Shown piece after piece: positions 1 through 64,000 of a DNA stretch of 64,000 bases; position 1 is the stretch's first letter; the number at the start of each line of letters is the position of its first letter. The DNA is from Pseudomonadota bacterium (GTDB lineage Bacteria > Pseudomonadota > Alphaproteobacteria > Sphingomonadales > SMXR01). The translations under genes were made by a program, and so were the position numbers. Where the stretch lies: contig JACZSK010000003.1 in the NCBI GenBank assembly GCA_022574255.1, positions 7,270 to 71,269 on the forward strand. The letters run 5' to 3'. The notes below the pieces were generated by a model. That model was not told where the DNA came from. It did not search any database and worked only from the letters and a program-made list of their open reading frames with translations.

Positions 1-460
1 CGGGTATGGTCAGCACGCGGGGCAGTACAACGCGTTTGACACCGAAAGAGCGCTGGTAAAAGCGGATGGATTCCGGATTGGACGCCGAGGCCTGAACCGA
101 AAGATGGCGGCGCAGGTTCGGGTGTTTTCGCGTGGCATAATCGGCAAGCCCGATATCGGCAACGATTATGGCGTCGACCCCCAATGCCGCCGCATCGTCG
201 ACGGCGCGGTGCCAGGGACCGGGGTCACCAGCGGCTGGAAAGGTGTTGACCGCAAGAAAGATTTTACAGCCGCGCCCGTGGGCGTAGTCGAGATTCTCTT
301 CAAGCTCGGCCCGGGAAAAATTCAAACCGGGAAAATTCCGCGCATTGGTATCGTCACGAAAGCCCAGATACACGGCATCGGCGCCGCTCGCCACGGCTGC
401 CTTCAGCGAGGCGGGTGTGCCCGCTGGACAGACCAGTTCCATTGCCGCTGCGCCGGTCAT
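1..460 (-). CDS. ubiU: U32-family protein, UbiU/YhbU-type (N-terminal part; the 3' end lies beyond the window start)
   Basis: Open-ended, so absent from the ORF track. My minus-strand translation from ATG 460-458 reads MTGAAAMELVCPAGTPASLKAAVASGADAVYLGFRDDTNARNFPGLNF...LSVQASASNPESIRFYQRSFGVKRVVLPRVL. This closely follows the remembered E. coli YhbU N-terminus (MELLCPAG..LKAA..GADAVY.G..DDTNAR.F.GLNF). It starts 6 nt after the SCP2 gene stop. Confidence 0.65.
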   Translation of the reverse strand, partial: MTGAAAMELVCPAGTPASLKAAVASGADAVYLGFRDDTNARNFPGLNFSRAELEENLDYAHGRGCKIFLAVNTFPAAGDPGPWHRAVDDAAALGVDAIIVADIGLADYATRKHPNLRRHLSVQASASNPESIRFYQRSFGVKRVVLPRVLTIP

Positions 461-465
461 GGGTC

Positions 466-1089
466 TCAATCCTCCATCTTGTTCGGCGGCCGCAAAGCGG
501 GGCCAAGGACAGCCGTATGTAGTGCCGCCAGATCGCGGGCGGCGCGCGCGAGCAGCGAATTCCCCAGCCGGATGGCTTGTCCCGCCGGGCGGGCCAGCGG
601 CCCCAGCACCGACAGCAGATCATCCAGGAGATCGACTTCAACGCTTTCAACGGCGTTACGCAGCGCCACCACGGCGCCGACATCGCCCTCAATCAGCAGC
701 GCGCGCGAGAAAAACAACGCGTCTCCATCCACCCGCCCTTGCAACAGATCGATCAGCGCCATCAGCGGGCCGCGTATGGTGGCCGCCGTGTTCGCGCCAT
801 CGCCGTGCCTCCGCGCAGAGAGCTGCGGATGGTCGGGGTTGAGCGAAAGTACAAAAACCAGCGGCAGATCGACAGGATCGATCAGATAGGTAGGGTCATC
901 CAGCGATGACAGGCGATCGAAGAGGTCAGGATGGCGTCTGCGCATGACGCCCAGCGCAATCGTCAGGCCCGGCTGCAGCCAGTAGGGCGACAACGGCGCG
1001 GCAGCAATCCCGGCCAGCAGTAACGACGGCATCGACAGCAATGTGCCGCCTGCGGAATTATCATTATGGTCTAACTGCAAGGGTGACAC
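466..1089 (-). CDS. ubiT: SCP2 sterol-binding-domain protein, UbiT/YhbT-like ubiquinone biosynthesis accessory factor
   Basis: 207-aa ORF. The segment DGDALFFSRALLIEGDVGAVVALRNAVE matches the SCP2 core of YhbT (DPDTLFFQRRLVIEGDTELGLYVKNLMDAIE). It lies immediately upstream of the ubiU-like gene on the same strand. The track start is GTG; the internal ATG at 1032 is an alternative. Confidence 0.6.
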   Translation of the reverse strand: MSPLQLDHNDNSAGGTLLSMPSLLLAGIAAAPLSPYWLQPGLTIALGVMRRRHPDLFDRLSSLDDPTYLIDPVDLPLVFVLSLNPDHPQLSARRHGDGANTAATIRGPLMALIDLLQGRVDGDALFFSRALLIEGDVGAVVALRNAVESVEVDLLDDLLSVLGPLARPAGQAIRLGNSLLARAARDLAALHTAVLGPALRPPNKMED

Positions 1090-1344
1090 GGCCCAATATT
1101 CCCTGGCCCTATTTTTCCGGTCTGTGGCGAATTACCGGGCAGATAGTATCCGCGCTGGCGGCGTTTGCAGTGGGGCGAAGTGTCGCGGTCCCTGATCCAT
1201 GCAATCCGCCCTACGGGCGATTTCTGATCCGCTCCGTGACAAGGTCCGTATTTTGCCGTATTCGGGGATATTGCCCGTCAAGCGCCGCAGTCAGGTGGCG
1301 CGGGCAGGCCGCTCGGGCAGGCGGCGCGGGGCAAAGGGGGGCAT

Positions 1345-3507
1345 ATGGTTGATACTCATTTCCGCACCTGCAGCCTTTGCGAGGCCATGTGCGGCCTGAA
1401 AATAGAGCATGACGGGGACAGCATACTCTCGGTGAAGGGCGACCCCGACGACCCGCATAGCCGCGGCAATATCTGCCCCAAGGGTGTCGCCATACAGGAT
1501 TTGCACAATGATCCCGACCGGCTGCGCCATCCGGTAAAGCGGCAGGACGGTGCCTGGGTTGAGATAAGCTGGGACGAGGCCCTGGGGGAGACCGCCCGCC
1601 GCCTTGTTGAGGTCCAGAAGCAATATGGCCGCAATGCTGTCGCCAGTTACTGGGGCAATCCGTCGGCCCATAACATGGGCACGGCGCTGATGATCGGCGC
1701 GTTCAATAAAAGCCTGGGCACGCAAAACGTTTTTTCCGCCACTTCGGTCGATCAATTGCCGCATCAGTTCGTGCAGTATTTCATGTATGGCAGCAGTCTT
1801 TTGTTCACCATCCCCGACATCAACCGCACGGATTACATGCTCATGCTGGGGGCCAACCCGGCGGTGTCCAACGGCAGCCTGTGGTCCTGCGGCGATGCCA
1901 CGAAAAAAATGGCCGAGGTGGGCAAACGCGGCGGCAAGATTGTGCTGATCGACCCGCGCCGAACAGAGACCACACGCTATGTGGCCGAGCATCATTTCAT
2001 CACCCCCGGCACCGATGCAGTATTGCTGTTGGCCCTGCTGGGGGTCATTTTCGAGAAGAATCTCGCCGATCCCGGTCGCTTGCAACAGTGGTTGAAGGGA
2101 TGGGAACTTGTCGAGCCGTTGTCAAAAACCTATTCGCTGGACCAGGCGGCGCGCATTACCGGCATCGCCGCCGGCGAAATAGAGCGGATGGCGGTTGAGT
2201 TCGCGTCAGCCGAAGCCGCCGTTTGCTACGGCCGGTTTGGCGTTTCAACCCAGGAATTCGGCGCCCTTTGCCAATGGCTGATACAGGTCATCAATATTGC
2301 CACCGGTAATTTCGACCGGCCGGGGGGCATGATGTTCGCCAAACCCGCGCTTGATCTGGTCAAGACCACCTCCCGGGGCAGCCATAACAAATTTCGCAGC
2401 CGGGTCAGGGGACTCGCCGAATTTGGCCGCGAATTACCCGTCGCCGTGATGGCCGAGGAAATGCTGATCGGGGGCGAAGGCCAGGTAAAGGCGCTGGTGA
2501 CCACTGCCGGCAACCCGGTTTTATCCACGCCCAACGGCAAGCGACTGGACGACGCTCTTCCCAATCTGGAATTCATGGTATCGATCGATTTTTATATCAA
2601 CGAAACGACCTGCCATGCTGACATCATCCTGCCCCCGACCGGGCCGCTCGAGCACGAACATTATGACCTGGTGTTCAATCTATTCGCGGTCAGGGATGTG
2701 GCAAAATTCTCGCCGGCAATGATCGAGCCAGGGCCGGACACCCGCAGTGACTGGCAGATTTACAAGGGCCTGGTGGCGCGCATAAACCGGCTGCGCGGCA
2801 AGAGGCCATCCCTCAAGATGCGCCTGTGGTCGGGGCTGGAGAAGCTGTTTCCTTATCTGGCATCGGTTGAATTCATCCTCGATCTTGGCCTGCGGCTGGG
2901 GCCCTATGGCAAGGGCTTCGTACCTTTCGCGAAAGGGCTCAGCCTTGCCCGGCTGAAACGCCACCGCCACGGCCTTGACCTGGGTGCGCTCAAACCGGCG
3001 CTGCCGGGCAGGCTGTTCACCAGGGACAAGAAAATTGACCTGGCTCCGGCGATCCTGAGTGACGACATTATGCGGCTGAAAGAAAAGTATACTGGCGCTG
3101 AACGGGGCGGCGAAGCAAACGGCGCGCTCTTGCTGATCGGTCGGCGTGACACGCGCACCAATAATTCATGGATGCACAACAGCCTGCGTCTTGTGAAGGG
3201 GAAGAATCGCTGTACTCTGTTAATTCACCCCGAGGATGCTGTGGACCACGCCATTACCGATGGCCAGCCGGTGACCATAACCTCGCGGACCGGGGCAATA
3301 CGCGCGGTCGCCGAAATCACCGACGCAATGAATCGCGGTGTGGTCAGCCTGCCCCATGGCTGGGGGCATCACCGGCCCGGTATATCCATGGAAGTCGCCA
3401 GCGCCCACGCCGGCGTCAGCGCCAACGACATCACCGACGAATTACTGATCGACCGGCTCAGCGGTAACGCATCGGTCAACGGTGTGCCGGTGACCATTGA
3501 AGCGTGA
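1345..3507 (+). CDS. Molybdopterin (bis-MGD) oxidoreductase family protein, cytoplasmic, substrate unknown
   Basis: 720-aa ORF with ATG at 1345 and an AAGGGGGG SD 4 nt upstream. N-terminal 4Fe-4S motif CSLCEAMCG...C. No Tat or Sec signal. C-terminal molybdopterin dinucleotide-binding region (LLIHPEDA...GQPVTITSRTGAI...LPHGWGH). Confidence 0.8.
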   Translation: MVDTHFRTCSLCEAMCGLKIEHDGDSILSVKGDPDDPHSRGNICPKGVAIQDLHNDPDRLRHPVKRQDGAWVEISWDEALGETARRLVEVQKQYGRNAVASYWGNPSAHNMGTALMIGAFNKSLGTQNVFSATSVDQLPHQFVQYFMYGSSLLFTIPDINRTDYMLMLGANPAVSNGSLWSCGDATKKMAEVGKRGGKIVLIDPRRTETTRYVAEHHFITPGTDAVLLLALLGVIFEKNLADPGRLQQWLKGWELVEPLSKTYSLDQAARITGIAAGEIERMAVEFASAEAAVCYGRFGVSTQEFGALCQWLIQVINIATGNFDRPGGMMFAKPALDLVKTTSRGSHNKFRSRVRGLAEFGRELPVAVMAEEMLIGGEGQVKALVTTAGNPVLSTPNGKRLDDALPNLEFMVSIDFYINETTCHADIILPPTGPLEHEHYDLVFNLFAVRDVAKFSPAMIEPGPDTRSDWQIYKGLVARINRLRGKRPSLKMRLWSGLEKLFPYLASVEFILDLGLRLGPYGKGFVPFAKGLSLARLKRHRHGLDLGALKPALPGRLFTRDKKIDLAPAILSDDIMRLKEKYTGAERGGEANGALLLIGRRDTRTNNSWMHNSLRLVKGKNRCTLLIHPEDAVDHAITDGQPVTITSRTGAIRAVAEITDAMNRGVVSLPHGWGHHRPGISMEVASAHAGVSANDITDELLIDRLSGNASVNGVPVTIEA

Positions 3508-3526
3508 TCGAATTGGAGAGGACAGG

Positions 3527-4018
3527 ATGAAAACGGTCAGGCCAACGGACCAGCAACTCACTGCCTTCATGACCGGGGAGCATGACGGCAAGCCGGTGTT
3601 CATGCTCAATATGCTGAAATTCCGCGATGCGGCGGAATATCCGGGGGAGTATCTGGCCGCGCACCCTGAAGCGGCAGACCGCACCGGCCGCGAGGCCTAT
3701 GAGATTTATTCGAAAAGCACCATGCCGTTCCTGTTCGGGGTGGGCGGACAATTGATATGGATGGGTGATGTTGCGTTGTCTCTCATTGGCCCGGGCGACG
3801 AGACCTGGGACCGGATATTCCTGGTCTATTACCCGTCGCGGAACGCACTGAAAAAAATGCTCTCCGATCCCCGTTACCTGGCAACGGGCGTTCACCGCGA
3901 CGCGGCGCTGGAGGATTCCCGCCTGATCGAGACCAAAAAAGTCAGCGTGCCCAGAGTAATGCTGATTGCACTGCGCGCGTTTTTCAGGCTGAAGGCGCTG
4001 TTTTTCGGCAACACCTAG
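3527..4018 (+). CDS. DUF1330 domain-containing protein
   Basis: The track ORF starts at TTG 3497. I prefer ATG 3527 (MKTVRPTDQQL...), preceded by a GGAGAGG SD. The DUF1330-like pattern is PVFMLNMLKFRD...YPSRNALKKMLSDPRY. Confidence 0.65.
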   Translation: MKTVRPTDQQLTAFMTGEHDGKPVFMLNMLKFRDAAEYPGEYLAAHPEAADRTGREAYEIYSKSTMPFLFGVGGQLIWMGDVALSLIGPGDETWDRIFLVYYPSRNALKKMLSDPRYLATGVHRDAALEDSRLIETKKVSVPRVMLIALRAFFRLKALFFGNT

Positions 4019-4514
4019 AGCCTGGGGCCTGGACCCTGGGTTTCTGAGGAAAATTTGTCATTTTGCGCGGCCTTTGGGCTGGGCTGGGCCGCAGTTCGTC
4101 GCGCTCCGGCCCCTAACCGCCAAACCGAAGGTAGCCCGGCGTTAACTCTACGCGTTAACTATGTCGTTTCTTGACCCTTGAAATTAAACGGTTTTTGAAC
4201 CACAATCCGCCCGCATTATTAACCTTTCGGGCGGAGGAGTTTGTGTTCCACTTGTCCTCGTGAGGCGGGAAATATGGTGATGCCGGGCTGTAAGCAAAGG
4301 TATTGGCGCGTTTGCGCTCAGCGCGATGTGACGGAGTAGTATTTAGAATTTGACGGATCGTTAACTTTTCAGGACTTAGGCGCCGCAAAAACCCCAAAAG
4401 AGGGACGCGGTACAGACCTCACGAACCCGACACGGGCGTGATGTAAGAAAAAAAACGCGGAGCTGTGGCCGGGGCCATAGCTGGATGAGTTAGCTAAGGT
4501 GCATTGGGGAAAAC

Positions 4515-4934
4515 ATGCGGTCGAAAACTTATTTTGCGGCGGGGAATCCTGCTGCCGTCGAGGGGTCGTCATCTAATAACATAACAGGGCAAAAACGCCG
4601 CACCATCCGCAGTCCGGTCGATGGTGTGATTACCGCGCGCATGCTGGCGGCGGGCGAGTTCGTATACGAACAGTCCCCCATTCTTGAAATCGCTGAAATT
4701 AACCCGCTGTTTGTCGAGACCTTTCTTCCCATCGATCTGTACCAGCATGTGCGCGGCAAAGAGACCGCGACGGTGGTGCCGGCAGCACCTGTTTCGGGCC
4801 GGTTCGAGGCAAAAATATCGGTGGTGGACCAGGTTTTTGACGCCGCCAGCGGCACCTTTGGCGTGCGCCTGCTTCTCGACAACCCGGATGGGGCGCTTCC
4901 CGCCGGAGTGCCCTGCCGGGTCTATTTCGACTGA
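4515..4934 (+). pseudogene. C-terminal fragment of an HlyD/RND membrane-fusion (periplasmic adaptor) protein
   Basis: From about aa 26 (nt ~4590) the ORF reads like the beta-barrel/C-terminal part of an efflux adaptor (IRSPVDGVITARML..GEFV...LFVETFLP...GRFEAKISVVDQVFDAASGTFGVRLLLDNPDGALPAGVPCRVYF). The N-terminal anchor and coiled-coil hairpin are absent. The upstream ~500 bp is AT-richer non-coding DNA. Confidence 0.5.
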
Positions 4935-4973
4935 CCCCCCTAACTTGACCGCCAAGGAGACCTTCCGGAGGGA

Positions 4974-7900
4974 CTATTCCTCGCCTCTGCCCTCGTTCAG
5001 GCGGAAGAGTTCGGTGTTGCCGCCGATGGCGGCGGTGTTGATGGTCAGCACTTTCTCACTGGCGAAGCGCGGCAGGTAGTGGGGTCCGCCGGCCTTGGGC
5101 CCGGTGCCTGACAGGCCCATGCCGCCAAAGGGCTGCACGCCAACGGTGGCCCCGATCATGTTGCGGTTGACGTAGGTATTGCCGACGGCATTTCGGGCAA
5201 ACAAATCAAGCCAGCGGCCTTCGATGCGGGAATGGATGCCGAAGGTCAGCCCGAAACCGGTCTCGGCAATATCCGCCATCACCCTGTCAATATCACCAGC
5301 CCCATAGCGGATCACATGCAGGATCGGGCCGAATTCTTCGTCCGCCAGCGTTGCCAGCGACGGAATCTCGAAAATATGCGGCGCCAGGAAAGTGCCGTCC
5401 TCCAGGCCCTCGGGCACCTGGCCTTTGGCGATCAGGGTCGCCTCCTTTCCCATGCGCGCGATATGCGCCTCCAGCCCGCTCAGCGCATTGGCGTCAATCA
5501 CCGGGCCAATGTCCGTGGCCAAATCCAGCGGGTTGCCGATGCAGCGCTCAGCCAGCGCACCTTTCAGCATTTCGATCACCTTGTCGGCAATGCTGTTTTG
5601 CAAATAGAGCACGCGCAGCGCCGAGCAGCGCTGTCCCGCGGATGAGAAGGCCGAGGCCATCACATCGTCGCACACCTGCTCTGGCAGCGCCGACGAGTCG
5701 ACGATCATCACGTTCTGTCCGCCGGTTTCCGCGATAAGTGTGTTGATCGGTCCCGATTTTGCCGCCAGGGCCCGGTTGATGGTCTGGGCTGTTCGGGTCG
5801 AACCGGTCAGCGCCACGCCGATGATCCGCTCGTCGGCGACAACAGACGCGCCCATGGTCGACCCGCGGCCAACCAGCAGATGCAGCACGTCGGTGGGCAC
5901 GCCCGCTTCGTGCATCAGGCGAACGGTGTAGGCGCCGACCAGCGGTGTCGGGTCGGCGGGCTTGGCGACCACCGCATTGCCGGCGGCCAGGGCTGCCGCG
6001 ATCTGGCCGGTGAAAATGGCCAGTGGAAAATTCCACGGGGATATGCAGAAAAAGACGCCGCGGCCATGCAGCGAGAGCTGGTTTGATTCGCCGGTGGGGG
6101 AGGCGAGGGTTTTCGGCTCGGCGAAATGAGTGCGCGCCTGCAGGGCATAGTAACGGCAGAAATCCGCCGCCTCGCGCACTTCGGATATGCCGTCGGCGAT
6201 GGTTCGCCCGGCTTCCCGCGCGATCAGGTCCAGCAGCGGCACACGGCTCTCCTCGATCAAATCAGCAAGGCGATCGAGAATGTCTGCCCGCGCCGCGCCA
6301 CCCAACGCGTCCCAGTCTTTCTGGGCGGCGACCGCCGCATCCAGTGCCCGGTCGATATCCGCCTGATCCGCATGGCGGGTGGCGCCGACGGTAACGCTGC
6401 TGTCGGCGGGTGAGGTGACGGGAATCTCTTTGCCGCCGGCGGCTTCGCCAGAGATTATGCAGGGCGCGTCATAGCTGCGCTTCGCCTGTTCGCCAAGGGC
6501 ATTGGCCAATTCCCCGGCCTCCAGCGGATTCGCCAGATCGAGGCCCGCCGAATTTTTGCGGTCGCCATACAGGTCAGCGGGCAGGGGAATATTGCTGTGG
6601 CGTTTCGAGCGCATGGCAGTGACTATTTCAACCGGGTCGCCAACCACCTCTATCACTGGCACCGCGTCGTTCATGAAGCGGTTGACGAAGCTGGAATTGG
6701 CGCCGTTTTCCAACAGGCGGCGCACCAGATAGGGGAGTAAATCCTCGTGGGCGCCGACCGGCGCGTAAGTGCGCAGATTCGGCAGGTCGTCGATCACCAT
6801 GCCCGCCGCCTTGTAAACCAGATCGCCCATGCCGTGGATGCGCTGGAACTCAAATTCGGCGTTCATGTCCCCGGCCATATGGGCGATGGCCGAAAGGGTG
6901 TGGGCATTGTGGGTGGCGAACTGCGGGAAAATGGCATCCTGAGCGCCCAGCATCTTATGGGCAGTGGCGATATAATTGACGTCAGTATTGGCTTTGCGCG
7001 TCCATACCGGATAGTCGGTGAAGCCCAGTTCCTGGGTATGTTTAATCTCGGTGTCCCAATAGGCGCCCTTGACCAGGCGAACCGGAAAACGCCGCCCCGT
7101 TTCACGTCCCAGCGCGATCAGCCAGTCGATCACAGTGGACGCGCGCTTCTGGTAGGCCTGGACGGCTAGGCCCAAACCGGGCCAGTCGCTCAAATCCGGG
7201 TCGCGGGCCAGCGCCTCGAAAAGCGTCAACGACAGGTCCAGCCGGTTGGTTTCCTCGGCGTCGATGGTCAGTTGCATCCGCTGCGCTCTCACGTCGACGG
7301 CCAGCGATTTCAGCCGCGGCAGCAGTTCGCCCATGACGCGGGCGTGGTTTACCTCCTCGTACCGGGGATGCAGCGCCGACAGCTTGATGGATATGGATGA
7401 CCTTGCGTGGATCCCCGCCATCCCCTCTTCCGCTTCGTCCTGGCATGCCGCGCCGACCGCCTGGATGGCGTCGGTGTAAAGTTTGAAATAACGATCGGCC
7501 ATGGCCGCAGTGCGCGCGCCTTCGCCCAGCATGTCGAAGGAAAAAAGCCTGGCCCCGGCATCGCGCCTGGACCGCTTTTTCAGGGCTTCCTCGATGGTGC
7601 GCCCGAAGACGAACTGATGGCCCAGAATACGCATGGCCTGCAGGGTGGCTTCGCGGATGACCGGCTCGCCCAGCTTTGCCACCATGGACTTGGCCCAGCT
7701 GACCGGGTTTTTGGCAATTTTATCATCCAGCTTGATGACCCCGCCGGTCAGCATCAACGCCCAGACCCCGGCGTTGACAAACATGTCGTCCGAGCGGCCG
7801 CGATGCTCCGCCCAGTCGCCGGAGGTTATTTTTTCCGCAATCAGAGCGTCCTGCATCTCGGCGTCGGGTATGCGCAGCAACGCCTCAGCCAGGCACATCA

Positions 7901-8159
7901 GCGCCACACCTTCCTGGTTGGACAGGCCAAACTCCTGCATGAAGGCATCCAGTGTGCCGCGCTCGGCAGACATGTCCCGGGATTTTGTCACGACGGCATG
8001 GGCGGTATCGCCGATTGCGCGCCGCGCCGCCTGGCCCAGTGGGAAACCGGCCAACAGGGCCGCAACAGCCTCATTTTCGTCGGCATGTGTGGCCTGGCGC
8101 AAGGCCCGGCGAATTTCTGAAAGCGATGACATGGCGGCGATTTTCACAAATTTAGACAT
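4974..8159 (-). CDS. putA: Bifunctional proline dehydrogenase / L-glutamate gamma-semialdehyde dehydrogenase PutA
   Basis: ORF of over 1000 aa with a PRODH barrel region (SISIKLSALHPRYE...VRLVKGAYWD) followed by an aldehyde dehydrogenase domain (FTGSTRTAQ..., ETGGQNVMIVD, GQRCSALR). The track start is TTG 8174. I chose ATG 8159 (GAGG about 11 nt upstream); ATG 8132 is also possible. Confidence 0.9.
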   Translation of the reverse strand: MSKFVKIAAMSSLSEIRRALRQATHADENEAVAALLAGFPLGQAARRAIGDTAHAVVTKSRDMSAERGTLDAFMQEFGLSNQEGVALMCLAEALLRIPDAEMQDALIAEKITSGDWAEHRGRSDDMFVNAGVWALMLTGGVIKLDDKIAKNPVSWAKSMVAKLGEPVIREATLQAMRILGHQFVFGRTIEEALKKRSRRDAGARLFSFDMLGEGARTAAMADRYFKLYTDAIQAVGAACQDEAEEGMAGIHARSSISIKLSALHPRYEEVNHARVMGELLPRLKSLAVDVRAQRMQLTIDAEETNRLDLSLTLFEALARDPDLSDWPGLGLAVQAYQKRASTVIDWLIALGRETGRRFPVRLVKGAYWDTEIKHTQELGFTDYPVWTRKANTDVNYIATAHKMLGAQDAIFPQFATHNAHTLSAIAHMAGDMNAEFEFQRIHGMGDLVYKAAGMVIDDLPNLRTYAPVGAHEDLLPYLVRRLLENGANSSFVNRFMNDAVPVIEVVGDPVEIVTAMRSKRHSNIPLPADLYGDRKNSAGLDLANPLEAGELANALGEQAKRSYDAPCIISGEAAGGKEIPVTSPADSSVTVGATRHADQADIDRALDAAVAAQKDWDALGGAARADILDRLADLIEESRVPLLDLIAREAGRTIADGISEVREAADFCRYYALQARTHFAEPKTLASPTGESNQLSLHGRGVFFCISPWNFPLAIFTGQIAAALAAGNAVVAKPADPTPLVGAYTVRLMHEAGVPTDVLHLLVGRGSTMGASVVADERIIGVALTGSTRTAQTINRALAAKSGPINTLIAETGGQNVMIVDSSALPEQVCDDVMASAFSSAGQRCSALRVLYLQNSIADKVIEMLKGALAERCIGNPLDLATDIGPVIDANALSGLEAHIARMGKEATLIAKGQVPEGLEDGTFLAPHIFEIPSLATLADEEFGPILHVIRYGAGDIDRVMADIAETGFGLTFGIHSRIEGRWLDLFARNAVGNTYVNRNMIGATVGVQPFGGMGLSGTGPKAGGPHYLPRFASEKVLTINTAAIGGNTELFRLNEGRGEE

Positions 8160-8327
8160 TCGGGTGAGCCTCAATCATGCGACTGATTACGCTATAAATA
8201 CGGCGTTGTCACATTAAACGGTTTGCATCTGCCGATCATATCAGGCGAATTCGCGACCACGGGTGCGTCAATTTGACATGGACTTTTTCGCAGGATTGGA
8301 GGTCTCCTGATTTGACATGCCCGGGCA

Positions 8328-9074
8328 TTGTTATTATGCGTGAGGGGATGGTGGGCGCCAGACAGGAATAGGGAATTGAGATCGCCGCTGAGAGGCAGGT
8401 TTGGCTGGCTGACAGGTAAATGGACTACCGTTGAAAAACTCGCGCGCTTGCATCCGGCCCCGACGCTGCTGGTAGCCTTTTTGACCGGCATTGTTGTCTG
8501 GGGAGGGTTTAACTGGAGCCTCGATTTAGCCAACACCGAGAAGTTCTGTATTTCCTGCCACGTCATGGAAGTCAATATTTACGACGACTTCAAGAATACC
8601 ATCCATTACTCCAACCGCACTGGCGTTCGCGCCACCTGCCCAGACTGCCATGTGCCCGACTCATGGGTTCACAAGGTCGTGCGTAAGCTGGGTGCGACGA
8701 ATGAGCTTTTCCACTGGGTCGCCGGCTCCATAAATACACGCGAAAAATTCCTGGCCAAGGCGCCCGAACTGGCGGCGCGGGTGTGGAAGTCCATGGAGAA
8801 AACCGACTCCCGGGAATGCCGAAACTGCCATCACATCGATTTCATGAGCGAGGAAACGCAGCAGAAAACCGCCGGCATCATGCATTCCCTGGCCGCCGGT
8901 TGGGGCATGACCTGCATTACCTGCCACAAGGGCATCGCCCACAAGCTGCCAAGAGGATTCGACCAATATGCCTTGATGGATGATCTGCATCTTCGCATGG
9001 AAAACGAAGACATTGACTGCAAGCAGTGCCATGAGGGCATGGCCAAGGCGGACCCCGGCGACGATTGGGACTAA
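8328..9074 (+). CDS. NapC/NirT/TorC-family membrane-anchored multihaem cytochrome c with five CXXCH motifs
   Basis: One N-terminal TM helix (LLVAFLTGIVVWGGFNW), then CISCH, CPDCH, CRNCH, CITCH and a fifth CKQCH (nt 9018-9032). The start is uncertain: track start TTG 8328, with GTG 8340 and TTG 8376 in frame. Confidence 0.8.
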   Translation: MLLCVRGWWAPDRNRELRSPLRGRFGWLTGKWTTVEKLARLHPAPTLLVAFLTGIVVWGGFNWSLDLANTEKFCISCHVMEVNIYDDFKNTIHYSNRTGVRATCPDCHVPDSWVHKVVRKLGATNELFHWVAGSINTREKFLAKAPELAARVWKSMEKTDSRECRNCHHIDFMSEETQQKTAGIMHSLAAGWGMTCITCHKGIAHKLPRGFDQYALMDDLHLRMENEDIDCKQCHEGMAKADPGDDWD

Positions 9075-9143
9075 TTTTGATCTAGGTCAAAAAGGCCCGG
9101 GTCAGATCAGGCAATATCAACGGATGATAAATGGGAGAGCCAG

Positions 9144-9800
9144 ATGAGAATTCCAAAATACTGTACCAGCGGCATGATCGGCGCGGCATGGTTGATGTTT
9201 TCCAGCGTCGGCCTGACCCAGACGGTCACGGCGGAGATGCTGGATAACGGCAGGGAGCAATTCGAGGTGAATTGTGAGATGTGCCACCAGGCGGACGCCA
9301 TCGGCGAACCCGGGCTGGCGCCTTCCCTGACCAACCAGGAGTTACTCGCCGTTGTTTCCGACAAGTTCCTGATGGGCACCATACGCGATGGTCGCGAGGA
9401 CACCGGGATGCCGCCATTTGCACATCTGGGCCGAAAGAACGTACGCGACATCGTGGTCTTTCTGCGCTCTCACGCGACAGGCGAAAACCGCTCCGCCGAG
9501 GTCGATGCCCAGCCCGACGCCCATGGCGACCCGCGCCTCGGCAAGCAGTGGTACGACAATATCTGTTCGACCTGCCACGGAATGAATGGCGACGGATATT
9601 ACGCCGGCGGCACCGGTACGGCTATTGGTCTGTCCGGCTTTCTGGATAAGGCCACGGACGGGTTTATCCGGGTCACGATCAAGGAAGGCCGCTCGAATAC
9701 CCGCATGTTGCCGTTTCAGGGACCGGAAGGGCTAGCCGATCTTTCCGACCAGGAAATCGACGATATCATCGTTTATCTTCGCACTCTGTCTGCGAATTAA
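9144..9800 (+). CDS. Dihaem class-I (His/Met) c-type cytochrome, periplasmic
   Basis: ATG 9144 with a GGGAGAG SD. Signal peptide present. Two cytochrome c domains: CEMCHQ...GMPPF and CSTCHG...RMLPF. Confidence 0.8.
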   Translation: MRIPKYCTSGMIGAAWLMFSSVGLTQTVTAEMLDNGREQFEVNCEMCHQADAIGEPGLAPSLTNQELLAVVSDKFLMGTIRDGREDTGMPPFAHLGRKNVRDIVVFLRSHATGENRSAEVDAQPDAHGDPRLGKQWYDNICSTCHGMNGDGYYAGGTGTAIGLSGFLDKATDGFIRVTIKEGRSNTRMLPFQGPEGLADLSDQEIDDIIVYLRTLSAN

Positions 9801-9813
9801 AAGGAGCTTCGAC

Positions 9814-12531
9814 ATGAAGCGCTTCAAGAAAGAGTTCACACGCCGGAGTTTCATGAAAACCAGCGCCTTTATAACCGGCTCTGCCGCCGGAGCCAGCCTC
9901 ATGGTCGGGGCCAATCCCGAGCTGGAATTCGCCGCCCCCGCCAGCGCCCAGGACCTGGACCGGGAAGCAAACCGGACCACGGCTCTTGCCCAGTGCCCCT
10001 ATTGCGGCGTTGGCTGCGGCACAATCATTCAGGTGGAAAACGGCAAAATCGTTTCCATGCGCCCGGACAAGGACCACCCGACCAATTATGGCCTGCAGTG
10101 CATCAAGGGGCTGACCGCGGCAGAGCCCATGTATGTTGATCGCATGGAAGGCGATTCATACGTCCGCAAGGATGTGTGGGAAGAGTGGAACAAACCCGGC
10201 CATGGCGACATGGACTTTATTTCCAGGACCAAAGACTCCTTCGACGAAGAACATTTCGTCCGCGTGCCCTACCACGACGCTTCCGACATGGTGTCTCACA
10301 AGATCGCGCATTTCGCCAAGAAATACGGGGGCAACTCCATCGGACTTTACGGCTCGGGCCAGCTCACCATGGAGGGGCAGTATATTGAAAACCTTTTCAT
10401 GAAGGGTGTGCTTGGCTCCAATACCATTGAGGCGAACGCCCGCATGTGCATGACGTCTGCGGTGACCGGCTATTTTGCCTCGCTGGGCTCGGATACGCCG
10501 CCGCTCGCCTACGAGGATATCGAGCTATCCGACATGATTATGCATTTCGGCCATAACGCCCGGGAATCCCATCCGATCATTTTCTGGCGCGCCGCCGATC
10601 ACAAAAGGAAAAAAGATATTCCCACGGTGGTCGTCGACCCGCGCCTCACCGGCACGGCCATCGGTTACGAGGACATCAACCCAGAGAATTCAGTCCACGT
10701 TCCCCTCTTGAACGGCGACATCAGCTTTCTCAACGCCATTGCCCACGTTCTGTTGAAGGATCATGACGACGTCATCGACTGGGAGTTTCTCAAGGAACAC
10801 TCGACCGGCTGGGAAGAATATGTGGACGGCGTTCTTGCGGATTATAGCCCCGAGCAGGTGCAGGACCGCATGGGCGATGAGGGCCACGGCGTTTCTCCCG
10901 AACTCATTCGCCGTGTTGCCGGCATGTATGCCGACGCCACGCGCAAGCGTCTGGCGCGGTCCAAGGGCAAGCATTCCGGCCAGGGTTACGGCGGCGTGAT
11001 CATCATGTGGGGTATCGGCTATAACCAGCATATCCATGGCCAGCACAATGTCATCGCCATTATCAATTTGCTGACGCTGACCGGAGACTTGGCCAAGCCC
11101 GGTTGCGGGCCGTTCTCCATGACCGGCCAGCCCAATGCCATGGGCGAGCGCTTCACCGGCGGGTTGACCGGGCGTCTGCCCTTCAACCAACCGCTGAGCA
11201 ACGCCGCGCACCGCAAGCATATGGCCAAGCACTGGGGCGTACCCGAGCAAAACCTGATCAACGCCATGAACGCCAAAAATCCGGGCTTCGCGGTGGGCAT
11301 GATGGAGCGGGCGCTGAAAGGCGAGGTCAAAGCCTTCTTCTTTGTTTACGCGACCCATATTGACCTGCCCGACACGCACAACCTTGTTCGCCCGGCGCTA
11401 AACAAGACCTTCAACGTGATACAGGAGATTTATCGCCACGCTCCCAACAATCTCTATGCGGATGTTATTTTCCCGGCCGCCACCTGGGGCGAGGTCGAAG
11501 GCATTTACATCTCTTCCGAGCGGCGGCTCAACATTTGCCAAAAGGCCGCTGAGCCGCCTGCGGGCTGCCGTCCGGACCTTGATATGGTCATCGACAAGGC
11601 CAAGGAAATCGGCGAACTGCTGGGGCTCGACATGAAAAAGGCACTGCCTTACGAGCGCAAGGAAGATGGCTTTTACGATGCGGAGGAAATCTTCCGCGAT
11701 ATCATAAAAGCCTCGGTGGATACCGATACGGACCTGACCGGCATTCTCGAAGTAGAGAAGCTGGACGGCATCAGCCCCTATGAGCAAATCGCCAATTTGC
11801 GCGGCATCCAGTGGCCTGCGCCGACTTACGAAATAGCCCAGAACGGCGGCACCAAAAGACGCTTTATGCTGCAGGAGGGTAACTGGAAGTCCAAGCCTTA
11901 CGGCTATTTCCGCACCAAGGATGGCAAAGTGCATATCAAGCTGACCCATCAGGACTACAAGGATCGCGAAAAGCTGACCCGGGAGCTGATGCGCTTTGGC
12001 GCCGAGGAGGGTCATTATACGATTGACCATATCGATCAGTTGATCGAGGCCCGTGACAAGGGGCTGACGCCCGACCTACCAGACATGGATTTTCGCGGCA
12101 AAGCCTGGCAGGAAGTGCCCAAGGACAAGTATCCATACTGGTTCGGGCTGGGCGTGGTGTATGAGCATTTCCATACGGCGAAATCCAACCGCAGCCCGAC
12201 GACGCGGCGGCTGGTGCCTGAAATGTATGTGGAAATGCACCCCGACGACGCGCGGGACCTGGGCATCGACGACGGCGACAAGGTTCGCGTGCATACCCGG
12301 CGCGGCTCGCTGGAAGCGCGGGCGCAGGTGGGCCTTAATTCACTGGTCAAGCCGGCGCGGAACACGGTGCCCCGTGGCTACATGTTCGGGCCCTGGAATC
12401 TGTCCGTCGCGGACAGCGCCGACCCCAAGAAAAACAAGTGGCTGGCCAATGCCGTGACCAGCCGGGTCTGGGATCCGGTCTCGGGTCAGGTGGATTTCAA
12501 GAAGAGCGCCTGCCGGATCGAGAAAATATAA
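9814..12531 (+). CDS. Tat-exported bis-MGD molybdoenzyme, NapA-family catalytic subunit (probable periplasmic nitrate reductase or a derivative)
   Basis: AAGGAG SD. Twin-arginine signal (FTRRSFMKTSAF). 4Fe-4S motif CPYCGVGCG..C. GSGQLTMEGQY...NARMCMTSAV aligns with NapA GSGQ...NARHCMASA, the Mo-ligand Cys. SMTGQPNAMGER is present. The C-terminus is YEHFHTAKS...RVHTRRGSLEARAQV...DFKKSACRIEKI. At 905 aa it is longer than typical NapA. Confidence 0.8.
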   Translation: MKRFKKEFTRRSFMKTSAFITGSAAGASLMVGANPELEFAAPASAQDLDREANRTTALAQCPYCGVGCGTIIQVENGKIVSMRPDKDHPTNYGLQCIKGLTAAEPMYVDRMEGDSYVRKDVWEEWNKPGHGDMDFISRTKDSFDEEHFVRVPYHDASDMVSHKIAHFAKKYGGNSIGLYGSGQLTMEGQYIENLFMKGVLGSNTIEANARMCMTSAVTGYFASLGSDTPPLAYEDIELSDMIMHFGHNARESHPIIFWRAADHKRKKDIPTVVVDPRLTGTAIGYEDINPENSVHVPLLNGDISFLNAIAHVLLKDHDDVIDWEFLKEHSTGWEEYVDGVLADYSPEQVQDRMGDEGHGVSPELIRRVAGMYADATRKRLARSKGKHSGQGYGGVIIMWGIGYNQHIHGQHNVIAIINLLTLTGDLAKPGCGPFSMTGQPNAMGERFTGGLTGRLPFNQPLSNAAHRKHMAKHWGVPEQNLINAMNAKNPGFAVGMMERALKGEVKAFFFVYATHIDLPDTHNLVRPALNKTFNVIQEIYRHAPNNLYADVIFPAATWGEVEGIYISSERRLNICQKAAEPPAGCRPDLDMVIDKAKEIGELLGLDMKKALPYERKEDGFYDAEEIFRDIIKASVDTDTDLTGILEVEKLDGISPYEQIANLRGIQWPAPTYEIAQNGGTKRRFMLQEGNWKSKPYGYFRTKDGKVHIKLTHQDYKDREKLTRELMRFGAEEGHYTIDHIDQLIEARDKGLTPDLPDMDFRGKAWQEVPKDKYPYWFGLGVVYEHFHTAKSNRSPTTRRLVPEMYVEMHPDDARDLGIDDGDKVRVHTRRGSLEARAQVGLNSLVKPARNTVPRGYMFGPWNLSVADSADPKKNKWLANAVTSRVWDPVSGQVDFKKSACRIEKI

Positions 12532-12550
12532 GGCCGGACGGGAGAGCAGG

Positions 12551-13117
12551 ATGGAACGCAGGAATTTCCTGATGTCGATGGTTGCGGCGGCAACGCTGGC
12601 TCCGCAAGAGGTCCGCGCGGCGCTGCACCGGCCGTCAATCCGCTACTTGCGGCCGCCGGGGTCGCTGGCCGAAGAGGACTTCCTTGCCACCTGCATCAAC
12701 TGCGGGCAATGCAGCGAGGTCTGCCCTAACCGCTGTATCAATTACTTCGGCTTCGAAAACGGGCTCAAGTCTCTCGATACGCCCTACATCATCCCCAGGG
12801 AAAAGGGCTGCATCCTGTGCATGAAATGCGGTGATGTGTGCCCCACGGGGGCCATAAAGAAAGTCGAGCGCACCGCCGAAGCGATCATCGAAAATGTCAA
12901 GATGGGCCACGCCCGGGTCGACGAACAATTGTGCCTTTCCTTTCAGGGCAAGACCTGCGGTGTCTGTTACCGGGCCTGTCCGCTGCAGGATGTGGCCATC
13001 AAGGTGGGCAGGCTGGAACAGCCCCATGTCCAGGAAAGCTGCGTTGGATGCGGGTTGTGCGAGCGTTCCTGCATCCAGATGCCCCAGGCTATAAGGGTGA
13101 TCCCGGACTATGGCTGA
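12551..13117 (+). CDS. NapG-like Tat-signal 4Fe-4S ferredoxin
   Basis: RRNFLMSMVAAA signal. Four Cys clusters (CINCGQCSEVCP, CILCMKCGDVCP, CGVCYRACP, CVGCGLCERSC). Confidence 0.75.
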   Translation: MERRNFLMSMVAAATLAPQEVRAALHRPSIRYLRPPGSLAEEDFLATCINCGQCSEVCPNRCINYFGFENGLKSLDTPYIIPREKGCILCMKCGDVCPTGAIKKVERTAEAIIENVKMGHARVDEQLCLSFQGKTCGVCYRACPLQDVAIKVGRLEQPHVQESCVGCGLCERSCIQMPQAIRVIPDYG

Positions 13118-14132
13118 TAAGAGGCCCGCCTTTCTTGTGCGGCGTCACCTGAACAAGCTGCGCTGGGTCAGTCTCACGCTGGTCTTCGCCATGCTCATTC
13201 TGTTGCCCTATCTGCATATCTACCAGTCGTTCGAGGCGGCCCATGCCTACGATCTACTGGCCCAGTCGGAAAAGCGGATTTTTGATGTCATGGAGACGCT
13301 CACCGCGCCCTTCACCGATGACCCCGAGGAAGACCTCGACTTCATCAAGGGTACGACCTGGTCGGGAACCTTCTGGGGCTTCAAGCTGTCCGATCCGCTG
13401 GCGGCGGCGGGGCAAGCGGCGGCGGGGCTTAACCTGCACTGGCCATTCCTTATCACGGCGCTGATCCCGGTTCTTCTCACCGCCTTGCTGGGCCGATTTT
13501 ATTGTGGCTGGATTTGCCCGGCGACATTCATCTACGAGCTCAATTCGAACTTTGCTTCCTGGCTTCGCTGGGCGGGGATAAAAACCGGAAACCGCCAGTT
13601 CGACAAGCGTATCAAATACGCCGTGCTGGTCATGGGAATTCTTCTCTCGGGCGTAACCGGCTCTGTTCTGGTGGCGGGGGTTTATCCACCGGCGATTCTC
13701 GGCCGGGAACTTTATTACGCCATAGCTCTCGGCGGATTCGGGTCCGGAATCATATTCTTCCTGGCCACCCTGCTGTTTGACCTTCTGGTCGCCCGGCGGG
13801 GGTTTTGCCGCTATCTCTGCCCCGGCGGCGCGCTTTATTCGCTGATCGGGCGGTACCGGCTGTTGCGTATCCGCCGCGACGTAAAGACCTGTAACGATTG
13901 CGCCAAATGCGATGTGGCCTGCGAGTTTGGCCTGCGTCCCATGAGCGATGGATTCGGTCAGGAATGCAACAACTGCACCGCCTGTATTGCTGCCTGCCCG
14001 ACCGACGCGCTCTCTTTCACCCTGCAACCGGTAGACGGGCCAGCCCAGGGGCCCGGACATCTGGGCCGGCATTTCCGCCGCGCCCAGACAGATGCCAATG
14101 CCGACACCCGCACCGAAGTCCATGGCACATAA
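13110..14132 (+). CDS. NapH-like integral-membrane iron-sulfur protein
   Basis: The ATG overlaps the napG-like stop (ATGGCTGA). TM helices carry the CGWICP and CRYLCP motifs typical of NapH/CcoG/NosR-type proteins. C-terminal ferredoxin motifs are CNDCAKCDVAC and CNNCTACIAACP. Confidence 0.75.
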   Translation: MADKRPAFLVRRHLNKLRWVSLTLVFAMLILLPYLHIYQSFEAAHAYDLLAQSEKRIFDVMETLTAPFTDDPEEDLDFIKGTTWSGTFWGFKLSDPLAAAGQAAAGLNLHWPFLITALIPVLLTALLGRFYCGWICPATFIYELNSNFASWLRWAGIKTGNRQFDKRIKYAVLVMGILLSGVTGSVLVAGVYPPAILGRELYYAIALGGFGSGIIFFLATLLFDLLVARRGFCRYLCPGGALYSLIGRYRLLRIRRDVKTCNDCAKCDVACEFGLRPMSDGFGQECNNCTACIAACPTDALSFTLQPVDGPAQGPGHLGRHFRRAQTDANADTRTEVHGT

Positions 14133-14733
14133 ACTGGCGCATATATCCGCTGCCCTGCTGACGATTTTGCTTTGGCTTATAGCCACCAGCGGGCAGGTGG
14201 CGGCGCACCACGTCCTGGGTCGGCCATCTTATGCGCTGAATGAAGATTCCAACACGCCCCCAGCCCTTCAGGTGGAGACCTGGATCGGCGATTTCGACAT
14301 CAATTACATGGTTTTTCCCGCCTTCCCGCGGCCCGGCGTGCCTGGCCGGATCAACCTCTATGTCACCGACAGGGAGGACGGCAGGCACTTCGAAGGCAGG
14401 GTACGTTTTACGATCAGGGATGATTCCTGGGCGGCATGGCTGGGATTCGGGCGGCCAGAAGAGACGCTGGGTGTTCAATCGCCGGACGACGTGGTTTTCC
14501 GCCAGGGTTTCATATTCAGCGAGGGTGGTGATTACATCATCACCGCCCGGTTCGAGGCGAATGACGAGCCTTATGTTATCGACTTTCCGCTTCGCGTCGG
14601 CGCGCCGCCGGCATTGGGGCCGCTGGGCATAACCATCGGTGTCATCTTCGTGGTGCTGGCGGGCGTCAGCATCATTCAGCGGCGCCGGGTCTTGACCGGA
14701 AAAATCCGCGGTGCGCATGAGGGGCGGGAGTAA
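14122..14733 (+). CDS. Hypothetical exported protein with a C-terminal membrane anchor; predicted mature N-terminus His-His
   Basis: I prefer ATG 14122 (MAHKLAHISAALLTILLWLIATSGQVAA|HHVLGRPSY), which overlaps the napH-like stop. The middle looks beta-rich. There is one C-terminal TM helix (LGITIGVIFVVLAGVSII). I recognise no family. Confidence 0.5.
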   Translation: MAHKLAHISAALLTILLWLIATSGQVAAHHVLGRPSYALNEDSNTPPALQVETWIGDFDINYMVFPAFPRPGVPGRINLYVTDREDGRHFEGRVRFTIRDDSWAAWLGFGRPEETLGVQSPDDVVFRQGFIFSEGGDYIITARFEANDEPYVIDFPLRVGAPPALGPLGITIGVIFVVLAGVSIIQRRRVLTGKIRGAHEGRE

Positions 14734-16295
14734 TGGAGATGGAGGCAATGGGCGCCGCGGGTGTCATGGTCCATCCTGGCCTCCCGCAAGCCTGGGGCCT
14801 CGCGGTTCTTCTGTTCGTGCTGGCCACCAGCGCCTGGGCGCTGGCCCTGCCCGGCGTTGGCACCGCACCCACCGGTCATTTCAGCCTCAGCGCAGTGCCG
14901 GGAATAGGGCATGTCATGCGTTACTTTATCGCCCGGCCATGGATTCTCTTTCTGCTGCGGTTGGTCTTCGTCGCGATCTTTTTGCTGATTATCGCCGCCG
15001 GGCTTTACGGCACGCCGATCCCGGAGCGCAACGCGGCGACCGTGCTGACATGGAACCTCTGGTGGTCGGGGCTTGTACTGTCCATATTCTTTCTCGGCTC
15101 CGCCTGGTGCGGCGTTTGCCCATGGAACAGCATTGCGAACTGGCTGGTCAACCGACGCCTGTGGCGCCGGGCGGACGCCTCCTCCAGCCTCAATCTCACG
15201 GTGCCAAAATGGTTACGCAATGTCTGGCCGGCGCTGTTTATGTTTGTCGGCCTGACCTGGCTGGAGCTCGGCGTCGGGGTCACGGTAGACCCCTTTGTAA
15301 CCGCGATCCTGGCCCTGGCGATGGTGGTGATGGCCACGGTCTCTCTGGCGGTTTTTCAGCGTAACGCCTTTTGCCATCATTTCTGCCCGGTCGGCCGCAC
15401 GGTGGGCTTCTACTCCCAGCTCGCGCCCGTCGAGTTGCGCCCCGTGGACCCCGACATCTGCGCCCGCTGTACCACGCTTGAATGTTACGCCGGCAGCGCC
15501 ACCGTCGATCCCTGCCCAACCCATCTGGTCATGGGCCGGCTGACCCAGAATACCTACTGCACATCCTGCGGTAACTGCACCCGTTCATGCCCCGACGCCA
15601 ACATTGCCTGGCGGCTGCGCAGCCCCGCCGCCGAGGCCATGCAGGATGCCCGCCCGCACTGGGACGAGGCCTGGTTCATGTTGGTGCTTCTGGGCCTGAC
15701 CGGCTTTCACGGCCTGACCATGCTCCCCTCATGGGAGGATGGAATAATTGGCCTGGCGAGGGTGATTGGCGATTCCGGTCGCATGCTGGTCACCTTCAGC
15801 GCCGGTCTGGCCGCCAGCCTGGCGGTGCCGGCATTTTTCTATGGGCTGGCGGTGTGGGCGACCAGGAAGCTGGTCGGCGATGCCAACCATAGCTTCAAGA
15901 GTCTCTTTTCGCGCTTCGCTTTTGTCGCCCTGCCGCTCGCCTTCGCCTACCACCTGGTTCACAATCTGGGCCATCTGGCACGGGAGGGCGCCGGGCTGGG
16001 CGCTGTGCTGGCAAACCCCCTGGGCGTGGGAACACTGCCGATGGGCGCCGCAGAGCGGCAGTTGCGCATGATGGATATGTTCATTTCGCAGGATGCGCTT
16101 TCGGCTCTGCAGGCCCTGCTCATGGCCTTTGGGTTTCTCATTGCGGTGGGGGTCATACAAAGAAGATGCCGGGGGTTGGTGAAGTTGCAGCCGGGAAGGG
16201 TCCGGTTGACCATGCTGCCGCTTCTCCTTTTTGCCGCCGTCTTTACCGGATTTCACCTGTGGTTGTTGCTGCAGCCCATGGTCATGCGGCTGTGA
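14733..16295 (+). CDS. Polytopic membrane polyferredoxin-like protein (NapH/CcoG/FtrD-type Cys motifs)
   Basis: TAATG start/stop overlap with the upstream gene. Many TM helices. Motifs CGVCPWNS and CHHFCPVG, followed by CARCTTLEC...CP and CTSCGNCTRSCP. Confidence 0.6.
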   Translation: MEMEAMGAAGVMVHPGLPQAWGLAVLLFVLATSAWALALPGVGTAPTGHFSLSAVPGIGHVMRYFIARPWILFLLRLVFVAIFLLIIAAGLYGTPIPERNAATVLTWNLWWSGLVLSIFFLGSAWCGVCPWNSIANWLVNRRLWRRADASSSLNLTVPKWLRNVWPALFMFVGLTWLELGVGVTVDPFVTAILALAMVVMATVSLAVFQRNAFCHHFCPVGRTVGFYSQLAPVELRPVDPDICARCTTLECYAGSATVDPCPTHLVMGRLTQNTYCTSCGNCTRSCPDANIAWRLRSPAAEAMQDARPHWDEAWFMLVLLGLTGFHGLTMLPSWEDGIIGLARVIGDSGRMLVTFSAGLAASLAVPAFFYGLAVWATRKLVGDANHSFKSLFSRFAFVALPLAFAYHLVHNLGHLAREGAGLGAVLANPLGVGTLPMGAAERQLRMMDMFISQDALSALQALLMAFGFLIAVGVIQRRCRGLVKLQPGRVRLTMLPLLLFAAVFTGFHLWLLLQPMVMRL

Positions 16296-16308
16296 AACGA
16301 GGGTCGGG

Positions 16309-16974
16309 ATGAGCGAGCAAAAAGACAGCCCCCTGGACCGGCGGGAGTTCTTCCAGCGCGGCCTCAAGAAGGCCACCGCGATTGCGATCGATGCCGCTGA
16401 ATCCAGCGTTGAGGCCCGCGCCCGGCAATGGGTCAGGCCGCCTTTTGCCATTCCCGAGCTCGATTTCCTGATTTCCTGCAGCCGTTGCGGCGATTGTGTA
16501 GAAGTCTGCCCGACCGCCGTAATTTTTCCCTTGTCTGCCCGGTACGGCGCAACGGCGGTGGGCACACCGGCCATGGACCTGGCCAACAAGGCCTGCCTCA
16601 TGTGCCATGACTGGCCCTGCGTTACGGCCTGCGAGCCGCGCGCCCTGCGGCTGCCGCCTTCTCCGGTTGCTGCGGAAGCCGGGGAGGAGGCGAGGGGAGC
16701 GGTCCGGGAGGAAGTGCAGGAATCTGCAGAGGCCTCCGGCATACCGCTGCCCCGTCTTGCCCGGGCAAGGATCGATACCTCAAGTTGTCTGCCGTATCTT
16801 GGCCCCGAATGTGGGGCCTGCAGCCACTCCTGCCCGGTTCCCGGGGCATTGCTGTGGGACGGCCCCAAGCCGCGCATTGATCCCGAGATTTGCACCGGCT
16901 GCGGCGCCTGCCGCGTTGCCTGCATCACAGAACCCAAGTCGGTTCTTATCAGCCCGCTTACCGGGCAGGAATGA
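16309..16974 (+). CDS. NapF-like cytoplasmic polyferredoxin
   Basis: I prefer ATG 16309 (MSEQKDSPLDRREFFQRG), 13 nt after the upstream stop. Vestigial RR motif plus RPPFA as in NapF. Four Cys clusters (CSRCGDCVEVCP, CLMCHDWPCVTAC, CGACSHSCP, CTGCGACRVAC). Confidence 0.65.
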   Translation: MSEQKDSPLDRREFFQRGLKKATAIAIDAAESSVEARARQWVRPPFAIPELDFLISCSRCGDCVEVCPTAVIFPLSARYGATAVGTPAMDLANKACLMCHDWPCVTACEPRALRLPPSPVAAEAGEEARGAVREEVQESAEASGIPLPRLARARIDTSSCLPYLGPECGACSHSCPVPGALLWDGPKPRIDPEICTGCGACRVACITEPKSVLISPLTGQE

Positions 16975-16998
16975 GGCGGCTGGGGCAGGGAATTCGCC

Positions 16999-17544
16999 CT
17001 ATTCGCTGTCGGCGCTGAATTCCTTTTCATGCAGCCAGGCGGCGTGGCGCGGCGCTTTCTTGGTCTCCGCCCATTCCTTAATCATGGCTGGCGCCACCGC
17101 ATGCAGCATCTTCATTTCCTCTTCGGTGCAGGTGTTGCAAACCAGCTCCAGCCTGTGCCCGCTGGGATCAAAGAAATAGATCGACTGGAAAATGCCGTGG
17201 TTGGTCGGACCCAGCACTTCAAGGCCGTTTGCCTCCAGCTGCGCCTTCGCCGCCATCAGCTCGGAATAGCTCTCCACCTCGAAGGCAATATGCTGCACCC
17301 AGTCCGGCGTGTTCGGGTCGCTGCCCATTTCCGGTGAATTGGGCAGCTCGAAGAAAGCCAGCACGTTGCCCATGCCGGCATCGAGAAAGACATGCATATA
17401 GGGGTCCGGTTCCTTGGTGCTCGGCACATGGTCCTCGGCGATAGCCAGCACGAAATCCATGCCCATCACGCGCTGGTAAAACTCGACCGTCTGCTTGGCG
17501 TCCTTGCAGCGATAGGCCACATGGTGAATGCGTTTAAGTTCCAT
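16999..17544 (-). CDS. VOC-family (glyoxalase/bleomycin-resistance/extradiol dioxygenase fold) protein
   Basis: The track ORF extends to 17727. ATG 17544 gives MELKRIHHVAYRCKDAKQTVEFY..., the typical VOC N-terminus. A second beta-alpha-beta-beta-beta module follows (VQHIAFEV...). Confidence 0.8.
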   Translation of the reverse strand: MELKRIHHVAYRCKDAKQTVEFYQRVMGMDFVLAIAEDHVPSTKEPDPYMHVFLDAGMGNVLAFFELPNSPEMGSDPNTPDWVQHIAFEVESYSELMAAKAQLEANGLEVLGPTNHGIFQSIYFFDPSGHRLELVCNTCTEEEMKMLHAVAPAMIKEWAETKKAPRHAAWLHEKEFSADSE

Positions 17545-18029
17545 ACTGCGCTCTCCTTTAGCCGTTTTCCCAGTTTTCAAACGTCGGGCCGGGAAACGTG
17601 CCGGTATTTTACCGGGGAATAAAACTACCGTCCAGAAGCAGATCGCAGCCGCTCGCAAGGCGGCTTTCGCCAGACGCCGGGTAGAGAGCGGTGTTGGCCA
17701 CCCTTGCCCCCTCTGTAACCGCGTCAAATAGCCGCTGATACATTTTGAGTTTTTGAAATGTTGAGGGCCTGCCCGCGCTGTTAAGTATAATACACAATGC
17801 TTTCAGCATCACATCATCAACCACGCCGCGTTCAAGAAGTATCGGGCCAACATGTTCAATATGTGCAAAAGTGCGGTTACAATGGCACGATAAACTTCGC
17901 TTGGAATTCGCTGCCCCTGCTGGGCATCCGAAGTGACAATGCCATCCGGCCGCACATGGCGACGCCGGGCAACCGCTCCGCTGAAATTGATGCAGGGACG
18001 GTATTGCGACTCATTCGCAGATAGAGTAA

Positions 18030-19979
18030 ATGGAGGCCATGAAGTACCGCGCACTCGTAATATGTCTTGTTTTGTCAGTGTTTTGCGCCGAAGGAATTTT
18101 TGTTCCGCGCGCCATGGGCGCAGACGATACGGCGCCTGTACGAACCATCTGGCGCCTTCTTGACTATATCGCCGTGGACTACGCGGGCGCCGTGCGGGAC
18201 AGCCGCGTCATCAATGACCTTGAATATACCGAGATGACCGAGTTTGCGGCCTCGGTACGAACGCGCATTTCGGGCTTGCCACCGAATGAAGCGCTGCCTG
18301 ACCTTGGCACACAGGCTGAAGAACTTGAAGCGGCGATCAGCGAGAAGTCCGCCCCGGACCGGGTCGCGGCGATCGCGCGCCAACTGGCGGACCAGCTGCT
18401 TGTTGCGTTTCCAGTTGTCTTTGCGCCAACCTCGCCGCCCGATCTGGCGCGCGGCGCGGCGCTTTATGCCAGGCATTGCGTGGCATGCCATGGCCCCACA
18501 GGGGGCGGCGATGGTCCGCTGGCATCGGACCTTGAGCCGTCTCCTACCGTCTTCACCGACCGCAGCAGGGCCCGCGAGCGCAGCCTGTTCGGTCTTTTCC
18601 AGGTTATCGATCAGGGGTTGGACGGAACCGCCATGACAAGTTACGCAAACCTCGATGCCGATGATCGTTGGGCCCTGGCCTTTTATGTCGGCGGCTTCGC
18701 CTATCCCGAGGCGGACCAGGAGGCAGGCGCAGAATTATGGCAATCCGACCCCCGGATCGTTGCCGCCCTTCCCGACCTTGAGGCGGTAACCCGCATCATG
18801 CCAAGCTCCTTGGCCCTGCGTATTGGCGAAGATGACTCGGTCGCCCTGACTTCCTACTTGCGTCGCCATCCAGACGCAGTTGCGCACCGCTCAGGCGGCT
18901 CTCTGACCCTGGCCAAGACCAGGCTGGTCGAGAGTCTTGCCGCATATCGATCCGGCGATAAAGGGCTGGCCACCGATCTTGCGCTCTCCGCCTATCTGGA
19001 TGGCTTCGAGCCGGTCGAGCCGGCGGTGGCGGTGCGCGACGGTGCCCTGATGCGCGACATCGAGGGCGCGATGATCGAACTGCGCGCCCGCATCAAGCGG
19101 GGCGCCCCCGTCGCAGAGGTAGAAGCCCAGATCGGAGATTTGACGCGCCTGCTTGAGGCGGCGGAGCGCGTGCTTTCTTCCGGGGAATCGAGCCGCAGCT
19201 CAAGCTTCATCGGCGCTTTCACGGTCCTCCTGCGCGAGGGCATCGAGGCGCTTCTTATTGTTGTTGCCATGATCGCCTTTCTCAGGAAGGCCGACCGGCG
19301 CGACGCCCTGCCTTATGTGCATGGCGGCTGGCTGGTGGCGCTGGCCGCCGGTGTCCTCACCTGGTTCGCGGCCACTCATTTCGTATCAATCAGCGGCGCC
19401 AGCCGGGAACTGACGGAAGGCATCGGGGCGCTTCTGGCCGCTGTTGTGCTCGTTTCCGTCGGCATCTGGATGCATGGCAAAAGCCATGCCGACGCCTGGC
19501 AGAAATATATCAGCGAAAAGATGTCCCATGCCCTGTCGCGGCAATCCCAGTGGTTCCTGTTCCTGCTCGCCTTTGTCGTCGTCTACCGCGAGGTCTTCGA
19601 GACTATTCTTTTCTTCATGGCGATGTGGGGTCAGGGCGACCGCATCGCGATTATCGCCGGTGCCGGCGCGGCAACCGGGGCGCTGGCGCTGACCACATGG
19701 GCCATGCTGCGCTATAGCCGCCGCCTGCCGATCACCCAGTTCTTTCTCTATAGCTCCCTGCTGATCGCGGTGCTGGCAGTCATTCTGGCGGGCAAGGGTA
19801 TCGCCGCCATACAGGAGGCTGGTTGGCTGGACGTACGGCCGGTAGCTGGTGAGCCGCGGATCGAAATATTGGGGCTTTTCCCCACATGGGAAGGCATTGC
19901 CGCCCAATTCCTGACCCTTGCCGTTCTCGTCGGGGCTTTCTGGATGAACCGCAAGCCGCCGCCGAAGGCGGCATCCTGA
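18030..19979 (+). CDS. Cytochrome c / FTR1-family iron permease fusion protein
   Basis: Signal peptide, then a ~400-aa periplasmic region with one haem motif (CVACHGPTGGGDG). The C-terminal polytopic FTR1 domain has two REXXE motifs (LLREGIEALL, YREVFETILF). ATG 18039 is an alternative start. Confidence 0.8.
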   Translation: MEAMKYRALVICLVLSVFCAEGIFVPRAMGADDTAPVRTIWRLLDYIAVDYAGAVRDSRVINDLEYTEMTEFAASVRTRISGLPPNEALPDLGTQAEELEAAISEKSAPDRVAAIARQLADQLLVAFPVVFAPTSPPDLARGAALYARHCVACHGPTGGGDGPLASDLEPSPTVFTDRSRARERSLFGLFQVIDQGLDGTAMTSYANLDADDRWALAFYVGGFAYPEADQEAGAELWQSDPRIVAALPDLEAVTRIMPSSLALRIGEDDSVALTSYLRRHPDAVAHRSGGSLTLAKTRLVESLAAYRSGDKGLATDLALSAYLDGFEPVEPAVAVRDGALMRDIEGAMIELRARIKRGAPVAEVEAQIGDLTRLLEAAERVLSSGESSRSSSFIGAFTVLLREGIEALLIVVAMIAFLRKADRRDALPYVHGGWLVALAAGVLTWFAATHFVSISGASRELTEGIGALLAAVVLVSVGIWMHGKSHADAWQKYISEKMSHALSRQSQWFLFLLAFVVVYREVFETILFFMAMWGQGDRIAIIAGAGAATGALALTTWAMLRYSRRLPITQFFLYSSLLIAVLAVILAGKGIAAIQEAGWLDVRPVAGEPRIEILGLFPTWEGIAAQFLTLAVLVGAFWMNRKPPPKAAS

Positions 19980-20057
19980 AGGGACGGCATACCGGGCATT
20001 GTTATTCTCGATAGCCGCTTGAGTTTGCGGGGAGTGGGGTGCTAACAAGGTACTATT

Positions 20058-21095
20058 ATGGCACGGGTGGCACGAACACGAGCAACACTCAGGGACGTGG
20101 CGGAGCGCGCGGGCGTGCATTCGTCCACCGTTTCACGGGTCCTTAATCCGAAAACCAGACCGATGGTGTCGGAGACCGTTGCGGCGCGGGTGCTGGAGAT
20201 CGCCAACGACATGGGATACCGGGCGAACCCGTTCGCCCTGAGCCTGAAAACCAATCGCTCCTTTACCGTCGGCGTTCTTATTCCCGACATTACCAATCCG
20301 GTTTTTCCACCTATTATCCGCGGCATTGAAAAGGTGCTGGGCCCGGCCGGATATACCACAATCCTGGCCGATTCCGACGAAGACCCGGATATTGAGCAGG
20401 GCATTCTGGATCGCATGCGCGCCCGGCAGGTGGACGGTCTCATTCTCGCCACCGCGCATCGCGCCGACCAAGTGGTTGAGGAATGCGAGGCCGACGGCAT
20501 CCCATTTGTCCTGATCAACAGGACGATGGCGGGCGAGGGCATTTATTCGGTCACCAACGATGATTTTGGCGGCATAGCGATGGCGGTGGACCATCTTGCC
20601 GATCTCGGACATCGGCGTATTGCGCATTTGGCCGGTCCGCAGGATTTATCGACCGGGTTCGAGCGCCATCGCGGATATCTGGAGGCCATAAAAGCGCGCG
20701 GACTGGAGATCGATCCGGAACTGATTTTTGTTTGCCGGGCCTTCACCGAGGAACAGGGCAAGACCGGCCTCGAAGCCCTGCTCGATTCGGCCAAGCCTTT
20801 CACGGCGGTAATCGCCGGCAACGATATGCTGGCACTCGGCTGCTATGACGCGCTGGAGGACCGGGGTCTGCGCTGCCCGGAGGATATGTCGGTGACCGGC
20901 TTCAACGATATGCCGTTTGTCGATAAATTCAGGCCGCCTATGACAACTGTGCGAATCCCGCATTACGAAATGGGCAATGCCGCAGCGAATATTCTTCTCA
21001 GCCTTCTGGAAGGCGAAGACGAAGAGCCGCCAAAATCAGTGTGCCAGACGCTGGAGTTGATTGTGCGCGGTTCTACGGCGAAAGCGCGCGACTGA
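20058..21095 (+). CDS. LacI-family transcriptional regulator
   Basis: N-terminal HTH (ATLRDVAERAGVHSSTVSRVLN), then a periplasmic-binding-protein-like sugar-binding fold (VDGLILA...IAHLAGP...RGYLEA...AVIAGNDMLALG). Confidence 0.9.
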   Translation: MARVARTRATLRDVAERAGVHSSTVSRVLNPKTRPMVSETVAARVLEIANDMGYRANPFALSLKTNRSFTVGVLIPDITNPVFPPIIRGIEKVLGPAGYTTILADSDEDPDIEQGILDRMRARQVDGLILATAHRADQVVEECEADGIPFVLINRTMAGEGIYSVTNDDFGGIAMAVDHLADLGHRRIAHLAGPQDLSTGFERHRGYLEAIKARGLEIDPELIFVCRAFTEEQGKTGLEALLDSAKPFTAVIAGNDMLALGCYDALEDRGLRCPEDMSVTGFNDMPFVDKFRPPMTTVRIPHYEMGNAAANILLSLLEGEDEEPPKSVCQTLELIVRGSTAKARD

Positions 21096-21109
21096 TTCCG
21101 GACATGATT

Positions 21110-22351
21110 CTAGACCAGTTCCGCTGACCAGTCAGTCCCCTCGATAATTTCCCTGAGGCGGCTCAGGAACGCCGCCGCATAGGCGCCGTCCACCGCCCTG
21201 TGGTCAAAAGACTGCGCCAGCACGCCGATGGGGCGCACGGCAATCTCGTCGCGTTCCAGCACTACGGGTTTCCTGCCGATTTTATCGACCGACAGAATAG
21301 CCACCTGCGGCTGGTTGATGACTGGCGTCGTAAACAGGGTTCCGAAGGAGCCGTTATTGGAAATGGTATAGGTGCCGCCGGTCACCTCGTCGGGGGTCAG
21401 TTTGCCATTGCGGGCGGCCCCGGCCAGGCGGTTTATCTCGCGCGCCAGATCGGCGACTGATTTCAACCCGGCGTCCCTGATCACTGGCGCCACCAGCCCT
21501 TCGAAATTCAGATCCACGGCCACCGCCAGATTGATGTCCCGGTGAAGTTTCAGTCCGTCTCCCTCAACGGTGGCGTTGATATTCGGGTAGTCTGCAATGG
21601 CCAAACAAATGGCGCGGGCAATGAAGGGCAGGTAGGTCAGCGAAAATCCCTGTTCTTCCTTCCAGGCGGCGCCATGGGCGCTGCGGGCGGCGTCGACAGT
21701 GTGGAAATCTATTTCAATGGCTTGTGTCACATGGGCGCTGGTCGCCAGCGAGCGCAGCATATGATCGCCCGTAAGTTTGCGAATCTTGGTGAAGGGTTTG
21801 AAATCGCCGGTGCTCCCGGCACCGCCATCTTTACCGCCTTCAACCCCGGCATCGCCCTCAACCCCGGCACCGCCCTCAACAAAGGCCAGAACATCCTGCT
21901 TGGTGATGCGGCCGCCGCCGCCACTGCCTGTTATTTGATCGGCGCTGAGATTATGCCGGGCCAGCAGCTTGCGCACCACCGGCGATAACCGCGCCTCCTT
22001 GTCACGGGGCGCGGCCTCTACTTTTGCTGCTGGGGCTGGGGTTGGGGCTGCGGCTTCAGGTGCAGTTGCCGGCTCTACTGCGGGCGCGGCCTCATCGGTC
22101 TCGCCGTCTGCTTCATCACCCTCGCTGGCGATCACCGCCAGGACTGTTCCCACATCCACGGTCTCGCCCTCGCCGACCAGAATCTTGCTGAGAATACCGG
22201 CCTTCAGCGCCGGCACTTCCGTGGTCACCTTGTCGGTCTCGACCTCGAACAGGGTCTCGTTTTTTTCGACTGGGTCGCCGGGTTTCTTGAACCATTCGGT
22301 GACCGTTCCCTCTTCGACGGTCTCGCCCAGTTGGGGCATCAATACATTCAT
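21110..22351 (-). CDS. Dihydrolipoamide acyltransferase (E2) of a 2-oxoacid/acetoin-type dehydrogenase complex
   Basis: One lipoyl domain (EVETDKVTTEVPA), a Pro/Ala linker, a peripheral-subunit-binding domain (SPVVRKLLARHNL...GSGGGGRITKQDV), and a catalytic domain with SFDHRAVDGA. Confidence 0.9.
   Translation of the reverse strand: MNVLMPQLGETVEEGTVTEWFKKPGDPVEKNETLFEVETDKVTTEVPALKAGILSKILVGEGETVDVGTVLAVIASEGDEADGETDEAAPAVEPATAPEAAAPTPAPAAKVEAAPRDKEARLSPVVRKLLARHNLSADQITGSGGGGRITKQDVLAFVEGGAGVEGDAGVEGGKDGGAGSTGDFKPFTKIRKLTGDHMLRSLATSAHVTQAIEIDFHTVDAARSAHGAAWKEEQGFSLTYLPFIARAICLAIADYPNINATVEGDGLKLHRDINLAVAVDLNFEGLVAPVIRDAGLKSVADLAREINRLAGAARNGKLTPDEVTGGTYTISNNGSFGTLFTTPVINQPQVAILSVDKIGRKPVVLERDEIAVRPIGVLAQSFDHRAVDGAYAAAFLSRLREIIEGTDWSAELV
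21837..21880 (-). repeat. 18-bp in-frame tandem repeat (2.4 copies) in the E2 linker
   Basis: CCTTCAACCCCGGCATCG / CCCTCAACCCCGGCACCG / CCCTCAAC on the + strand. On the minus strand it encodes VEGGAG-VEGDAG-VEGG. Confidence 0.8.
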
Positions 22352-22367
22352 TATCCGTTCCGTCTTG

Positions 22368-23825
22368 TTACCAGCTCACCGCGATATATTTTTTCTCGAG
22401 GAATTCCATCATGCCGTCGTGGGCGCCTTCGCGGCCTATGCCCGACTGCTTGGTGCCGCCGAAGGGTGCGGCGGGGTCCGACACCACGCCCTTGTTGAGA
22501 CCGATCATACCGGCATCAAGCCGCTCGGCGATGGCAAGACCCTTGGCCAGGTCGCCCGTATAGAGATATGCGATGAGGCCGTATTCGGTATCGTTGGCGC
22601 GGGCAACGGCTTCGTCAACGCTGTCGAAGGCGATGATCGGTGCCACCGGCCCGAATATCTCGTCATTCAGGATGAGTGCGTCGTCGCTCACATCGGTCAG
22701 CACCGTGGGCTGGAAAAAGTGACCCACGCCTTCTTGCTGTCCGCCCCCGGTGACCACTTTTGCGCCCTTGCCAACGGCGTCATCGACCAGCGCCGAAATA
22801 TCCCGGCAAGCAGCCGCATTGACCATGGGGCCAAGATCGGTTCCATCATCGAGGCCGGGGCCGACTTTGAGCGCCTCCATGGCGGCGGCGAATTTCTTCG
22901 CGAATTCCTCCACCACCGGGGCCTCGACGAAAAATCTGTTGGCGGCTGTGCAGGCTTCGCCACCGTTGCGCATCTTGGCGACCATGGCGCCCTCGACCGC
23001 GGCGTCGATATCGGCGTCGGCGAAGACCAAAAATGGCGCGTTACCGCCCAGCTCCATGGAGCAATTGACCACCGATTTGGCGGCCTCGGCGAGCAGGATG
23101 CGCCCCACTTGGGTGGAGCCGGTGAAAGAGAGCTTGCGGCAGCGCGGGTCGGCAAGTATGGCGCTGCACACCGCGCCTGAACGCGACGACGGGATAACAT
23201 TGACCACGCCCGGCGGCACACCGGCTTCCTCAAGGATTTTTGCGATGGCCAGCGCCGTCAGCGGTGTCTCGGAGGCCGGCTTCAGGATCACGCTGCAGCC
23301 CGCCGCCAGCGCCGGGCCGATCTTGCGCGTGCCCATGGCCGCCGGGAAATTCCACGGCGTGATCAGCAGCGACACCCCCACCGGCTGTTGCAGCACCATG
23401 ATTTTGTTATTGCCCGAGGGCGCGGTGGAAAACTCTGAAATGTTCCTGACCGCCTCTTCCGCGTACCAGCGGAAAAACTCGGCGGCATAGGCCATCTCGC
23501 CCTGGGCGTCTTTCAGCGCCTTGCCGTTCTCGAGGGTAATCAGCTTCGCCAGATCATCCTTGCGGGCGATCAGCATTTCGAAGGATTTGCGCAATATCTC
23601 GGCGCGCTCGCGCGGGGCCCGCGCCGCCCAGTCGGGGCCGGCTTTATCTGCCGCCGCAACAGCCGCCAGGCCGTCTTCCTCCGAGGCGCTGGCAACGCTG
23701 GCGATCACCTCTTCCGTCGCCGGATTATAAACATCAATCGTTGCCCCGTCCGAGGCGTCGCGCCACTCTCCACCGATCAGCAGCCCGGTAGGCACATCGG
23801 CCAGAATTTCTTTGGTATCGGTCAT
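22368..23825 (-). CDS. gabD: NAD(P)+-dependent aldehyde dehydrogenase, succinate-semialdehyde dehydrogenase (GabD) type
   Basis: 485 aa. ALDH motifs FTGSTQVGR, ELGGNAP and GEACTAANR. The ATG overlaps the E1-beta stop (ATGA). Confidence 0.8.
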   Translation of the reverse strand: MTDTKEILADVPTGLLIGGEWRDASDGATIDVYNPATEEVIASVASASEEDGLAAVAAADKAGPDWAARAPRERAEILRKSFEMLIARKDDLAKLITLENGKALKDAQGEMAYAAEFFRWYAEEAVRNISEFSTAPSGNNKIMVLQQPVGVSLLITPWNFPAAMGTRKIGPALAAGCSVILKPASETPLTALAIAKILEEAGVPPGVVNVIPSSRSGAVCSAILADPRCRKLSFTGSTQVGRILLAEAAKSVVNCSMELGGNAPFLVFADADIDAAVEGAMVAKMRNGGEACTAANRFFVEAPVVEEFAKKFAAAMEALKVGPGLDDGTDLGPMVNAAACRDISALVDDAVGKGAKVVTGGGQQEGVGHFFQPTVLTDVSDDALILNDEIFGPVAPIIAFDSVDEAVARANDTEYGLIAYLYTGDLAKGLAIAERLDAGMIGLNKGVVSDPAAPFGGTKQSGIGREGAHDGMMEFLEKKYIAVSW

Positions 23826-24799
23826 CCGGCGGTCTCTCTAATGGTCTGGACAATTTTCTCGACGCTGGGGATGGTCGCATCCTCCAGGTTATCGGCCGCC
23901 GGCAGCGGTATGTGTGGCGTTGTAATACGCACAATCGGCCCGTCCAGATCGTAAAACAATTCTTCGGCCACCAGCGAAGATATCTCCGCCCCCCAGCCGC
24001 AGAGCCGGGGGTTTTCCTCCACCGTATAGAGCCGCCCGGTCTTCTCCACCTCGGCAAATATTGTCTGGGTGTCCAGCGGCACCAGGCTGCGCACATCAAC
24101 AACAGTGGCGGAAATGCCATGTTCGCTTTCCAGCAGCTCGGCGGCTTTCAACGCGCGCGGCACCATCAGCGCCAGCGCCACAATGGTCACGTCGCTGCCC
24201 TGGCGCAGCACCTTTGCCTTGCCCAGCTCGTCGACATATTCGCCGTCCGGCACTTCGCCCTTGGTCGCGTAAAGCGCCTTATGCTCGAAAAATATCACCG
24301 GGTCGGGGTCGCGCACTGCCGCGGCCAGCAGGCCTTTCACGTCCGCCGGGGTGGACGGCGCCACCACCTTCAGGCCGGGGATGGCCATGGCCCAGTTTTC
24401 AACGCTCTGCGAATGCTGGGCGCCGAAGCGTGATCCGCCACCATTGGCGGTGCGGATGACCAGGGGAATCTCGAACTGGCCGTTGGTCATATAACGGGTC
24501 TTGGCAATCTGGTTGGCGACGATATCCCAACAGACCGCCAGGAAATCCGAGAACATGATCTCGGCAATGGGGCGCATACCGGTCATTGCGGCCCCCATGG
24601 CGGCGCCCAGGATCGCCTGTTCGGCGATTGGCGTATCGCGCACGCGCTTCGGCCCGAATTCATCCAGCAGGCCGACCGTTGCCTTGAACACACCGCCCGC
24701 AGCGGCGACATCCTCGCCGATCAGCACTACATTCTCGTCACGCCGCATTTCCTGCGCGATGCCGGCGGCAACGGCCTCTCTATAGGTCAGTTTCGCCAT
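23822..24799 (-). CDS. 2-oxoacid (acetoin/pyruvate-type) dehydrogenase E1 component, beta subunit
   Basis: 325 aa. MAKLTYREA...GEDV...GGVF..T.GL...FG..RV.DTPIAE is the typical transketolase-like E1-beta pattern. Confidence 0.9.
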   Translation of the reverse strand: MAKLTYREAVAAGIAQEMRRDENVVLIGEDVAAAGGVFKATVGLLDEFGPKRVRDTPIAEQAILGAAMGAAMTGMRPIAEIMFSDFLAVCWDIVANQIAKTRYMTNGQFEIPLVIRTANGGGSRFGAQHSQSVENWAMAIPGLKVVAPSTPADVKGLLAAAVRDPDPVIFFEHKALYATKGEVPDGEYVDELGKAKVLRQGSDVTIVALALMVPRALKAAELLESEHGISATVVDVRSLVPLDTQTIFAEVEKTGRLYTVEENPRLCGWGAEISSLVAEELFYDLDGPIVRITTPHIPLPAADNLEDATIPSVEKIVQTIRETAG

Positions 24800-25806
24800 G
24801 CGCAGCCTCCATCGGCCCAGACATCCTTGTCGATTATATCCACAGACGGGATGGGCGAGGCCTTGGCCGTCTCCGTCGCTTCATCAACGGCGGCATCCAC
24901 TTCCGTTTCCATGGCCTCAATTACCTCTTCCCCTATGCCGAATTCCGCCAGCCTTGCGCGGTAGCTGGGAATGGGGTCGCGGGCCAGCCAGGCTTCGACC
25001 TCTTCCGGGGGCCGGTAGGTGCCGGGATCGGCGCGCGAATGGCCGTAATGGCGGTAGGTCTTGGCCTCGATCAGGCTGGGGCCGCCACCGTCGCGCGCAA
25101 GTTTGATAGCCTTCTGGGCGATGCGGTAGACCGCATCGGCGTCGTTGCCGTCAACAATGATTGATTCCAACCCATAGGCCGAAGCCCGGTCGGCGGCGGG
25201 ATGCTCCACGGGGACCACCTCGCCAATCGGCGTATATTCCATATAGAGATTGTTCTCGCAGACAAAGACGATGGGCAGCTTCCACACCGCCGCCATGTTC
25301 AGGGCTTCGTGAAAGGCGCCGATGGTGGTGGTGCCATCGCCGAAGAAACAGACCGTGACCTGGCTCGTGCCGCGATATTGCGCTGACCATGCCGCGCCCA
25401 TGGCGATGGGCAAGTGGGCGCCGATGATGGCATAGGAACCCATCACCCCGTGCTCCACGTCGGTGAGATGCATCGACCCGCCCTTGCCGCCCAGCAGCCC
25501 GCACTGGCGCCCCATGAGCTCGCCCAGCACGCCGGTCATCGAGGCGCCGCGGGCCAGCGTGTGGGCGTGGCCGCGATAGGTGCAAAAAGTGTAATCCTCG
25601 CTGTCCATGGCAACACCAAAGGCTGCGGCGATAGCCTCCTGGCCCACCGCCAGATGGCTGGTGCCCTTGACCAGGTTCTCGAGGAACATGTCATGGGCCC
25701 GGTTCTCCAACTGGCGAATTTCCAGTTGGCTGCGATACAGGCGAAGCCGCGTCTCCTCGCCGATATCGTCGTTATCGGGTGAAACATTATTCTGCTGGTC
25801 GTTCAA
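24787..25806 (-). CDS. 2-oxoacid dehydrogenase E1 component, alpha subunit (ThDP-dependent)
   Basis: 339 aa. ThDP motif region GDGTTTIGAFHEALNMAAVWKLPIVFVCENN. TTG start with an AAGGAG about 10 nt upstream. Overlaps the E1-beta start by 13 nt. Confidence 0.9.
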   Translation of the reverse strand: MNDQQNNVSPDNDDIGEETRLRLYRSQLEIRQLENRAHDMFLENLVKGTSHLAVGQEAIAAAFGVAMDSEDYTFCTYRGHAHTLARGASMTGVLGELMGRQCGLLGGKGGSMHLTDVEHGVMGSYAIIGAHLPIAMGAAWSAQYRGTSQVTVCFFGDGTTTIGAFHEALNMAAVWKLPIVFVCENNLYMEYTPIGEVVPVEHPAADRASAYGLESIIVDGNDADAVYRIAQKAIKLARDGGGPSLIEAKTYRHYGHSRADPGTYRPPEEVEAWLARDPIPSYRARLAEFGIGEEVIEAMETEVDAAVDEATETAKASPIPSVDIIDKDVWADGGCAWRN

Positions 25807-25890
25807 TGAACTGGCACTCCTTAGTGGTGCGGCAGTGGTGCGGCCAGACCTGTCCGGCAGGTCGCCCCAAAATGGTTCGTCTTGCGAGGA

Positions 25891-27210
25891 TCAATATTCG
25901 TTGGCGATGGGCAGGTCCTGGGCCGGGAACAGCGTTATCACCCGCGCGCCTGTTGCGGTGACCACGATCTCCTCCTCGATGCGCGCCGCCGAATAGCCGT
26001 CGCTGGCTGGGCAATAGGTCTCCAGCGCGAACACCATGCCTTCCTTGATCTCTTCCGGATGATCGAAGGAGACCAGACGCGAGATGATCGGGCGCTCGTG
26101 CAAGGCCACGCCGAGGCCATGGCCGAACTGCAGGGCGAAGGCCTCCATTTCGCTGTCGAAACCGAACTCCTGGGCCTTCGGCCATACCTTTGCGATTTCA
26201 GCGGTGCTGACGCCGGGCTTGACCATTTCAATGGCCTTGTCCAGCCATTCGCGGCACTGGACGTAAGCGTCCCGCTGCGAATCCGAGGCGAAACCCACGT
26301 TGAAGGTGCGGTAATAGCAGGTGCGATAGCCCATATAGGCCTGGATAATGTCAAAGAACGCCTGGTCGCCGGGCCGGATGATACGGTCGGTGAAGTTATG
26401 GGGATGCGGGTTGCCGCGCTCTCCCGAGACCGCATTGATGGCTTCCACATCGTCGGAGCCCATCTCGTAGAGCATCTTGTTGGCCTTGGCGACGATATCG
26501 GATTCGCGCACGCCCGGTTTCAAATCCTCGTAGATCATCTGGTAGACGCCATCGACCATGGCCGCCGCCATGTTCAGCAGGATGATCTCGTCCATCGACT
26601 TGACCTCGCGGGCGTCGAGCATGACCTGCTGGCCGTCGCGCACCTCAATGCCCAGCTTCTGCAACTCGAAAAGCATCGGCGGCTCGACAATATCAAGGCC
26701 CAAAGGCATGTCGGCGACGCCCTGCTCGACCATCACGGCTTTAATTTCTTCCGCGGCCCCGCGCATCAGACCGGCGTCGGGCGGCACCGTGCCCCTGAGA
26801 CCGATCATGCCGGCGTGGCAGCAACCCGGTTGCAGCCAGGGCGAATGAATGCGGTGGTGAGCAGCGGCCGAGCCGAAATCCCAGAGATGCGGCTCACCGT
26901 TGCCGGTCAGCAGCGCGAAGCGTGCCACCTTGTCGCGCGCCCATTCGCCGATGGTGGTGGATGTAATGTAGCGGATATTGTTGTTGTCGAAACACAGCAC
27001 CGCGCCCAGATCCGAATCCTGCAGCGCCTTGCGCGAGCGCGCCAGCCGGTAATCATGGAGCCGCCGAAAATTGACGCGCTCCTCGAAATCGACGGCCTGA
27101 CCGCCGGGTGAGGGTATGGCGCCCCGCCAGTCGTGCCGGGGGTCGATCATATCGGGCATTATAATTCGGGGCTCGGAAATGCGCTTGTCCATGGGTTTGA
27201 CCTTGTTCAT
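25891..27210 (-). CDS. M24-fold (creatinase/prolidase/DddP-like) hydrolase, substrate unknown
   Basis: Pita-bread fold motifs: GDQAFFDIIQAYMGYRTCYYRTF, FGHGLGVALHE, GMVFALETY, RIEEEIVVT. The track start is TTG 27285; the in-frame ATGs are 27225, 27210 (GAGG 5 nt upstream) and 27192. Confidence 0.75.
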   Translation of the reverse strand: MNKVKPMDKRISEPRIIMPDMIDPRHDWRGAIPSPGGQAVDFEERVNFRRLHDYRLARSRKALQDSDLGAVLCFDNNNIRYITSTTIGEWARDKVARFALLTGNGEPHLWDFGSAAAHHRIHSPWLQPGCCHAGMIGLRGTVPPDAGLMRGAAEEIKAVMVEQGVADMPLGLDIVEPPMLFELQKLGIEVRDGQQVMLDAREVKSMDEIILLNMAAAMVDGVYQMIYEDLKPGVRESDIVAKANKMLYEMGSDDVEAINAVSGERGNPHPHNFTDRIIRPGDQAFFDIIQAYMGYRTCYYRTFNVGFASDSQRDAYVQCREWLDKAIEMVKPGVSTAEIAKVWPKAQEFGFDSEMEAFALQFGHGLGVALHERPIISRLVSFDHPEEIKEGMVFALETYCPASDGYSAARIEEEIVVTATGARVITLFPAQDLPIANEY

Positions 27211-27298
27211 GACGGCCTCGGCCATCGCCTGCAATGCTGCGGACGCTGGAATATCAAGAGGCGTGATTAAACCATCATCGGGCAACTTGCAACGGCTT

Positions 27299-27314
27299 AT
27301 GCAAACGTTTGCAT
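27299..27314. promoter_or_regulatory. Operator-like palindrome copy 1: ATGCAAACGTTTGCAT (perfect 16-mer)
   Basis: Read directly. About 75-90 bp upstream of the M24/E1/E2 operon start. LacI/GalR-type layout with a central CG. Confidence 0.7.
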
Positions 27315-27400
27315 AAATATCTCACGCCACCTTCCGAGAGTCAACATTATGCACCCAAATGATCGCCGGTAGAAGCGATTTGCCGGTATCTTGGTGCTGT

Positions 27401-28156
27401 TCAGGATGCCAGAAGCCCGTCATACAGCAGCTTGAACTCCATCAGCACCAATATGGAAATCAGCAGGCGATCGAATATCTCGCGGCTGATGGTCTTGGCC
27501 ATGCGCATGCCCAGCGGCAGGAAAATGACAACCGGTGCAAGTGCGATCACCCCCTCGAATACGCGCTCCGGGGTGTAAAGGCCAAGCCTGGTCAGTGAAA
27601 TTACCTGGACCACGGAGATCATCAGGAAGGTGGCCGAAATGGCGCAGACATATGAGCGCTGGGTCAGCCCGATGGCATGATAATAGGGTGCTATCACCGG
27701 CGCCGAAATGCCGCTGGTGCCCTGTACCGCCCCCGCGGCGAGGCCCGCAATCGGTCCGGCCCAGCGGTTCTGGGCGTCGCTCAGCCTGAAGCTGGGGTTG
27801 CGCCACTGGTGCAGCAGATACAGCCCCAACACACCGGCGAGCAGAAGCGACAGCCCACGGGCGCTGACATTCACCAGCACCAGCGAGCCGAGCACGCCGC
27901 CAACGGCGGCGGTGACCAGGAATGGAACCAGCCGCTTTAGCACCGGCCATTCGTCGCGGTGGGTCAAAACCAGCCAGGTATTGGAAAAGAGGCTGGGAAT
28001 AATCATGATCAGCACCGCCCGCTCGACGCCGAAAAAGCCGGCCATGATGGGCATGGCCAGAATAGGCAGGCCGACGCCGGTGATGCCCTTGGCGAAGGTG
28101 CCAACGGCAATGGCGGTGACGATAATCAGTATGACCGGGAGTGTAAGCGCGTCCAT
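27401..28156 (-). CDS. TauE/SafE-family (DUF81) anion exporter/permease
   Basis: 251 aa and polytopic. The N-terminus ...AVGTFAKGITGVGLPILAMPIM is typical of TauE/SafE. Confidence 0.8.
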   Translation of the reverse strand: MDALTLPVILIIVTAIAVGTFAKGITGVGLPILAMPIMAGFFGVERAVLIMIIPSLFSNTWLVLTHRDEWPVLKRLVPFLVTAAVGGVLGSLVLVNVSARGLSLLLAGVLGLYLLHQWRNPSFRLSDAQNRWAGPIAGLAAGAVQGTSGISAPVIAPYYHAIGLTQRSYVCAISATFLMISVVQVISLTRLGLYTPERVFEGVIALAPVVIFLPLGMRMAKTISREIFDRLLISILVLMEFKLLYDGLLAS

Positions 28157-28232
28157 TCTGCTCGGTTTTCCTGGTGGTTTTACTCGGTCTGGGCCAGCCC
28201 CGTTATTAACGCCATGATTTCGCTATAGCTAG

Positions 28233-28246
28233 TGCAATCGTTTGCA
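28233..28246. promoter_or_regulatory. Operator-like palindrome copy 2: TGCAATCGTTTGCA
   Basis: In the divergent region between the TauE-like gene (ATG 28156) and the MFS gene (ATG 28339). Confidence 0.65.
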
Positions 28247-28338
28247 GTATAAGAGAATATGCACAGGGACAGCAACTCGGATAATAGAGCCGCAGGGCCA
28301 TATCCATTAATTTTGGCGGAGCAACGGGGGCAGGGCAG

Positions 28339-29658
28339 ATGACAGCCGGGGAGCAGGAGACAGGGGAGCAGGAAGCGGGGGCGCAAGCGGCGGCGGACGA
28401 GGGCAGGTCGCTGATATCATTCAACGGCAAGGTGGCGTTGCTCGTGGCAACGGCATTGGCGCTCTTGGGGACGCCGCTGGTCTCGCCGGCAATGAAGGAT
28501 ATCGCCATTGCCTTTGCCGACCAGACCCAGACCGACCCGGTGGGGCGGGCGATCATGGAGCTTATCGGCTGGTTCAGTGATACCGCCGATATAAAATTCC
28601 TGATTAAATTCATCCTCCTGTCGATCCCCGCGCTTTTCATCGTGCTGGCGGCGCCGCTGGCCGGCTGGCTGTCGGATATCTGGGGGCGCAGGAAGCTGCT
28701 GATCGCATCCCTGCTGCTGTTTGCCGCGGCCGGCACGTCGGGCTATTTCGTCGACACCCTGACCGGGCTGTTTATCGGCCGCGCCTTTTTGGGTATCGGC
28801 ATCGCCGGCATCAAAACACTCAGCGTCGCCATGGTCGGCGACTACTTCACCGGCGCCGAACGGGCCAAATTTATTGGCTGGCAGGGCGCCGCCATGAAAC
28901 TGGGCGGCGTGGTTTTCCTGCTGTTGGGCGGCTTCCTGGCCGACATCCATTGGTCGATACCCTTCTGGGGATATATGCTGGCCTTCGTAGCCTTGCCCGG
29001 CGTCCTGTTCTCTCTTCATGAAAGCGCCCCGCAAAAGACCGCGGTTGCCGCTGGCGATACCGCCGCGCCGCTTCCGCCGCTGCCGCTGCTGCGTGTCGCC
29101 TATATATTGTTTGCCGCCTTTGTCGCCTCGGTGCTGTTTTTCATAACCCTGGTACAGATACCGTTCTTCATCCCCGAGCGGTTTGGCGGCACACCGGGGC
29201 AGATCGGCGTCGCCACGGCCCTGGCGAATTTAAGTGCGGCCATCGTCGCCATGCAATTTTACCGCTTCAAGGCGCGGCTCAGTTATGTGGCTATTTTCGC
29301 CTATGTCTTTTTCATGGTCGGGCTGGGATACGCGGTGGTCGCCATAGCCCCCAGCTACGAGGTGTTGTTGGTCGGCATGGTGATCGCGGGCTGCGGTTTC
29401 AGCCAGATCGTGCCGGCGCAAAGTGCATGGATGATTGCAACTGTGCCTGCGGCGCGCCGCGGCCTCGGCATAGGCCTGGTCACCACCGCCATGTTTCTCG
29501 GTCAGTTCGCTTCGCCCATCGCCATCCAGCCTTTTGTCGACGAAGCCGACCCCGCCCGTGTTTTCGTGGTGGCGAGCGCGGCGCTGTTCGTGTTGTTCAT
29601 TGTCTACGCGGGCCAGGCATTCATGGCGCGGAAATCGGTCGCGACGGAGGCCGGATAA
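28339..29658 (+). CDS. MFS transporter
   Basis: 439 aa, about 12 TM segments, MFS loop motif (LSDIWGRRKLL). Confidence 0.8.
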   Translation: MTAGEQETGEQEAGAQAAADEGRSLISFNGKVALLVATALALLGTPLVSPAMKDIAIAFADQTQTDPVGRAIMELIGWFSDTADIKFLIKFILLSIPALFIVLAAPLAGWLSDIWGRRKLLIASLLLFAAAGTSGYFVDTLTGLFIGRAFLGIGIAGIKTLSVAMVGDYFTGAERAKFIGWQGAAMKLGGVVFLLLGGFLADIHWSIPFWGYMLAFVALPGVLFSLHESAPQKTAVAAGDTAAPLPPLPLLRVAYILFAAFVASVLFFITLVQIPFFIPERFGGTPGQIGVATALANLSAAIVAMQFYRFKARLSYVAIFAYVFFMVGLGYAVVAIAPSYEVLLVGMVIAGCGFSQIVPAQSAWMIATVPAARRGLGIGLVTTAMFLGQFASPIAIQPFVDEADPARVFVVASAALFVLFIVYAGQAFMARKSVATEAG

Positions 29659-29677
29659 AAACAAGGGGAGCGAACCA

Positions 29678-30709
29678 GTGGCGATAGACTGTAGCAGGAT
29701 ACGAAGACCGGGTGCGGCAGCAACGCTGGCGTTGGGATTGCTGCTTGTCGCATGCGACGGCACATCCGCGGGCGACGATGCCGCGGGATCGGTCGCTGCA
29801 CAGATCAATCCTGAAAATGTGCTGATTATCGAGCAGGTCGAGGGCTCGGATATTCCGGTCCGCTTGATGTATGTCGAGGTCATCGACGGGCTTTATGCGC
29901 CGATTGGAATTCGCAAGCCCGCCGGAGACGGCCCGTTCCCGATGGTTCTTTTCGCTTCCGGCAATGGCGGTGGTGGCATGGCATGGATCAGGGAGGCCAC
30001 CCGGAACCGGAGTTGGGCCCAGGAACGGCTGGTTGAGGCCGGTTACGCCGTTGCCTGGTTGCGTTACCGCGCGGAAGTGGAACTGGGCTATAACAACGGC
30101 GGAAAGCTGGTTCAGGGCGTTCGCCAGGGCCGTCAGCTTCTCAATCGCAGCCCCCTGGAATACGAAGACGAGATCGCAATTATCGAGTTCGTGAAGAAAC
30201 TCGATTTTGTCGACCCTGATCGGATCGGGATCGTCGGGCTCAGCCACGGCGGCGAGATGGTGCTCAAAATCCTGTCCGAATACGGCGGTGTTGCGGTGGG
30301 CATAGCGAACGAGCCGGCCAGTCACGAATTTCTTGCCCTGAGACCGCCCGAAGAATCGACCTCTGTGAGCCAGGATACGAAAATGCGAGACCTTGAAGAG
30401 ATGCAGTTGCGCACCGCCAGCGCCGTCCGCTCGCGGGTCGATCTGGATGTGGCATTGGCGCGAATCGCAACAATCAATACGCCTGTTCTGGTCATGGGCC
30501 GGGATCAGGATCACCTCCAGGGAATATTCCGCACCACCTACGAGTTGATGGCCGAGGCCGGAAAAGACGTGGAATGGGTTTCATACGAACATCCGGAACA
30601 TGGCTATATCTATCCCTATCGGGGCGAGGACGGCGCCTACCGCGTGGACGATGTGCAGATTGAGGCGCTGGGCAAAGCCATCGCCTATCTCGATCGCTAT
30701 CTGAAATAG
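29678..30709 (+). CDS. Alpha/beta-hydrolase lipoprotein (S9 / dienelactone-hydrolase-like)
   Basis: The track start at 29534 overlaps the MFS gene. I chose GTG 29678, 7 nt after an AAGGGGAG SD. Lipobox LLLVAC. Nucleophile elbow GLSHGGEM. C-terminal HPEHGY. Confidence 0.7.
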   Translation: MAIDCSRIRRPGAAATLALGLLLVACDGTSAGDDAAGSVAAQINPENVLIIEQVEGSDIPVRLMYVEVIDGLYAPIGIRKPAGDGPFPMVLFASGNGGGGMAWIREATRNRSWAQERLVEAGYAVAWLRYRAEVELGYNNGGKLVQGVRQGRQLLNRSPLEYEDEIAIIEFVKKLDFVDPDRIGIVGLSHGGEMVLKILSEYGGVAVGIANEPASHEFLALRPPEESTSVSQDTKMRDLEEMQLRTASAVRSRVDLDVALARIATINTPVLVMGRDQDHLQGIFRTTYELMAEAGKDVEWVSYEHPEHGYIYPYRGEDGAYRVDDVQIEALGKAIAYLDRYLK

Positions 30710-30789
30710 GCGCGGCAGGTACCTGGCAGGCCGCCGCAGCCATCATCGCAAAAATCGCTTGAGAACAAGAAGGCGTTGGCGTAGACTTC

Positions 30790-30805
30790 ATGCAATCGTT
30801 TGCAT
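30790..30805. promoter_or_regulatory. Operator-like palindrome copy 3: ATGCAATCGTTTGCAT
   Basis: 74 bp upstream of the TonB-dependent receptor ATG at 30879. Confidence 0.7.
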
Positions 30806-30878
30806 AAACCATTGAGCTGATAATCCTTGGGCGTGCAAATCGGAAGAAGCCCCGCGAGGGCATTAGGGAGGTCATAAA

Positions 30879-33185
30879 ATGTGCAAGACTCAATATTTCA
30901 AAGTTACGACCGCGCTGCTCACGTCGTTGATGGCGCTTGGTGTAGTGGACGCCCCGGTTTTGGCGCAAGACTCGAGTGACGCGGTGTTGGAGGAAATTCT
31001 TGTCACCTCGCGGCGCTACGAGGAAAGTGCGCAGGATGCGCCGGTGTCCGTGAATGTCATCACTGCCGATTATTTTGAAAAACAGCGCATCGAAACGGTC
31101 GATGACATTATCCAGTTGACGCCTGGCGCCAGCTTCATCCGCTTCAACAAGCTGCAGTCCGAATATAACATTCGTGGCATCAACGCCAATGCCGAGGGCT
31201 CGTCGGTTGAAGCAGCCATCGTCACCGTGATCGACAATATTCCTGTATCCAAGGACTTCATGAAAAACCCGGCGATGTTCGATATTGCGCGGGTTGAGGT
31301 TTTGCGCGGACCGCAGGGCACTTCTTTCGGGCGTAACGCATCGGCCGGGCTGGTGCATATTATTTCCCAGCGGCCGAGCCAGGAATTTAGCGGAAGAATT
31401 ACCGCCGGCGCCGGCAGCCATGGCCTCTTCGAGGCCGACGGGTATATTAACGGGGCTCTGTCAGAGACGCTGTCCGCCCGCCTCGCTTTCAATGTGGACA
31501 GCTACGATGGCTACACCGAATCGACCTCGACGGGCGAGGGCCTGGACGGGCAAAAGAATTTCGCCATTCGCGGATCGCTGCTGTTTGAGCCGAGCAGCAA
31601 TCTCAGCATTTACCTGAAGGTGGAATATAACAAGGACGATGATGAAACGCCGGTGCGCCGCTCACGGGATTGTACAATCCCGACTCTTGACCCAACTGCC
31701 GGCCCGCCTCATCCGATTTGGGCTGCGGCTTATACCGATTCCTGCGACGTCTGGAAGACCGAAATTTCGGACGGTGATTTTTTCGTCAAACGCGAGATAT
31801 TCAATTTTACCGGCGAGATCGTCTACGAATTTGGCGACGGCATCACCCTGACTTCGGAAACCGGCTATCTGGACGGGTCCACCGACCGGCTGCAGGAAGC
31901 TCATGGCACGCCGGAAAATGTTCTGTGGCAGCGCGGCGTGTCAGACGCCAGCTCATTCAGCCAGGAATTGAGATTGGACAATCATGCCAGCGACGCGGCT
32001 TTTCGCTGGCTGGCAGGCGTCTATTATCTGACCGACGAGCATGACAAGTTCGACGAGAATCAGTTCTTCCAGAACGGTGGCGCCGGGCGGCCCGATACGC
32101 GGGACACCAAAATCTCGCGTAACGAGTCAGACAGCATCGGCCTGTTTGGCGAGCTGACATATGATGTTAGCGACAGGCTCACTGTCACCGGCGGCGCACG
32201 CTGGACCAAGGACGACAAGGACTATCAGATCGCCCATACGGCCTTTGGCTGGGGCGGGCCCATAGACGGGGTCAGTGGCCCCGAAGGGACCTGTAATTTC
32301 TTCCCGCCGGGCGGTCAGTTTATCTGTGGTCTCTCCGGTTTCTCAACACCCGTTGCCGTAAGTGACAGTTGGAGCGATGTGGCCTTCAAGGGCTCGGCGA
32401 GCTATCGCATTAGCGACGAGCATGTGGTCTATGCCCTTATTTCTCAGGGCTATAAAGCCGGTGGCTTCCAGTCCGAGCCGCTGACGGTAGCCTTGGCTCA
32501 GGAATCCTTCAACGAAGAAACGTCCACCAGTTACGAGCTGGGCTGGAAGGGCGAGATCAGCGGTCGGGCGCGCTTCAGCATTGCCGCTTATTTCCAGGAG
32601 TATAATGATCTGCAACTGTCTGGATTTCGCACCACGGCGACCAGCTTCAGCCAGATTATTTTCAACGCCGGCGGTGTCGAGACTCTGGGAATTGAGGCCG
32701 AGGCGACCATCCTTGTGACACCGGATTTCCGCCTCAACGGCAGTCTGGCGGTCCTGGATACAAAATTGAAGGACACCTTCCTGGACACCGACGGAGACGG
32801 TGTTGATGAGGACTTCAGCGGCTTCCGGCCCGACAATGCGCCCAAATGGACCGCTACATTCAACGCCGAATATGACTTCCACCTGTCCGGCGGCTCGACC
32901 ATAACGCTGAGGGCCGACTATCGCGGCCGCAGCAGCATCTGGGATGACATTATTGACCGCGACCTGGTCACCGATACGCGGCTGCGTCCCGGTGCCGATG
33001 TCTTCGGCGCTCGCATCTCCTGGCTGTCCGAGGACGAAACAATAACGGCATCGCTGTGGGGCAAAAATTTGTTCGAGGAAGAGGAAATCCTCAATATCGG
33101 ACCGCCTCAGCCCAATACGCTGCAGTTGCCGGTGGCCTTCGGTCCGCCGCGCACCTTTGGCGGATCGGTCAGCTATCGATTCTGA
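30879..33185 (+). CDS. TonB-dependent receptor
   Basis: 768 aa. Signal peptide (...VLAQ). Plug motifs (ILVTSRRYEE..DAPVSVNVIT, VEVLRGPQGTSFGRNA). The beta-barrel ends ...GGSVSYRF. Confidence 0.9.
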   Translation: MCKTQYFKVTTALLTSLMALGVVDAPVLAQDSSDAVLEEILVTSRRYEESAQDAPVSVNVITADYFEKQRIETVDDIIQLTPGASFIRFNKLQSEYNIRGINANAEGSSVEAAIVTVIDNIPVSKDFMKNPAMFDIARVEVLRGPQGTSFGRNASAGLVHIISQRPSQEFSGRITAGAGSHGLFEADGYINGALSETLSARLAFNVDSYDGYTESTSTGEGLDGQKNFAIRGSLLFEPSSNLSIYLKVEYNKDDDETPVRRSRDCTIPTLDPTAGPPHPIWAAAYTDSCDVWKTEISDGDFFVKREIFNFTGEIVYEFGDGITLTSETGYLDGSTDRLQEAHGTPENVLWQRGVSDASSFSQELRLDNHASDAAFRWLAGVYYLTDEHDKFDENQFFQNGGAGRPDTRDTKISRNESDSIGLFGELTYDVSDRLTVTGGARWTKDDKDYQIAHTAFGWGGPIDGVSGPEGTCNFFPPGGQFICGLSGFSTPVAVSDSWSDVAFKGSASYRISDEHVVYALISQGYKAGGFQSEPLTVALAQESFNEETSTSYELGWKGEISGRARFSIAAYFQEYNDLQLSGFRTTATSFSQIIFNAGGVETLGIEAEATILVTPDFRLNGSLAVLDTKLKDTFLDTDGDGVDEDFSGFRPDNAPKWTATFNAEYDFHLSGGSTITLRADYRGRSSIWDDIIDRDLVTDTRLRPGADVFGARISWLSEDETITASLWGKNLFEEEEILNIGPPQPNTLQLPVAFGPPRTFGGSVSYRF

Positions 33186-33213
33186 TGCAGGGATAATGAC
33201 ATCATTGACCTGG

Positions 33214-33247
33214 GAAAGTGGCAGTACAGGATTGTGCTGCCACTTTC
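33214..33247 (+). terminator. Putative intrinsic terminator after the TonB-dependent receptor
   Basis: Perfect 11-bp inverted repeat GAAAGTGGCAG-N12-CTGCCACTTTC, 29 nt after the stop. The trailing U-tract is weak (TTGCGGGTTTG). Confidence 0.4.
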
Positions 33248-33309
33248 TTGCGGGTTTGATATCTTAATCAGGAGAGGCCGGAATTGATCGGTAGAGCCGG
33301 AGGGTGACA

Positions 33310-34338
33310 ATGTCAGGAATTTCGCCAGACCGCCGCAGGATTATCAAGGCCGCCGCCGCCGCGGTTGGCGTCGCTGCGTTATCGCCATTGCGGGGCCTGG
33401 CGATGGCCGCCGCCAGGCCTGGTCTTCAGGCGATCGAACTGATCAGCTTTCCCGGCAGCTACAATGTCATTCTGTGGGCGGCTGCGGAATTGGGTTTTTT
33501 TGCCGCCGAGGGGCTGGCGGTCGGCCATGAACTGACCACCACTTCCATGTATCTGGCGCGCAAGACAGTGGCCGGAGATTTTCACATCGCCATCGCCGCA
33601 ATTGACAATGTGGTGGCCTACAACGAGGGTCAGGGCCAAGTGGTGCTGGATCGGCCCGCGGACCTGTTCGCCTTCATGAATCTCAGGCCCAATACCGTGC
33701 TGCCACTTCTGGTTCAGGGAGACATCGCCACTTTCGATGACTTGCGGGGCCGCACCCTGGCGGTGGACGCCATTTCCACGGGATTCTCCTTTGTCCTGCG
33801 CAAAATTCTCGAGGTTCATGGTCTGGGCCCCGAGGATTATGAGCTGGTCTCGGTGGGTAACGCCCGGGACCGCCTGCAGGCCCTGAAAGCGGGCGATCAC
33901 GCCGGTGCGGTTCTGACACCGCCCTTCGACGGCATGGCCAAAGCCGCCGGACTGAAAGTACTTGGCTCCAGCGCCGACGCTTTTCCCCAGTACCAGGGCA
34001 CCTGTTTTATTTCCACGCGGCGCTGGGCCAATAGTAACCGCGCCAGCCTTGTGGCGTTCACTCGCGCCGTGTTGCGCGCCGGGGCCTGGCTGAAAGACCC
34101 TGTCAACCGGGCGGAGGCCGCAAATATTCTCGTGCGGAACATGCCGCAACTCAGCGCTAAAGCGGCTGCAGGGGCGGTGGCGGGGTTGGCCGCGCGCCTC
34201 GACCCTGATCTGAATATGGCGGGGATCGAGACCGTGCTGGCGCTGCGTTCGCAATATGCCGTACCCGCCAGAAAACTGGATGACCCGATGCGATATATCG
34301 ACCTGTCTTATCTCAACGCGGCGCAGGCCAGCCTCTGA
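33310..34338 (+). CDS. Tat-signal periplasmic substrate-binding protein (NMT1/THI5, NitT/TauT-like) with no cognate ABC permease or ATPase nearby
   Basis: ATG 33310 lies 6 nt after a GGAGGG SD (the track start is GTG 33304). Twin-arginine signal (PDRRRIIKAAAAAVG). SBP-like body (FPGSYNVILWAAAELGFF...). Confidence 0.65.
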   Translation: MSGISPDRRRIIKAAAAAVGVAALSPLRGLAMAAARPGLQAIELISFPGSYNVILWAAAELGFFAAEGLAVGHELTTTSMYLARKTVAGDFHIAIAAIDNVVAYNEGQGQVVLDRPADLFAFMNLRPNTVLPLLVQGDIATFDDLRGRTLAVDAISTGFSFVLRKILEVHGLGPEDYELVSVGNARDRLQALKAGDHAGAVLTPPFDGMAKAAGLKVLGSSADAFPQYQGTCFISTRRWANSNRASLVAFTRAVLRAGAWLKDPVNRAEAANILVRNMPQLSAKAAAGAVAGLAARLDPDLNMAGIETVLALRSQYAVPARKLDDPMRYIDLSYLNAAQASL

Positions 34339-34378
34339 GGCTTCCGGCGCCATCCGCGTGTCCTTGAAGGGGGTTAAA

Positions 34379-35929
34379 ATGCCAAAAAAACCACAGCGCC
34401 GTGACGTCTTGTGTGGTGGTACAGCGCTCTTGGCCGGCGGCCTGCTGGGAATCGGTGCAGGCAGCCGCAGGGCTCTCGCCAACAACCATCCGCACCCCCA
34501 TGAGGGCAGCCTCGATTACATCGATCCCAAAACCTATGTTGCCGGCTGCGAGGTGCATAACCACTTCAAGGGCGGGCCGCGCATCGGCGGCAAATCCCAG
34601 ATGATGGCGATCGGCAAGCGGCGCTACCTTTTCACCGGCGGGCAGGTGTGGGACGTCAGCGAGGCCGCCAGCCCGGTTCTGATCAACGGCAAGGCTTTTG
34701 TTGGCCGCCAGGTGCAGTTGGCCTTCAACAAGAAGATTGGTAAATGGATTCTCATGACCGGCGCCGCGCCGCCGCCGACTTCCTCGAAGCCCGGCGCACC
34801 GAACGGCAAGTATGATGATCCGGGACTCATCGATAGCGTGCTGAATTACCGGGGGCTGCGCGGCGTGCGCATATACGACGCCACCGACCCCGCCAACGTG
34901 ACGCTTTTGTCCATGTGGAGTTGCGACCAGGGTGACCCCACCCGCGCCGTCCAGACCGGCGGCGGCACCCACCGGAACTATTATGACGGCGGGCGCTACG
35001 CTTATCTGGATGCCTCGCCCGACAACAGTTTCACCCATATGGAAAGCCCCGTGCGCTATTACACCAACTGCCTGCAGATCATTGATCTGGAGGACCCGGC
35101 CAAGCCAAAATTTGTTTCCAACTGGTGGTTTCCGGGGCAGCGCGCCGACGAAAAAGCCGCCTACAGGCAATGGCGCGAGTATGGCGACAGATCTTCCTTC
35201 ACCGCCGCCCACGGCGGTTTCTATGTGCCGCGCCGGGTCGAGGATGGCGGCAAATATTGTTACTGCTCCTACGGGTCCTTCGGGATGACGGTCCATGACG
35301 TTTCGGACCCGAAAAATCCCCGGCTGGTCAGCCGCTGGCGGCCACCCTATCTGCCCGGGGCAATTCCCTTTCACACCGCCGATGTGAGCTGGCTGGACCG
35401 GGGCATCGTAATCGGCACCGCCGAGACGCTGAACCCGGATTGTAACGAGCCCTTCCACGACAATTATGTGCTGGATATGCGGGATGTCGCGAATCCCAAG
35501 CCGATTGCCGCCTTTGGCCGCTGGGCGACGCCGGACGCCGCACCCTATGATGACTTTTGCAACAAGCGCGGCCGCTTTGGCACCCATAACCCGCCACATC
35601 TGAAGGCACCGGGCCGGCGCCACAAGTCCTTCATCGGTTACGCTGCGTTTAACGCCGGTTTCCAGTTCATGGATTTCTCCGACCCGGCAAACCCGAAAAT
35701 GGACGGGCACTTCATCCCGGCCAGCGGCGGCACTATGGACAACCCGGCCAGCTTTAACCGCGTTGGCGATGGACTGTTCGTGGAATGGGACCGCCGCCTG
35801 ATCTGGGCCTTCGCCTCAACCGGGATTTACCTATTGTCGCACCCCTCGCTGGGCAAGCCCGACTTCGCGCCGCGCGCGGTCAGCGAATGGAGCCTTCCCG
35901 GCCTGAACGCGGGTCATGACGGGGGTTAG
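34379..35929 (+). CDS. Tat-signal LVIVD-repeat beta-propeller protein, function unknown
   Basis: ATG 34379 (MPKKPQRRDVLCGGTALLAGG...RRALA). At least 5 LVIVD-type repeats (VRIYDATDPANV, LQIIDLEDPAKPKF, MTVHDVSDPKNPRL, YVLDMRDVANPKPI, FQFMDFSDPANPKM). Confidence 0.6.
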   Translation: MPKKPQRRDVLCGGTALLAGGLLGIGAGSRRALANNHPHPHEGSLDYIDPKTYVAGCEVHNHFKGGPRIGGKSQMMAIGKRRYLFTGGQVWDVSEAASPVLINGKAFVGRQVQLAFNKKIGKWILMTGAAPPPTSSKPGAPNGKYDDPGLIDSVLNYRGLRGVRIYDATDPANVTLLSMWSCDQGDPTRAVQTGGGTHRNYYDGGRYAYLDASPDNSFTHMESPVRYYTNCLQIIDLEDPAKPKFVSNWWFPGQRADEKAAYRQWREYGDRSSFTAAHGGFYVPRRVEDGGKYCYCSYGSFGMTVHDVSDPKNPRLVSRWRPPYLPGAIPFHTADVSWLDRGIVIGTAETLNPDCNEPFHDNYVLDMRDVANPKPIAAFGRWATPDAAPYDDFCNKRGRFGTHNPPHLKAPGRRHKSFIGYAAFNAGFQFMDFSDPANPKMDGHFIPASGGTMDNPASFNRVGDGLFVEWDRRLIWAFASTGIYLLSHPSLGKPDFAPRAVSEWSLPGLNAGHDGG

Positions 35930-36012
35930 AGCACCCGGTGCAGGTTGCTCGCTGAAAATTGATCCGGGCCGGGTCCGGGCACTCTTGGCCCGGCGAGCGA
36001 ATCGGAGTATAC

Positions 36013-36026
36013 TGCAAACGATTGCA
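36013..36026. promoter_or_regulatory. Operator-like palindrome copy 4: TGCAAACGATTGCA
   Basis: 29 bp upstream of the 2Fe-2S subunit ATG at 36055. Confidence 0.65.
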
Positions 36027-36054
36027 TGCATCTGATCTATACGGGGATATTTGA

Positions 36055-36507
36055 ATGGTTGCTTTCACCCTTAATGGCCGGGAGGTGGATGTCGCCGCCG
36101 ACCCCGATGCGCCGCTGTTGTGGATTATCCGCGAACATCTGAAATTGACCGGCACGAAATTCGGCTGCCACGCCGGATTGTGCGGGGCCTGTACAGTGCA
36201 TATCGACGGTAAATCACGATTTTCCTGCCAGACCACGCTGTCGGAAGTCGCGGGCAAGTCGGTAACCACCATCGAGGGCCTGTCGGCCAATTCCGATCAT
36301 CCCTTGCAGAAGGCATGGGTCGCAGAGCAGGCCCCGCAATGTGGCTATTGCCAGTCGGGCCAGATCATGCGCGCCGCTGATCTGTTGTCGCGCAACCCGG
36401 ACCCCAGCCGCGACGAGATCAAGCGCCATATGAACACGAATATTTGCCGCTGCGGCACCTACCCGAGAATTGTGCGCGCCATCGAACGCGCGGCGAAGGA
36501 GGGTTAG
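36055..36507 (+). CDS. (2Fe-2S)-binding small subunit of an aldehyde-oxidase / isoquinoline-1-oxidoreductase-type molybdo-hydroxylase (IorA-like)
   Basis: 150 aa. CHAGLCGACTV and CGYCQSGQIM...CRCGTY are the two 2Fe-2S motifs of the xanthine dehydrogenase family. Confidence 0.9.
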   Translation: MVAFTLNGREVDVAADPDAPLLWIIREHLKLTGTKFGCHAGLCGACTVHIDGKSRFSCQTTLSEVAGKSVTTIEGLSANSDHPLQKAWVAEQAPQCGYCQSGQIMRAADLLSRNPDPSRDEIKRHMNTNICRCGTYPRIVRAIERAAKEG

Positions 36508-36510
36508 GCC

Positions 36511-38751
36511 ATGCAGGGCAATACAAAACACACATCGGCTGATACGGGGGCTGATACGGGCTTTTCACGGCGCGGCTTCCTCAAGGGCGCCGCCGGCATG
36601 ACCTTTGTCATCGGTGCATCGGGGCTGGTCGCCGCTTGCGGCACCGAGCAGCAGGCAGCGAAACTTGCCGACTTTGATCTTACGGTCTGGGCGACACTCT
36701 CCTCTGACGGAAAAGTGACGGTGATGGCGCCGGCGGCGGAAATGGGCCAGGGCTCGATGACCGCATTGCCGTTGATTTTCGCCGAAGAGTTGGACGCCGA
36801 CTGGGACGACATCAACCCGGTTCAGGTATCGACGCCCAAGAAGGAATTCGGCAACCCCTATTTCGGCGGGCTGCTTTACACCGGCGGCAGCCGGGCGGTG
36901 GCCGATTATTTCACCAAATTACGCATCGCCGGGGCGCAGGCGCGCAAGATATTGATGCTCGCGGCGGCGGACCATTGGCAGGTGCCGGTCGGCGAACTGA
37001 CCACCGAACCCAGCGTGGTTGTTCACGCGGCATCGGACCGGCGTCTGGGCTATGGCGAGATCGCGGCATTTGCCGAAGCCCCCGATAGTCTGCCGGAAAT
37101 CAGCGATTCGGATTTGAAGAACCCTGCGGATTTCCGCCTGATCGGCCATGATACGCCGCGCGTCGACGTGCCGCTGAAGGTCAACGGCACCGCCCAATAT
37201 GCCATGGACGTGCAGGTGCCGGGGATGGTCTATGCGGCCATTCAGCATGCGCCGGTGGAGGGCGAAAGCCCGGTCACCATCGACGACGCCGAGACCCTGA
37301 AAGTACCCGGCGTTTTAGAGGTGGTGGCGCTGGAGAATGCCGTTGCGATCATCGGCGAGACGGTGGAAGCAACCCGCTTCGGCAAGGATGTTTTGGCCGT
37401 GGAATGGACCGGTGGGGCCCCGGGACGCAAATTTTCCTCCGACGGGAATCTCGTCGATACGTCGGCTGCTGCCAATGACCTGTCTGTCCGCGGTGTGCCG
37501 TGGCGCGAAGAGGGCGATACCTACGCCGCCCTTGAGGGGGCTGCCAAGGTAGTCACCGCCGAGTATTTCGCCGACCATGTTTATCACGCCCAGATGGAGC
37601 CCTTGAACGCGACGGCGCTGGTCAACGAGACCGGCGATGCGGTGGAACTGTGGACCGGCACCCAGTCCCAGACGCTGACCGTCATTACCGCCGCCAAGGT
37701 TCTGGGTACCACCCAGGACAAGGTGACCCTGCATCAAATGCTGCTGGGTGGTGGCTACGGGCGCCGCGCCGAGCTTAAACCTACCTACGTGATTGAGGCG
37801 ATACAGCTCTCCAAGATTCTTGGCAAGCCGGTGAAGGTTATCTGGAGTCGCGAGGATGATTTGCGGAACGGCTGGTTCCGGCCCTCGACGGCGCAGCTCA
37901 TGCGCGCCGGGTTCGACGAGGACGGCAAGGTCATCGCCTGGAACCACCGCATGGCCGGGCCGTCGGTGCTGGAATTTTATAATTCCTTCCGCTGGGGCAT
38001 GGTGAAGCCTCAAGACGTTATCTCCATGCTCGGCTCCGAGGTATCCAACTTCGACATTCCCAATATCCTGGCCGAGCATGTGATGGTGGGCCGGATCGCC
38101 CGGCTGTCGCCGTGGCGCGGCGTGGCCACTGGCTACACCAAATTCGCGGTTGAATCTTTTGTCGATGAACTGGCGGAATCGCAGGGGATGGATCCGGTCG
38201 AGTTCCGGCTCAAGCGGATATTAAAGACCGATCGCACCAGGAATGTGCTGAAGGCGGTGGCGGAAGCCTCCGGCTGGGGCGGCGCGCGCGCCGAGGGCCG
38301 GGCGCAAGGCGTTTCCGTGGTCGAGTATCACGAGTCTGTTGCCGCTGCGGTATTGGAGATATCGGTGAACCGGAAAACCGGCAAGATCACCGTCCATGAC
38401 GCCTGGGTGGCCGCCGACATTGGCCTGGCAGTGCAGCCCCTGAACGTGGAGACCCAGATTGAGGGCGCGCTGATTTACGGCATCGGCCAGGCCACCAAGG
38501 AACGCGTGACCATTGAGGACGGCATGGTCCAGCAATCCAATTTCCACGATTATGAGCTAATGCGCATGCGCGACGTGCCCGATATCCATATCCAGGTCAT
38601 CGCCACCGACAACCCGCCATCGGGCATCGGCGAGCTTGCCCTGCCGCTGACCGGCGCCGCCATCGCCAATGCGTTTAAGGCGCTGACCGGAAAACGCCTG
38701 CGCCATATTCCGCTGACCCGCGAGCGGGTGCTGGAAGCGCTGAACAGCTAG
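36511..38751 (+). CDS. Molybdopterin-cytosine-dinucleotide-type hydroxylase large subunit (IorB-like), Tat-exported putative lipoprotein
   Basis: 746 aa. Twin-arginine signal (FSRRGFLKGAAG) with lipobox LVAAC. Xanthine dehydrogenase-family blocks (AEMGQGSMTALP, LLGGGYGRR, GIGELALP). Confidence 0.9.
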   Translation: MQGNTKHTSADTGADTGFSRRGFLKGAAGMTFVIGASGLVAACGTEQQAAKLADFDLTVWATLSSDGKVTVMAPAAEMGQGSMTALPLIFAEELDADWDDINPVQVSTPKKEFGNPYFGGLLYTGGSRAVADYFTKLRIAGAQARKILMLAAADHWQVPVGELTTEPSVVVHAASDRRLGYGEIAAFAEAPDSLPEISDSDLKNPADFRLIGHDTPRVDVPLKVNGTAQYAMDVQVPGMVYAAIQHAPVEGESPVTIDDAETLKVPGVLEVVALENAVAIIGETVEATRFGKDVLAVEWTGGAPGRKFSSDGNLVDTSAAANDLSVRGVPWREEGDTYAALEGAAKVVTAEYFADHVYHAQMEPLNATALVNETGDAVELWTGTQSQTLTVITAAKVLGTTQDKVTLHQMLLGGGYGRRAELKPTYVIEAIQLSKILGKPVKVIWSREDDLRNGWFRPSTAQLMRAGFDEDGKVIAWNHRMAGPSVLEFYNSFRWGMVKPQDVISMLGSEVSNFDIPNILAEHVMVGRIARLSPWRGVATGYTKFAVESFVDELAESQGMDPVEFRLKRILKTDRTRNVLKAVAEASGWGGARAEGRAQGVSVVEYHESVAAAVLEISVNRKTGKITVHDAWVAADIGLAVQPLNVETQIEGALIYGIGQATKERVTIEDGMVQQSNFHDYELMRMRDVPDIHIQVIATDNPPSGIGELALPLTGAAIANAFKALTGKRLRHIPLTRERVLEALNS

Positions 38752-39455
38752 CCTTTGACGAATTCGACGGCCAGTGACCCGACCGGATCGAGGGTAAATT
38801 CGATTTCCCCGCTGTCCTCGATCCAGATTGGCGGCACCACCGACCCCGCGATAATAATTTCGCCGGCCCTGAGCGTCTCGCCGAACAGCGCCAGGGTATC
38901 TGCGGTGTGCCGCACCAGATCCACAAGATTACCGGTATTGGCTTCCACCGCGTTGGTTTCCGCTACGCGTTGGCCAGCGCGGCTGATACTGGCGCGAAGG
39001 CCGCCGACATTGGCACCGGCGCGGGAACTGTCGGCCGCACCCAGGATAATATGGCGCTGGTAGATATTGTCGGCGAGAATTGCCTCCACATCATCGGGGG
39101 GAAATATCACATCGGCAACCTCGAAGGCGGGGCCGAGACCGGCGATGGCTGCCACGGCCTCGTCGCGGCTGGCGTCGCCCTTCAGACTTGCCCCCATATG
39201 AATAGCGATTTCGGGCTCGACCACGGGCCTGGTGTAATGGGTCAAGTCAAGCACCGCACCGGAGAGCAGCAGGGCCCCCTCGGTGAGAAAGCCAATGAGA
39301 GGCGCTTCGATTCCAAGCCGCGCCATGGCTTCGGGCGCGCCAAAGGCGATTTTCCACCCGACAGATTTTTCGCCACTGTCCAGCCGCCGCCGCCGCAGCG
39401 CGAGCTGGGCGCGCATACCGCGTGAAATCCGCTCGTTGATCGGGACCGCGTTCAC
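38748..39455 (-). CDS. 2-keto-4-pentenoate hydratase / 4-oxalocrotonate decarboxylase family (FAH-fold) protein
   Basis: 235 aa. VGWKIAFG...PLIGFL...VEPEIA... is the MhpD/XylJ/HpcG-like pattern. GTG start. Confidence 0.7.
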   Translation of the reverse strand: MNAVPINERISRGMRAQLALRRRRLDSGEKSVGWKIAFGAPEAMARLGIEAPLIGFLTEGALLLSGAVLDLTHYTRPVVEPEIAIHMGASLKGDASRDEAVAAIAGLGPAFEVADVIFPPDDVEAILADNIYQRHIILGAADSSRAGANVGGLRASISRAGQRVAETNAVEANTGNLVDLVRHTADTLALFGETLRAGEIIIAGSVVPPIWIEDSGEIEFTLDPVGSLAVEFVKG

Positions 39456-39475
39456 CTGATTATGCCCCGGCGGGC

Positions 39476-39892
39476 TTAGTTCGATTTTGGCAGGGATTCA
39501 TAACCCGAATCTTCCAGCGAGCCGACGCCGCTCCAGCCCCAGACCAGCACCACGTCCTCGTCGGAGGTGTTCTTGAAGCCGTGCCAGTGTCCGGCGGGGG
39601 TGAAGACCACATCGCCTTCGCCCGAGGGTTCCTCGCCGTCCTCCGTATACATAATGCCGTTGCCCTTGATGACGATCCAGAATTCGTCGGCGTTGTGATG
39701 CAGATGCCGGTCGTGGGCCGCACCCGGCGGCAGCACCGTCCAGCCGACGACCTGCCGCGTCGATCCCGCCGCCTGTTTGTCGATCAGGAACTGCACCTTC
39801 ATGTCGATCCAGCCGTCGTCCCGTTTGAGGCCGGGAACCAGCGGAACGTCGCGGATGTTGGTGCGATAGGGCTTGGATGCAGGTTCAGTCAT
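39476..39892 (-). CDS. Cupin-domain protein
   Basis: 138 aa. Cupin motifs HDRHLHHNADEFWIVIKG and DVVFTPAGHWHGF. Confidence 0.75.
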   Translation of the reverse strand: MTEPASKPYRTNIRDVPLVPGLKRDDGWIDMKVQFLIDKQAAGSTRQVVGWTVLPPGAAHDRHLHHNADEFWIVIKGNGIMYTEDGEEPSGEGDVVFTPAGHWHGFKNTSDEDVVLVWGWSGVGSLEDSGYESLPKSN

Positions 39893-40772
39893 TCATCATT
39901 CCTCCCATATGCCGGTAGACGTCGAAAACGGTGACAAAATCGCGGTGGTCGAGCCCCAAGCCCCGGCAGGCGTTGAGCATTTCGTTGGCTGCCGCCAGGG
40001 TCGGCGCCGGCACCCCCAGCTGCCGCGCCAAATCGAGCGCCAAAATCACGTCCTTTTGCTGCAGGGTCACATCGGCAAGGGGTTTGTCAGGCATATTACC
40101 GTCGAGAATGAGTGGGCCCCGGTATCCCATAACCGGCGAGGCGACGACGCTTTTCAGCATGGCGTCCACCACCACCTCGCGCGCCACGCCGCCCTTTTCG
40201 GCCAGCGCCACGCCTTCGCAAAAGGCCACCATTTCCACCACCAGTGTAAGATTGATGGCGATCTTGGTCTGCACCGCCAGCCCGCTGCTGCCGATGTAGC
40301 TGACCGTCGGGCCGATGGCGAGCAGCACCGGCTTGGCGCGCTCGAACACGTCCTTTTCGCCGCCGACCATGATCGACGCCTTGCCAGCCTGCAGCGTCAC
40401 CGGGCTGGCGGAGATGGGCGCATCGACCATCGCCAGGCCAGCCTCGGCGAAGGCGGCGGAAATTTCCCGGCTGGCGTCGGGCTGGATGGTGCTCATGTCG
40501 GCGTAAATGCCGCCTTCACCGAGGCCGGCGAGAACCCCGTCATCGCCCAGCGCAATGGCGCGAACGGCGTCGGCGTTGGTGACGATTGAAATGACAATAT
40601 CCGATTTGGTGGCCACATCCCTGGGGCTATCGCCCAGCATCATGCCCTTGGCGACCAGCGCATCGGCCTTGCCGGGGCTGCGGTTCCAGCCTGTCACCGC
40701 ATAATCGGCGTCCAGCAGCCGGCTTACGATGCCCGCCCCCATGTCGCCGAGACCAATAAATCCAACACGCAT
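39885..40772 (-). CDS. NAD(P)-dependent oxidoreductase, 3-hydroxyisobutyrate / 6-phosphogluconate dehydrogenase-like
   Basis: MRVGFIGLGDMG Rossmann N-terminus, 295 aa. Its stop overlaps the cupin start by 8 nt. Confidence 0.85.
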   Translation of the reverse strand: MRVGFIGLGDMGAGIVSRLLDADYAVTGWNRSPGKADALVAKGMMLGDSPRDVATKSDIVISIVTNADAVRAIALGDDGVLAGLGEGGIYADMSTIQPDASREISAAFAEAGLAMVDAPISASPVTLQAGKASIMVGGEKDVFERAKPVLLAIGPTVSYIGSSGLAVQTKIAINLTLVVEMVAFCEGVALAEKGGVAREVVVDAMLKSVVASPVMGYRGPLILDGNMPDKPLADVTLQQKDVILALDLARQLGVPAPTLAAANEMLNACRGLGLDHRDFVTVFDVYRHMGGMMND

Positions 40773-40942
40773 TTATGCCATCTCCATTCATGCCTTAAAG
40801 CCGCTTCCAGCTTAGCATGGAAGCTCTATGGAGAACCAGAAAAACCGCCTTGATTTCGCGCTGCGGGCGCGTTTTTTGATGTTCCTGCGGGGCCGGTGCG
40901 GCTATTCTTCAGGGGACGCATGGAAAACAACAGGAAGCGACA

Positions 40943-41413
40943 ATGGATGACTGGCTGATCTATCTTTCGGGTGAAATCCACACCGATTGGCGGGATAAAA
41001 TAGAAGCGGGAGCCAGAGCAGCGGGTCTGGCCGTGGTGTTTTCGGGACCGGTGACCGACCACGCCGCCAGCGACGATTGCGGGGTGCGCATTCTGGGCGG
41101 TGAGGAAACCGATTTCTGGAAAGACCACAAGGGCGCCAAGCTCAACGCCATTCGCACACGCACGCTGATCGGCGCTGCCGATATCGTGGTGGTTCGTTTC
41201 GGCGATAAATACAAACAATGGAACGCGGCGTTTGACGCCGGATACGCGGCGGCCCTCAACACGCCGTTGATCGTGATGCACGACCGGGCATTGACCCATC
41301 CCCTGAAAGAGGTCGATGCGGCGGCGCTTGCCGTGGCGGAGACGCCCGAGCAGATTGTTCAGATTCTGAGCTACGTTATCAGCGGTGACCTCGCCGCTGA
41401 CGGGGATGAGTGA
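40943..41413 (+). CDS. YtoQ-family protein (nucleoside 2-deoxyribosyltransferase-like fold)
   Basis: LIYLSGEIHTDWRDKI...FGDKYKQWNAAFDAGYAAAL..PLIV...HPLKEV closely follows remembered B. subtilis YtoQ (VYLAGEIHSNWREEI...FGEKYKQWNTAMDASYA). Confidence 0.8.
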   Translation: MDDWLIYLSGEIHTDWRDKIEAGARAAGLAVVFSGPVTDHAASDDCGVRILGGEETDFWKDHKGAKLNAIRTRTLIGAADIVVVRFGDKYKQWNAAFDAGYAAALNTPLIVMHDRALTHPLKEVDAAALAVAETPEQIVQILSYVISGDLAADGDE

Positions 41414-41483
41414 ATAAGGACGCACGGCTTTGCCGCCGCGCGCCCTATCCAATTTTCTGTTCTCGGTCTCGCAGCTTAGGGGT

Positions 41484-42113
41484 CTAGTCGCGCTGATCCT
41501 TCGAGACCTTTTTGAACAGGGTCTCCACGGCGTCGGCCAGCGGCGCGAAGGTATCGCAGAGATTCGCCGTCGCCGCGTTGCTGAGCTCTTTGCTGCGAAT
41601 GCAGCCGGCCATATGATGCGCCATAACGCCGTTGCGGGCGTTCCAGATGGACGTCATGAGATTCACGCCGACACGCTCGAAACTGTTGAAGGTGACGTCT
41701 GCGGAATCAAATTCACCGAGGGCATTACCGTCGCCGTCGTGGTTTACCTTCTGGAAGATGCAGGGCACCGAGATGTTGGCGAACCAGTCCAGACCACCGG
41801 CACGACCCAGGAACCCGGCCGGTCCCGCCCCCTCGGATTCTTTCTGCAGGGCGGTGATAAAACCGGGCACCGCCAGGTCGATTAACTCGCGCTCGGTTGG
41901 TGTCAGGGTGATGCTCACGCCGTCCGCCCCGTCAAAGAAAAACGGCTCGCCCGGGAACGCAAAGGAGAAAGGATTAACTTCGCAGATATTGGTGCCCGCT
42001 GGCAGGCCCACGGCCTCCGGCGGGGGCGGCGCAATGCCGCCGATATGACCGGCCAGTGCGTTGGTCGATACCATAAGTGAAAAGGCCAGTGCCATCCCGG
42101 CACAGCCACCCAT
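41484..42113 (-). CDS. Hypothetical secreted protein (4 Cys), no recognised family
   Basis: 209-aa ORF with ATG 42113, a short signal-like N-terminus (MALAFSLMVSTNALA) and coding-like composition. Operator copy 5 lies 100 bp upstream. Confidence 0.45.
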   Translation of the reverse strand: MGGCAGMALAFSLMVSTNALAGHIGGIAPPPPEAVGLPAGTNICEVNPFSFAFPGEPFFFDGADGVSITLTPTERELIDLAVPGFITALQKESEGAGPAGFLGRAGGLDWFANISVPCIFQKVNHDGDGNALGEFDSADVTFNSFERVGVNLMTSIWNARNGVMAHHMAGCIRSKELSNAATANLCDTFAPLADAVETLFKKVSKDQRD

Positions 42114-42212
42114 GTTGATTCTGTGCCCCGGCCTGAAGGGTGGCTTGCTTTGCGGCCCCCCCGAAGCAACGGTTAAAGTCGTTGTCTTACAGCTGCATTT
42201 TTTGCATGGTTA

Positions 42213-42226
42213 TGCAAACGTTTGCA
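42213..42226. promoter_or_regulatory. Operator-like palindrome copy 5: TGCAAACGTTTGCA (perfect)
   Basis: In the divergent region between 42113 (-) and 42264 (+). An extra TTTGCAT half-site lies at 42201-42207. Confidence 0.7.
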
Positions 42227-42263
42227 ATTCACCTTCGGGTGATCGAAAAAAGGGAGAAACAGG

Positions 42264-42716
42264 ATGTTCAGGACAAATATTGCGAGGTCTGCAGCGCTGG
42301 TCACATTGCTCGCGTTCCTTGCCGGGCAGGGGGCGAGTGCGAGCGCGAGCAACACAAGCGGCTGCCACGTCGTGCAGCATTACTATTTTGCCAAGGCGGG
42401 CATGGAGGATGAAGTTTTGGCGACGCGCATCAGGGGCAATGAAGTGCGCGCGGCGCTGGGGCTGGCGACCTCCAGGTTACTGGTAATCAAAAGCTCGTTC
42501 AGCGGGCACCCCGCTGACGGGCCACTTAAGCCCGGGAATGCATCTTATTTGATGTCCGAGACAGTTTTCGCCAACCAGGAAGATGTCGCCAAAGCAGATG
42601 AAATGCTGGTCGCGTCGGAGGATTACCTGGCTGTGCGCACGAAAATGGCAGCGCTGATCGATCATTTTGAACTGGCGGTGCGGCGGTTGGTGGGCAACGG
42701 ATGCCCGACCGACTGA
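42264..42716 (+). CDS. Hypothetical secreted protein, no recognised family
   Basis: 150 aa. GGGAGAAACAGG SD. Signal peptide MFRTNIARSAALVTLLAFLAGQGASA. One Cys near each end of the mature protein. Confidence 0.5.
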   Translation: MFRTNIARSAALVTLLAFLAGQGASASASNTSGCHVVQHYYFAKAGMEDEVLATRIRGNEVRAALGLATSRLLVIKSSFSGHPADGPLKPGNASYLMSETVFANQEDVAKADEMLVASEDYLAVRTKMAALIDHFELAVRRLVGNGCPTD

Positions 42717-42720
42717 GGCG

Positions 42721-43134
42721 CTAGCGGGCCTTTTGGGCCTTGGCCCTGAATTCCCGTGCCGCTTCAGACAGATCGTAAGTCACGTAGATATCTGTTTGAA
42801 AGGCGCCCCAGGCACGCTGCTCTATGGCGCGGTTGACCTCGCGCAGGCGCGCTGGCGGCACACGAAGCGTCACAACCTGACCCAGGCCCATCATCACGTA
42901 CCATGATTCCACGGCTATGCCTTCAGGTGGAAAATTGGCCCAGAATCCCGACGCCGCTAACTTGTCCTGAATTTGCGCTAGGGTCTTCAATTGGTCGTGC
43001 TTCAGGACCACCGTCAACAGAATATAGTCATCGGGTGAGGACACATCATCGTCGTCGGCCAAAGCAAGTGTGACCCCTGTCGCGAAGGTCATTACCAGCA
43101 GGAACGCGACGATCATGTAAGTTCTTGGTTTCAT
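42721..43134 (-). CDS. Hypothetical secreted small protein (possibly DUF3303-like alpha+beta fold)
   Basis: 137 aa. Signal peptide MKPRTYMIVAFLLVMTFATGVTLALA followed by an acidic DDDDVSSPDD stretch. The family assignment is weak. Confidence 0.45.
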   Translation of the reverse strand: MKPRTYMIVAFLLVMTFATGVTLALADDDDVSSPDDYILLTVVLKHDQLKTLAQIQDKLAASGFWANFPPEGIAVESWYVMMGLGQVVTLRVPPARLREVNRAIEQRAWGAFQTDIYVTYDLSEAAREFRAKAQKAR

Positions 43135-43160
43135 CGCCGGATATCTCCTCTCGCTGGACT

Positions 43161-43913
43161 CTAGGCCCCGGGCCGGTTCTTGAATTTGCCGTGCTCGTCG
43201 TAATAGGCGTCAATCAGCTTGTGCTTTTTCAACAATGACGGGCCCGCCACCACGAAATCCCAGAGCGCCAGAAAGCCGCCCGTCCACATGGTGCGGATGG
43301 CAATACTGATACTTCGCTGGGAGCTGATTTCGGCGATCTTGGCATGCTCGACCGTCTGCAGATTTTCGCGGTCCGTCAAAGCCGCCTTCAACCCCGCGAT
43401 GTGGGTCCAGTCACAGCGGTAATGGACCACGCCGTCGGGCCGAATGACGTAAACCACGTTGGGCATGGCGCCATAGGCGCGGTGCATTTTACCGTCCAGG
43501 GTGTCGATCAGCACCCGCCGGTGCTCGTGGTATTTTGATGTCAGCAGGCAGGCGGCGGATTTCTTGTCGTCGAAGGTCTTGTGCTGGCCGAGGCGCTCGC
43601 CGGGATGGGCCTCGCGTACATAGACCACCAGGAATTCCACGTCGGGGAACTCGGCTATCAGCGCCCGCATGTTCTCTATGTTCTTGGTATATTGCGAGCA
43701 GGTGGATGAGCCGGTTTCCAGCACCACCCATTTGCCCTTGAAATCGGATAATTTCACTTCGTTGCCGTCGTAATCGGTGGCGGTGAAATCCACCGACGGC
43801 TCGCCGGCGGCGGGGCCGACAAAGGTATCCCAGTTATAAAGCTTTATCTTGAAGCGCGGATTCAGATAGGGCATCGGCGCTTCGGGGGCCTGCGGCTTTT
43901 GATTGTCTGGCAT
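43161..43913 (-). CDS. Iodothyronine-deiodinase-like thioredoxin-fold protein (Cys in place of Sec) with a C-terminal hydrophobic extension
   Basis: ATG 43913 (MPDNQKPQ...). GKWVVLETGSSTCSQY aligns with deiodinase FGSCTUPPF. VVYVREAHPGE aligns with VYIxEAHPSDGW. VLIDTLDGKMHRAYGAMPNVVYVIRPDGVVHYR aligns with VVVDTMxNxxxxxYGAxPERLYVIxxGxIxYKG. Confidence 0.6.
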   Translation of the reverse strand: MPDNQKPQAPEAPMPYLNPRFKIKLYNWDTFVGPAAGEPSVDFTATDYDGNEVKLSDFKGKWVVLETGSSTCSQYTKNIENMRALIAEFPDVEFLVVYVREAHPGERLGQHKTFDDKKSAACLLTSKYHEHRRVLIDTLDGKMHRAYGAMPNVVYVIRPDGVVHYRCDWTHIAGLKAALTDRENLQTVEHAKIAEISSQRSISIAIRTMWTGGFLALWDFVVAGPSLLKKHKLIDAYYDEHGKFKNRPGA

Positions 43914-44073
43914 CTCAACTGCCCTCCTTTTTGAAATATTTATAGCTCTCAACTGGACCAGTATGCCGCTTGGCCCTATACCACGCCCGCCTTATGGAAA
44001 CGCTTTGTAGCGGGCACGGCCAAAGTAGAAATGGGGTGCTCGCAGCCCTAATATGACGCGAAACAGGAAAGAT

Positions 44074-44087
44074 TGCAATCGTTTGCA
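44074..44087. promoter_or_regulatory. Operator-like palindrome copy 6: TGCAATCGTTTGCA
   Basis: In the divergent region between 43913 (-) and 44179 (+). Followed by a TTGCAT half-site at 44093-44098. Confidence 0.65.
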
Positions 44088-44178
44088 TAATCTTGCATAA
44101 ATGCCTTATTATCCCTGCTCTGCGCGACCGACTGGCCGCGATAGCTAGCGCAAATATAAAAATTGGGAGGAGCATAAT

Positions 44179-44769
44179 ATGCCCCGGCTGGAATATTTGA
44201 GTGACGACGAGTTAACCCCGGAGGCCCGGGAACTGCTGCTGCTGGCTGAGCGGGCGGGATCGCCAGACCCGCGCGTGCTGCGGGTTTTGTTCAAATCCCC
44301 GGCGGGGATCGCCTGGTACCGCTATTGGCTGGCGCTGTCCAATGACGGCATCCTGCCCAAGGATTTGAAAGAGCTCTGCCGCGTGAAAATCGCCTTCGAT
44401 CATGCCTGCGGCTATTGCAGCACCGTGCGCTCCAGCGCCGCAATGGCTGCCGGGTTGACCGAGGAGAAAATCCAGCAGGTCTGGGATTTTGAGAACAGCG
44501 ACGCGTTCAGTGCGCGCGAAAAGCTGGCGCTTCGCTTTGCCCACCATTTGAAGCATGATATTGCCGGTGCCGACAACGACGCTTTTTATGCTGAATTAAA
44601 GACCGAGTTCAGCGAGCCTGAAATCGTCGAACTGGGCCTGTGGTGCGCCGAGAATGTTGGGGCTGGAAGCTTTGTGCGGACTCTGAGCATAATCACCTGG
44701 ATAGAGGCCTGCGAGTTGAACCCGCAGACGGCGGCGAATTCAGAGAAAAAACAATCTGCAGCAGAATAA
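44179..44769 (+). CDS. Carboxymuconolactone decarboxylase (AhpD-like) family protein
   Basis: 196 aa. GGAGGAG SD. CMD-type core LKELCRVKIAFDHACGYCSTVR. Confidence 0.7.
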   Translation: MPRLEYLSDDELTPEARELLLLAERAGSPDPRVLRVLFKSPAGIAWYRYWLALSNDGILPKDLKELCRVKIAFDHACGYCSTVRSSAAMAAGLTEEKIQQVWDFENSDAFSAREKLALRFAHHLKHDIAGADNDAFYAELKTEFSEPEIVELGLWCAENVGAGSFVRTLSIITWIEACELNPQTAANSEKKQSAAE

Positions 44770-44795
44770 TCGCGGTCCCAGCAAGGAGTGAGTGA

Positions 44796-45890
44796 GTGGC
44801 AAGTCTGAACAGAAGATGGTTTGCGGCCCCGGCGGCCGTAATGGCAATAATCATGGCCAGTAGTTTCGCCTTGACCGGCAGCGCGCTGGCCAAGACCTAT
44901 ACGCTGAGGATTGGCTCGGGCCACCCCGCAGGCCCTGCGGTCTATGTGACCATGATGCGCGACTACTTTGTGCCCGAGGTGGAGCGCCGGGTAGCCGCGG
45001 AGACCGAACACAAAATCAATTTTGTCGAGGGCTACGGTGGTTCCATCGCCAAAGTGGCGGAAACGCTGGAGGCGGTGCAGGCTGGCCTGCTGGACATCGG
45101 CGGCTATTGCACCTGTTTTGAGCCGGCCAAGCTGTTCCTGCATAATTTCCCCTATTTCGTGCCTTTTGGCCCCCAGGATTCGGTGCAGGCCATCCGCGTG
45201 ACGCGCGCGGTCTATAACCAGTTTCCCTGGCTGACCGCGCAATTCAGCGAAAGATACGGCCAGGAACTGCTGGCCCTGAACGGCTGGGATAATTATCACC
45301 TCGGCACCATCGATCCATGGGAGACCATTGCTGACCTGAAGGGCGTCAAGATTGGCGGCGCCGGGCCAAACTTGCCCTGGCTGGAATATGCCGGCTCCAT
45401 CCCCGTGCAGTCGACATTGCCCGACGGTTATATGTCGCTGCAGACCGGCGTCTATTCCGGCTGGCTGATGTTTCCTTCAGCCTACCTGAGCTTCAAGTTT
45501 CACGAGCCGGCACCCAATTACACGCTGATCGGCTTCGGCGCCATGGGCGTTGTAGCGATCACCATGAACAAGCGTTCCATGAGGCGCCTGCCGCCGGAGG
45601 TTCAGCAGATTATCCGTGAGGTCGGGCGCGCCTATGAGGCCGAGGCGGCAGAGGCGCTGCAAGCCGGACAGGTGAACGGGCTGGCGGGCCTCCGCGAGGC
45701 CGGAGCCAATGTGCGCGAATTGCCCGCTGGCGTGCGCGCCGACTGGGCCGAATCGCTGAAAGATTTTCCCAACCGCATGGCCAAGGATGCCGACGGGCGG
45801 GGTATGCCAGGGTCGGCTGTGATGCGCGCCTATATCCAGCAGGTCAAGAAAGACGGCTACGTCTGGCCCAAGGAATATGTAATCGAGTAG
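44796..45890 (+). CDS. TRAP transporter substrate-binding protein (DctP family)
   Basis: GTG start 7 nt after an AAGGAG SD. Signal peptide. The DctP-like body begins ...YTLRIGSGHPAG.... 364 aa. Confidence 0.75.
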   Translation: MASLNRRWFAAPAAVMAIIMASSFALTGSALAKTYTLRIGSGHPAGPAVYVTMMRDYFVPEVERRVAAETEHKINFVEGYGGSIAKVAETLEAVQAGLLDIGGYCTCFEPAKLFLHNFPYFVPFGPQDSVQAIRVTRAVYNQFPWLTAQFSERYGQELLALNGWDNYHLGTIDPWETIADLKGVKIGGAGPNLPWLEYAGSIPVQSTLPDGYMSLQTGVYSGWLMFPSAYLSFKFHEPAPNYTLIGFGAMGVVAITMNKRSMRRLPPEVQQIIREVGRAYEAEAAEALQAGQVNGLAGLREAGANVRELPAGVRADWAESLKDFPNRMAKDADGRGMPGSAVMRAYIQQVKKDGYVWPKEYVIE

Positions 45891-45900
45891 TGAGCCAAAA

Positions 45901-46866
45901 ATGAGCAAATTAACAATCGCCGTCACCGACCATGTTTTCCCCAATCTCGACCATGCCGAGCGCGTGCTCTCGGGCCTCGATGCCGAGATCAGGCTGGCCA
46001 GTGAGCCGACCGAGGAGGCGATCCTGGAGGTCGCCCGCGAGGCCGACGGCCTGATGGTCACTTTCGCGCAGATAACCGCCGGGCTGATCAGCGGGCTGGA
46101 GCGCTGCAAATCCATTGGCCGCTTCGGTATCGGTGTCGATAATATTGATCTGGAGGCCGCCACCAAGGCCGGCATTCAGGTCACCTATGTGCCTGATTAT
46201 TGCGTCGACGAGGTCTCGGACCACGCGTTGACATTGCTGCTGTCACTGGCCCGCAAGATACCCGAGGCCAACAGCCTTGTGCAATCGGGTCGCTGGAGCG
46301 CCGCCGACCTGGCGCCTGTCTATCGCATTCGTGGGCGCACGCTGGGCCTGGCCGGGCTGGGCAAGATTCCCCAGACCCTGGCGCCAAAAGCGCAGGCGCT
46401 GGGCATGACAGTTATTGCCGCCGACCCGTTTGTGCCGGCGGAAGTGGCCAAATCCCTGGATGTGGAGTTGGTCGATTTTGATACCCTCCTGGCGCGCAGT
46501 GATTATATTTCAATCCACGCGCCGTTGACCGACGAAACCCACCATATGTTTGATGCCGACGCGTTCGGAAAAATGAAAAACGAAGCTCTGTTGATCAACA
46601 CGGCGCGGGGGCCGCTGATCGACGAAGAGGCGCTGGTGGCGGCATTGGACGCGGGCGAAATCGGCGGCGCCGCCCTCGACGTTATTACTACGGAGCCCCC
46701 GGCAGCGGATTTTCCCCTGCTCGGTCGTGATAATGTGATCCTCACGCCCCACGCGGCTTTTTATTCGGTGGATGCCCTGGTCGATCTGCAGACCAAAGCG
46801 GCGGAAGACGTGGTGGCGGTGCTGACCGGCAAGACACCCCGCTACCCGGTCAATAAGCTGGACTGA
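45901..46866 (+). CDS. D-isomer-specific 2-hydroxyacid dehydrogenase family protein
   Basis: 321 aa. NAD motif GLAGLGKIPQ. Catalytic region LINTARGPLIDEEAL...ALDV...TPHAAF. Confidence 0.9.
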   Translation: MSKLTIAVTDHVFPNLDHAERVLSGLDAEIRLASEPTEEAILEVAREADGLMVTFAQITAGLISGLERCKSIGRFGIGVDNIDLEAATKAGIQVTYVPDYCVDEVSDHALTLLLSLARKIPEANSLVQSGRWSAADLAPVYRIRGRTLGLAGLGKIPQTLAPKAQALGMTVIAADPFVPAEVAKSLDVELVDFDTLLARSDYISIHAPLTDETHHMFDADAFGKMKNEALLINTARGPLIDEEALVAALDAGEIGGAALDVITTEPPAADFPLLGRDNVILTPHAAFYSVDALVDLQTKAAEDVVAVLTGKTPRYPVNKLD

Positions 46867-46893
46867 TAAAGCGCGGCAAAGGATATTTCCGGC

Positions 46894-47886
46894 ATGTTGA
46901 AAACAGTGATGGTGGGTCTCGGCTGGTGGGGCCGGCATATTGTGGGCGCGCTGGAGGGTTCGAAGCGCATCAGCATTGTCGGTGTCACGTCGCACAGCCC
47001 GGAAAAGCATCGTGATTTTGCCGACGAGAAGGGCATCGCGCTGTTGCCGTCATACCGGGTGGCGCTGGAGGATGCGGCTGTCGAAGCGGTAATACTCTGC
47101 ACCCCCCATTCTCAGCACGAAGACCAGGTGCTTCTGGCCTTGGCGGCGGGCAAGCAGGTTTTCTGCGAAAAGCCGTTGGCATTGTCGAAGGCCAGCGCCG
47201 AGAAGATGATTGCCGCGGCGGCGTCGGCGGGGGTCATTCTGGGCATCGGTCACGAGCGCCGCTTCGAGCCGACCATGGAAGAAATAGCGCGGCTGGCGGC
47301 ATCGGGAGAGATGGGCACCCATATGCATGTGGAGGCCAATTTTTCCCATGATATTCTGACCAAGCTGGCGACAGACAGCTGGCGCACCGCCGCCGAAGAA
47401 GCCCCAGCGGCCGGCATGACCGGCATGGGTGTGCATTTGACGGACCTGTTCATTGCCATGTTCGGGCCGATCGAGGCGGTATGCGCTTCAACTGCTGCTC
47501 GCGTGCTCGACCTGCCATCCGGTGATCTGGTGACCGTGCAATTCCGCTTTGTCTCCGGGGCGACCGGTTTTCTGTCGGCCATTTCGGCGACGCCGTATTA
47601 CGGGCGCTTTACGCTTTTTGGCGACCAGATGTGGGCTGAGGCGCGGGACGAGGGGCACCCCCAGCAGGGCGGCAAAACCAATTTAATCACCTGCGGCAAG
47701 GACGGCGTACAGCACAACCACACTTTCGCGGCCAAGGACCCGGTCCGCGCCAATCTTGAGGAATGGGCCGCGGCTGTCGCCGGCGAAGGAGACTACCGCT
47801 TCACCGACGACCAAAAAATCGGCAACGTGGCCGTTCTTGAGGCCATCGCACGCTCTGTAGAATCCGGCGGTTGGGAAGACGTCTGA
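46894..47886 (+). CDS. Gfo/Idh/MocA-family oxidoreductase
   Basis: 330 aa. N-terminal VGLGWWGRH Rossmann motif and the EKPLAL motif. Confidence 0.85.
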   Translation: MLKTVMVGLGWWGRHIVGALEGSKRISIVGVTSHSPEKHRDFADEKGIALLPSYRVALEDAAVEAVILCTPHSQHEDQVLLALAAGKQVFCEKPLALSKASAEKMIAAAASAGVILGIGHERRFEPTMEEIARLAASGEMGTHMHVEANFSHDILTKLATDSWRTAAEEAPAAGMTGMGVHLTDLFIAMFGPIEAVCASTAARVLDLPSGDLVTVQFRFVSGATGFLSAISATPYYGRFTLFGDQMWAEARDEGHPQQGGKTNLITCGKDGVQHNHTFAAKDPVRANLEEWAAAVAGEGDYRFTDDQKIGNVAVLEAIARSVESGGWEDV

Positions 47887-47982
47887 CGCCGCCCGCGGGT
47901 CGCACATAGCAAATTAATTGACGAAATCGGCTGGCCGGGCCATGCGGCTTCTCACTTTTGTTGCCGGCTCCCCGACCTCTGC

Positions 47983-47996
47983 TGCAAACGTTTGCA
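47983..47996. promoter_or_regulatory. Operator-like palindrome copy 7: TGCAAACGTTTGCA (perfect)
   Basis: 63-129 bp upstream of the NHL-repeat protein gene, depending on which start is used. Confidence 0.7.
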
Positions 47997-48124
47997 TTGA
48001 CGTGAGACTCGCCCTAATTGTGGGCAGGGGAAAATGTTGAAAAAACACCCGTCAGGCAATGTCACCTTCAGGCAATGGAGCAATGTCGAAAGACAAAACA
48101 AAAAAATTGGGGAGCGTTATAATC

Positions 48125-49987
48125 ATGAGTAATAGTATGCGTATGGGGGCCAATGTTGCGGCATTTCTGCTGTTTGCATTTGCCAGTTTCGGCCTGGGGT
48201 CGGCCGCTTCATGGGGCCAGTCAGACCCTGTCGGGGAAGGGCCCAACTTCAACAATCCACGCGGCATTGCCGCTGAAGCCAACGGCGATCTGGTCGTCGC
48301 GGACTTTGGCAATGGCAACATTTACAGGGTCGATGCGCTGACCGGAAATCGCGTCATTCTTTCCGACAACGACAATGCCGCGCAGGGGGCCGCACTGAGC
48401 CAGCCGGCGGGAATTGTCGTGCTGTCGGACGGGCGCATATTTGTCTCGGACCTTGCCTTGTCGTCGGTGGTCGAAATTGACGCTGTCACCGGCGCGCGCT
48501 ATCTGCTGGCCGGTGGCGACGGGTCTATCCTGGCGCCCTTCGGCCTGGCGGCAGGCATTCTGGACGGCCGCCTGACGCTGGTGGTTGCCGATACCGGCAG
48601 CCTGCCCGGCGAAGACGTGATTGGCCCGCTGCTGATTGACCCCGACACGGGCGTGGTCACGGCGCTGCGTATCAAGCGTAACAACCGCATTCTCTATAAC
48701 GATCCGCGCTCGGTGGCCGTTCTCGATGGCGATGCGGCCGGCAAGAATGCCGGGCGCATTCTGGTCACCAATTTCGGCGTTGGCGAGATTATAAGCGTGC
48801 ATCCGGTCTCCGGTACGCGGAAGATGATTTCGCAGAACGCCGAGGGCGATTCAACGGGCGTCGGTAGTGGCAATGCCTTCAGCAGCATTTCCGATATTGC
48901 TGTTTCCGCAGATGGCGGCAGCGTCATTGTTGTTGATCTGGGCTCCGACACCATTGTTTCCGTTGATCTTCGCCACGGTGACCGGACCGTTCTCTCAACC
49001 TCGGCCACGCCGCCGGTCGGGTCGGGCGCAGATTTCCGCTCGCCGCACGGCATAGAGGTTGTCGAAGGCGGTCTGATGATCTCCGATTTCGGCATCCCCG
49101 GAATACTCTTCGTCGCCGATGACGGCAGCCGCAGTCTTTTCTCGACCACGCCGGTTAATGGCTTTGTCGGTATTCGCGATATCAGCATGCAGGCCGACGG
49201 TGCTATTTCCGCGGCCGACTTTGGCGGCAACCGCATTTTCCTGGTTGACCCGGTAACCGGCGAGCGGTTCCTGGTTGCCAGCGGCGCCCCCTTTAACGGC
49301 CCGGTCTCGGCCATTGAGCTGGATGACGCCACGCTGGCGGTCTCACAATTCCAGAACCCGGCGTTGATTCATTTTGTCGATAAAGCCACCGGGACACGTT
49401 CGGTGCTTTCAGAGCCCGGCGTTCGGGGAACGGGGCCTGCTGTTGCGGCACGGGGATTCATTCTGGATCCCAATGACGCCAACCGCATACTTGCCACCAG
49501 CTTCAACGAAGACGCGGTCATCGCCGTTGATATTTCCACCGGAGACAGGACATTCCAGTCCAAGGATGGCGTGCGGGGCGGCGGTGTTGCGCTGAACAAC
49601 CCGCTGGGCATTGCGGTTGATCCCTTCGATGGCACAATCTACGTCTCGGATATTGGCGCAAATGCCATTTTCGCCATTGATGCCGCCGGAAACCGCAGCA
49701 TTCTGTCCTCCAACTCCGGTGTAGGCGCAGGGCCAAATTTTGCCCGGCCATTCGGGGTCAGCGTAATTGACGGCGAGATTTTCGTCGCCGACGCCTCGGG
49801 GGTCATACGGGTGGATGCCCTGACCGGTGACCGCGTCATGGTATCGCCGGGTGGACCACTGTTTGCGGTGCGCAAGCGCGATGCGGACAGCCTGTTTGTC
49901 TCCAGTTTCGGTGGCGTTCAGGGCATTCAGATTGTCGATAAGGCAACGGGCGCGCGCTCGGTTCTATCCAACGCCGACAATCCCTGA
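48125..49987 (+). CDS. Secreted NHL-like repeat beta-propeller protein (about a dozen repeats)
   Basis: The track ORF starts at 48059. ATG 48125 follows a GGGGAG SD and gives a signal peptide (MSNSMRMGANVAAFLLFAFASFGLGSAASWG). Repeats are of the type PRGIAAEANGDLVVADFGNGNIYRVDALTGNRVILS and PLGIAVDPFDGTIYVSDIGANAIFAIDAAGNRSILS. Confidence 0.65.
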   Translation: MSNSMRMGANVAAFLLFAFASFGLGSAASWGQSDPVGEGPNFNNPRGIAAEANGDLVVADFGNGNIYRVDALTGNRVILSDNDNAAQGAALSQPAGIVVLSDGRIFVSDLALSSVVEIDAVTGARYLLAGGDGSILAPFGLAAGILDGRLTLVVADTGSLPGEDVIGPLLIDPDTGVVTALRIKRNNRILYNDPRSVAVLDGDAAGKNAGRILVTNFGVGEIISVHPVSGTRKMISQNAEGDSTGVGSGNAFSSISDIAVSADGGSVIVVDLGSDTIVSVDLRHGDRTVLSTSATPPVGSGADFRSPHGIEVVEGGLMISDFGIPGILFVADDGSRSLFSTTPVNGFVGIRDISMQADGAISAADFGGNRIFLVDPVTGERFLVASGAPFNGPVSAIELDDATLAVSQFQNPALIHFVDKATGTRSVLSEPGVRGTGPAVAARGFILDPNDANRILATSFNEDAVIAVDISTGDRTFQSKDGVRGGGVALNNPLGIAVDPFDGTIYVSDIGANAIFAIDAAGNRSILSSNSGVGAGPNFARPFGVSVIDGEIFVADASGVIRVDALTGDRVMVSPGGPLFAVRKRDADSLFVSSFGGVQGIQIVDKATGARSVLSNADNP

Positions 49988-50027
49988 GGAAAGCCCAGGC
50001 AGTCAATTCTGCCGATACAAACGAATG

Positions 50028-50056
50028 GGGCGCGGAGGCCGAACGCTTTCGCGCCC
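50028..50056. terminator. Hairpin between convergent genes (putative bidirectional terminator)
   Basis: GGGCGCG-N15-CGCGCCC followed by TTATT. It sits between the NHL gene stop (49987) and the MBL gene stop (50057). Confidence 0.5.
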
Positions 50057-50911
50057 TTATTCCGCCTCGTCCAGTATCCGGTACATGCCCTCGACATTCA
50101 GCGGCAACCATGCCTCGTAAAACCCCCAGTCGGCATAGTCCGGCAGGGAAATCCGGGCCTGCGCCTGGGCAACCGACAGCCCCTCTTCCCGCGCCGCACT
50201 GACCTGAGCCAGCAGCGCCTCTAAATATTCCTTCTCGACGGTCACGTCCGCCGGAACACCGTTAGGGCCGTGGGCGGTTACCAGGATGTCGTAGTCCAGC
50301 GCCTCGATATTTTTCAGCGCCTCAATGGCGCCGGGAATGTGATAGTGGGGCAGGGTCTGAAAGGGCAATCTCTTGACCGAAACCAGGTCGACCATGAACA
50401 GCGCGCGCTCCTCGGGAAAGCGCATGGCGATCAGGTTGTTTGTGTGGCTGGGGCCGGGGAAAATCAATTCCACTGTCTTGCCGCCCAGCGTCAGGTCCAT
50501 CCTGTCTTCAAAGGTGACTGTCGGCGCGGGGCTGTGTCCCGATGCTTCGAAAATCGGGACCGACGCCGCATGGCCCACAAAAGTGGCGGTGTCGGCAAAA
50601 ACCTCGCCGCCCGTTGTGTGGTCGGCGTCGCTGTGGCTGTAGACAACATAGCGAACCGGCTGGTCAAAGCGCTTTGCCATTTCGGCCTTCAGCCATTCCG
50701 CGAATTCCCGGTTGATGGGATCGGTGGCGATGATGCCCTCATCGGTGACCAGAAAGACCGAATAATGAAAGTTGTTCTGTGCCCGGTAGAGCCCCCCGGC
50801 GATGTGGGTAATCGAGCGGGTGGCCTCCTGCTGTGCCTGAACCGCGCTGCTGGCAACCCAGGCGGTGGTGGCAATGGCGGATGCGGCGATCAGATTAAGA
50901 ATTTTCGTCAT
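50057..50911 (-). CDS. MBL-fold metallo-hydrolase, periplasmic
   Basis: 284 aa. Signal peptide (...AVQAQ). Metal motif YSHSDADHTTGG. Downstream His (VTAHGP). Confidence 0.8.
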   Translation of the reverse strand: MTKILNLIAASAIATTAWVASSAVQAQQEATRSITHIAGGLYRAQNNFHYSVFLVTDEGIIATDPINREFAEWLKAEMAKRFDQPVRYVVYSHSDADHTTGGEVFADTATFVGHAASVPIFEASGHSPAPTVTFEDRMDLTLGGKTVELIFPGPSHTNNLIAMRFPEERALFMVDLVSVKRLPFQTLPHYHIPGAIEALKNIEALDYDILVTAHGPNGVPADVTVEKEYLEALLAQVSAAREEGLSVAQAQARISLPDYADWGFYEAWLPLNVEGMYRILDEAE

Positions 50912-50942
50912 GGCAAAACTCCCCCAGTATGACCGCGAAGCC

Positions 50943-52169
50943 CTAAGGGCTCAATATCCCCTTGGCCAGCGCGGCGAATTCCTCTGAAGTCATCAGGCGC
51001 TTGTTGGCCAGCCCCCATTCCTTGACCGCCATCAGCACTTCCATAGCCTTTTCTTCCGAGGCCTGAATCTGGGCGCGCTCCAGCCACAATTTCACGCTGT
51101 CGATGCCCGAACCCTTGCCCATGACAACCTGCGGCGGATCGCGGCCGATCAGTTCCGGGCGGTAAGGGAAAACCTCGGTCAAATGCTCGTCGCCGCAGTT
51201 GATCAGCCAGGTGGCGATGATGCCCGATTCAACGTTGAAGGCATGCTCGCCGGCGATCGGCCGGTTGCCCGGGATCGGGTGGCCGGTGATCTCGTGGATC
51301 ATCATGGCAAGATCATACATTTTGTCGAACTTCACCCCGATATCGATGTCGTACATGGTCAGCAGCGCCAGCGCCACTTCCTCCCAGGGCGTATTGCCGG
51401 CGCGCTCGCCGATGCCCATGATGGTCGACTGCACAACTTCAACGCCTTCGGCCAGCGCCATGATGGTGTTGGCCACGCCCATGCCGAAGTCCATGTGGAA
51501 ATGCGCCTCCAGCGGCGTATCGGGGAAGCGCGCCTTGACCTGGCGGACGAAGAACTGCATGGCGTGGGGCGATGTGGCGCCGAAGGTATCGACCAGCACC
51601 AGGCTGTCCATATGCCCTTCATCCGCGACCCGGTCGATCAGGTCCAGCACCCAGCTCATTTCGGCGCGGGTGAAGTCGATGGGGAAAAAGACCACCTCCA
51701 GCCCCTGCTCGTGGGCGTAAGCGGTGGATTCGATCGACAGATCCACGGCCCGCTCCAGCGGCCATTTGTAGCCGTATTTGATGATATGCTCGCTGGACGG
51801 CACCTCCATGACGATGCCGTCCACCCCGGTATCCACGGCGCGTTTCACGTCATCGATCATGCAGCGCGAGAAGGCAAAAATCTGCGGCCCTAAGTTGCGC
51901 TTGACGATCTCGCGTATGGCGGCATCGTCCTGCGGGCTGACCACCGGCATGCCTGCTTCAATGCGATGGATACCGGCTTCCGCCAGCCCCTCGGCAATTC
52001 TGATCTTGTCGTCAAAATCGAGCGCGATGCCGGTCTGCTGCTCGCCGTCTCTGAGCGTCACATCGTGGATTTTGATCTTTTCGGGGAAATTCAGGCCGGC
52101 TGTCACCTCGTCGGCGAAATTCCACGGGCTGGTGAACCAGTCTTTCGTTTTCCAGGGTTGCTCACTCAC
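50943..52169 (-). CDS. HMGL-like / pyruvate carboxyltransferase family protein (2-isopropylmalate/citramalate/homocitrate synthase or aldolase type)
   Basis: 408 aa. IKIHDVTLRDGEQQTGIAL...IHRIEAG is the DRE-TIM metallolyase signature. FHMDFGMGVANT follows. GTG start with AAGGAA 8 nt upstream. Confidence 0.75.
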   Translation of the reverse strand: MSEQPWKTKDWFTSPWNFADEVTAGLNFPEKIKIHDVTLRDGEQQTGIALDFDDKIRIAEGLAEAGIHRIEAGMPVVSPQDDAAIREIVKRNLGPQIFAFSRCMIDDVKRAVDTGVDGIVMEVPSSEHIIKYGYKWPLERAVDLSIESTAYAHEQGLEVVFFPIDFTRAEMSWVLDLIDRVADEGHMDSLVLVDTFGATSPHAMQFFVRQVKARFPDTPLEAHFHMDFGMGVANTIMALAEGVEVVQSTIMGIGERAGNTPWEEVALALLTMYDIDIGVKFDKMYDLAMMIHEITGHPIPGNRPIAGEHAFNVESGIIATWLINCGDEHLTEVFPYRPELIGRDPPQVVMGKGSGIDSVKLWLERAQIQASEEKAMEVLMAVKEWGLANKRLMTSEEFAALAKGILSP

Positions 52170-52182
52170 AGGTACAGTTCCT

Positions 52183-52908
52183 TTATTTTGCGGGCTTCGT
52201 TTTGGGTTCGTCCGGCTCTGTGGCGGCCATCACAACATCTACACGCATGCCGTTCTCGATGGCGCGCATCGGCTCAAGTCTCTCTTCCAGTTCGCGCAGG
52301 CTCGGCTCGGCCCGCACAAAACGGTCCAGCGAGGCGCGTTTGTAAGCGTAGATAGGGATATGCCGGTAGTATGGCGCGCCCCCGATTTCAGCCGGGTCGC
52401 GGCTGAAATTAAGGGCGCGGCCGACGCGGCTGCCGGCCAGAACATGAATGCGCCGTCTTGTCATCCACTCGACCTGAACCTTGACGATTTCGGAGTCCAA
52501 AGCCTGTTCGTCGTCAACTGGCTCAACCAGGGTCGCAATGTCGACCTCCTGGCTGGCCAGCGGATACATCAGGGCGCGGATCAGCGCCGGATCAATTCCG
52601 GGCAGGCCGCCGTGCAGGTTGACGACGATATCGTGGTTATAAAAACGGTCGAATTTATTGACCGTCGCGGCCACCCGCTCGGCCCCTGAACTGGTGCGGT
52701 AGTTGCGGGCGGTATCGTCCGGTTCGCCGCCCTTGCGGTAGATGTAAGCGCCGGCCTTTCCGACCGCTTCGGCGACGGCATCGTCCTCGCAATCGACAAT
52801 AACATTGCCGATGCCGGCCTCGACCGCGCGCCGCCAAGCCTCGATAACGCTCTCTTCGCCGCCCTCAAAAATGCCGGCGGGAATCACAATCAGCGGATTG
52901 CGCTCCAT
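52183..52908 (-). CDS. KdsB-like (CMP-KDO synthetase fold) protein with degenerate catalytic motifs
   Basis: ATG 52908 (MERNPLIVIPAG...). SGAERVAATVNKF..HDIVVNLHGGLPGIDPALI, RHIPIYAYKRASLDRFV and LEERLEPMRAIENGMRVDV align with E. coli KdsB SGTERLAEVVEK..DTVIVNVQGDEPMIPATI, RHLGIYGYRAGFIRRYV and IEMLEQLRVLWYGEKIHV. However IPARYASTRLPGKPL is replaced by IPAGIFEGGEESVIEAW, and QGDEP by HGGLP. Confidence 0.6.
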   Translation of the reverse strand: MERNPLIVIPAGIFEGGEESVIEAWRRAVEAGIGNVIVDCEDDAVAEAVGKAGAYIYRKGGEPDDTARNYRTSSGAERVAATVNKFDRFYNHDIVVNLHGGLPGIDPALIRALMYPLASQEVDIATLVEPVDDEQALDSEIVKVQVEWMTRRRIHVLAGSRVGRALNFSRDPAEIGGAPYYRHIPIYAYKRASLDRFVRAEPSLRELEERLEPMRAIENGMRVDVVMAATEPDEPKTKPAK

Positions 52909-52965
52909 ATGTTTGACCTCCGGCCCGATATTTTCCAACCCCACAGCTTTCGCCCCTTTTTTGCG

Positions 52966-54294
52966 TCAGGGCTGGTAGCCGCGAAGGCTGGGATGGTGGA
53001 AGTCGCCCAGGCGATAGTCGCCAACCGCTTCCTCCATATGCTCCATCTTGGTGAATATCACCGGGCCGTCCTTGGTTACCAGCACATTTTCTTCCAGCCG
53101 GCAGGTCTGTGGCAGGCCCGGATGGCCGGCGAAAGTCTCGATGGCGAAATACATGTTTTCCTTGATCTCGGCAGGGAACTTCAGCGAATAGGCGCGGCTC
53201 ATCCACATGCCCTCGTAAAGCGTAATGCCGATGGAATGGGCGAATTGCTGCAGGGTGACCGTGCCGTACTTGTCGTCGTCGTAGACCGGGAATTTGTCGG
53301 CCACATCGGCGGAGGTATTGCCCGGCCTGAGATTCTCGAGCCCCGCATACAGCGAATCGTAGGTCTCGCGGTACAGGTCAATCTCCTGGACGGTCATGCG
53401 TCCGGCGCATTTCAGCGTGCGCACGAAATCCACATAATAGCCGCCCGGGCCGACCGCGTTGATGTCGACAATGAGCAGGTCGCCCTGCTGAATCATCTTG
53501 TCGGTGGCCCAGCGGCGATAGGGGCTGGTGTTGCCGCCCGACGCGACGATGATGTCATAGATAATCTCGCAGCCGCGATCGAGCATGAACTTGTGTACCT
53601 GGGCCTCGATCTGGCGCTCGGTGACGCCCGGCCTCAGCCATTCGTGCTTGATATGCCACATGGCGGCATCGCCGATGCTCGCCGACATTTTCAGCAATTC
53701 GATCTCGTCGACGGTCTTGACCACGCGGGCGCGCGACATGGCCGGCCAACCGTTGACGATCTTCAGACCGGCTTTTTCAAGAGCGTGCAGCGCCGGCATG
53801 TCCATATTGTCGATGCCGATCTTTTCCTTCTCGACGCCATGTTCCTTCAACACGTCCAGCACGCTGGCGACCATTTTGTCGGCCATCTCGCTGACCGCGC
53901 CTTCGGCCCATTGCCAGGTCATGGCCGGGCGGATGCGATCTTCGAGCCAGGGCAGGTCCATTCTGGCACAATGCAGGTCGGAGCCGGCGGTCTCGAACAG
54001 CACCGGTTCTCCGTCGCGCGGCAGTACCGCATAGCGAATGTTGATATTATATTTCCAGTTGCCCTGGTACGAGCCGGTGAGATAGCGAATGTTGGCGCCG
54101 GCGAACAGAATCAGCGCACCCAGGTCGTCGGCTTCCATCTCCGCCCGCGCCTTGGCCAGGCGTTCGTTGCGCAGGCGCTCATGGTCGACGCGCAGCTGCC
54201 AGTCGGCGCCAACCGACGCGTAAAGCCGCCGCGGGTTGGTGTGATGCTGCTCCTGAATGAAATCGGTATTCAGGTCGTATCCCTTGTATTCCAT
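52966..54294 (-). CDS. M24-fold (creatinase/prolidase/DddP-like) hydrolase, second copy, substrate unknown
   Basis: 442 aa. AAGGAG SD. Motifs GDLLIVDINAVGPGGYYVDFVRTL, FAHSIGITLYE, NMYFAIETF and RLEENVLVT. Confidence 0.75.
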   Translation of the reverse strand: MEYKGYDLNTDFIQEQHHTNPRRLYASVGADWQLRVDHERLRNERLAKARAEMEADDLGALILFAGANIRYLTGSYQGNWKYNINIRYAVLPRDGEPVLFETAGSDLHCARMDLPWLEDRIRPAMTWQWAEGAVSEMADKMVASVLDVLKEHGVEKEKIGIDNMDMPALHALEKAGLKIVNGWPAMSRARVVKTVDEIELLKMSASIGDAAMWHIKHEWLRPGVTERQIEAQVHKFMLDRGCEIIYDIIVASGGNTSPYRRWATDKMIQQGDLLIVDINAVGPGGYYVDFVRTLKCAGRMTVQEIDLYRETYDSLYAGLENLRPGNTSADVADKFPVYDDDKYGTVTLQQFAHSIGITLYEGMWMSRAYSLKFPAEIKENMYFAIETFAGHPGLPQTCRLEENVLVTKDGPVIFTKMEHMEEAVGDYRLGDFHHPSLRGYQP

Positions 54295-54442
54295 CTCTAA
54301 CTCCTTCGCGGGGCGCCTCTTGAAGAGCGAATCCCAATCGATTGTTTTTCTTTATTTCCCGCTGGCCGGGATCGAGCTGCTGACTGTCCCGCCGGGGCAG
54401 GGGTCAATAACAGGGGAAATTATAGCGTCATTCGAGGCTATT

Positions 54443-54458
54443 ATGCAAACGATTGCAT
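54443..54458. promoter_or_regulatory. Operator-like palindrome copy 8: ATGCAAACGATTGCAT
   Basis: In the divergent region between M24 copy 2 (ATG 54294, -) and the 54524 (+) operon. Confidence 0.7.
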
Positions 54459-54523
54459 CCACCCGGGGTTTTGTTCTATCCTAGGAGACAGAAACCACCG
54501 CTTCAGATTGGAGGGAATCGACA

Positions 54524-55033
54524 ATGAGCACAGATAATTCGCGGGCCGCAAGGCTGCTGGGCCTGAGCGACAAGGATCTTCTGCTGATTCTTACTGCCGG
54601 CGTGATCGGCGAAATCATGCTGGAGATATTTGCCTGGGTGGTGGTGCCTGAAATCGCCGGGCGGCCCATGCGCCCCGATATTCTGGTCTCTGACCTGGCA
54701 CGTTCGCTGGCCGGCATAGAAATGTGGCGACCGCTGGCCATCAGCATTCACCTGGGCCTGGGCGTGGCGGTTTTTCCCCTCATTTATCTGAAGCTGCGCC
54801 GGGCCTTTGCGGGCGTATCCTGGCTCTTGATGGCGTCCCTGGTCGGGCTGGCCCTGTGGGCAATTGCGCAGACCACACTGGCGCCGCTGGCCGGGCGACC
54901 GTTCATGCTCGGCTTCGATCCGACCTGGGGCTTCAATACCTACACCTGGGCGTCACTGATCGCTCATGCCCTGCTGATGATCGTTATCGCAGCCGCATAT
55001 GAGCGGCTGGCGCGCCGGTTCAGCGACCTGTGA
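54524..55033 (+). CDS. Hypothetical integral membrane protein (4 predicted TM helices)
   Basis: 169 aa. GGAGGGA SD. Hydrophobic segments. First gene of an operon that ends with TRAP DctQM. I recognise no family. Confidence 0.5.
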   Translation: MSTDNSRAARLLGLSDKDLLLILTAGVIGEIMLEIFAWVVVPEIAGRPMRPDILVSDLARSLAGIEMWRPLAISIHLGLGVAVFPLIYLKLRRAFAGVSWLLMASLVGLALWAIAQTTLAPLAGRPFMLGFDPTWGFNTYTWASLIAHALLMIVIAAAYERLARRFSDL

Positions 55034-55560
55034 TCGCCCGGTCGATGCAATACGGATTTTTGCCGGCGCTTTTGGTGCTGCTGTTGGTCGTGCAGGTTGC
55101 CGGAGCGGGTGAGAACGAGGCGTTGGAATTCCGGCGCATCGATCCCCCGACGCTGAACCGCCATCCTTTTTATTCGCAGGTCACGGTGGTGCAGGGCGAC
55201 GCCAAACATATCTATGTGGCGGGGCAGACCGACCGGGCGGTCGATTACAAGTTCGGCGACAATGCCTGCCGTCACGACGACTGGCGCGGGCAATATATCG
55301 GCGTCCATGAAAATGTCGGCAAGGCGCTGGCCGCCGCGGGAGCCACATGGGACGACGTGGTTTTCATCCGCCGCTTTGTCACCGATATGAAGGGGTTCCG
55401 CAGCGTCATGGGCGACAAGGAAAACCCGCCGCCAAAGCTGTGGAAGAATCGCCGCCCGCCGCCATCCACATTGATTCAGGTGGTAGCCCTTTCCGAACCC
55501 TGCCAGTTGCTTGAGGTAGACGTGTTTGCGGTGGTTACCGAAGACTCGGCGTCGGAGTGA
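55030..55560 (+). CDS. RidA/YjgF/L-PSP-family protein with a predicted signal peptide
   Basis: The GTG start overlaps the upstream stop; ATG 55045 is an alternative. The N-terminus MQYGFLPALLVLLLVVQVAGA is signal-like. RidA-like core IYVAGQTD...NVGKALAAAGATWDDVVFIRRFVTDM...PPSTLIQVVALSEP.LLEVDVFAV. Confidence 0.65.
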   Translation: MIARSMQYGFLPALLVLLLVVQVAGAGENEALEFRRIDPPTLNRHPFYSQVTVVQGDAKHIYVAGQTDRAVDYKFGDNACRHDDWRGQYIGVHENVGKALAAAGATWDDVVFIRRFVTDMKGFRSVMGDKENPPPKLWKNRRPPPSTLIQVVALSEPCQLLEVDVFAVVTEDSASE

Positions 55561-56399
55561 CAGGCCCGCGATCTCTCCCCGGGTCACTGCGCCACCTCTT
55601 TGCCGGTCTCGCGGGTGTTGTTTTTTGCTATTCCCTTGCCCTGCCGGTGCTGGCTCAGGAATCCGGCGCCGGGTCCAACAGCGCTAACTGGGCGATCAAC
55701 GAAATTCACTTCCAGTATGGCCGCCTGAAAAACCCGACCTTCGCGGGCGGCGGGTCCAGCGACACCTATACGGTGACCTGGCAGCATGTCAGCCGTTTGG
55801 GATTTCTCGACAATTTCTGGTTTGTCGATGCCAGGGCCCCCGAGGGTGGCGAAAAGGATATTTACCTGGAAGTCTATACCACCGCCAGTCTGGGCCGGCT
55901 GACGGGAAAGTCATTTTCCTTCGGCCCGATCCGCGATATGGGGCCGCGCGTCGCCATTAACTGGGGTGCAAAAACCAATATCCGTAAATATCTGGCGGGC
56001 TGGCGCCTGAGCTGGAACATCCCCGGCTTCACAATCCTGAATACCGATTTTTACGCATTTTTTGACGACAGTGGCGGGCTCGCCTCGGGCGGTGTGCCCA
56101 AACAGACCGACAGTTGGCAGGCCGATCTGAACTGGGTCTATCCAATTCGCTGGGGCTCGCAGCGTTTCTCGGTGGAGGGCCATTTTGAATATACCGGCCA
56201 GCGCCGCAACGAGTTGGGAGCCCGCGTCGCCCGCAGCCTGCTGGGGCAGCCGCAGTTTCGCTTCGACCTGGGCAATGCAATGCTTGGCAAGCCGGATAAA
56301 TTGTTTGTCGGCATCGAACTGCTGATCTGGCTGAACAAGCTGGGCGACGCGGCCACCGACGAAGCCCGCGTTCAGGCTCTGGTCGCCTGGCGCTTTTGA
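55557..56399 (+). CDS. Tsx/OmpK-family outer-membrane channel
   Basis: GTGA start/stop overlap. Signal peptide ...LPVLAQE. SLGRLTGKSFSFGPIRDM aligns with OmpK SLDAVTGKDLSFGPVQEL. Ends ...ALVAWRF. Confidence 0.65.
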   Translation: MTGPRSLPGSLRHLFAGLAGVVFCYSLALPVLAQESGAGSNSANWAINEIHFQYGRLKNPTFAGGGSSDTYTVTWQHVSRLGFLDNFWFVDARAPEGGEKDIYLEVYTTASLGRLTGKSFSFGPIRDMGPRVAINWGAKTNIRKYLAGWRLSWNIPGFTILNTDFYAFFDDSGGLASGGVPKQTDSWQADLNWVYPIRWGSQRFSVEGHFEYTGQRRNELGARVARSLLGQPQFRFDLGNAMLGKPDKLFVGIELLIWLNKLGDAATDEARVQALVAWRF

Positions 56400-56419
56400 A
56401 TGTAGAATAGGGGGTCTTG

Positions 56420-56950
56420 ATGGCCATAATATACAAGGGGGGGAACGGCGTGATCGGCAGGCTGGCCAAGGCAATCCATATTGTGTCTGCCTTCTGGGTG
56501 GTCGTGCTGGCCCTGATTATTTTCGTCGATGTGACGGGCCGGTATCTTTTCAGTTACCCCCTGTTGGGCGCCGCCGAGGTGATCAAGAATTCCGTTGTCT
56601 CGGTGACTTTCCTGCAGCTGCCGCTGGCTATCTACCGGGGCGGCATGATCCGCACGACCATACTGTATGATGCGGTCGGAGCCGGCGGCAAGCGCGCCAT
56701 TCGCACCTTCGCCAATATTCTGGGCCTGCTTTTCTTTTTCGCCACTGCCTACTCGTCTTGGGACCCCGCTATCGAGGCCTGGGGCATCGGCGAATATGAG
56801 GGCGAGGGCGCGCTGCGTGTGCCGACCTATCCGGTGCGGTTTCTGGTGGCGCTGACCTCGGCCTTCGCCGCTTTCATCTATCTGTATCTCATATACCTGG
56901 ACTGGACCGGCCAACTGGACGGCGAGAGCGGAGAGATCGTTGGTGCTTGA
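56420..56950 (+). CDS. TRAP transporter small permease (DctQ family)
   Basis: ATG 56420 lies 5 nt after a GGGGG SD (the track start is TTG 56417). 4 TM helices. ...FVDVTGRYLF..PL.GA.E... is typical of DctQ. Confidence 0.8.
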   Translation: MAIIYKGGNGVIGRLAKAIHIVSAFWVVVLALIIFVDVTGRYLFSYPLLGAAEVIKNSVVSVTFLQLPLAIYRGGMIRTTILYDAVGAGGKRAIRTFANILGLLFFFATAYSSWDPAIEAWGIGEYEGEGALRVPTYPVRFLVALTSAFAAFIYLYLIYLDWTGQLDGESGEIVGA

Positions 56951-56989
56951 TTCGGCGGAAATTTATGAACAGCGCAGGAGTAGTGTGTA

Positions 56990-58306
56990 GTGGGTCCGGA
57001 AGTCATTTTTTATTCATTGGGGATGCTGATCGTCCTGGTGCTGATGGGCGTGCATATTGGCATTGCCCTGGGGGTGACCAGCGCCGTCGGCGTTTATCTG
57101 ATTTTCGACAATTTCGATATTGCCATGTCGATCCTGGGCTCGACCGCCTACGAGGCTGTGCGCAGCCATGCGCTGGCGGTTATCCCGCTGTTCGTGCTGA
57201 TGGGTGAACTGGTCAGCCGATCCGGCGCCGCAACGTCCCTGTATACCCTTTGTGACCGCGCCATGGGCCGGCTGCCGGGCCGCCTGGCTGCCGCGACGGT
57301 GGTGGGCAACACCGCTTTTGCCGCCGTGTCCGGGGTGGCCATCGCCTCCGCGGCCACCTTCAGCCGCATCGCCTACCCGGAAATGAAGCGGCAGGGATAC
57401 GCTAATTCATACGCGCTGGGTGTGATCACCGGCAGCGCCTGCCTGGGCATGCTTATCCCGCCCAGCGTGTTGCTCATTATCTGGGCCATATTGACCGAGG
57501 GTTCGGTCGGTGCGCTGTTTATCGGCGGGGTGGTGCCGGGCATTCTGCTGGGCATAATTTTCATCGCCTATTGCGTTTTAGCGGCGATGCGAAACCCGGA
57601 AATCGCGCCGGGCACCGCACCGGGCGACAAACTTGAAAAGCAGGATCAGGACGTCAGCGTCCAGCGCGGCGGGCTGGGCGTTCTGGGGTTGATCATTGTT
57701 GTCCTTGGCGGCATATGGGGCGGGATTTTCACGCCCACCGAGGCGGCCGGTTTCGGGGTTCTGGGCAGCGCCGTGATCGGCTGGCTGAACGGCATGCGCT
57801 ACCGCGCTTTCATGGACGCTATTTACGACGCTGGCCGGTCGACGGCGCCGATCATGTTTCTGCTCATCACCGGTTCCATGTATGCCCGGCTGCTGGCCTT
57901 GAGCGGCGGCATCGACATGATCCAGGACCTGTTCACCGATGCCGGGCTGTCGATCTTCGCCATGATGCTGATCATGACACTGGTCTGGCTGCTGCTGGGC
58001 GCGCTGATCGACTCTATTTCCGTCATCTTGATGACCGTGCCGATCTTCTTCCCCATCGCCATGGCGGCGGGCCTCGACGAAATTGCTTTCGCCATTTACG
58101 GCATCCTGATTATCGAAGCGGGACTACTGACCCCGCCGGTCGGCCTGCTGGTGTTCACGGTCAAGGCGGCGGTGCCCGACCCGTCGGTGACACTGGGCGA
58201 AATATTCAGGGGCTCCGTGCCCTACTGGATCATGATGCTGGCGGTGGCGGTTTTGATCTTGCTGGTTCCGGAAATTGCCAGCTGGCTGCCGGGAAAGATG
58301 TTCTAG
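56990..58306 (+). CDS. TRAP transporter large permease (DctM family)
   Basis: 438 aa and polytopic. DctM-like blocks (AIPLFVLMGEL, SGVAIASAATFSRIAYPEM, GMLIPPSV). Confidence 0.9.
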   Translation: MGPEVIFYSLGMLIVLVLMGVHIGIALGVTSAVGVYLIFDNFDIAMSILGSTAYEAVRSHALAVIPLFVLMGELVSRSGAATSLYTLCDRAMGRLPGRLAAATVVGNTAFAAVSGVAIASAATFSRIAYPEMKRQGYANSYALGVITGSACLGMLIPPSVLLIIWAILTEGSVGALFIGGVVPGILLGIIFIAYCVLAAMRNPEIAPGTAPGDKLEKQDQDVSVQRGGLGVLGLIIVVLGGIWGGIFTPTEAAGFGVLGSAVIGWLNGMRYRAFMDAIYDAGRSTAPIMFLLITGSMYARLLALSGGIDMIQDLFTDAGLSIFAMMLIMTLVWLLLGALIDSISVILMTVPIFFPIAMAAGLDEIAFAIYGILIIEAGLLTPPVGLLVFTVKAAVPDPSVTLGEIFRGSVPYWIMMLAVAVLILLVPEIASWLPGKMF

Positions 58307-58316
58307 GGCCCAGACC

Positions 58317-60017
58317 CTAAAATTCACCAAACACAAGGCGCCCGCCGACCATGGTGGCGAGGGGGCGGATATCCTTGATCTGGTCCACCGGAACGGTCAG
58401 GTAATCGCGGTCCAGCACCACCAGATCGGCCAGCATGCCCGGCGCGATGGAGCCCAGGTTTTCCTCCTGAAAGGTCAGCAGGGCGTTAGACCGGGTCATG
58501 GCGATCAGCGCCTCTTCGCGGGTTAAAACCTCCTTGCTGGTCACATTGCCATTGAGCATTTTCCCGGTCACCGCCCACCAGAGAGTAACGAAGGGGTTGA
58601 TCTGCGCGGCTTTTGTGCCGTCGGTGCCGAGGCCAAAGTCGATGCCGCTGTCCTGCACCAGCCGCAAAGGGGGCATGTGATATCCGGCTTCGCCGTAAGC
58701 GGCGGTTATTTCTTTCTGCCCGCCGATAACCCGCTGGCTGCGCAATTGCAGATTCATGCCCAGCGCCCGTGCCCGCTCAATCTGGGCGGCGCCGATATTG
58801 TCGGCGTGGGTCACCGACCATCTGAGAGGGCGCAGCGGATGGGTTTTGTTGATCTCTTCCATGACCGTCAGCAACCGGTCCAGATTGGCCGGGTGAATGG
58901 CATGGGTCTGCACCGGCCAGCCAGCGGCGGCGGCGGCCAACAATATTTCGTGGCCCATTGCAATGTCCGCACTGCCGGGGTTCACCTTCCGAGTCATCTG
59001 GTCCCAGTGGAATGCGGGATAATAAACTTCTCCCATGGCGATCTGGTTGAACCACACATCGCCCTGAAAGGGGCGCGTGCTGCGGATTACTTCAATGAAT
59101 TCACGGGCCTTTTCCGGCGTGTTGATGACCAGCCCGCCCCACAGGGTGTAATAGACTCGAAGTGACAGCTTACCGGCGTCGGCTAGTGTCGCGAAGCGTT
59201 GGTAGCTGGCGGGGTTGATCCCTGATCCGCCGGGGTCGAATACCGTCGTCAGGCCTAAACTATTCAGGTAGCCCAGCATGGCGGCGATGCCTTCGAACTG
59301 CTCGGCCTCGTCGACCGCCGGAAAGCGCTGCATGGCGCGAATGATCATGGGAAAGCCGCCGTTGAGCCGCCCCGTTGCCCGGCCATTGGCGTCGCGTACC
59401 ACATCGCCGGCCAGTCCAGCCGCACCGGAGGTTTCCGCCGCCGGGGCCACCACCGGTATGCCCATGGCGCGTAGCCAGGCCGAATTCACCAGCGCATGGT
59501 CGTACATGGCCTGCATGAACAGGGGATTGCCGGGTGCCACCCCATCCAGTTCGGCCAAGGTGAAGCTGTCGTTACTGTCAGTGAACTGATCTTCATACCA
59601 GCCACCCAGCGAGAATATCCACTTTCCGTTTGCCAGCGTCGCTGCCCGGGCGGCCAGCAGCGCAAGGGTATTTTTGCGGCTCGCCACCCCGTCCAGCCGC
59701 ACTTCGCTGGCCCAATATTCGGTGGCACGAATGATGTGACTGTGATTGTCGATCAGGCCGGGGATAACCGTCCGCCCGCTCAAATCGATAATGCGGGTAT
59801 CGGGCCCGGCCAGGGCGGTGAGTGTCTCGCTGTCGCCGACGGCGGTGATCCGCTGGCCGCGAATTGCCACGGCCTGCGCAATTGAGAAACCGGCATCCAC
59901 CGTGACGATTTTTCCGTTCGTCAATATCAGGTCCGGTTCACTGCCGGCCGAGGCAATAGCGGCTGATGCCGCCAGCAGGCACGCGGCCCCGGCCAACAGT
60001 GTTCTGATAAATTTCAC
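58317..60017 (-). CDS. Amidohydrolase-3 (YtcJ-like) family metal-dependent hydrolase, periplasmic
   Basis: 566 aa. Signal peptide (MKFIRTLLAGAACLLAASAAIASA). PGLIDNHSH metal motif. C-terminal ...GSIAPGMLADLVVLD. GTG start. Confidence 0.8.
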   Translation of the reverse strand: MKFIRTLLAGAACLLAASAAIASAGSEPDLILTNGKIVTVDAGFSIAQAVAIRGQRITAVGDSETLTALAGPDTRIIDLSGRTVIPGLIDNHSHIIRATEYWASEVRLDGVASRKNTLALLAARAATLANGKWIFSLGGWYEDQFTDSNDSFTLAELDGVAPGNPLFMQAMYDHALVNSAWLRAMGIPVVAPAAETSGAAGLAGDVVRDANGRATGRLNGGFPMIIRAMQRFPAVDEAEQFEGIAAMLGYLNSLGLTTVFDPGGSGINPASYQRFATLADAGKLSLRVYYTLWGGLVINTPEKAREFIEVIRSTRPFQGDVWFNQIAMGEVYYPAFHWDQMTRKVNPGSADIAMGHEILLAAAAAGWPVQTHAIHPANLDRLLTVMEEINKTHPLRPLRWSVTHADNIGAAQIERARALGMNLQLRSQRVIGGQKEITAAYGEAGYHMPPLRLVQDSGIDFGLGTDGTKAAQINPFVTLWWAVTGKMLNGNVTSKEVLTREEALIAMTRSNALLTFQEENLGSIAPGMLADLVVLDRDYLTVPVDQIKDIRPLATMVGGRLVFGEF

Positions 60018-60032
60018 TTGCGATATTCCCGG

Positions 60033-60419
60033 TTATGTATTGCCGGCGCGTTTCAGGCCGATGGTGCTGAAAAGGGCCGCCAATATCCACAGCGCTGGGC
60101 CAACAAGACCCGGCCCCAGCGGAAAATATCCGGGCAGCAGCAGCAAGACAATAAATCCAATATCCGCAAGACTGACCAAGCCCAGGTTAAGCCAGTAGCC
60201 GAAGCGGTCGTTGTTCCAGTTCAGCCTGGCCGCGATGGCAATTGTTGCGCTGGCGATGATCGCCAGGTTCAGCCCGGCCTGCGCCATTCTTGCCGCCAGC
60301 GCCGGATCGGAAATTCCGCCGGACAGCTTGTAAATCTGAAACCCGGCAAAAAGATGCAGCAGGCCCCACACCACATACAGTGCCCCGCCAATCTTGTGCG
60401 CGCCAATTCTTTGCATCAT
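60033..60419 (-). CDS. Hypothetical small integral membrane protein (4 TM)
   Basis: 128 aa. GGGAGA SD. Lies between the TonB-dependent receptor and the amidohydrolase on the same strand. I recognise no family. Confidence 0.5.
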   Translation of the reverse strand: MMQRIGAHKIGGALYVVWGLLHLFAGFQIYKLSGGISDPALAARMAQAGLNLAIIASATIAIAARLNWNNDRFGYWLNLGLVSLADIGFIVLLLLPGYFPLGPGLVGPALWILAALFSTIGLKRAGNT

Positions 60420-60492
60420 GTCCTGTCTCCCGCAAACGAAGCGACCGGCGCCCCCGTGGACACCGGCTCTTCGTCCGTATCAAATAATCGGC

Positions 60493-62916
60493 CTAGAAAC
60501 GTTTGGTGATTTCAACGCCCCACTCCCTGAGCTTGCCATAGAAAAACAGTCCGCTGGGGTTAAAGCCCTCGGCGAAATAATTCTCATTGCTCAGGTTCTT
60601 GGACCAGACGGCAACCTGGAGACCCTCGCCGAAATTCAGGCCGGCACGGGCGCTGAACAGGTTCAGCGGATCCCGCTTGGAGAAGTTCTCAGGTACGAAG
60701 AAAAGGCTGCCGATGCGCTGGTAATCGGCGCGCAGGAAGATGCTGCCTTCGCCGGATCCAATTGTTATCGGCCGCTCATACTGTACGCCGACATTCGCGG
60801 TGGTCCTTGGCGTTTGCGGCGCCCAGTTTCCGACCAATCCGCGGGCGCTGTCTTTGGTCACCTCGGAATTGGTATAACCATAACTGGCCGACACTGACAG
60901 GCCCTCGGCCAGCAGCAATGTCGCGTCTATCTCAACGCCGTACAATTCAACCTCGTCTATCGGAATAATAATTTGCGACGCGGCCAGGAAGGCGTTGAAG
61001 GTAAAGGTCTGATAGTCGTCAACTATGGTGTAGAAGGCCGCCGCATTGACCACAAACCGGCCGTTCAGAGAATTGTATTTGATGCCGCCTTCGAAGCTCT
61101 TGGTCTCCTGCTTGGCGAAAAGATCCTCGACGCCCAGCGGGATGTTGTCTTCTCCCAGTATCGGCCTGAGGAAGTTTGCCCGATCACCGATGCCAGGCCG
61201 GTTAAATCCGCCGCTGCGGAAACCCTGGGCATAGGTCACATAGGTCGTAATGTTTTCCCGCGGCATCCAGCGCAGGGTTATCTTTGGCTGAAACGAGTCG
61301 AATGTGGCCGAGCGCGTGTCGCCAAAGGCCAGGTCGGTCGGGAATGCCAGGAACTGGTCCGGCGTCAGGATTGTCTGCTTCCTCTTGTCGCTGTCGTAGC
61401 GCAGAGAAACCGACAGCTCAAGTGTCTCGGAAACGTCATAGTTGAACTGCGCGAACACGGCAAAGGCGGTGTTGCTGGCGTCATCGCCGTCAAAGCTCAT
61501 GACGCAGTTGCCCTGGTTGTCGCCGGCACTTCCCGGTGGCAACGGCGATGCGACGCAGACCCCGGGGGTTATGGCGAAGGGATCCCGGGTGACGAAATCC
61601 ACCAGCGAATCGATGCCGTCAAAGTCACGCTGCACCGTGGTCGACAGAAAAGCGTCTGTTGCCACGAAATAGGCGCCCACGATCCAGCGGAAATCCTGCT
61701 CGTCAGGCGAGGTCAGCCGTATCTCCTGGCTCCAGGCCTCCGTATTGCGGTACTGCGAGTTTTTCTGCGAGGCAATGGCTGTGCGCGGTGGCTGCTCGCC
61801 CATCGCCTTGTTGGTTACCTTGTCCCAGGATGAGGTAGAGGTCAGCGTGCCGACTTCCAGGTCCCAGTTCATCAGCAGCGAAATATTATAAAGCCGACGA
61901 CGATCAATACCGTTCAGATTGTTCTGCAGCGGCACCGTAGTGTTGTTGATATTGCCGACGCCGATGGGGATCGGCTGGTTGAAGGGGTCGTCGAAGAAGC
62001 TTCTGTCGCCGCCGACGACCGGCCCGGCCGAAGCCAGCCCGCAGGTCGGGCCAGGACATGAGAAGGCGCCGATCGCCACGCCCAGGGAAACGCCCGAGCC
62101 GGGGGCGGTCTCGTGAAAGATGGCCGAGACATCGGTAAACTGCAGCGCGTTGGTATTATCGTCGGAAAAAGAGACCCTCAGATCGGCCTCGAATTTGTCG
62201 CTTTTCTCCCACAGCAACCTGCCGCGCGCCGAGACATTCTCTGCCTTGTCTGCGTTCACGCCGGTGGTGATATTTTCACGCAGGCCATCTGTGTTGTAGT
62301 AGGACACAGCCACCCGGCCATACAGCGAGTCCTCGATAATCGGGCCGCTGATCGCCGCCTGGCCTTTGAACGACTGACCATTTCCGTATCCGGCGCGGAC
62401 AAATCCCTCGAGTTCATTGGTCGGGCGCTTTGTGGTGATGTTGATGGCGCCGGCCATGGCGTTGCGGCCATAGAGCGCGCCCTGCGGGCCCTTCAGAACT
62501 TCGATCTGCTGGATATCAAAAAGTTCCTGCGACATTCCTATGGGTGAGGTCGACAAAACACCATCAATCACCACGGCGACCGACGAGTCGAGGTTACGCA
62601 TCTGGGTAATGCCGCGGATGTTCACAAAGGTGAAACCGGAATTCTGTGTTTCGACAAGGAAGAAATTGGGAATAATCTTGGCGTAATCCCGCATGCTCGA
62701 AACACCCATATTGTCCAGGTCGTCTGCAGTAAACGCAGTAATGGTCGCCGGCACATCCTGCAAATTCTCGCCGCGCTTACGGGCCGTTACAATAATTTCC
62801 TCTATTGCGAATGCGCCGTCGCCGCTGGACTGGGCATAAGCGGAATCAGCATTGACGGTCAGCGCTGCAACAGCACAGCCAGCCAACAACGTTGTGACAA
62901 AATTTCGCGAGATCAT
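60493..62916 (-). CDS. TonB-dependent receptor (second copy in the window)
   Basis: The track ORF runs to 63132. ATG 62916 gives the signal peptide MISRNFVTTLLAGCAVAALTVNADSAYAQ, with a purine-rich SD (GGGGGAGG) just upstream. Plug motifs (IIVTARKRGENLQDVPATITA, IEVLKGPQGALYGRNA). Ends ...GVEITKRF. Confidence 0.9.
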   Translation of the reverse strand: MISRNFVTTLLAGCAVAALTVNADSAYAQSSGDGAFAIEEIIVTARKRGENLQDVPATITAFTADDLDNMGVSSMRDYAKIIPNFFLVETQNSGFTFVNIRGITQMRNLDSSVAVVIDGVLSTSPIGMSQELFDIQQIEVLKGPQGALYGRNAMAGAINITTKRPTNELEGFVRAGYGNGQSFKGQAAISGPIIEDSLYGRVAVSYYNTDGLRENITTGVNADKAENVSARGRLLWEKSDKFEADLRVSFSDDNTNALQFTDVSAIFHETAPGSGVSLGVAIGAFSCPGPTCGLASAGPVVGGDRSFFDDPFNQPIPIGVGNINNTTVPLQNNLNGIDRRRLYNISLLMNWDLEVGTLTSTSSWDKVTNKAMGEQPPRTAIASQKNSQYRNTEAWSQEIRLTSPDEQDFRWIVGAYFVATDAFLSTTVQRDFDGIDSLVDFVTRDPFAITPGVCVASPLPPGSAGDNQGNCVMSFDGDDASNTAFAVFAQFNYDVSETLELSVSLRYDSDKRKQTILTPDQFLAFPTDLAFGDTRSATFDSFQPKITLRWMPRENITTYVTYAQGFRSGGFNRPGIGDRANFLRPILGEDNIPLGVEDLFAKQETKSFEGGIKYNSLNGRFVVNAAAFYTIVDDYQTFTFNAFLAASQIIIPIDEVELYGVEIDATLLLAEGLSVSASYGYTNSEVTKDSARGLVGNWAPQTPRTTANVGVQYERPITIGSGEGSIFLRADYQRIGSLFFVPENFSKRDPLNLFSARAGLNFGEGLQVAVWSKNLSNENYFAEGFNPSGLFFYGKLREWGVEITKRF

Positions 62917-62998
62917 GAGCCTCCCCCTGGTGTTTTTTCCCTGTACTTCCAAATTTTGATATCTGGAACTAAGCCCCTTATAGCAACAGATCACCGTA

Positions 62999-63014
62999 AT
63001 GCAAACGTTTGCAT
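62999..63014. promoter_or_regulatory. Operator-like palindrome copy 9: ATGCAAACGTTTGCAT (perfect 16-mer)
   Basis: 84 bp upstream of the second TonB-dependent receptor ATG at 62916. Confidence 0.7.
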
Positions 63015-63044
63015 ATTTTAAGTCAAAGCCTCCGTGCAAAAGAT

Positions 63045-63058
63045 TGCAAACGATTGCG
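63045..63058. promoter_or_regulatory. Operator-like palindrome copy 10: TGCAAACGATTGCG (one mismatch)
   Basis: 45 bp centre-to-centre from copy 9, in the same upstream region. Confidence 0.55.
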
Positions 63059-63308
63059 TTAAGGGTAGCGGGCAGAAGCCGCATTGCGGCGCGTGCCCGC
63101 ATTCGTAATAGGCTGAAACCGCGCGGGATCATTGCCTTCCCGCTTTTACGAGATGGTCGGCGATTCTCCGTCCTCGGAGGCGTTCATCTGGCGCGCTCAG
63201 GAATATTCCTGCGGGAGATTTGCGAACACTTTTTCGTGAGCGAGGCTGACGCGACGGCGGCAATGCCCGAATCGGATCGGTGGTTGCCCTTCTGGTGGCG
63301 GTCGATAT

Positions 63309-64000
63309 TCAGCCGGCGTAGGCACCCGCAGTCTCGGGAAAGCGCGCCCTGATAATCTTGAAACGGTGGATGTCGTTGGTGCCGTCCATGTGCAGGAAGA
63401 TCGAGGCGTCGCGGAAGATTTTCTCGATACCGGCCTCCAGCATGGCGCCCATGCCGCCGTGCAATTCCATGGCCATCTGGGCAACTTCCATGACGGTCTC
63501 CGACGCGAACACTTTAACCATCAGACATTGCTGCCCGGCGTCGGACGCGCCCTGGTCTAGCGCCCTGGCGGCCCGGTACACCATGGCGCGAACCGCCTCC
63601 AGCTTGACCGTCATGTCGGCCAGATGGGCGGCGATTATCTGATGCTGTATCAGCGGCTTGCCGCCCTGGATATGCTGTTGGACATATGCTTCAGTATCTT
63701 CCAGCGCCGCCATGCCGACCCCCAGGTTCTTCGCCGCCTGCAATATTTTGCCGGGGTTGAAATATATCGCCGCCTTCTTCAAGGCTTCGTCTTTGACCAG
63801 CAGGTGATCCTGCGGCACCCGGCAATCTTCAAGGACGATTTCGCCGTTGTTCATATAGCGGCAGCCGATAGTCTCGTTGGCCCGGGCCACCGAAAATCCT
63901 TTCATCTCCTTCAGCACGATAAAGCTGGAGGTGCCGTCAGAGATGCCGACGGAGGGGTTGGTGTTGGCGTAAACAATATAGAGCGAAGCGTCGTAGCCGT
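63309..64000 (-). CDS. Acyl-CoA dehydrogenase, C-terminal part (the 5' end lies beyond the window end)
   Basis: The frame stays open to nt 64000. C-terminal ACAD helices (QHQIIAAHLADMTVKLEAVRAMVYRAA..., FASETVMEVAQMAMELHGGMG, EKIFRDASIF...GTNDIHR). Confidence 0.85.
   Translation of the reverse strand, partial: GYDASLYIVYANTNPSVGISDGTSSFIVLKEMKGFSVARANETIGCRYMNNGEIVLEDCRVPQDHLLVKDEALKKAAIYFNPGKILQAAKNLGVGMAALEDTEAYVQQHIQGGKPLIQHQIIAAHLADMTVKLEAVRAMVYRAARALDQGASDAGQQCLMVKVFASETVMEVAQMAMELHGGMGAMLEAGIEKIFRDASIFLHMDGTNDIHRFKIIRARFPETAGAYAG

Follow-up and report, generated by a model that had tools for sequence, protein, structure and literature searches.

A repeated CG-centred palindrome as the probable operator of an island-sized LacI-family regulon in an alphaproteobacterium

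The 64-kb stretch of Sphingomonadales DNA analysed here (the window) carries 53 annotated genes, and the sole transcription factor found among them is a LacI-family protein, whose gene follows that of FTR1 after a 78-bp gap. Beyond it lies an island of transporter and enzyme genes, and in the gaps between them one 14-bp palindrome recurs (Table 1). Uptake and transport are represented by two TonB-dependent receptors, an MFS transporter, a TRAP system and a TauE-family exporter; the enzymes are heterogeneous and belong mostly to non-carbohydrate-looking families. The two M24 proteins are paralogs with 32% identity. The only hints of nucleosides come from a gene of the YtoQ family that lacks a site and from a Tsx-like match that is very weak.

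Table 1. Regulator, putative operators and predicted target units in the window, with the loci (L numbers) at which the site also stands before orthologs
Feature	Positions	Strand	Sequence or content	Context	Basis	Ortholog loci with site
LacI-family transcription factor	20058-21095	plus	345 aa	convergent with M24a operon		
M24a operon	21110-27210	minus	DddP-like M24 protein (M24a), E1 alpha and E1 beta (pyruvate-dehydrogenase type), aldehyde dehydrogenase (succinate-semialdehyde-dehydrogenase-like), E2		Pfam, NCBIfam; M24a start from gene call on L001	
Operator 1	27300-27313		TGCAAACGTTTGCA	89 bp upstream of M24a start; on minus strand, 3 nt past -10-like hexamer of TTGACT-17-GATATT		M24a: about 25 loci
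TauE/SafE-family anion exporter	27401-28156	minus			Pfam	
Operator 2	28233-28246		TGCAATCGTTTGCA	divergent gap, TauE (minus)/MFS (plus); on minus strand, adjoins -10-like hexamer		MFS: L008, L043, L063, L068
MFS unit	28339-30709	plus	MFS transporter, then alpha/beta hydrolase (S9/DLH-like)		Pfam; gene calls on L086	
Operator 3	30791-30804		TGCAATCGTTTGCA	74 bp upstream of first TonB-dependent receptor gene; 4 nt past -10-like hexamer of TTGAGA-17-TAGACT		receptor: L010, L027, L030
First receptor unit (predicted single operon)	30879-35929	plus	TonB-dependent receptor 1, NMT1/SsuA-like solute-binding protein, LVIVD-repeat protein		Pfam, NCBIfam	
Operator 4	36013-36026		TGCAAACGATTGCA	28 bp upstream of 2Fe-2S subunit gene; first base is last base of -10-like hexamer, TTGGCC-17-TATACT		2Fe-2S subunit: L047, L048, L084
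Two-subunit molybdenum hydroxylase	36055-38751	plus	2Fe-2S and molybdopterin-binding subunits		Pfam, NCBIfam	
Four genes without site	38748-41413			inside island		
Gene without family match	41484-42113	minus	209 aa		Pfam/NCBIfam: no match	
Operator 5	42213-42226		TGCAAACGTTTGCA	divergent gap, two genes without family match		
Gene without family match	42264-42716	plus	150 aa		Pfam/NCBIfam: no match	
Deiodinase-like unit	42721-43952	minus	deiodinase/AhpC-like thioredoxin-fold protein, then 137-aa protein without family match			
Operator 6	44074-44087		TGCAATCGTTTGCA	divergent gap, deiodinase-like (minus)/CMD (plus); half-sites also -35-like hexamers, both directions		deiodinase-like: L006, L015; CMD: L009, L010, L042, L062
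CMD unit	44179-47886	plus	CMD-family protein, TRAP solute-binding protein DctP, D-2-hydroxyacid dehydrogenase, GFO/IDH/MocA oxidoreductase			
Operator 7	47983-47996		TGCAAACGTTTGCA	62 bp upstream of NHL-repeat protein gene		
NHL-repeat beta-propeller protein	48059-49987	plus				
M24b operon	50057-54294	minus	M24b, KdsB-like cytidylyltransferase, LeuA/homocitrate-synthase-like enzyme, metallo-beta-lactamase-fold hydrolase			
Operator 8	54444-54457		TGCAAACGATTGCA	divergent gap, M24b (minus)/gene without family match (plus); on minus strand, overlaps -35-like hexamer, TTGCAT-18-TATAAT		M24b: L007, L015, L027
RidA-TRAP operon	54524-58306	plus	169-aa protein without family match, RidA, porin-like protein (weak Tsx match), TRAP DctQ, TRAP DctM			
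Second receptor unit	58317-62916	minus	TonB-dependent receptor 2, 128-aa protein without family match, Amidohydro_3 enzyme			
Terminator-like hairpin	60467-60444			after second receptor gene		
Operators 9-11	63000-63058		63000-63013 exact; 63035-63048 and 63045-63058, one mismatch each	83-128 bp upstream of second receptor gene; TTGCAT-16-TATAAG (by eye) begins inside exact site		

Nine exact copies of TGCAAWCGWTTGCA are found in the window, whereas 100 shuffles that preserve dinucleotides give a mean of 0.00. Two further copies differ by one mismatch, namely 63045-63058, which ends in TTGCG, and 63035-63048 (TGCAAAAGATTGCA), which overlaps it by 4 bp. The initial annotation had listed ten copies, all of them real and with coordinates and sequences as given, but had overlooked that at 63035-63048; the total is thus 11. 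When up to three mismatches are allowed, just three further matches appear (about ten at this level are expected in total), so the palindrome is either near-perfect or absent. The motif as tested, TGCAAW-CG-WTTGCA, has an even length and a central CG. Of the 14-16 bp first proposed, the 14-bp core stands; the A/T flanks that extend some copies to 16-mers are not conserved across other genomes and are therefore left out of the operator core.

All 11 copies are intergenic, as had been claimed for ten, in a window of which 7.3% is intergenic. For three of them this status depends on the start of the second TonB-dependent receptor gene: its longest open reading frame, from 63132, would span the three sites, whereas the real start at 62916 is marked by a signal peptide (MISRNFVTTLLAGCAVAAL...) and a ribosome-binding site (GGGGGAGG). 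Distances to start codons, earlier put at 29-160 bp, are 28-149 bp. The nearest start codon faced lies 28-92 bp away for nine sites, and 118 and 128 bp away for the two imperfect copies. Four sites (28233, 42213, 44074 and 54444) occupy divergent gaps, again as first described, where the more distant gene is up to 149 bp from the site. The distances agree with the range of -140 to -30 that holds three-quarters of LacI-family sites (PMC4052901). Sigma-70-like hexamers, called as consensus matches only, end 0-4 nt before the sites at 27300, 28233, 30791 and 36013 and overlap those at 44074 and 54444 and, by eye, at 63000. Neither at 47983 nor within reach of 42213 did a promoter-like pair of hexamers turn up. 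Placement just past -10-like or over -35-like hexamers suggests repression, since a protein bound there would block RNA polymerase.

Could the palindrome instead be a remnant of a REP or MITE repeat, a hairpin terminator or other RNA element, or an artefact of chance or composition? REP elements are likewise short perfect palindromes confined to intergenic DNA. However, the sequences around the copies are unrelated to one another, with a flank information content of about zero and no shared extended sequence; the copies are thus not those of a mobile repeat, and a REP or MITE origin was rejected. They stand before start codons and within divergent promoter gaps, not behind genes, and Rfam holds no family matching the palindrome. 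In five of the nine exact copies the W positions are non-complementary, without compensatory changes, which points to conservation per half-site and fits a dimeric protein. As the 14-mer is also kept from Actinomycetota to Proteobacteria beside one regulator family, and the shuffles contain none, an origin of this kind is extremely improbable.

The regulator has a LacI helix-turn-helix domain (PF00356, residues 10-57) followed by a sensor part matching PF13377, PF00532 and PF13407 (Peripla_BP_1/3/4) across residues 70-340. Its hinge residue Leu63, part of ALSLK, corresponds in the alignment to Leu55 of CcpA (chain 1rzr_G) and is invariant in 29 regulator orthologs. In CcpA and PurR the hinge leucine inserts at the central CpG of the operator, and the fit of Leu63 to the central CG of the motif is part of the support for pairing regulator and motif. 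A central CG is shared by the motifs of 1173 of 1303 LacI-family factors (PMC4052901). The two kinds of domain, the hinge leucine and the CG-centred palindrome support the earlier reading of the sites as LacI-type operators. To which subgroup does the protein belong? Its scores against NCBIfam equivalogs (bits/cut-off) are 224/382 for RbsR, 222/436 for CytR, 191/550 for UriR, 199/400 for GntR(Pa), 182/442 for CcpA and 184/501 for PurR (NF007979). Since every score is under its cut-off, orthology with RbsR, CytR, GntR, UriR, PurR and CcpA was rejected, and on these scores the regulator is outside all named LacI subgroups. A signature-peptide search of one part of the PMC4052901 supplement returned no member of its subgroup.

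Does the motif accompany the regulator elsewhere? The sample comprised 80 genomes with a regulator ortholog (49-58% identity, one locus per assembly) from Alpha-, Gamma- and Deltaproteobacteria and Actinomycetota. In 72 of the 80, a site (up to one mismatch allowed) is found no more than 10 kb from the ortholog, and in 46 the site is within 350 bp upstream of it. Over 1.38 Mb of ortholog loci there are 178 sites, compared with 0-3 in shuffles; 97% of the sites have A or T at the two unconstrained motif positions. Crude open reading frame predictions span 71% of this DNA and hold at most 13% of the sites. A scan of related genomes had been proposed in the initial annotation, and in this one sites recur before orthologs of the M24a operon and of the MFS, TonB-dependent receptor, deiodinase-like, CMD, DctP, 2Fe-2S/molybdenum enzyme, GFO and M24b genes. 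The gene order of the M24a operon is the same beside LacI orthologs at 16 loci. The motif is absent from Phaeobacter and Pacificitalea plasmids that carry the M24-E1-E2-aldehyde-dehydrogenase module without the regulator, and from a Paenarthrobacter plasmid with a partial module (M24, a beta-hydroxyacid-dehydrogenase-like gene, SDR and LpdA), likewise without it. Pairing of the motif with the protein at 20058-21095, at first an inference, is now supported by its presence near the ortholog and its absence from these loci.

No copy lies upstream of the window's own LacI gene, as had been observed from the start. Most orthologs do have one, and in the LacI family autoregulation applies to 72% of factors (PMC4052901). 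Pairing in this genome consequently rests on orthology and on synteny, the order of LacI gene and M24a operon being kept in the window. The missing self-site speaks for a rival reading, in which the copies would be operators of another factor, either a LacI-family paralog or a protein of some other family, whose gene lies beyond the window, and the adjacent LacI gene would control something else. The view is of 64 kb of the genome, and a paralog may sit elsewhere; moreover, at three loci (L015, L027 and L030, from Caulobacterales and Hyphomonas MAGs) the ortholog is found beside a GFO/TRAP cluster and not the M24a operon. Yet the motif follows the regulator's orthologous group across phyla, often directly upstream of the ortholog, and the 80 best loci come from 80 different assemblies, so that no genome shows two copies of the regulator. 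An even, CG-centred palindrome with TG...CA arms is also the LacI-family layout (PMC4052901). Control by another factor is, on balance, quite unlikely.

The 11 copies are very probably operators of a dimeric LacI-family factor, most probably the protein at 20058-21095, which would act as a repressor that an effector releases. Each helix-turn-helix domain would read one TGCAAW half-site, with Leu63 inserted into the central CG, and the bound regulator would block RNA polymerase and keep about 13 transcription units (32-34 genes) repressed. Its release would depend on a small-molecule effector, probably the substrate of the pathway or one of its early intermediates, and would bring all units on together. 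The same protein and sites might also follow another logic, in which binding depends on a co-repressor or some units are activated. PurR binds DNA with its co-repressor hypoxanthine or guanine, Cra and CcpA are able to activate some units, and for uptake and degradative genes substrate induction is usual. Uptake systems and degradative-type enzymes dominate this regulon, although one operon looks biosynthetic (cytidylyltransferase and LeuA-like synthase). At sites with promoter-like hexamers the operator covers part of these or of the start region, which speaks against such a logic; the two sites at which no pair was seen speak for it. In its inner 12 bases the operator is identical to the core of the E. 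coli PurR box, GCAAACGTTTGC (PMC3159470), but the regulator, with a score under the PurR cut-off, is no PurR ortholog. Such a logic is judged unlikely.

Repression relieved by an effector thus remains the preferred reading, and PurR is a close known system with which to compare it. Both have a CG-centred even palindrome for a dimer (inner 12 bases GCAAWCGWTTGC here), many dispersed operators serving many operons, and a conserved hinge leucine. In the purMN box (TCGCAAACGTTTGCTT) and those of purC and purL the outer bases are CG...CG, in contrast to TG...CA here (PMC3159470). PurR boxes are degenerate and scattered, whereas here near-perfect sites crowd into 36 kb. For genes of uptake and degradation a co-repressor is an unlikely mechanism. 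The 53 annotated genes of the window include no pur, gua or pyr gene, and none of those assigned to the regulon serves purine biosynthesis; membership of the PurR orthologous group was rejected on this and on the NF007979 score. CytR, UriR, AdeR and HpxR (nucleoside/purine use) and RbsR exemplify local LacI-family regulators whose effectors are of non-sugar or ribose type (PMC4052901). RbsR, CytR and UriR are the best-scoring named NCBIfam models, but the regulator falls far under the curated cut-offs (382-550), and a nucleoside phosphorylase, a kinase and a ribose transporter are not present here.

The regulon would comprise about 32-34 genes in some 13 units, served by nine operator regions. 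With operons as predicted the count is 34; a working terminator-like hairpin behind the second receptor gene would lower it to 32, since the genes for the 128-aa protein and the Amidohydro_3 enzyme may then form a separate unit. The initial estimate of over 30 genes holds for both. A LacI regulon is counted as global when its genes number more than 15 and its operons at least seven (Ravcheev et al. 2014, PMC4052901), and the present one, with its operons as predicted, would exceed both figures. To call it unusually dense was fair: 93% of 1288 LacI regulons surveyed have at most 20 genes, and 69% have one or two operons (PMC4052901). The global regulons of CcpA, FruR/Cra, PckR, GapR and GluR were likewise inferred from a palindromic motif and phylogenetic footprinting, but they concern central carbohydrate metabolism and are spread genome-wide (PMC4052901), unlike this island, whose genes lie together and encode transporters and peripheral enzymes, mostly of non-sugar type.

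What do these genes do together? The conserved core consists of the DddP-like M24 enzyme, the pyruvate-dehydrogenase-type E1/E2 and the succinate-semialdehyde-dehydrogenase-like aldehyde dehydrogenase, which a beta-hydroxyacid dehydrogenase joins in other genomes. Because the content is heterogeneous and four genes inside the island carry no site, a single, conserved breakdown pathway answering to a single effector is a tentative reading of the controlled genes. As a switch, the proposed system would be of an ordinary type; the size of the regulon that it would govern is unusually large.

Nine exact copies of the palindrome TGCAAWCGWTTGCA were found in the window by pattern search, as against a mean of 0.00 copies in 100 dinucleotide-preserving shuffles. 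Allowing one mismatch adds two copies, at 63045 and 63035, which overlap each other by 4 bp; these imperfect copies, TGCAAAAGATTGCA and TGCAAACGATTGCG (window 63035-63058), are 35-45 bp away from the exact 63000 copy. With up to three mismatches only three further matches appear, where about ten in all would be expected by chance, and copies are thus either near-perfect or absent. The same search gave no copy before 27300. The ten copies listed in the initial annotation are all real (nine exact, and 63045 with one mismatch), but the list was incomplete, as it lacked the eleventh copy at 63035.

The window has approximately 60% G+C; genes were called by third-position G+C and annotated with Pfam and NCBIfam, and three gene starts were corrected by comparison with gene calls on metagenome contigs that are nearly identical. 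The start of the second TonB-dependent receptor gene is 62916 rather than the first ATG of the open reading frame (63132), as a ribosome-binding site, GGGGGAGG, is followed there by a signal peptide beginning MISRNFVTTLLAGCAVAAL. An exact-protein look-up found neither this receptor nor the 128-aa ORF on record. On the corrected map all 11 copies are intergenic, as had been claimed, although intergenic DNA makes up 7.3% of the window. Four lie in divergent gaps, in agreement with the four divergent promoter regions first described. Proximity to start codons also stands, but the distance is 28-149 bp instead of the 29-160 bp first given.

What kind of element is this? The 30 bp on each side of the copies share no sequence, and these are therefore not copies of a mobile element. 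The two W positions are non-complementary in five of the nine exact copies, which fits two half-sites read independently better than a hairpin. Neither an Rfam family nor a tRNA is present in the window, so that a connection of the NMT1-like gene with thiamine or a TPP riboswitch is not supported. Sigma-70-like hexamer pairs end 0-4 nt before the sites at 27300, 28233, 30791 and 36013, and at 44074 and 54444 (consensus scan) and at 63000 (by eye) the TTGCAT half-site also reads as a -35-like hexamer, these calls being matches to the consensus and not mapped promoters. The geometry suggests repression by occlusion, whereby regulator bound at these putative operators would block the promoter.

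Coordinates of features in the window and on compared plasmids
Feature	Coordinates	Content
Exact operator copies	27300, 28233, 30791, 36013, 42213, 44074, 47983, 54444, 63000	starts
LacI-family regulator gene	20058-21095 (+)	
Operon of M24a	21110..27210 (-)	M24a, E1 alpha, E1 beta, aldehyde dehydrogenase, E2
Operon of M24b	50057..54294 (-)	M24b (52966-54294) first
ORFs inside the regulon, coding-like third-position G+C	41484-42113, 42264-42716, 42721-43134, 54524-55033, 60033-60419	no Pfam or NCBIfam match
Strong terminator-like hairpin	60444-60467	10 pairs; between stop of second TonB-dependent receptor gene and next ORF
Mid-island genes without any site	38748-41413	operon of FAH-family hydrolase, cupin, HIBDH-type dehydrogenase; YtoQ-family gene
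139-aa ORF	4515-4934	matches just the barrel-sandwich part of HlyD/CusB membrane-fusion proteins
Genes upstream of the regulon	8328-19979	NapC/NirT cytochrome, dihaem cytochrome c, 905-aa molybdopterin oxidoreductase, several 4Fe-4S proteins
FTR1 iron permease fused to cytochrome c domain	18030-19979	
L087, Phaeobacter inhibens pP92_e		M24, E1 alpha/beta, lipoyl protein, succinate-semialdehyde dehydrogenase, E2, then LpdA
L088, Pacificitalea pDY25-A		M24, E1 alpha/beta, lipoyl protein, succinate-semialdehyde dehydrogenase, E2; locus ends at E2
L089, Paenarthrobacter sp. R1 plasmid	9196-16464	RidA, M24, beta-hydroxyacid-dehydrogenase-like gene, SDR, LpdA
L090, Streptomyces sp. YIM 121038 plasmid	8711-24625	LacI ortholog divergent from operon of dehydrogenase, M24, succinate-semialdehyde dehydrogenase

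Of the 53 genes annotated in the window, the LacI-family gene alone was found to encode a transcription factor, with a LacI helix-turn-helix and a periplasmic-binding-protein-type sensor domain. Its 3' end is 14 bp away from the stop of the convergent gene that closes the first site-bearing operon. The protein scores far under the curated cut-offs of every named NCBIfam group: RbsR, CytR, P. aeruginosa GntR, UriR, PurR and CcpA. The nearest solved structures are an ancestral-LacI reconstruction, CcpA and PurR; Leu63 aligns with the CcpA hinge leucine and is invariant among 29 aligned homologs. At 345 aa the protein is close to the 340-residue PurR chains and shorter than the 360-residue Lac repressor, and by this analogy is likely to act as a dimer. 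As first noted, the regulator gene has no copy upstream: its 78-bp upstream gap holds no operator site, and no weak site was found in the window before the HIBDH, YtoQ or LacI genes. A longer gap before the identical LacI gene on scaffold L001 is a scaffolding artefact, a run of N at 8590-8610 with duplicated FTR1 end and LacI start.

Regulator homologs at 85-91% identity are confined to metagenome contigs, and many more follow at 50-68%. When one genome per species was scanned, the result was 80 ortholog loci (49-58% identity, each from a separate assembly) from Alpha-, Gamma- and Deltaproteobacteria and from Actinomycetota (Solirubrobacterales, Nocardioides, Mycolicibacterium). The pattern TGCAANCGNTTGCA is exact in 47 of the 80 and present with at most one mismatch in 72, and in 46 a site lies within 350 bp upstream of the regulator ortholog. 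The 1.38 Mb of ortholog loci hold 178 sites, compared with 0-3 in shuffles; the two search-free positions hold A or T in 97% of cases, and bases beyond the 14-mer show no conservation. The initial annotation had proposed comparing intergenic with coding hits in relatives and looking for the motif upstream of orthologous genes. At most 13% of sites fall inside crude ORF predictions that span 71% of this DNA, most of these coding hits being artefacts of over-long ORFs. Sites also recur at target orthologs: besides the M24 operon they stand at orthologs of the MFS, TonB-dependent receptor, deiodinase-like, CMD, DctP, 2Fe-2S/molybdenum enzyme, GFO and M24b genes. Other genomes, too, commonly have two or three sites in one regulatory region, with paired sites 13-142 bp apart (e.g. 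L024, L026, L030, L072, L074, L077, L083, L084). In a typical locus the regulator is divergent from a beta-hydroxyacid dehydrogenase gene with a site in between, and there follows, with a site upstream, an operon of E2, aldehyde dehydrogenase, E1 beta, E1 alpha and M24; the window has this arrangement minus the divergent gene. The relative L086 (91% identity) was rejected for footprinting as too close, two compared intergenic regions being 85% and 98% identical.

Does the motif follow the regulator or its target genes? The Phaeobacter and Pacificitalea plasmids carry the M24 module, and the Paenarthrobacter plasmid part of it, without this regulator, and in all three the motif is absent. The motif therefore tracks the regulator and not merely the target genes, and the pairing, at first an inference, gains support from both the ortholog loci and these plasmids. 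On the Streptomyces plasmid, which carries a LacI ortholog, a degenerate site, TGCAATCGATTGTG, falls precisely in the gap that separates the regulator operon from the divergent dehydrogenase/M24/aldehyde dehydrogenase operon.

Counting same-orientation genes behind each site, the putative regulon comprises 34 genes in 13 units, or 32 should transcription end at the 60467-60444 hairpin, in which case the 128-aa ORF and the Amidohydro_3 gene may lie outside the site-controlled unit; the original figure of over 30 genes holds on either count of these predicted operons. Of 1288 LacI regulons surveyed, 93% have 20 genes or fewer and 69% control one or two operons; a 'global' regulon has more than 15 genes in at least seven operons, and about 90% of the family members studied regulate sugar utilisation pathways locally (PMC4052901). 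Transport is represented by two TonB-dependent receptors, an MFS transporter, a TRAP system and a TauE-family exporter. Enzymes include a pyruvate-dehydrogenase-type E1/E2 complex, a GabD-like aldehyde dehydrogenase, a molybdenum hydroxylase, RidA, Amidohydro_3, a metallo-beta-lactamase-fold hydrolase, a LeuA-like synthase, a KdsB-like cytidylyltransferase, and GFO-type and D-2-hydroxyacid dehydrogenases. The set is completed by two M24 paralogs that resemble DddP structures over their full length, by propeller proteins with NHL or LVIVD repeats and by five proteins without family match.

Several neighbouring features may be recorded here. M24b is 89-90% identical to proteins of Caulobacterales/Hyphomonas MAGs (L007, L015, L027), where the adjoining genes are just 43-69% identical to the window's; the sequences suggest very strong constraint or recent transfer. 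In Nocardioides mangrovi (L067) the LacI ortholog has homologs of the mid-island FAH-family hydrolase, cupin and HIBDH, 43-57% identical, some 9 kb away. The genes of 8328-19979, FTR1 fusion included, have no operator site, and the 139-aa ORF is probably a gene remnant.

Comparison with catalogued motifs, also proposed at the outset, gave a partial match: the inner 12 bases equal those of the E. coli PurR box (PMC3159470), but the outer bases differ, as do the regulator group and target genes, and the PurR boxes of that study are much more degenerate than the window copies. Searches of the accessible literature with all four variants of the 14-mer returned only unrelated matches, and those for LacI together with M24, pyruvate dehydrogenase, DddP, sulfolactate or TauE nothing relevant; subgroup signature peptides and target functions had no match in the searched portion of the PMC4052901 supplement. 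The system is a new orthologous group and regulon of the well-known LacI kind.

What might it degrade? A tentative reading, held at clearly less than even confidence, is that the regulon marks an undescribed, phylum-spanning catabolic pathway for a non-carbohydrate metabolite, with a LacI-family protein sensing a non-sugar effector; DddP-like M24, the pyruvate-dehydrogenase-type complex, succinate-semialdehyde-dehydrogenase-like aldehyde dehydrogenase and beta-hydroxyacid dehydrogenase would form its core. The Actinomycetota regulon includes a branched-chain-amino-acid-type ABC transporter, and that of some Proteobacteria a sodium:dicarboxylate symporter, which points to a small acidic, non-sugar substrate. 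Counter to this, a sugar-type ABC transporter and a ThuA-domain protein, along with SDRs, adjoin the module on the two Rhodobacterales plasmids (L087, L088), and plasmid contexts are mixed. The Paenarthrobacter cluster lies 2 kb from sulR, a sulfonamide-degradation flavin reductase gene, amid IS elements. Downstream on the Streptomyces plasmid are fused E1 alpha/beta, E2, flavin reductase, an LLM monooxygenase and an ABC transporter that looks of NitT/TauT type by subunit sizes, a context that weakly favours an organosulfonate theme. In this weakly supported concrete version, a C3 organosulfonate route, dihydroxypropanesulfonate would be oxidized via sulfolactaldehyde to sulfolactate, from which M24-catalysed elimination would yield pyruvate plus sulfite, the latter to be exported by TauE. 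An N-heterocycle or an acid resembling an amino acid would be just as plausible a substrate. Specific assignments were rejected: NCBIfam scores rule out DddP, DoeA and PepQ for M24a and M24b; the aldehyde dehydrogenase is no closer to entry 8c54, the sulfolactaldehyde dehydrogenase, than to E. coli GabD; and for the beta-hydroxyacid dehydrogenases the top score goes to tartronate-semialdehyde reductase and not to YihU.

The switch mechanism is textbook and by itself unsurprising; the value lies in what the operators tie together. One near-invariant 14-mer joins about 13 transcription units, with their five no-family-match genes, DddP-like paralogs, TonB-dependent receptors and TRAP system, into one putative co-regulated set, notable for its size, clustering, near-perfect operators and phylum-spanning target pathway. 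Conservation of this regulator/operator pair extends from Actinomycetota of soils to Proteobacteria of the sea. Cultured carriers include Iodidimonas nitroreducens Q-1, Reyranella sp. CPCC 100927, Nocardioides mangrovi GBK3QG-3, Mycolicibacterium sp. P9-64 and Streptomyces sp. YIM 121038, and chromosome OZ257155.1 (L029) is an example of a complete carrier genome. With regulator and operator defined and carriers in culture, the system provides a concrete, testable handle on a widespread pathway. It may also give the LacI family one of its rare regulons for something other than carbohydrates.

Follow-up and report, generated by a model that had tools for sequence, protein, structure and literature searches.

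A bacterial single-cysteine member of the iodothyronine-deiodinase branch, its active-site residues and its putative LacI-type regulon

The deiodinase-like protein described here, encoded in a window of 64 kb of bacterial DNA (the whole stretch that was analysed), belongs to the iodothyronine-deiodinase branch of the thioredoxin/peroxiredoxin fold and is of the single-cysteine type. Reductive dehalogenation of a small molecule of its pathway by Cys72, which would be recycled by an external dithiol, is the reading favoured for its function; it is plausible and unproven, with a probability of roughly one in three. Bacterial cysteine-containing homologues of deiodinases are not new, since marine bacterial "deiodinase-like proteins", in Sec and Cys forms, were reported in 2005 (Zhang, Fomenko and Gladyshev, PMC1088965), and some are already named "deiodinase-like protein" by NCBI. 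A redox role was proposed for them (PMC1088965; listed in PMC13188914). The present protein shares with those of 2005 a bacterial and marine origin and a PF00837 match, whereas the regulon and partner context set out below is absent from that description, and the C-x-x-[Y/F] motif of the present subfamily, with one conserved cysteine, differs from the UxxC of the Sec form given in a review (PMC13188914).

Gene, family placement and cellular location

The open reading frame is as described in the original prediction, with 250 amino acids encoded on the minus strand between an ATG at 43913 and a stop codon at 43161-43163 (Table 1). An alternative TTG start, in a frame reaching 43952, would make it longer and is unnecessary. 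No further paralogue was found in the 64-kb window, and an Rfam scan of the window returned nothing, neither a riboswitch nor a SECIS-type RNA.

Table 1. Positions of the deiodinase-like gene, its parts and the neighbouring elements in the window
Feature	Position	Strand	Basis
Deiodinase-like CDS, 250 aa + stop	43161..43913	-	ORF list, Pfam, PDB, AF2/Foldseek
Ribosome-binding site AGGAGG, 9 nt 5' of ATG 43913	43923..43928	-	Read from the sequence
TGC codon, Cys72	43698..43700	-	Aligned with deiodinase selenocysteine
Y98-VREAHPGERLGQ-H111, EAHP block and shortened loop-D (His103 to His111)	43581..43622	-	Alignments, conservation
Thioredoxin/peroxiredoxin-like core with N-terminal beta-hairpin, residues ~36-182	43368..43808	-	AF2 secondary structure, Foldseek, Pfam
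C-terminal three-helix extension, residues ~183-250, family-specific	43164..43367	-	Conservation, AF2
LacI-type palindromic operator TGCAATCGTTTGCA	44074..44087	.	Divergent intergenic region
LacI-family repressor, candidate operator-binding regulator	20058..21095	+	Pfam LacI and Peripla_BP; NCBIfam RbsR/CytR/PurR-like
CMD/AhpD-family protein, 196 aa, divergent	44179..44769	+	Pfam CMD 34.6 bits; NCBIfam YciW-related/peroxidase-related
TRAP DctP binding protein, D-2-hydroxyacid dehydrogenase, GFO/IDH/MocA oxidoreductase	44796..47886	+	3' of CMD; Pfam, NCBIfam

In Pfam searches, where the matches lie over residues 36-165, T4_deiodinase (PF00837) was the top match of the protein (56.5 bits, E 3.2e-15, cutoff 27), with an alignment that begins at profile position 85. 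AhpC-TSA (PF00578, 48.6 bits) and Redoxin (29.9 bits) also lie over their Pfam cutoffs, a score over cutoff being, for AhpC-TSA, what is expected of clan relatives, and glutathione peroxidase (GSHPx, PF00255) stayed under its cutoff of 27 at 25.7 bits, for the N-terminal half only. PF00837 is annotated on all 120 of the 120 homologues among the matches listed; by name, some are "deiodinase-like protein" at NCBI, and other entries are "TlpA family" or "SCO1/SenC". The best NCBIfam match, NF038285 ("deiodinase family protein"), scored 68.7 bits (cutoff 250) and covers the catalytic core, positions 174-323 of 347; that family is a sister group, distinct from the present subfamily.

When a profile of the subfamily was compared with the PDB, Dio3 (8.5e-13) and Dio2 (1.8e-12) were matched over residues 22-160, and the next family, TlpA-like, followed at 7e-8 over the N-terminal half only. 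The AF2 model (pLDDT 89.3, pTM 0.87) displays strands 44-46 and 52-54 ahead of beta1, forming a Prx-like N-terminal beta-hairpin, and its Foldseek search placed 4TR3 at rank 1 (6.6e-11) and 9H48 at rank 2, with ResA close behind (5.6e-10). Mouse Dio3 and Dio2 are thus the nearest solved structures by sequence, profile and predicted fold, instead of the AhpC/TSA or TlpA placement that the original prediction had named as its refutation.

Neither a signal peptide nor a membrane anchor was found in the sequence or in hydropathy profiles. The N-terminus MPDNQKPQAPEAP is hydrophilic, and the hydropathy maximum (1.27 on the Kyte-Doolittle scale, in 19-residue windows) falls in the C-terminal hydrophobic stretch and stays below transmembrane level. 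A membrane anchor in that stretch, to which the original prediction had drawn attention, was rejected on this value, on the invariant Asp219 inside it and on an AF2 model that forms one compact unit. The protein is most probably soluble and cytoplasmic.

An envelope identity, either as a TlpA/ResA-type protein-disulfide reductase or as an SCO1-type copper chaperone, is very improbable, since motif and topology both contradict it. Close Foldseek and phmmer matches do include ResA and Etrx structures, and the TlpA and SCO1/SenC names borne by some database entries point the same way, but (i) the protein carries no targeting or anchoring segment, (ii) SCO1-SenC remains below its Pfam cutoff (15.5 against 22.8 bits), ResA scores 24.8 bits against an NCBIfam cutoff of 170, and the TlpA-like matches are confined to the N-terminal half, and (iii) neither CxxC nor CxxxC is present, the corresponding stretch reading C72-S-Q-Y75 with an invariant Tyr75 at the second position.

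Active-site residues and the C-terminal extension

The three deiodinase blocks put forward in the original prediction are all present and were aligned with deiodinases by HMMER, GSSTCSQY (G68-S-S-T-C72-S-Q-Y75) with GSCT(U->C)PPF, YVREAHPGE with YIEEAHPSD, and VLIDTLDG..AYGAMPNVVYVI with LVLDTMAN..AYGAYFERLYVI, the Sec position being Cys in the crystallised deiodinase mutants used for alignment. The predicted cysteine at that position is accordingly Cys72. Vertebrate Dio1-3 (PF00837; 4TR3, 9H48) share with the bacterial protein the GS-x-T-[U/C] motif with its nucleophile directly after Thr, the Y-x-x-EAHP block, a relay of Ser, Thr, Tyr, Glu, His and His, the DT...YGA...Y-V-I block and the Prx-like N-terminal hairpin. 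Across 150 representatives the active-site consensus is GS-x-T-C-P-x-[YF], and the second motif of the wider family reads Y-[VT]-REAHPG.

Relay and hydrogen-bonding residues, taken as defined in the Dio2 paper (PMC11592359), show little or no variation in 28 sequences of the subfamily: Dio3 Ser167, Thr169, Tyr197, Glu200, His202 and His219 align to S69, T71, Y98, E101, H103 and H111, with respective counts in 103 representatives of S 98, T/S 103, Y 99, E 102, H 99 and H 87. The whole Y98-H111 block is invariant in 28/28 sequences and near-invariant in the 103 representatives, and its alignment to Dio3 Y197..H219 requires a deletion of 9 residues. Loop-D is thereby shortened, 7 residues separating His103 from His111 where Dio3 has 16 separating His202 from His219, and it is left without a Trp, Trp207 being missing. 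No clear equivalent of the Dio3 Arg275 clamp appears in the alignments. Given this shorter loop-D and the lack of a clear clamp, the substrate must differ from thyronines.

Further differences from Dio1-3 concern the Cys in place of Sec, the lack of an N-terminal transmembrane anchor, the inferred cytoplasmic location and the setting in catabolic operons. The proximal and distal resolving cysteines are also absent, Dio3 Cys168 and Cys239 aligning to Ser70 and to the invariant Arg132. Cys72 is the sole invariant cysteine in the 28 sequences, where C122 is unconserved and C167 is replaced by S or V in three. Selenocysteine forms of the subfamily were not found among 80 loci. Three representatives begin directly after the Cys column; the one that was checked (P0164) is cut by a contig end.

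At position 72, the 103 representatives carry C in 94 cases, S in five, D in three and A in one, and the Ser, Asp and Ala variants retain R100, E101, H103, R132, D137, H144, P151 and N152. With about 9% of the representatives bearing one of these replacements, redox chemistry at position 72 is not universal. These natural variants, together with the absent second conserved cysteine, speak for a non-redox role, as a subunit for ligand binding or scaffolding, or with residue 72 (Cys, Ser or Asp) as a covalent nucleophile in a triad-like network with His and Glu. Such a role is nevertheless improbable, considering that the cysteine is kept in 91% of the representatives, that all characterised relatives of the fold use this residue for redox chemistry, and that the linkage to a CxxC partner fits redox recycling.

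A peroxiredoxin-like role, in which H2O2 or an organic hydroperoxide would turn Cys72 into a sulfenic acid and the CxxC of the CMD protein would recycle it, is a possible but doubtful alternative. The redox cycle of deiodinases is itself Prx-like (PMC11592359), the Foldseek matches include Prx/Bcp structures, and the AhpC-TSA and Redoxin scores are over their cutoffs. On the contrary, the PxxxT/SxxC motif of peroxiredoxins is missing, position -7 being Leu65 and the Thr adjoining the Cys, and the deiodinase matches are ahead of the Prx ones at the profile level by a margin of over 7 orders of magnitude. The Prx catalytic Arg aligns to Asn152, after Pro151, and the loops of the active site fall 4 residues short of their Prx counterparts, two comparisons with Prx2 and BCP that are indicative only. 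Many invariant charged residues moreover suggest a specific ligand.

The C-terminal extension of roughly 70 residues noted in the original prediction was found to comprise about 68 amino acids, conserved in 28 sequences with R200, G212, G213, A216, D219, F220, H231, D235, Y238, G242 and F244 invariant, and it is a further addition relative to Dio1-3. Its AF2 helices cover residues 193-198, 202-211 and 214-241 (pLDDT 85-91). No solved relative was detected for it in the PDB at E values up to 10, and no Pfam family matched there. Its "YYDEHGKF" resembles the 2-Cys Prx tail "YTDEHGEVCP", a likeness without statistical support.

Operator, regulon and neighbouring genes

Relatives of the protein are present in 455 species genomes, and the related genomes among the matches listed are all marine or uncultured MAGs of Alpha- and Gammaproteobacteria. 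No gene neighbour is universal across the loci, whose contexts form several lineage-specific syntenies. The operator occurs in nine exact copies in the 64-kb window and in 14 in related loci totalling 0.97 Mb, where it lies upstream of units with the deiodinase-like gene (DIO) among their members. It precedes MFS-CMD-DIO in loci L017 and L019, MFS-DIO in L014 and IorA-IorB-DIO in L011 and L021, and in L009, L016 and L007 it comes directly before the deiodinase-like gene itself. In L001, L016 and L019 the deiodinase-like operons have a LacI-family gene beside them. These arrangements and the adjacent LacI-family genes argue that the protein acts in a nutrient pathway rather than in general stress defence.

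Mainly on the evidence of these other genomes, the gene appears to belong to a conserved LacI-type regulon with the operator TGCAANCGNTTGCA, to which the LacI-family protein encoded in the window may bind. The original prediction had placed the gene under an operator copy, and an operator does lie in the divergent intergenic region; it is, however, nearer to the CMD gene (92 bp) than to the deiodinase-like gene (161 bp), so that control of the window copy is deduced mainly from elsewhere, a point that also weighs against the dehalogenation reading. A scan for sigma-70 promoters between the two divergent genes yielded no passing site.

The divergent neighbour was correctly recognised in the original prediction as an AhpD/CMD-type CxxC protein. 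Its motif is C77-G-Y-C80 (44407-44418), and it accompanies the deiodinase-like gene in six loci and at least three arrangements with the CxxC kept, its orthologue being adjacent and co-directional in L017 and L019. In the window it probably forms one operon with the three genes that follow. In L003, L004 and L005, too, a divergent DctP-2HADH pair faces the deiodinase-like gene, and in L001 DctP only. OsmC-like genes lie near the deiodinase-like gene in about 18 loci. The recurrence of OsmC-like and CMD/AhpD-like neighbours, which are classic hydroperoxide-reductase families, favours the peroxiredoxin-like alternative and counts against dehalogenation; the hydroperoxide would perhaps be a by-product of the regulon's oxidases. 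In mycobacteria AhpC is recycled by AhpD, a pair that likewise sets a Prx-fold cysteine enzyme beside a recycling AhpD/CMD-type CxxC protein. It differs from the present one in the PxxxTxxC motif and catalytic Arg, both missing here, and in its regulation, which here is of the catabolic LacI type. The location of the gene in LacI-operator uptake and catabolic operons, and in no peroxide-stress regulon, is a further argument against a peroxidase.

The regulon comprises TonB receptors, two DddP-like M24 enzymes, a molybdoenzyme of the IorAB-like kind, anion exporters of the TauE type, sugar-type dehydrogenases and a weakly DMSP-lyase-like cupin; it is not evidently an aromatic or halo-aromatic island, whereas the original prediction had thought of iodinated or brominated aromatics in a marine catabolic island. 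No halogen-specific gene was recognised in the regulon by Pfam or NCBIfam, which likewise stands against dehalogenation.

The M24 enzymes, the TauE-type exporters and the cupin would suit a thiol-dependent reductase of another electrophilic group (sulfoxide or sulfoxonium, Se/Te species, N-oxide or quinone) with a sulfenic-acid cycle at Cys72, as would the fusion of one relative to a TPMT-like SAM methyltransferase, an O-methyltransferase gene adjoining another relative, and the metalloid/redox context in which related Sec families are discussed (PMC13188914). This reading is unlikely, though: the DddP-like scores (NCBIfam DddP, 104 and 120 bits) are all far under the cutoff of 600, the fusion, the one informative case, is known from a single 3-kb contig, such chemistry is found in no characterised enzyme of the deiodinase branch, and nothing links the protein to a particular compound. 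As to neighbours that might handle halide, crcB and DUF190 adjoin one distant relative (L081) and occur in no other locus, which makes them anecdotal; further contexts of distant relatives are short, uninformative contigs. P0221 and other long forms have no recognisable added domain.

Candidate dehalogenation and its meaning for the family

In the dehalogenation reading, the Cys72 thiolate would attack an electrophilic substituent on a small-molecule intermediate of the regulon's pathway, most likely a halogen taken formally as X+, as in deiodinases, while the carbon would be protonated by the relay residues. The resulting Cys-S-X or sulfenic acid would then be resolved by an external dithiol, for which the co-regulated CMD/AhpD-type CxxC protein is the best candidate. 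The extension may stand in for the animal membrane anchor and the long loop-D, closing the site or dimerising.

Dehalogenation is supported by the deiodinase placement in Pfam, PDB-profile and Foldseek comparisons, by the marine or uncultured origin of the related genomes among the matches listed, and by the fact that cysteine-containing deiodinases can work. Sec-to-Cys Dio mutants stay active, at about 1000-fold lower levels (PMC11592359). An amphioxus non-selenoprotein deiodinase, which by the title of its report deiodinates triac (Klootwijk et al. 2011, cited in PMC8143656), shows that selenium is not obligatory in the family; it is an animal enzyme with an iodothyronine-derived substrate, likened here by description. 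Further support comes from Bmp8, a thiol-dependent reductive debrominase of the CMD family from Pseudoalteromonas, in which bromine removal oxidises the enzyme's cysteines to a disulfide (PMC5577590, PMC7918430). Bmp8 resembles the CMD neighbour and not the deiodinase-like protein, sharing its Pfam family and a marine origin in a likeness at family level, and it is biosynthetic whereas the window context is catabolic. Dehalogenation is in turn disfavoured by sulfur being a much poorer halogen acceptor than selenium and by the representatives that lack the cysteine yet keep the other invariant residues. The view that bacterial members are essentially uncharacterised agrees with the literature (PMC1088965, PMC13188914).

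A more specific proposal, that the deiodinase-like and CMD/AhpD-type CxxC proteins form a LacI-controlled, two-component, thiol-driven reductive dehalogenase with which marine proteobacteria would strip bromine or iodine from an imported natural organohalogen, is speculative and rather unlikely as it stands. If it were true, the deiodinase family would have started out in dehalogenation, well ahead of thyroid hormones.

The locus defines a large, well-conserved one-cysteine subfamily with a diagnostic C-terminal extension, and shows that the catalytic network of animal deiodinases predates thyroid signalling. It also names a probable recycling partner in the CMD CxxC protein, and assigns the gene to a conserved regulon for uptake and catabolism that is under repressor control and has a findable inducer. 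While no new kind of protein is involved, the function of bacterial deiodinase-like proteins, an unexplained curiosity for some 20 years, thus becomes more testable. Should the protein turn out to act as a peroxidase, the Prx clan would gain one more ordinary member; should it prove to be a dehalogenase, it would provide oxygen-tolerant, cofactor-free halogen removal and an origin story for the thyroid-hormone deiodinases.

Placement in the deiodinase branch

The deiodinase-like gene of the window (DIO) encodes a 1-Cys protein that genuinely belongs to the deiodinase branch. Comparison with Pfam, a check proposed with the original prediction, put T4_deiodinase at the top (56.5 bits, E 3.2e-15, cutoff 27), followed by AhpC-TSA (48.6 bits) and Redoxin (29.9 bits), with GSHPx and SCO1 scoring below their cutoffs, while the top NCBIfam match, at 68.7 bits against a cutoff of 250, was the "deiodinase family protein" model NF038285. 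When all PDB sequences were searched with the protein, mouse Dio3 (4TR3) ranked first (1.3e-8) and Dio2 (9H48) gave 1.5e-7; the HMMER alignment reproduced the three deiodinase-aligning blocks of the original prediction and set Cys72 (codon TGC) on the Sec position, as predicted, which is Cys in the crystallised Dio mutants. The family profile recovered Dio3 (8.5e-13, 51 bits) and Dio2 (1.8e-12) from the PDB over profile positions 22-160, the next matches being the TlpA-like pneumococcal Etrx proteins (7e-8) over the N-terminal half only. Profile searches thus rank deiodinases above both AhpC/TSA and TlpA, the two placements regarded beforehand as adverse to the assignment.

Neither a CxxC motif (Tyr75 being invariant) nor an export signal is present in the protein, which argues against TlpA/ResA; a function as an envelope disulfide reductase is contradicted by these motif and topology tests and appears most improbable. 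The PxxxTxxC motif is likewise absent. In a MAFFT alignment with two Prx sequences, which is indicative only, Asn152, after Pro151, occupies the column of the Prx catalytic Arg, and the Prx active-site loops are four residues longer than in both Dio3 and the DIO protein. The confident AlphaFold2 model (mean pLDDT 89.3, pTM 0.87) displays a Prx-like N-terminal hairpin, a Trx core and three C-terminal helices (193-198, 202-211, 214-241). In a Foldseek search of the PDB, Dio3 headed the ranking (6.6e-11), Dio2 took second place and ResA came near at 5.6e-10.

Coordinates of the features discussed (window positions)
Feature	Position	Strand	Remarks
DIO ORF	43161..43913	minus	250 aa, N-terminus MPDNQ...
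Ribosome-binding site AGGAGG	43923-43928		9 nt upstream of the DIO ATG; read in sequence
Cys72 codon TGC	43698-43700		read in sequence
DIO C-terminal tail	43164..43211		residues ~235-250
CMD/AhpD-family CxxC protein gene (CMD)	44179..44769	plus	196 aa
Small protein	42721..43134	minus	137 aa; gene begins 27 bp after DIO stop; signal-peptide-like hydrophobic start
Small protein	42264..42716	plus	150 aa; flanks operator at 42213
Small protein	41484..42113	minus	209 aa; flanks operator at 42213; signal-peptide-like hydrophobic start
LacI-family repressor	20058..21095		candidate regulator
M24 (creatinase/prolidase-fold) pair	25894..27285, 52969..54294	minus (both)	each adjoins an operator
IorA/IorB-like [2Fe-2S]/molybdopterin hydroxylase pair	36055..36507, 36511..38751	plus	twin-arginine-type N-terminus RRGFLKG (by eye)
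YtoQ-type protein	40943..41413	plus	Pfam 221.9 bits
TGCAANCGNTTGCA site starts	27300, 28233, 30791, 36013, 42213, 44074, 47983, 54444, 63000		exact 14-nt copies
One-mismatch sites	63035, 63045

Catalytic network, C-terminal extension and family

The conserved proton-relay/H-bond residues of Dio2 (Ser127, Thr129, Tyr157, Glu160, His162 and His182) and their Dio3 equivalents (Ser167, Thr169, Tyr197, Glu200, His202 and His219, four of these six numbers being counted along the PDB-search alignment) (PMC11592359) correspond to S69, T71, Y98, E101, H103 and H111 of the DIO protein. All six are conserved, and with them the Dio-type catalytic network. The protein differs from animal deiodinases in having Cys in place of Sec, in lacking the N-terminal anchor, in a loop between the two histidines that is nine residues shorter and devoid of the conserved Trp, in having Ser70 and invariant Arg132 where the animal enzymes carry their proximal and distal cysteines, and in its added C-terminal extension. 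Dio Sec-to-Cys mutants retain activity at a rate ~1000-fold lower, DTT can reduce Dio enzymes without their extra cysteines (PMC11592359), and a natural non-seleno deiodinase of amphioxus is among the cases cited in PMC8143656.

The predicted extension stands and is family-specific, with no relative detectable in Pfam or among PDB sequences, and it is invariant across 28 aligned sequences at R200, G212, G213, A216, D219, F220, H231, D235, Y238, G242 and F244. Its hydrophobic segment was ruled out as a membrane anchor, since the most hydrophobic 19-residue stretch scores only 1.27 and includes invariant Asp219; the protein is soluble, without signal peptide or membrane anchor, and probably cytoplasmic. 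The high pTM of the model suggests that the extension packs on the core, where it may line the active site or mediate dimerisation; the Dio2 paper remarks that B-type dimers of Prx owe stability to an extension at the C-terminus, which is missing from Dio enzymes (PMC11592359). Separately, the tail DAYYDEHGKF resembles the 2-Cys peroxiredoxin tail QYTDEHGEVCP without its resolving Cys, a likeness seen only in a MAFFT alignment to a Prx2 sequence and lacking statistical support; Pfam 1-cysPrx_C gave no match to this tail.

In 2005, Sec- and Cys-containing bacterial deiodinase-like proteins were described from the Sargasso Sea, with the suggestion of a redox role and no function assigned (PMC1088965), and a 2026 review lists the family (PF00837; UxxC in the Sec form) among selenoproteins with functions that "remain largely" unknown (PMC13188914). 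Homologues from a word-indexed search number at least 406. For the best 120 of them, full-length identity is 57-93%, lengths are 229-274 aa and PF00837 is recorded throughout; they are named "deiodinase-like protein" (NCBI) in some cases and "peroxiredoxin", "TlpA family" or "SCO1/SenC" in others. Among 1.84 billion representatives at 50% identity, the profile found 161 proteins at E<=1e-30 and 972 at E<=1e-10. When one genome per species was scanned, 455 stretches contained relatives; the 80 best of them all derive from MAGs of marine/uncultured Alpha- and Gammaproteobacteria, with one Polyangiaceae in addition. Two or three paralogues coexist in several MAGs, in differing gene contexts (loci L010, L025 and L028 of MAG OFTM101; L001 and L002; L003 and L009).

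Cys72 is the sole invariant cysteine of the 28-sequence alignment, C122 being variable and C167 replaced by Ser/Val in three sequences. The invariant core further comprises T71, Y75, Y98-V-R-E-A-H-P-G-E-R107, H111, E130, R132, D137, H144, P151, N152, H164-Y-R166 and W169. Across 103 near-full-length representatives, P104/G105 and G213 are kept in all, R100 and E101 in 102, D137 in 101, H144 and P151 in 100, H103 in 99, R132 in 98, N152 in 92, D219 in 89 and H111 in 87. The family active-site consensus, GS-x-T-C-P-x-[YF], comes even nearer to the animal GS-C-T-U-P-P-F than GSSTCSQY of the window protein does. At position 72, 94 representatives have Cys, five Ser, three Asp and one Ala; the altered forms (~9%; P0127, P0172, P0188, P0198, P0208, P0220, P0222, P0224, P0232, P0252) keep the remaining invariant residues, and their sequences suggest paralogues with altered or non-redox chemistry. 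These variants favour a non-redox role of the DIO protein itself, which is nonetheless judged improbable.

Gene neighbourhood and LacI-type regulon

No universal neighbour of DIO was found across related loci, which display several lineage-specific syntenies, given here in gene order: FrsA-like hydrolase, DIO and MFS_1-like transporter, with OsmC, Amidohydro_2 and CoA-transferase III nearby; FAH, aldo-keto reductase (by eye), SDR and DIO; DctP diverging from DIO; and an IorB-like molybdoenzyme preceding DIO. An IorB-like gene lies near DIO in 16 of 78 loci, directly upstream in L002, L006, L011 and L021. The three small proteins near DIO lack significant Pfam/NCBIfam matches and homologues in 80 related loci.

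Two thiol-peroxidase-type families recur near DIO in independent arrangements. OsmC-like neighbours form two clusters over ~18 loci (c14 confirmed by Pfam, c43 assigned by eye). The CMD/AhpD-like CxxC protein is, as predicted, a divergent neighbour in the window and a recurrent one, found with DIO in six loci: adjacent and divergent in the window, adjacent and co-directional in L017 and L019, and no more than a few kb away in L003, L004 and L011. The window and L019 CMD proteins share 34% identity and the CxxC. Together with the fold, these OsmC and AhpD neighbours favour a Prx-like hydroperoxide reductase, a possibility that we hold to be rather unlikely.

The palindrome TGCAANCGNTTGCA, which resembles LacI-family repressor operators such as those of PurR and cre, occurs in nine exact copies in the window, eight of them between ORFs taken as genes (by ORF coordinates); the copy at 63000 and the one-mismatch sites fall inside a TonB-receptor ORF as called. 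Besides the M24 pair and the IorA/IorB-like enzyme, the products of operator-adjoining genes include TauE, an MFS transporter, two TonB-dependent receptors, an NHL/PQQ-like protein and the unit CMD, DctP, 2-hydroxyacid dehydrogenase and GFO/IDH/MocA oxidoreductase. The YtoQ-type nucleoside 2-deoxyribosyltransferase-like protein is an unusual companion for the surrounding catabolic genes. Since the CMD start is 92 bp and the DIO start 161 bp away from the operator at 44074-44087, control of the DIO copy in the window is presumed.

Exact copies number 14 in 0.97 Mb of related loci, against ~0.06 expected (12 specified bases). The operator precedes MFS, CMD and DIO in L017 and L019, MFS and DIO in L014, and IorA, IorB and DIO, with M24 on its other side, in L011 and L021; it lies ~140-190 bp upstream of DIO in L009 and L016, and one-mismatch sites occur in L001 (before LacI and DIO), L007 and L013. 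A LacI-family gene adjoins DIO operons in L001, L016 and L019, and operator and gene set recur in the gammaproteobacterial MAG loci L009, L011, L014, L016, L017, L019 and L021. Because the operator precedes DIO-containing units across loci, DIO belongs, as a conserved gene, to an uptake and catabolic regulon under repressor control; this speaks for action on an intermediate of the pathway rather than for a part in general stress defence.

The M24 pair has the DMSP lyase DddP as top NCBIfam match over its full length (104 and 120 bits, cutoff 600), and M24 relatives (c91) lie beside DIO in L011, L016 and L021. On a single contig, a DIO domain is fused to a class-I SAM methyltransferase domain (P0163, L082 407..1714) matching the TPMT family (34.9 bits, cutoff 26), whose relatives methylate thiols, halides, selenium or tellurium species. 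A distant family member, cut by the end of its contig (P0164, L081 1..1371), adjoins DUF190 and the fluoride-channel gene crcB, the latter in no other locus examined. The DddP-like and TauE genes of the regulon and the TPMT-like fusion would fit another thiol-dependent reduction, which we consider unlikely.

Proposed chemistry

Cys72 would attack a small molecule at an electrophilic substituent, after which the CMD protein would recycle this cysteine. Bmp8, a CMD-family protein that carries the annotation of a carboxymuconolactone decarboxylase homologue (PMC7918430), takes a bromine off tetrabromopyrrole, oxidation of its cysteines to a disulfide being proposed (PMC5577590). Considering the closest homologues, the Dio-specific network, the catabolic regulation, this precedent and the marine setting, reductive dehalogenation is tentatively put forward for the DIO protein, at a probability of roughly 0.35.

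The kind of protein is already known, and the window gene is a new member of a widespread, uncharacterised bacterial deiodinase-like family, to which the present analysis adds the subfamily anatomy and a testable partner/regulon hypothesis.
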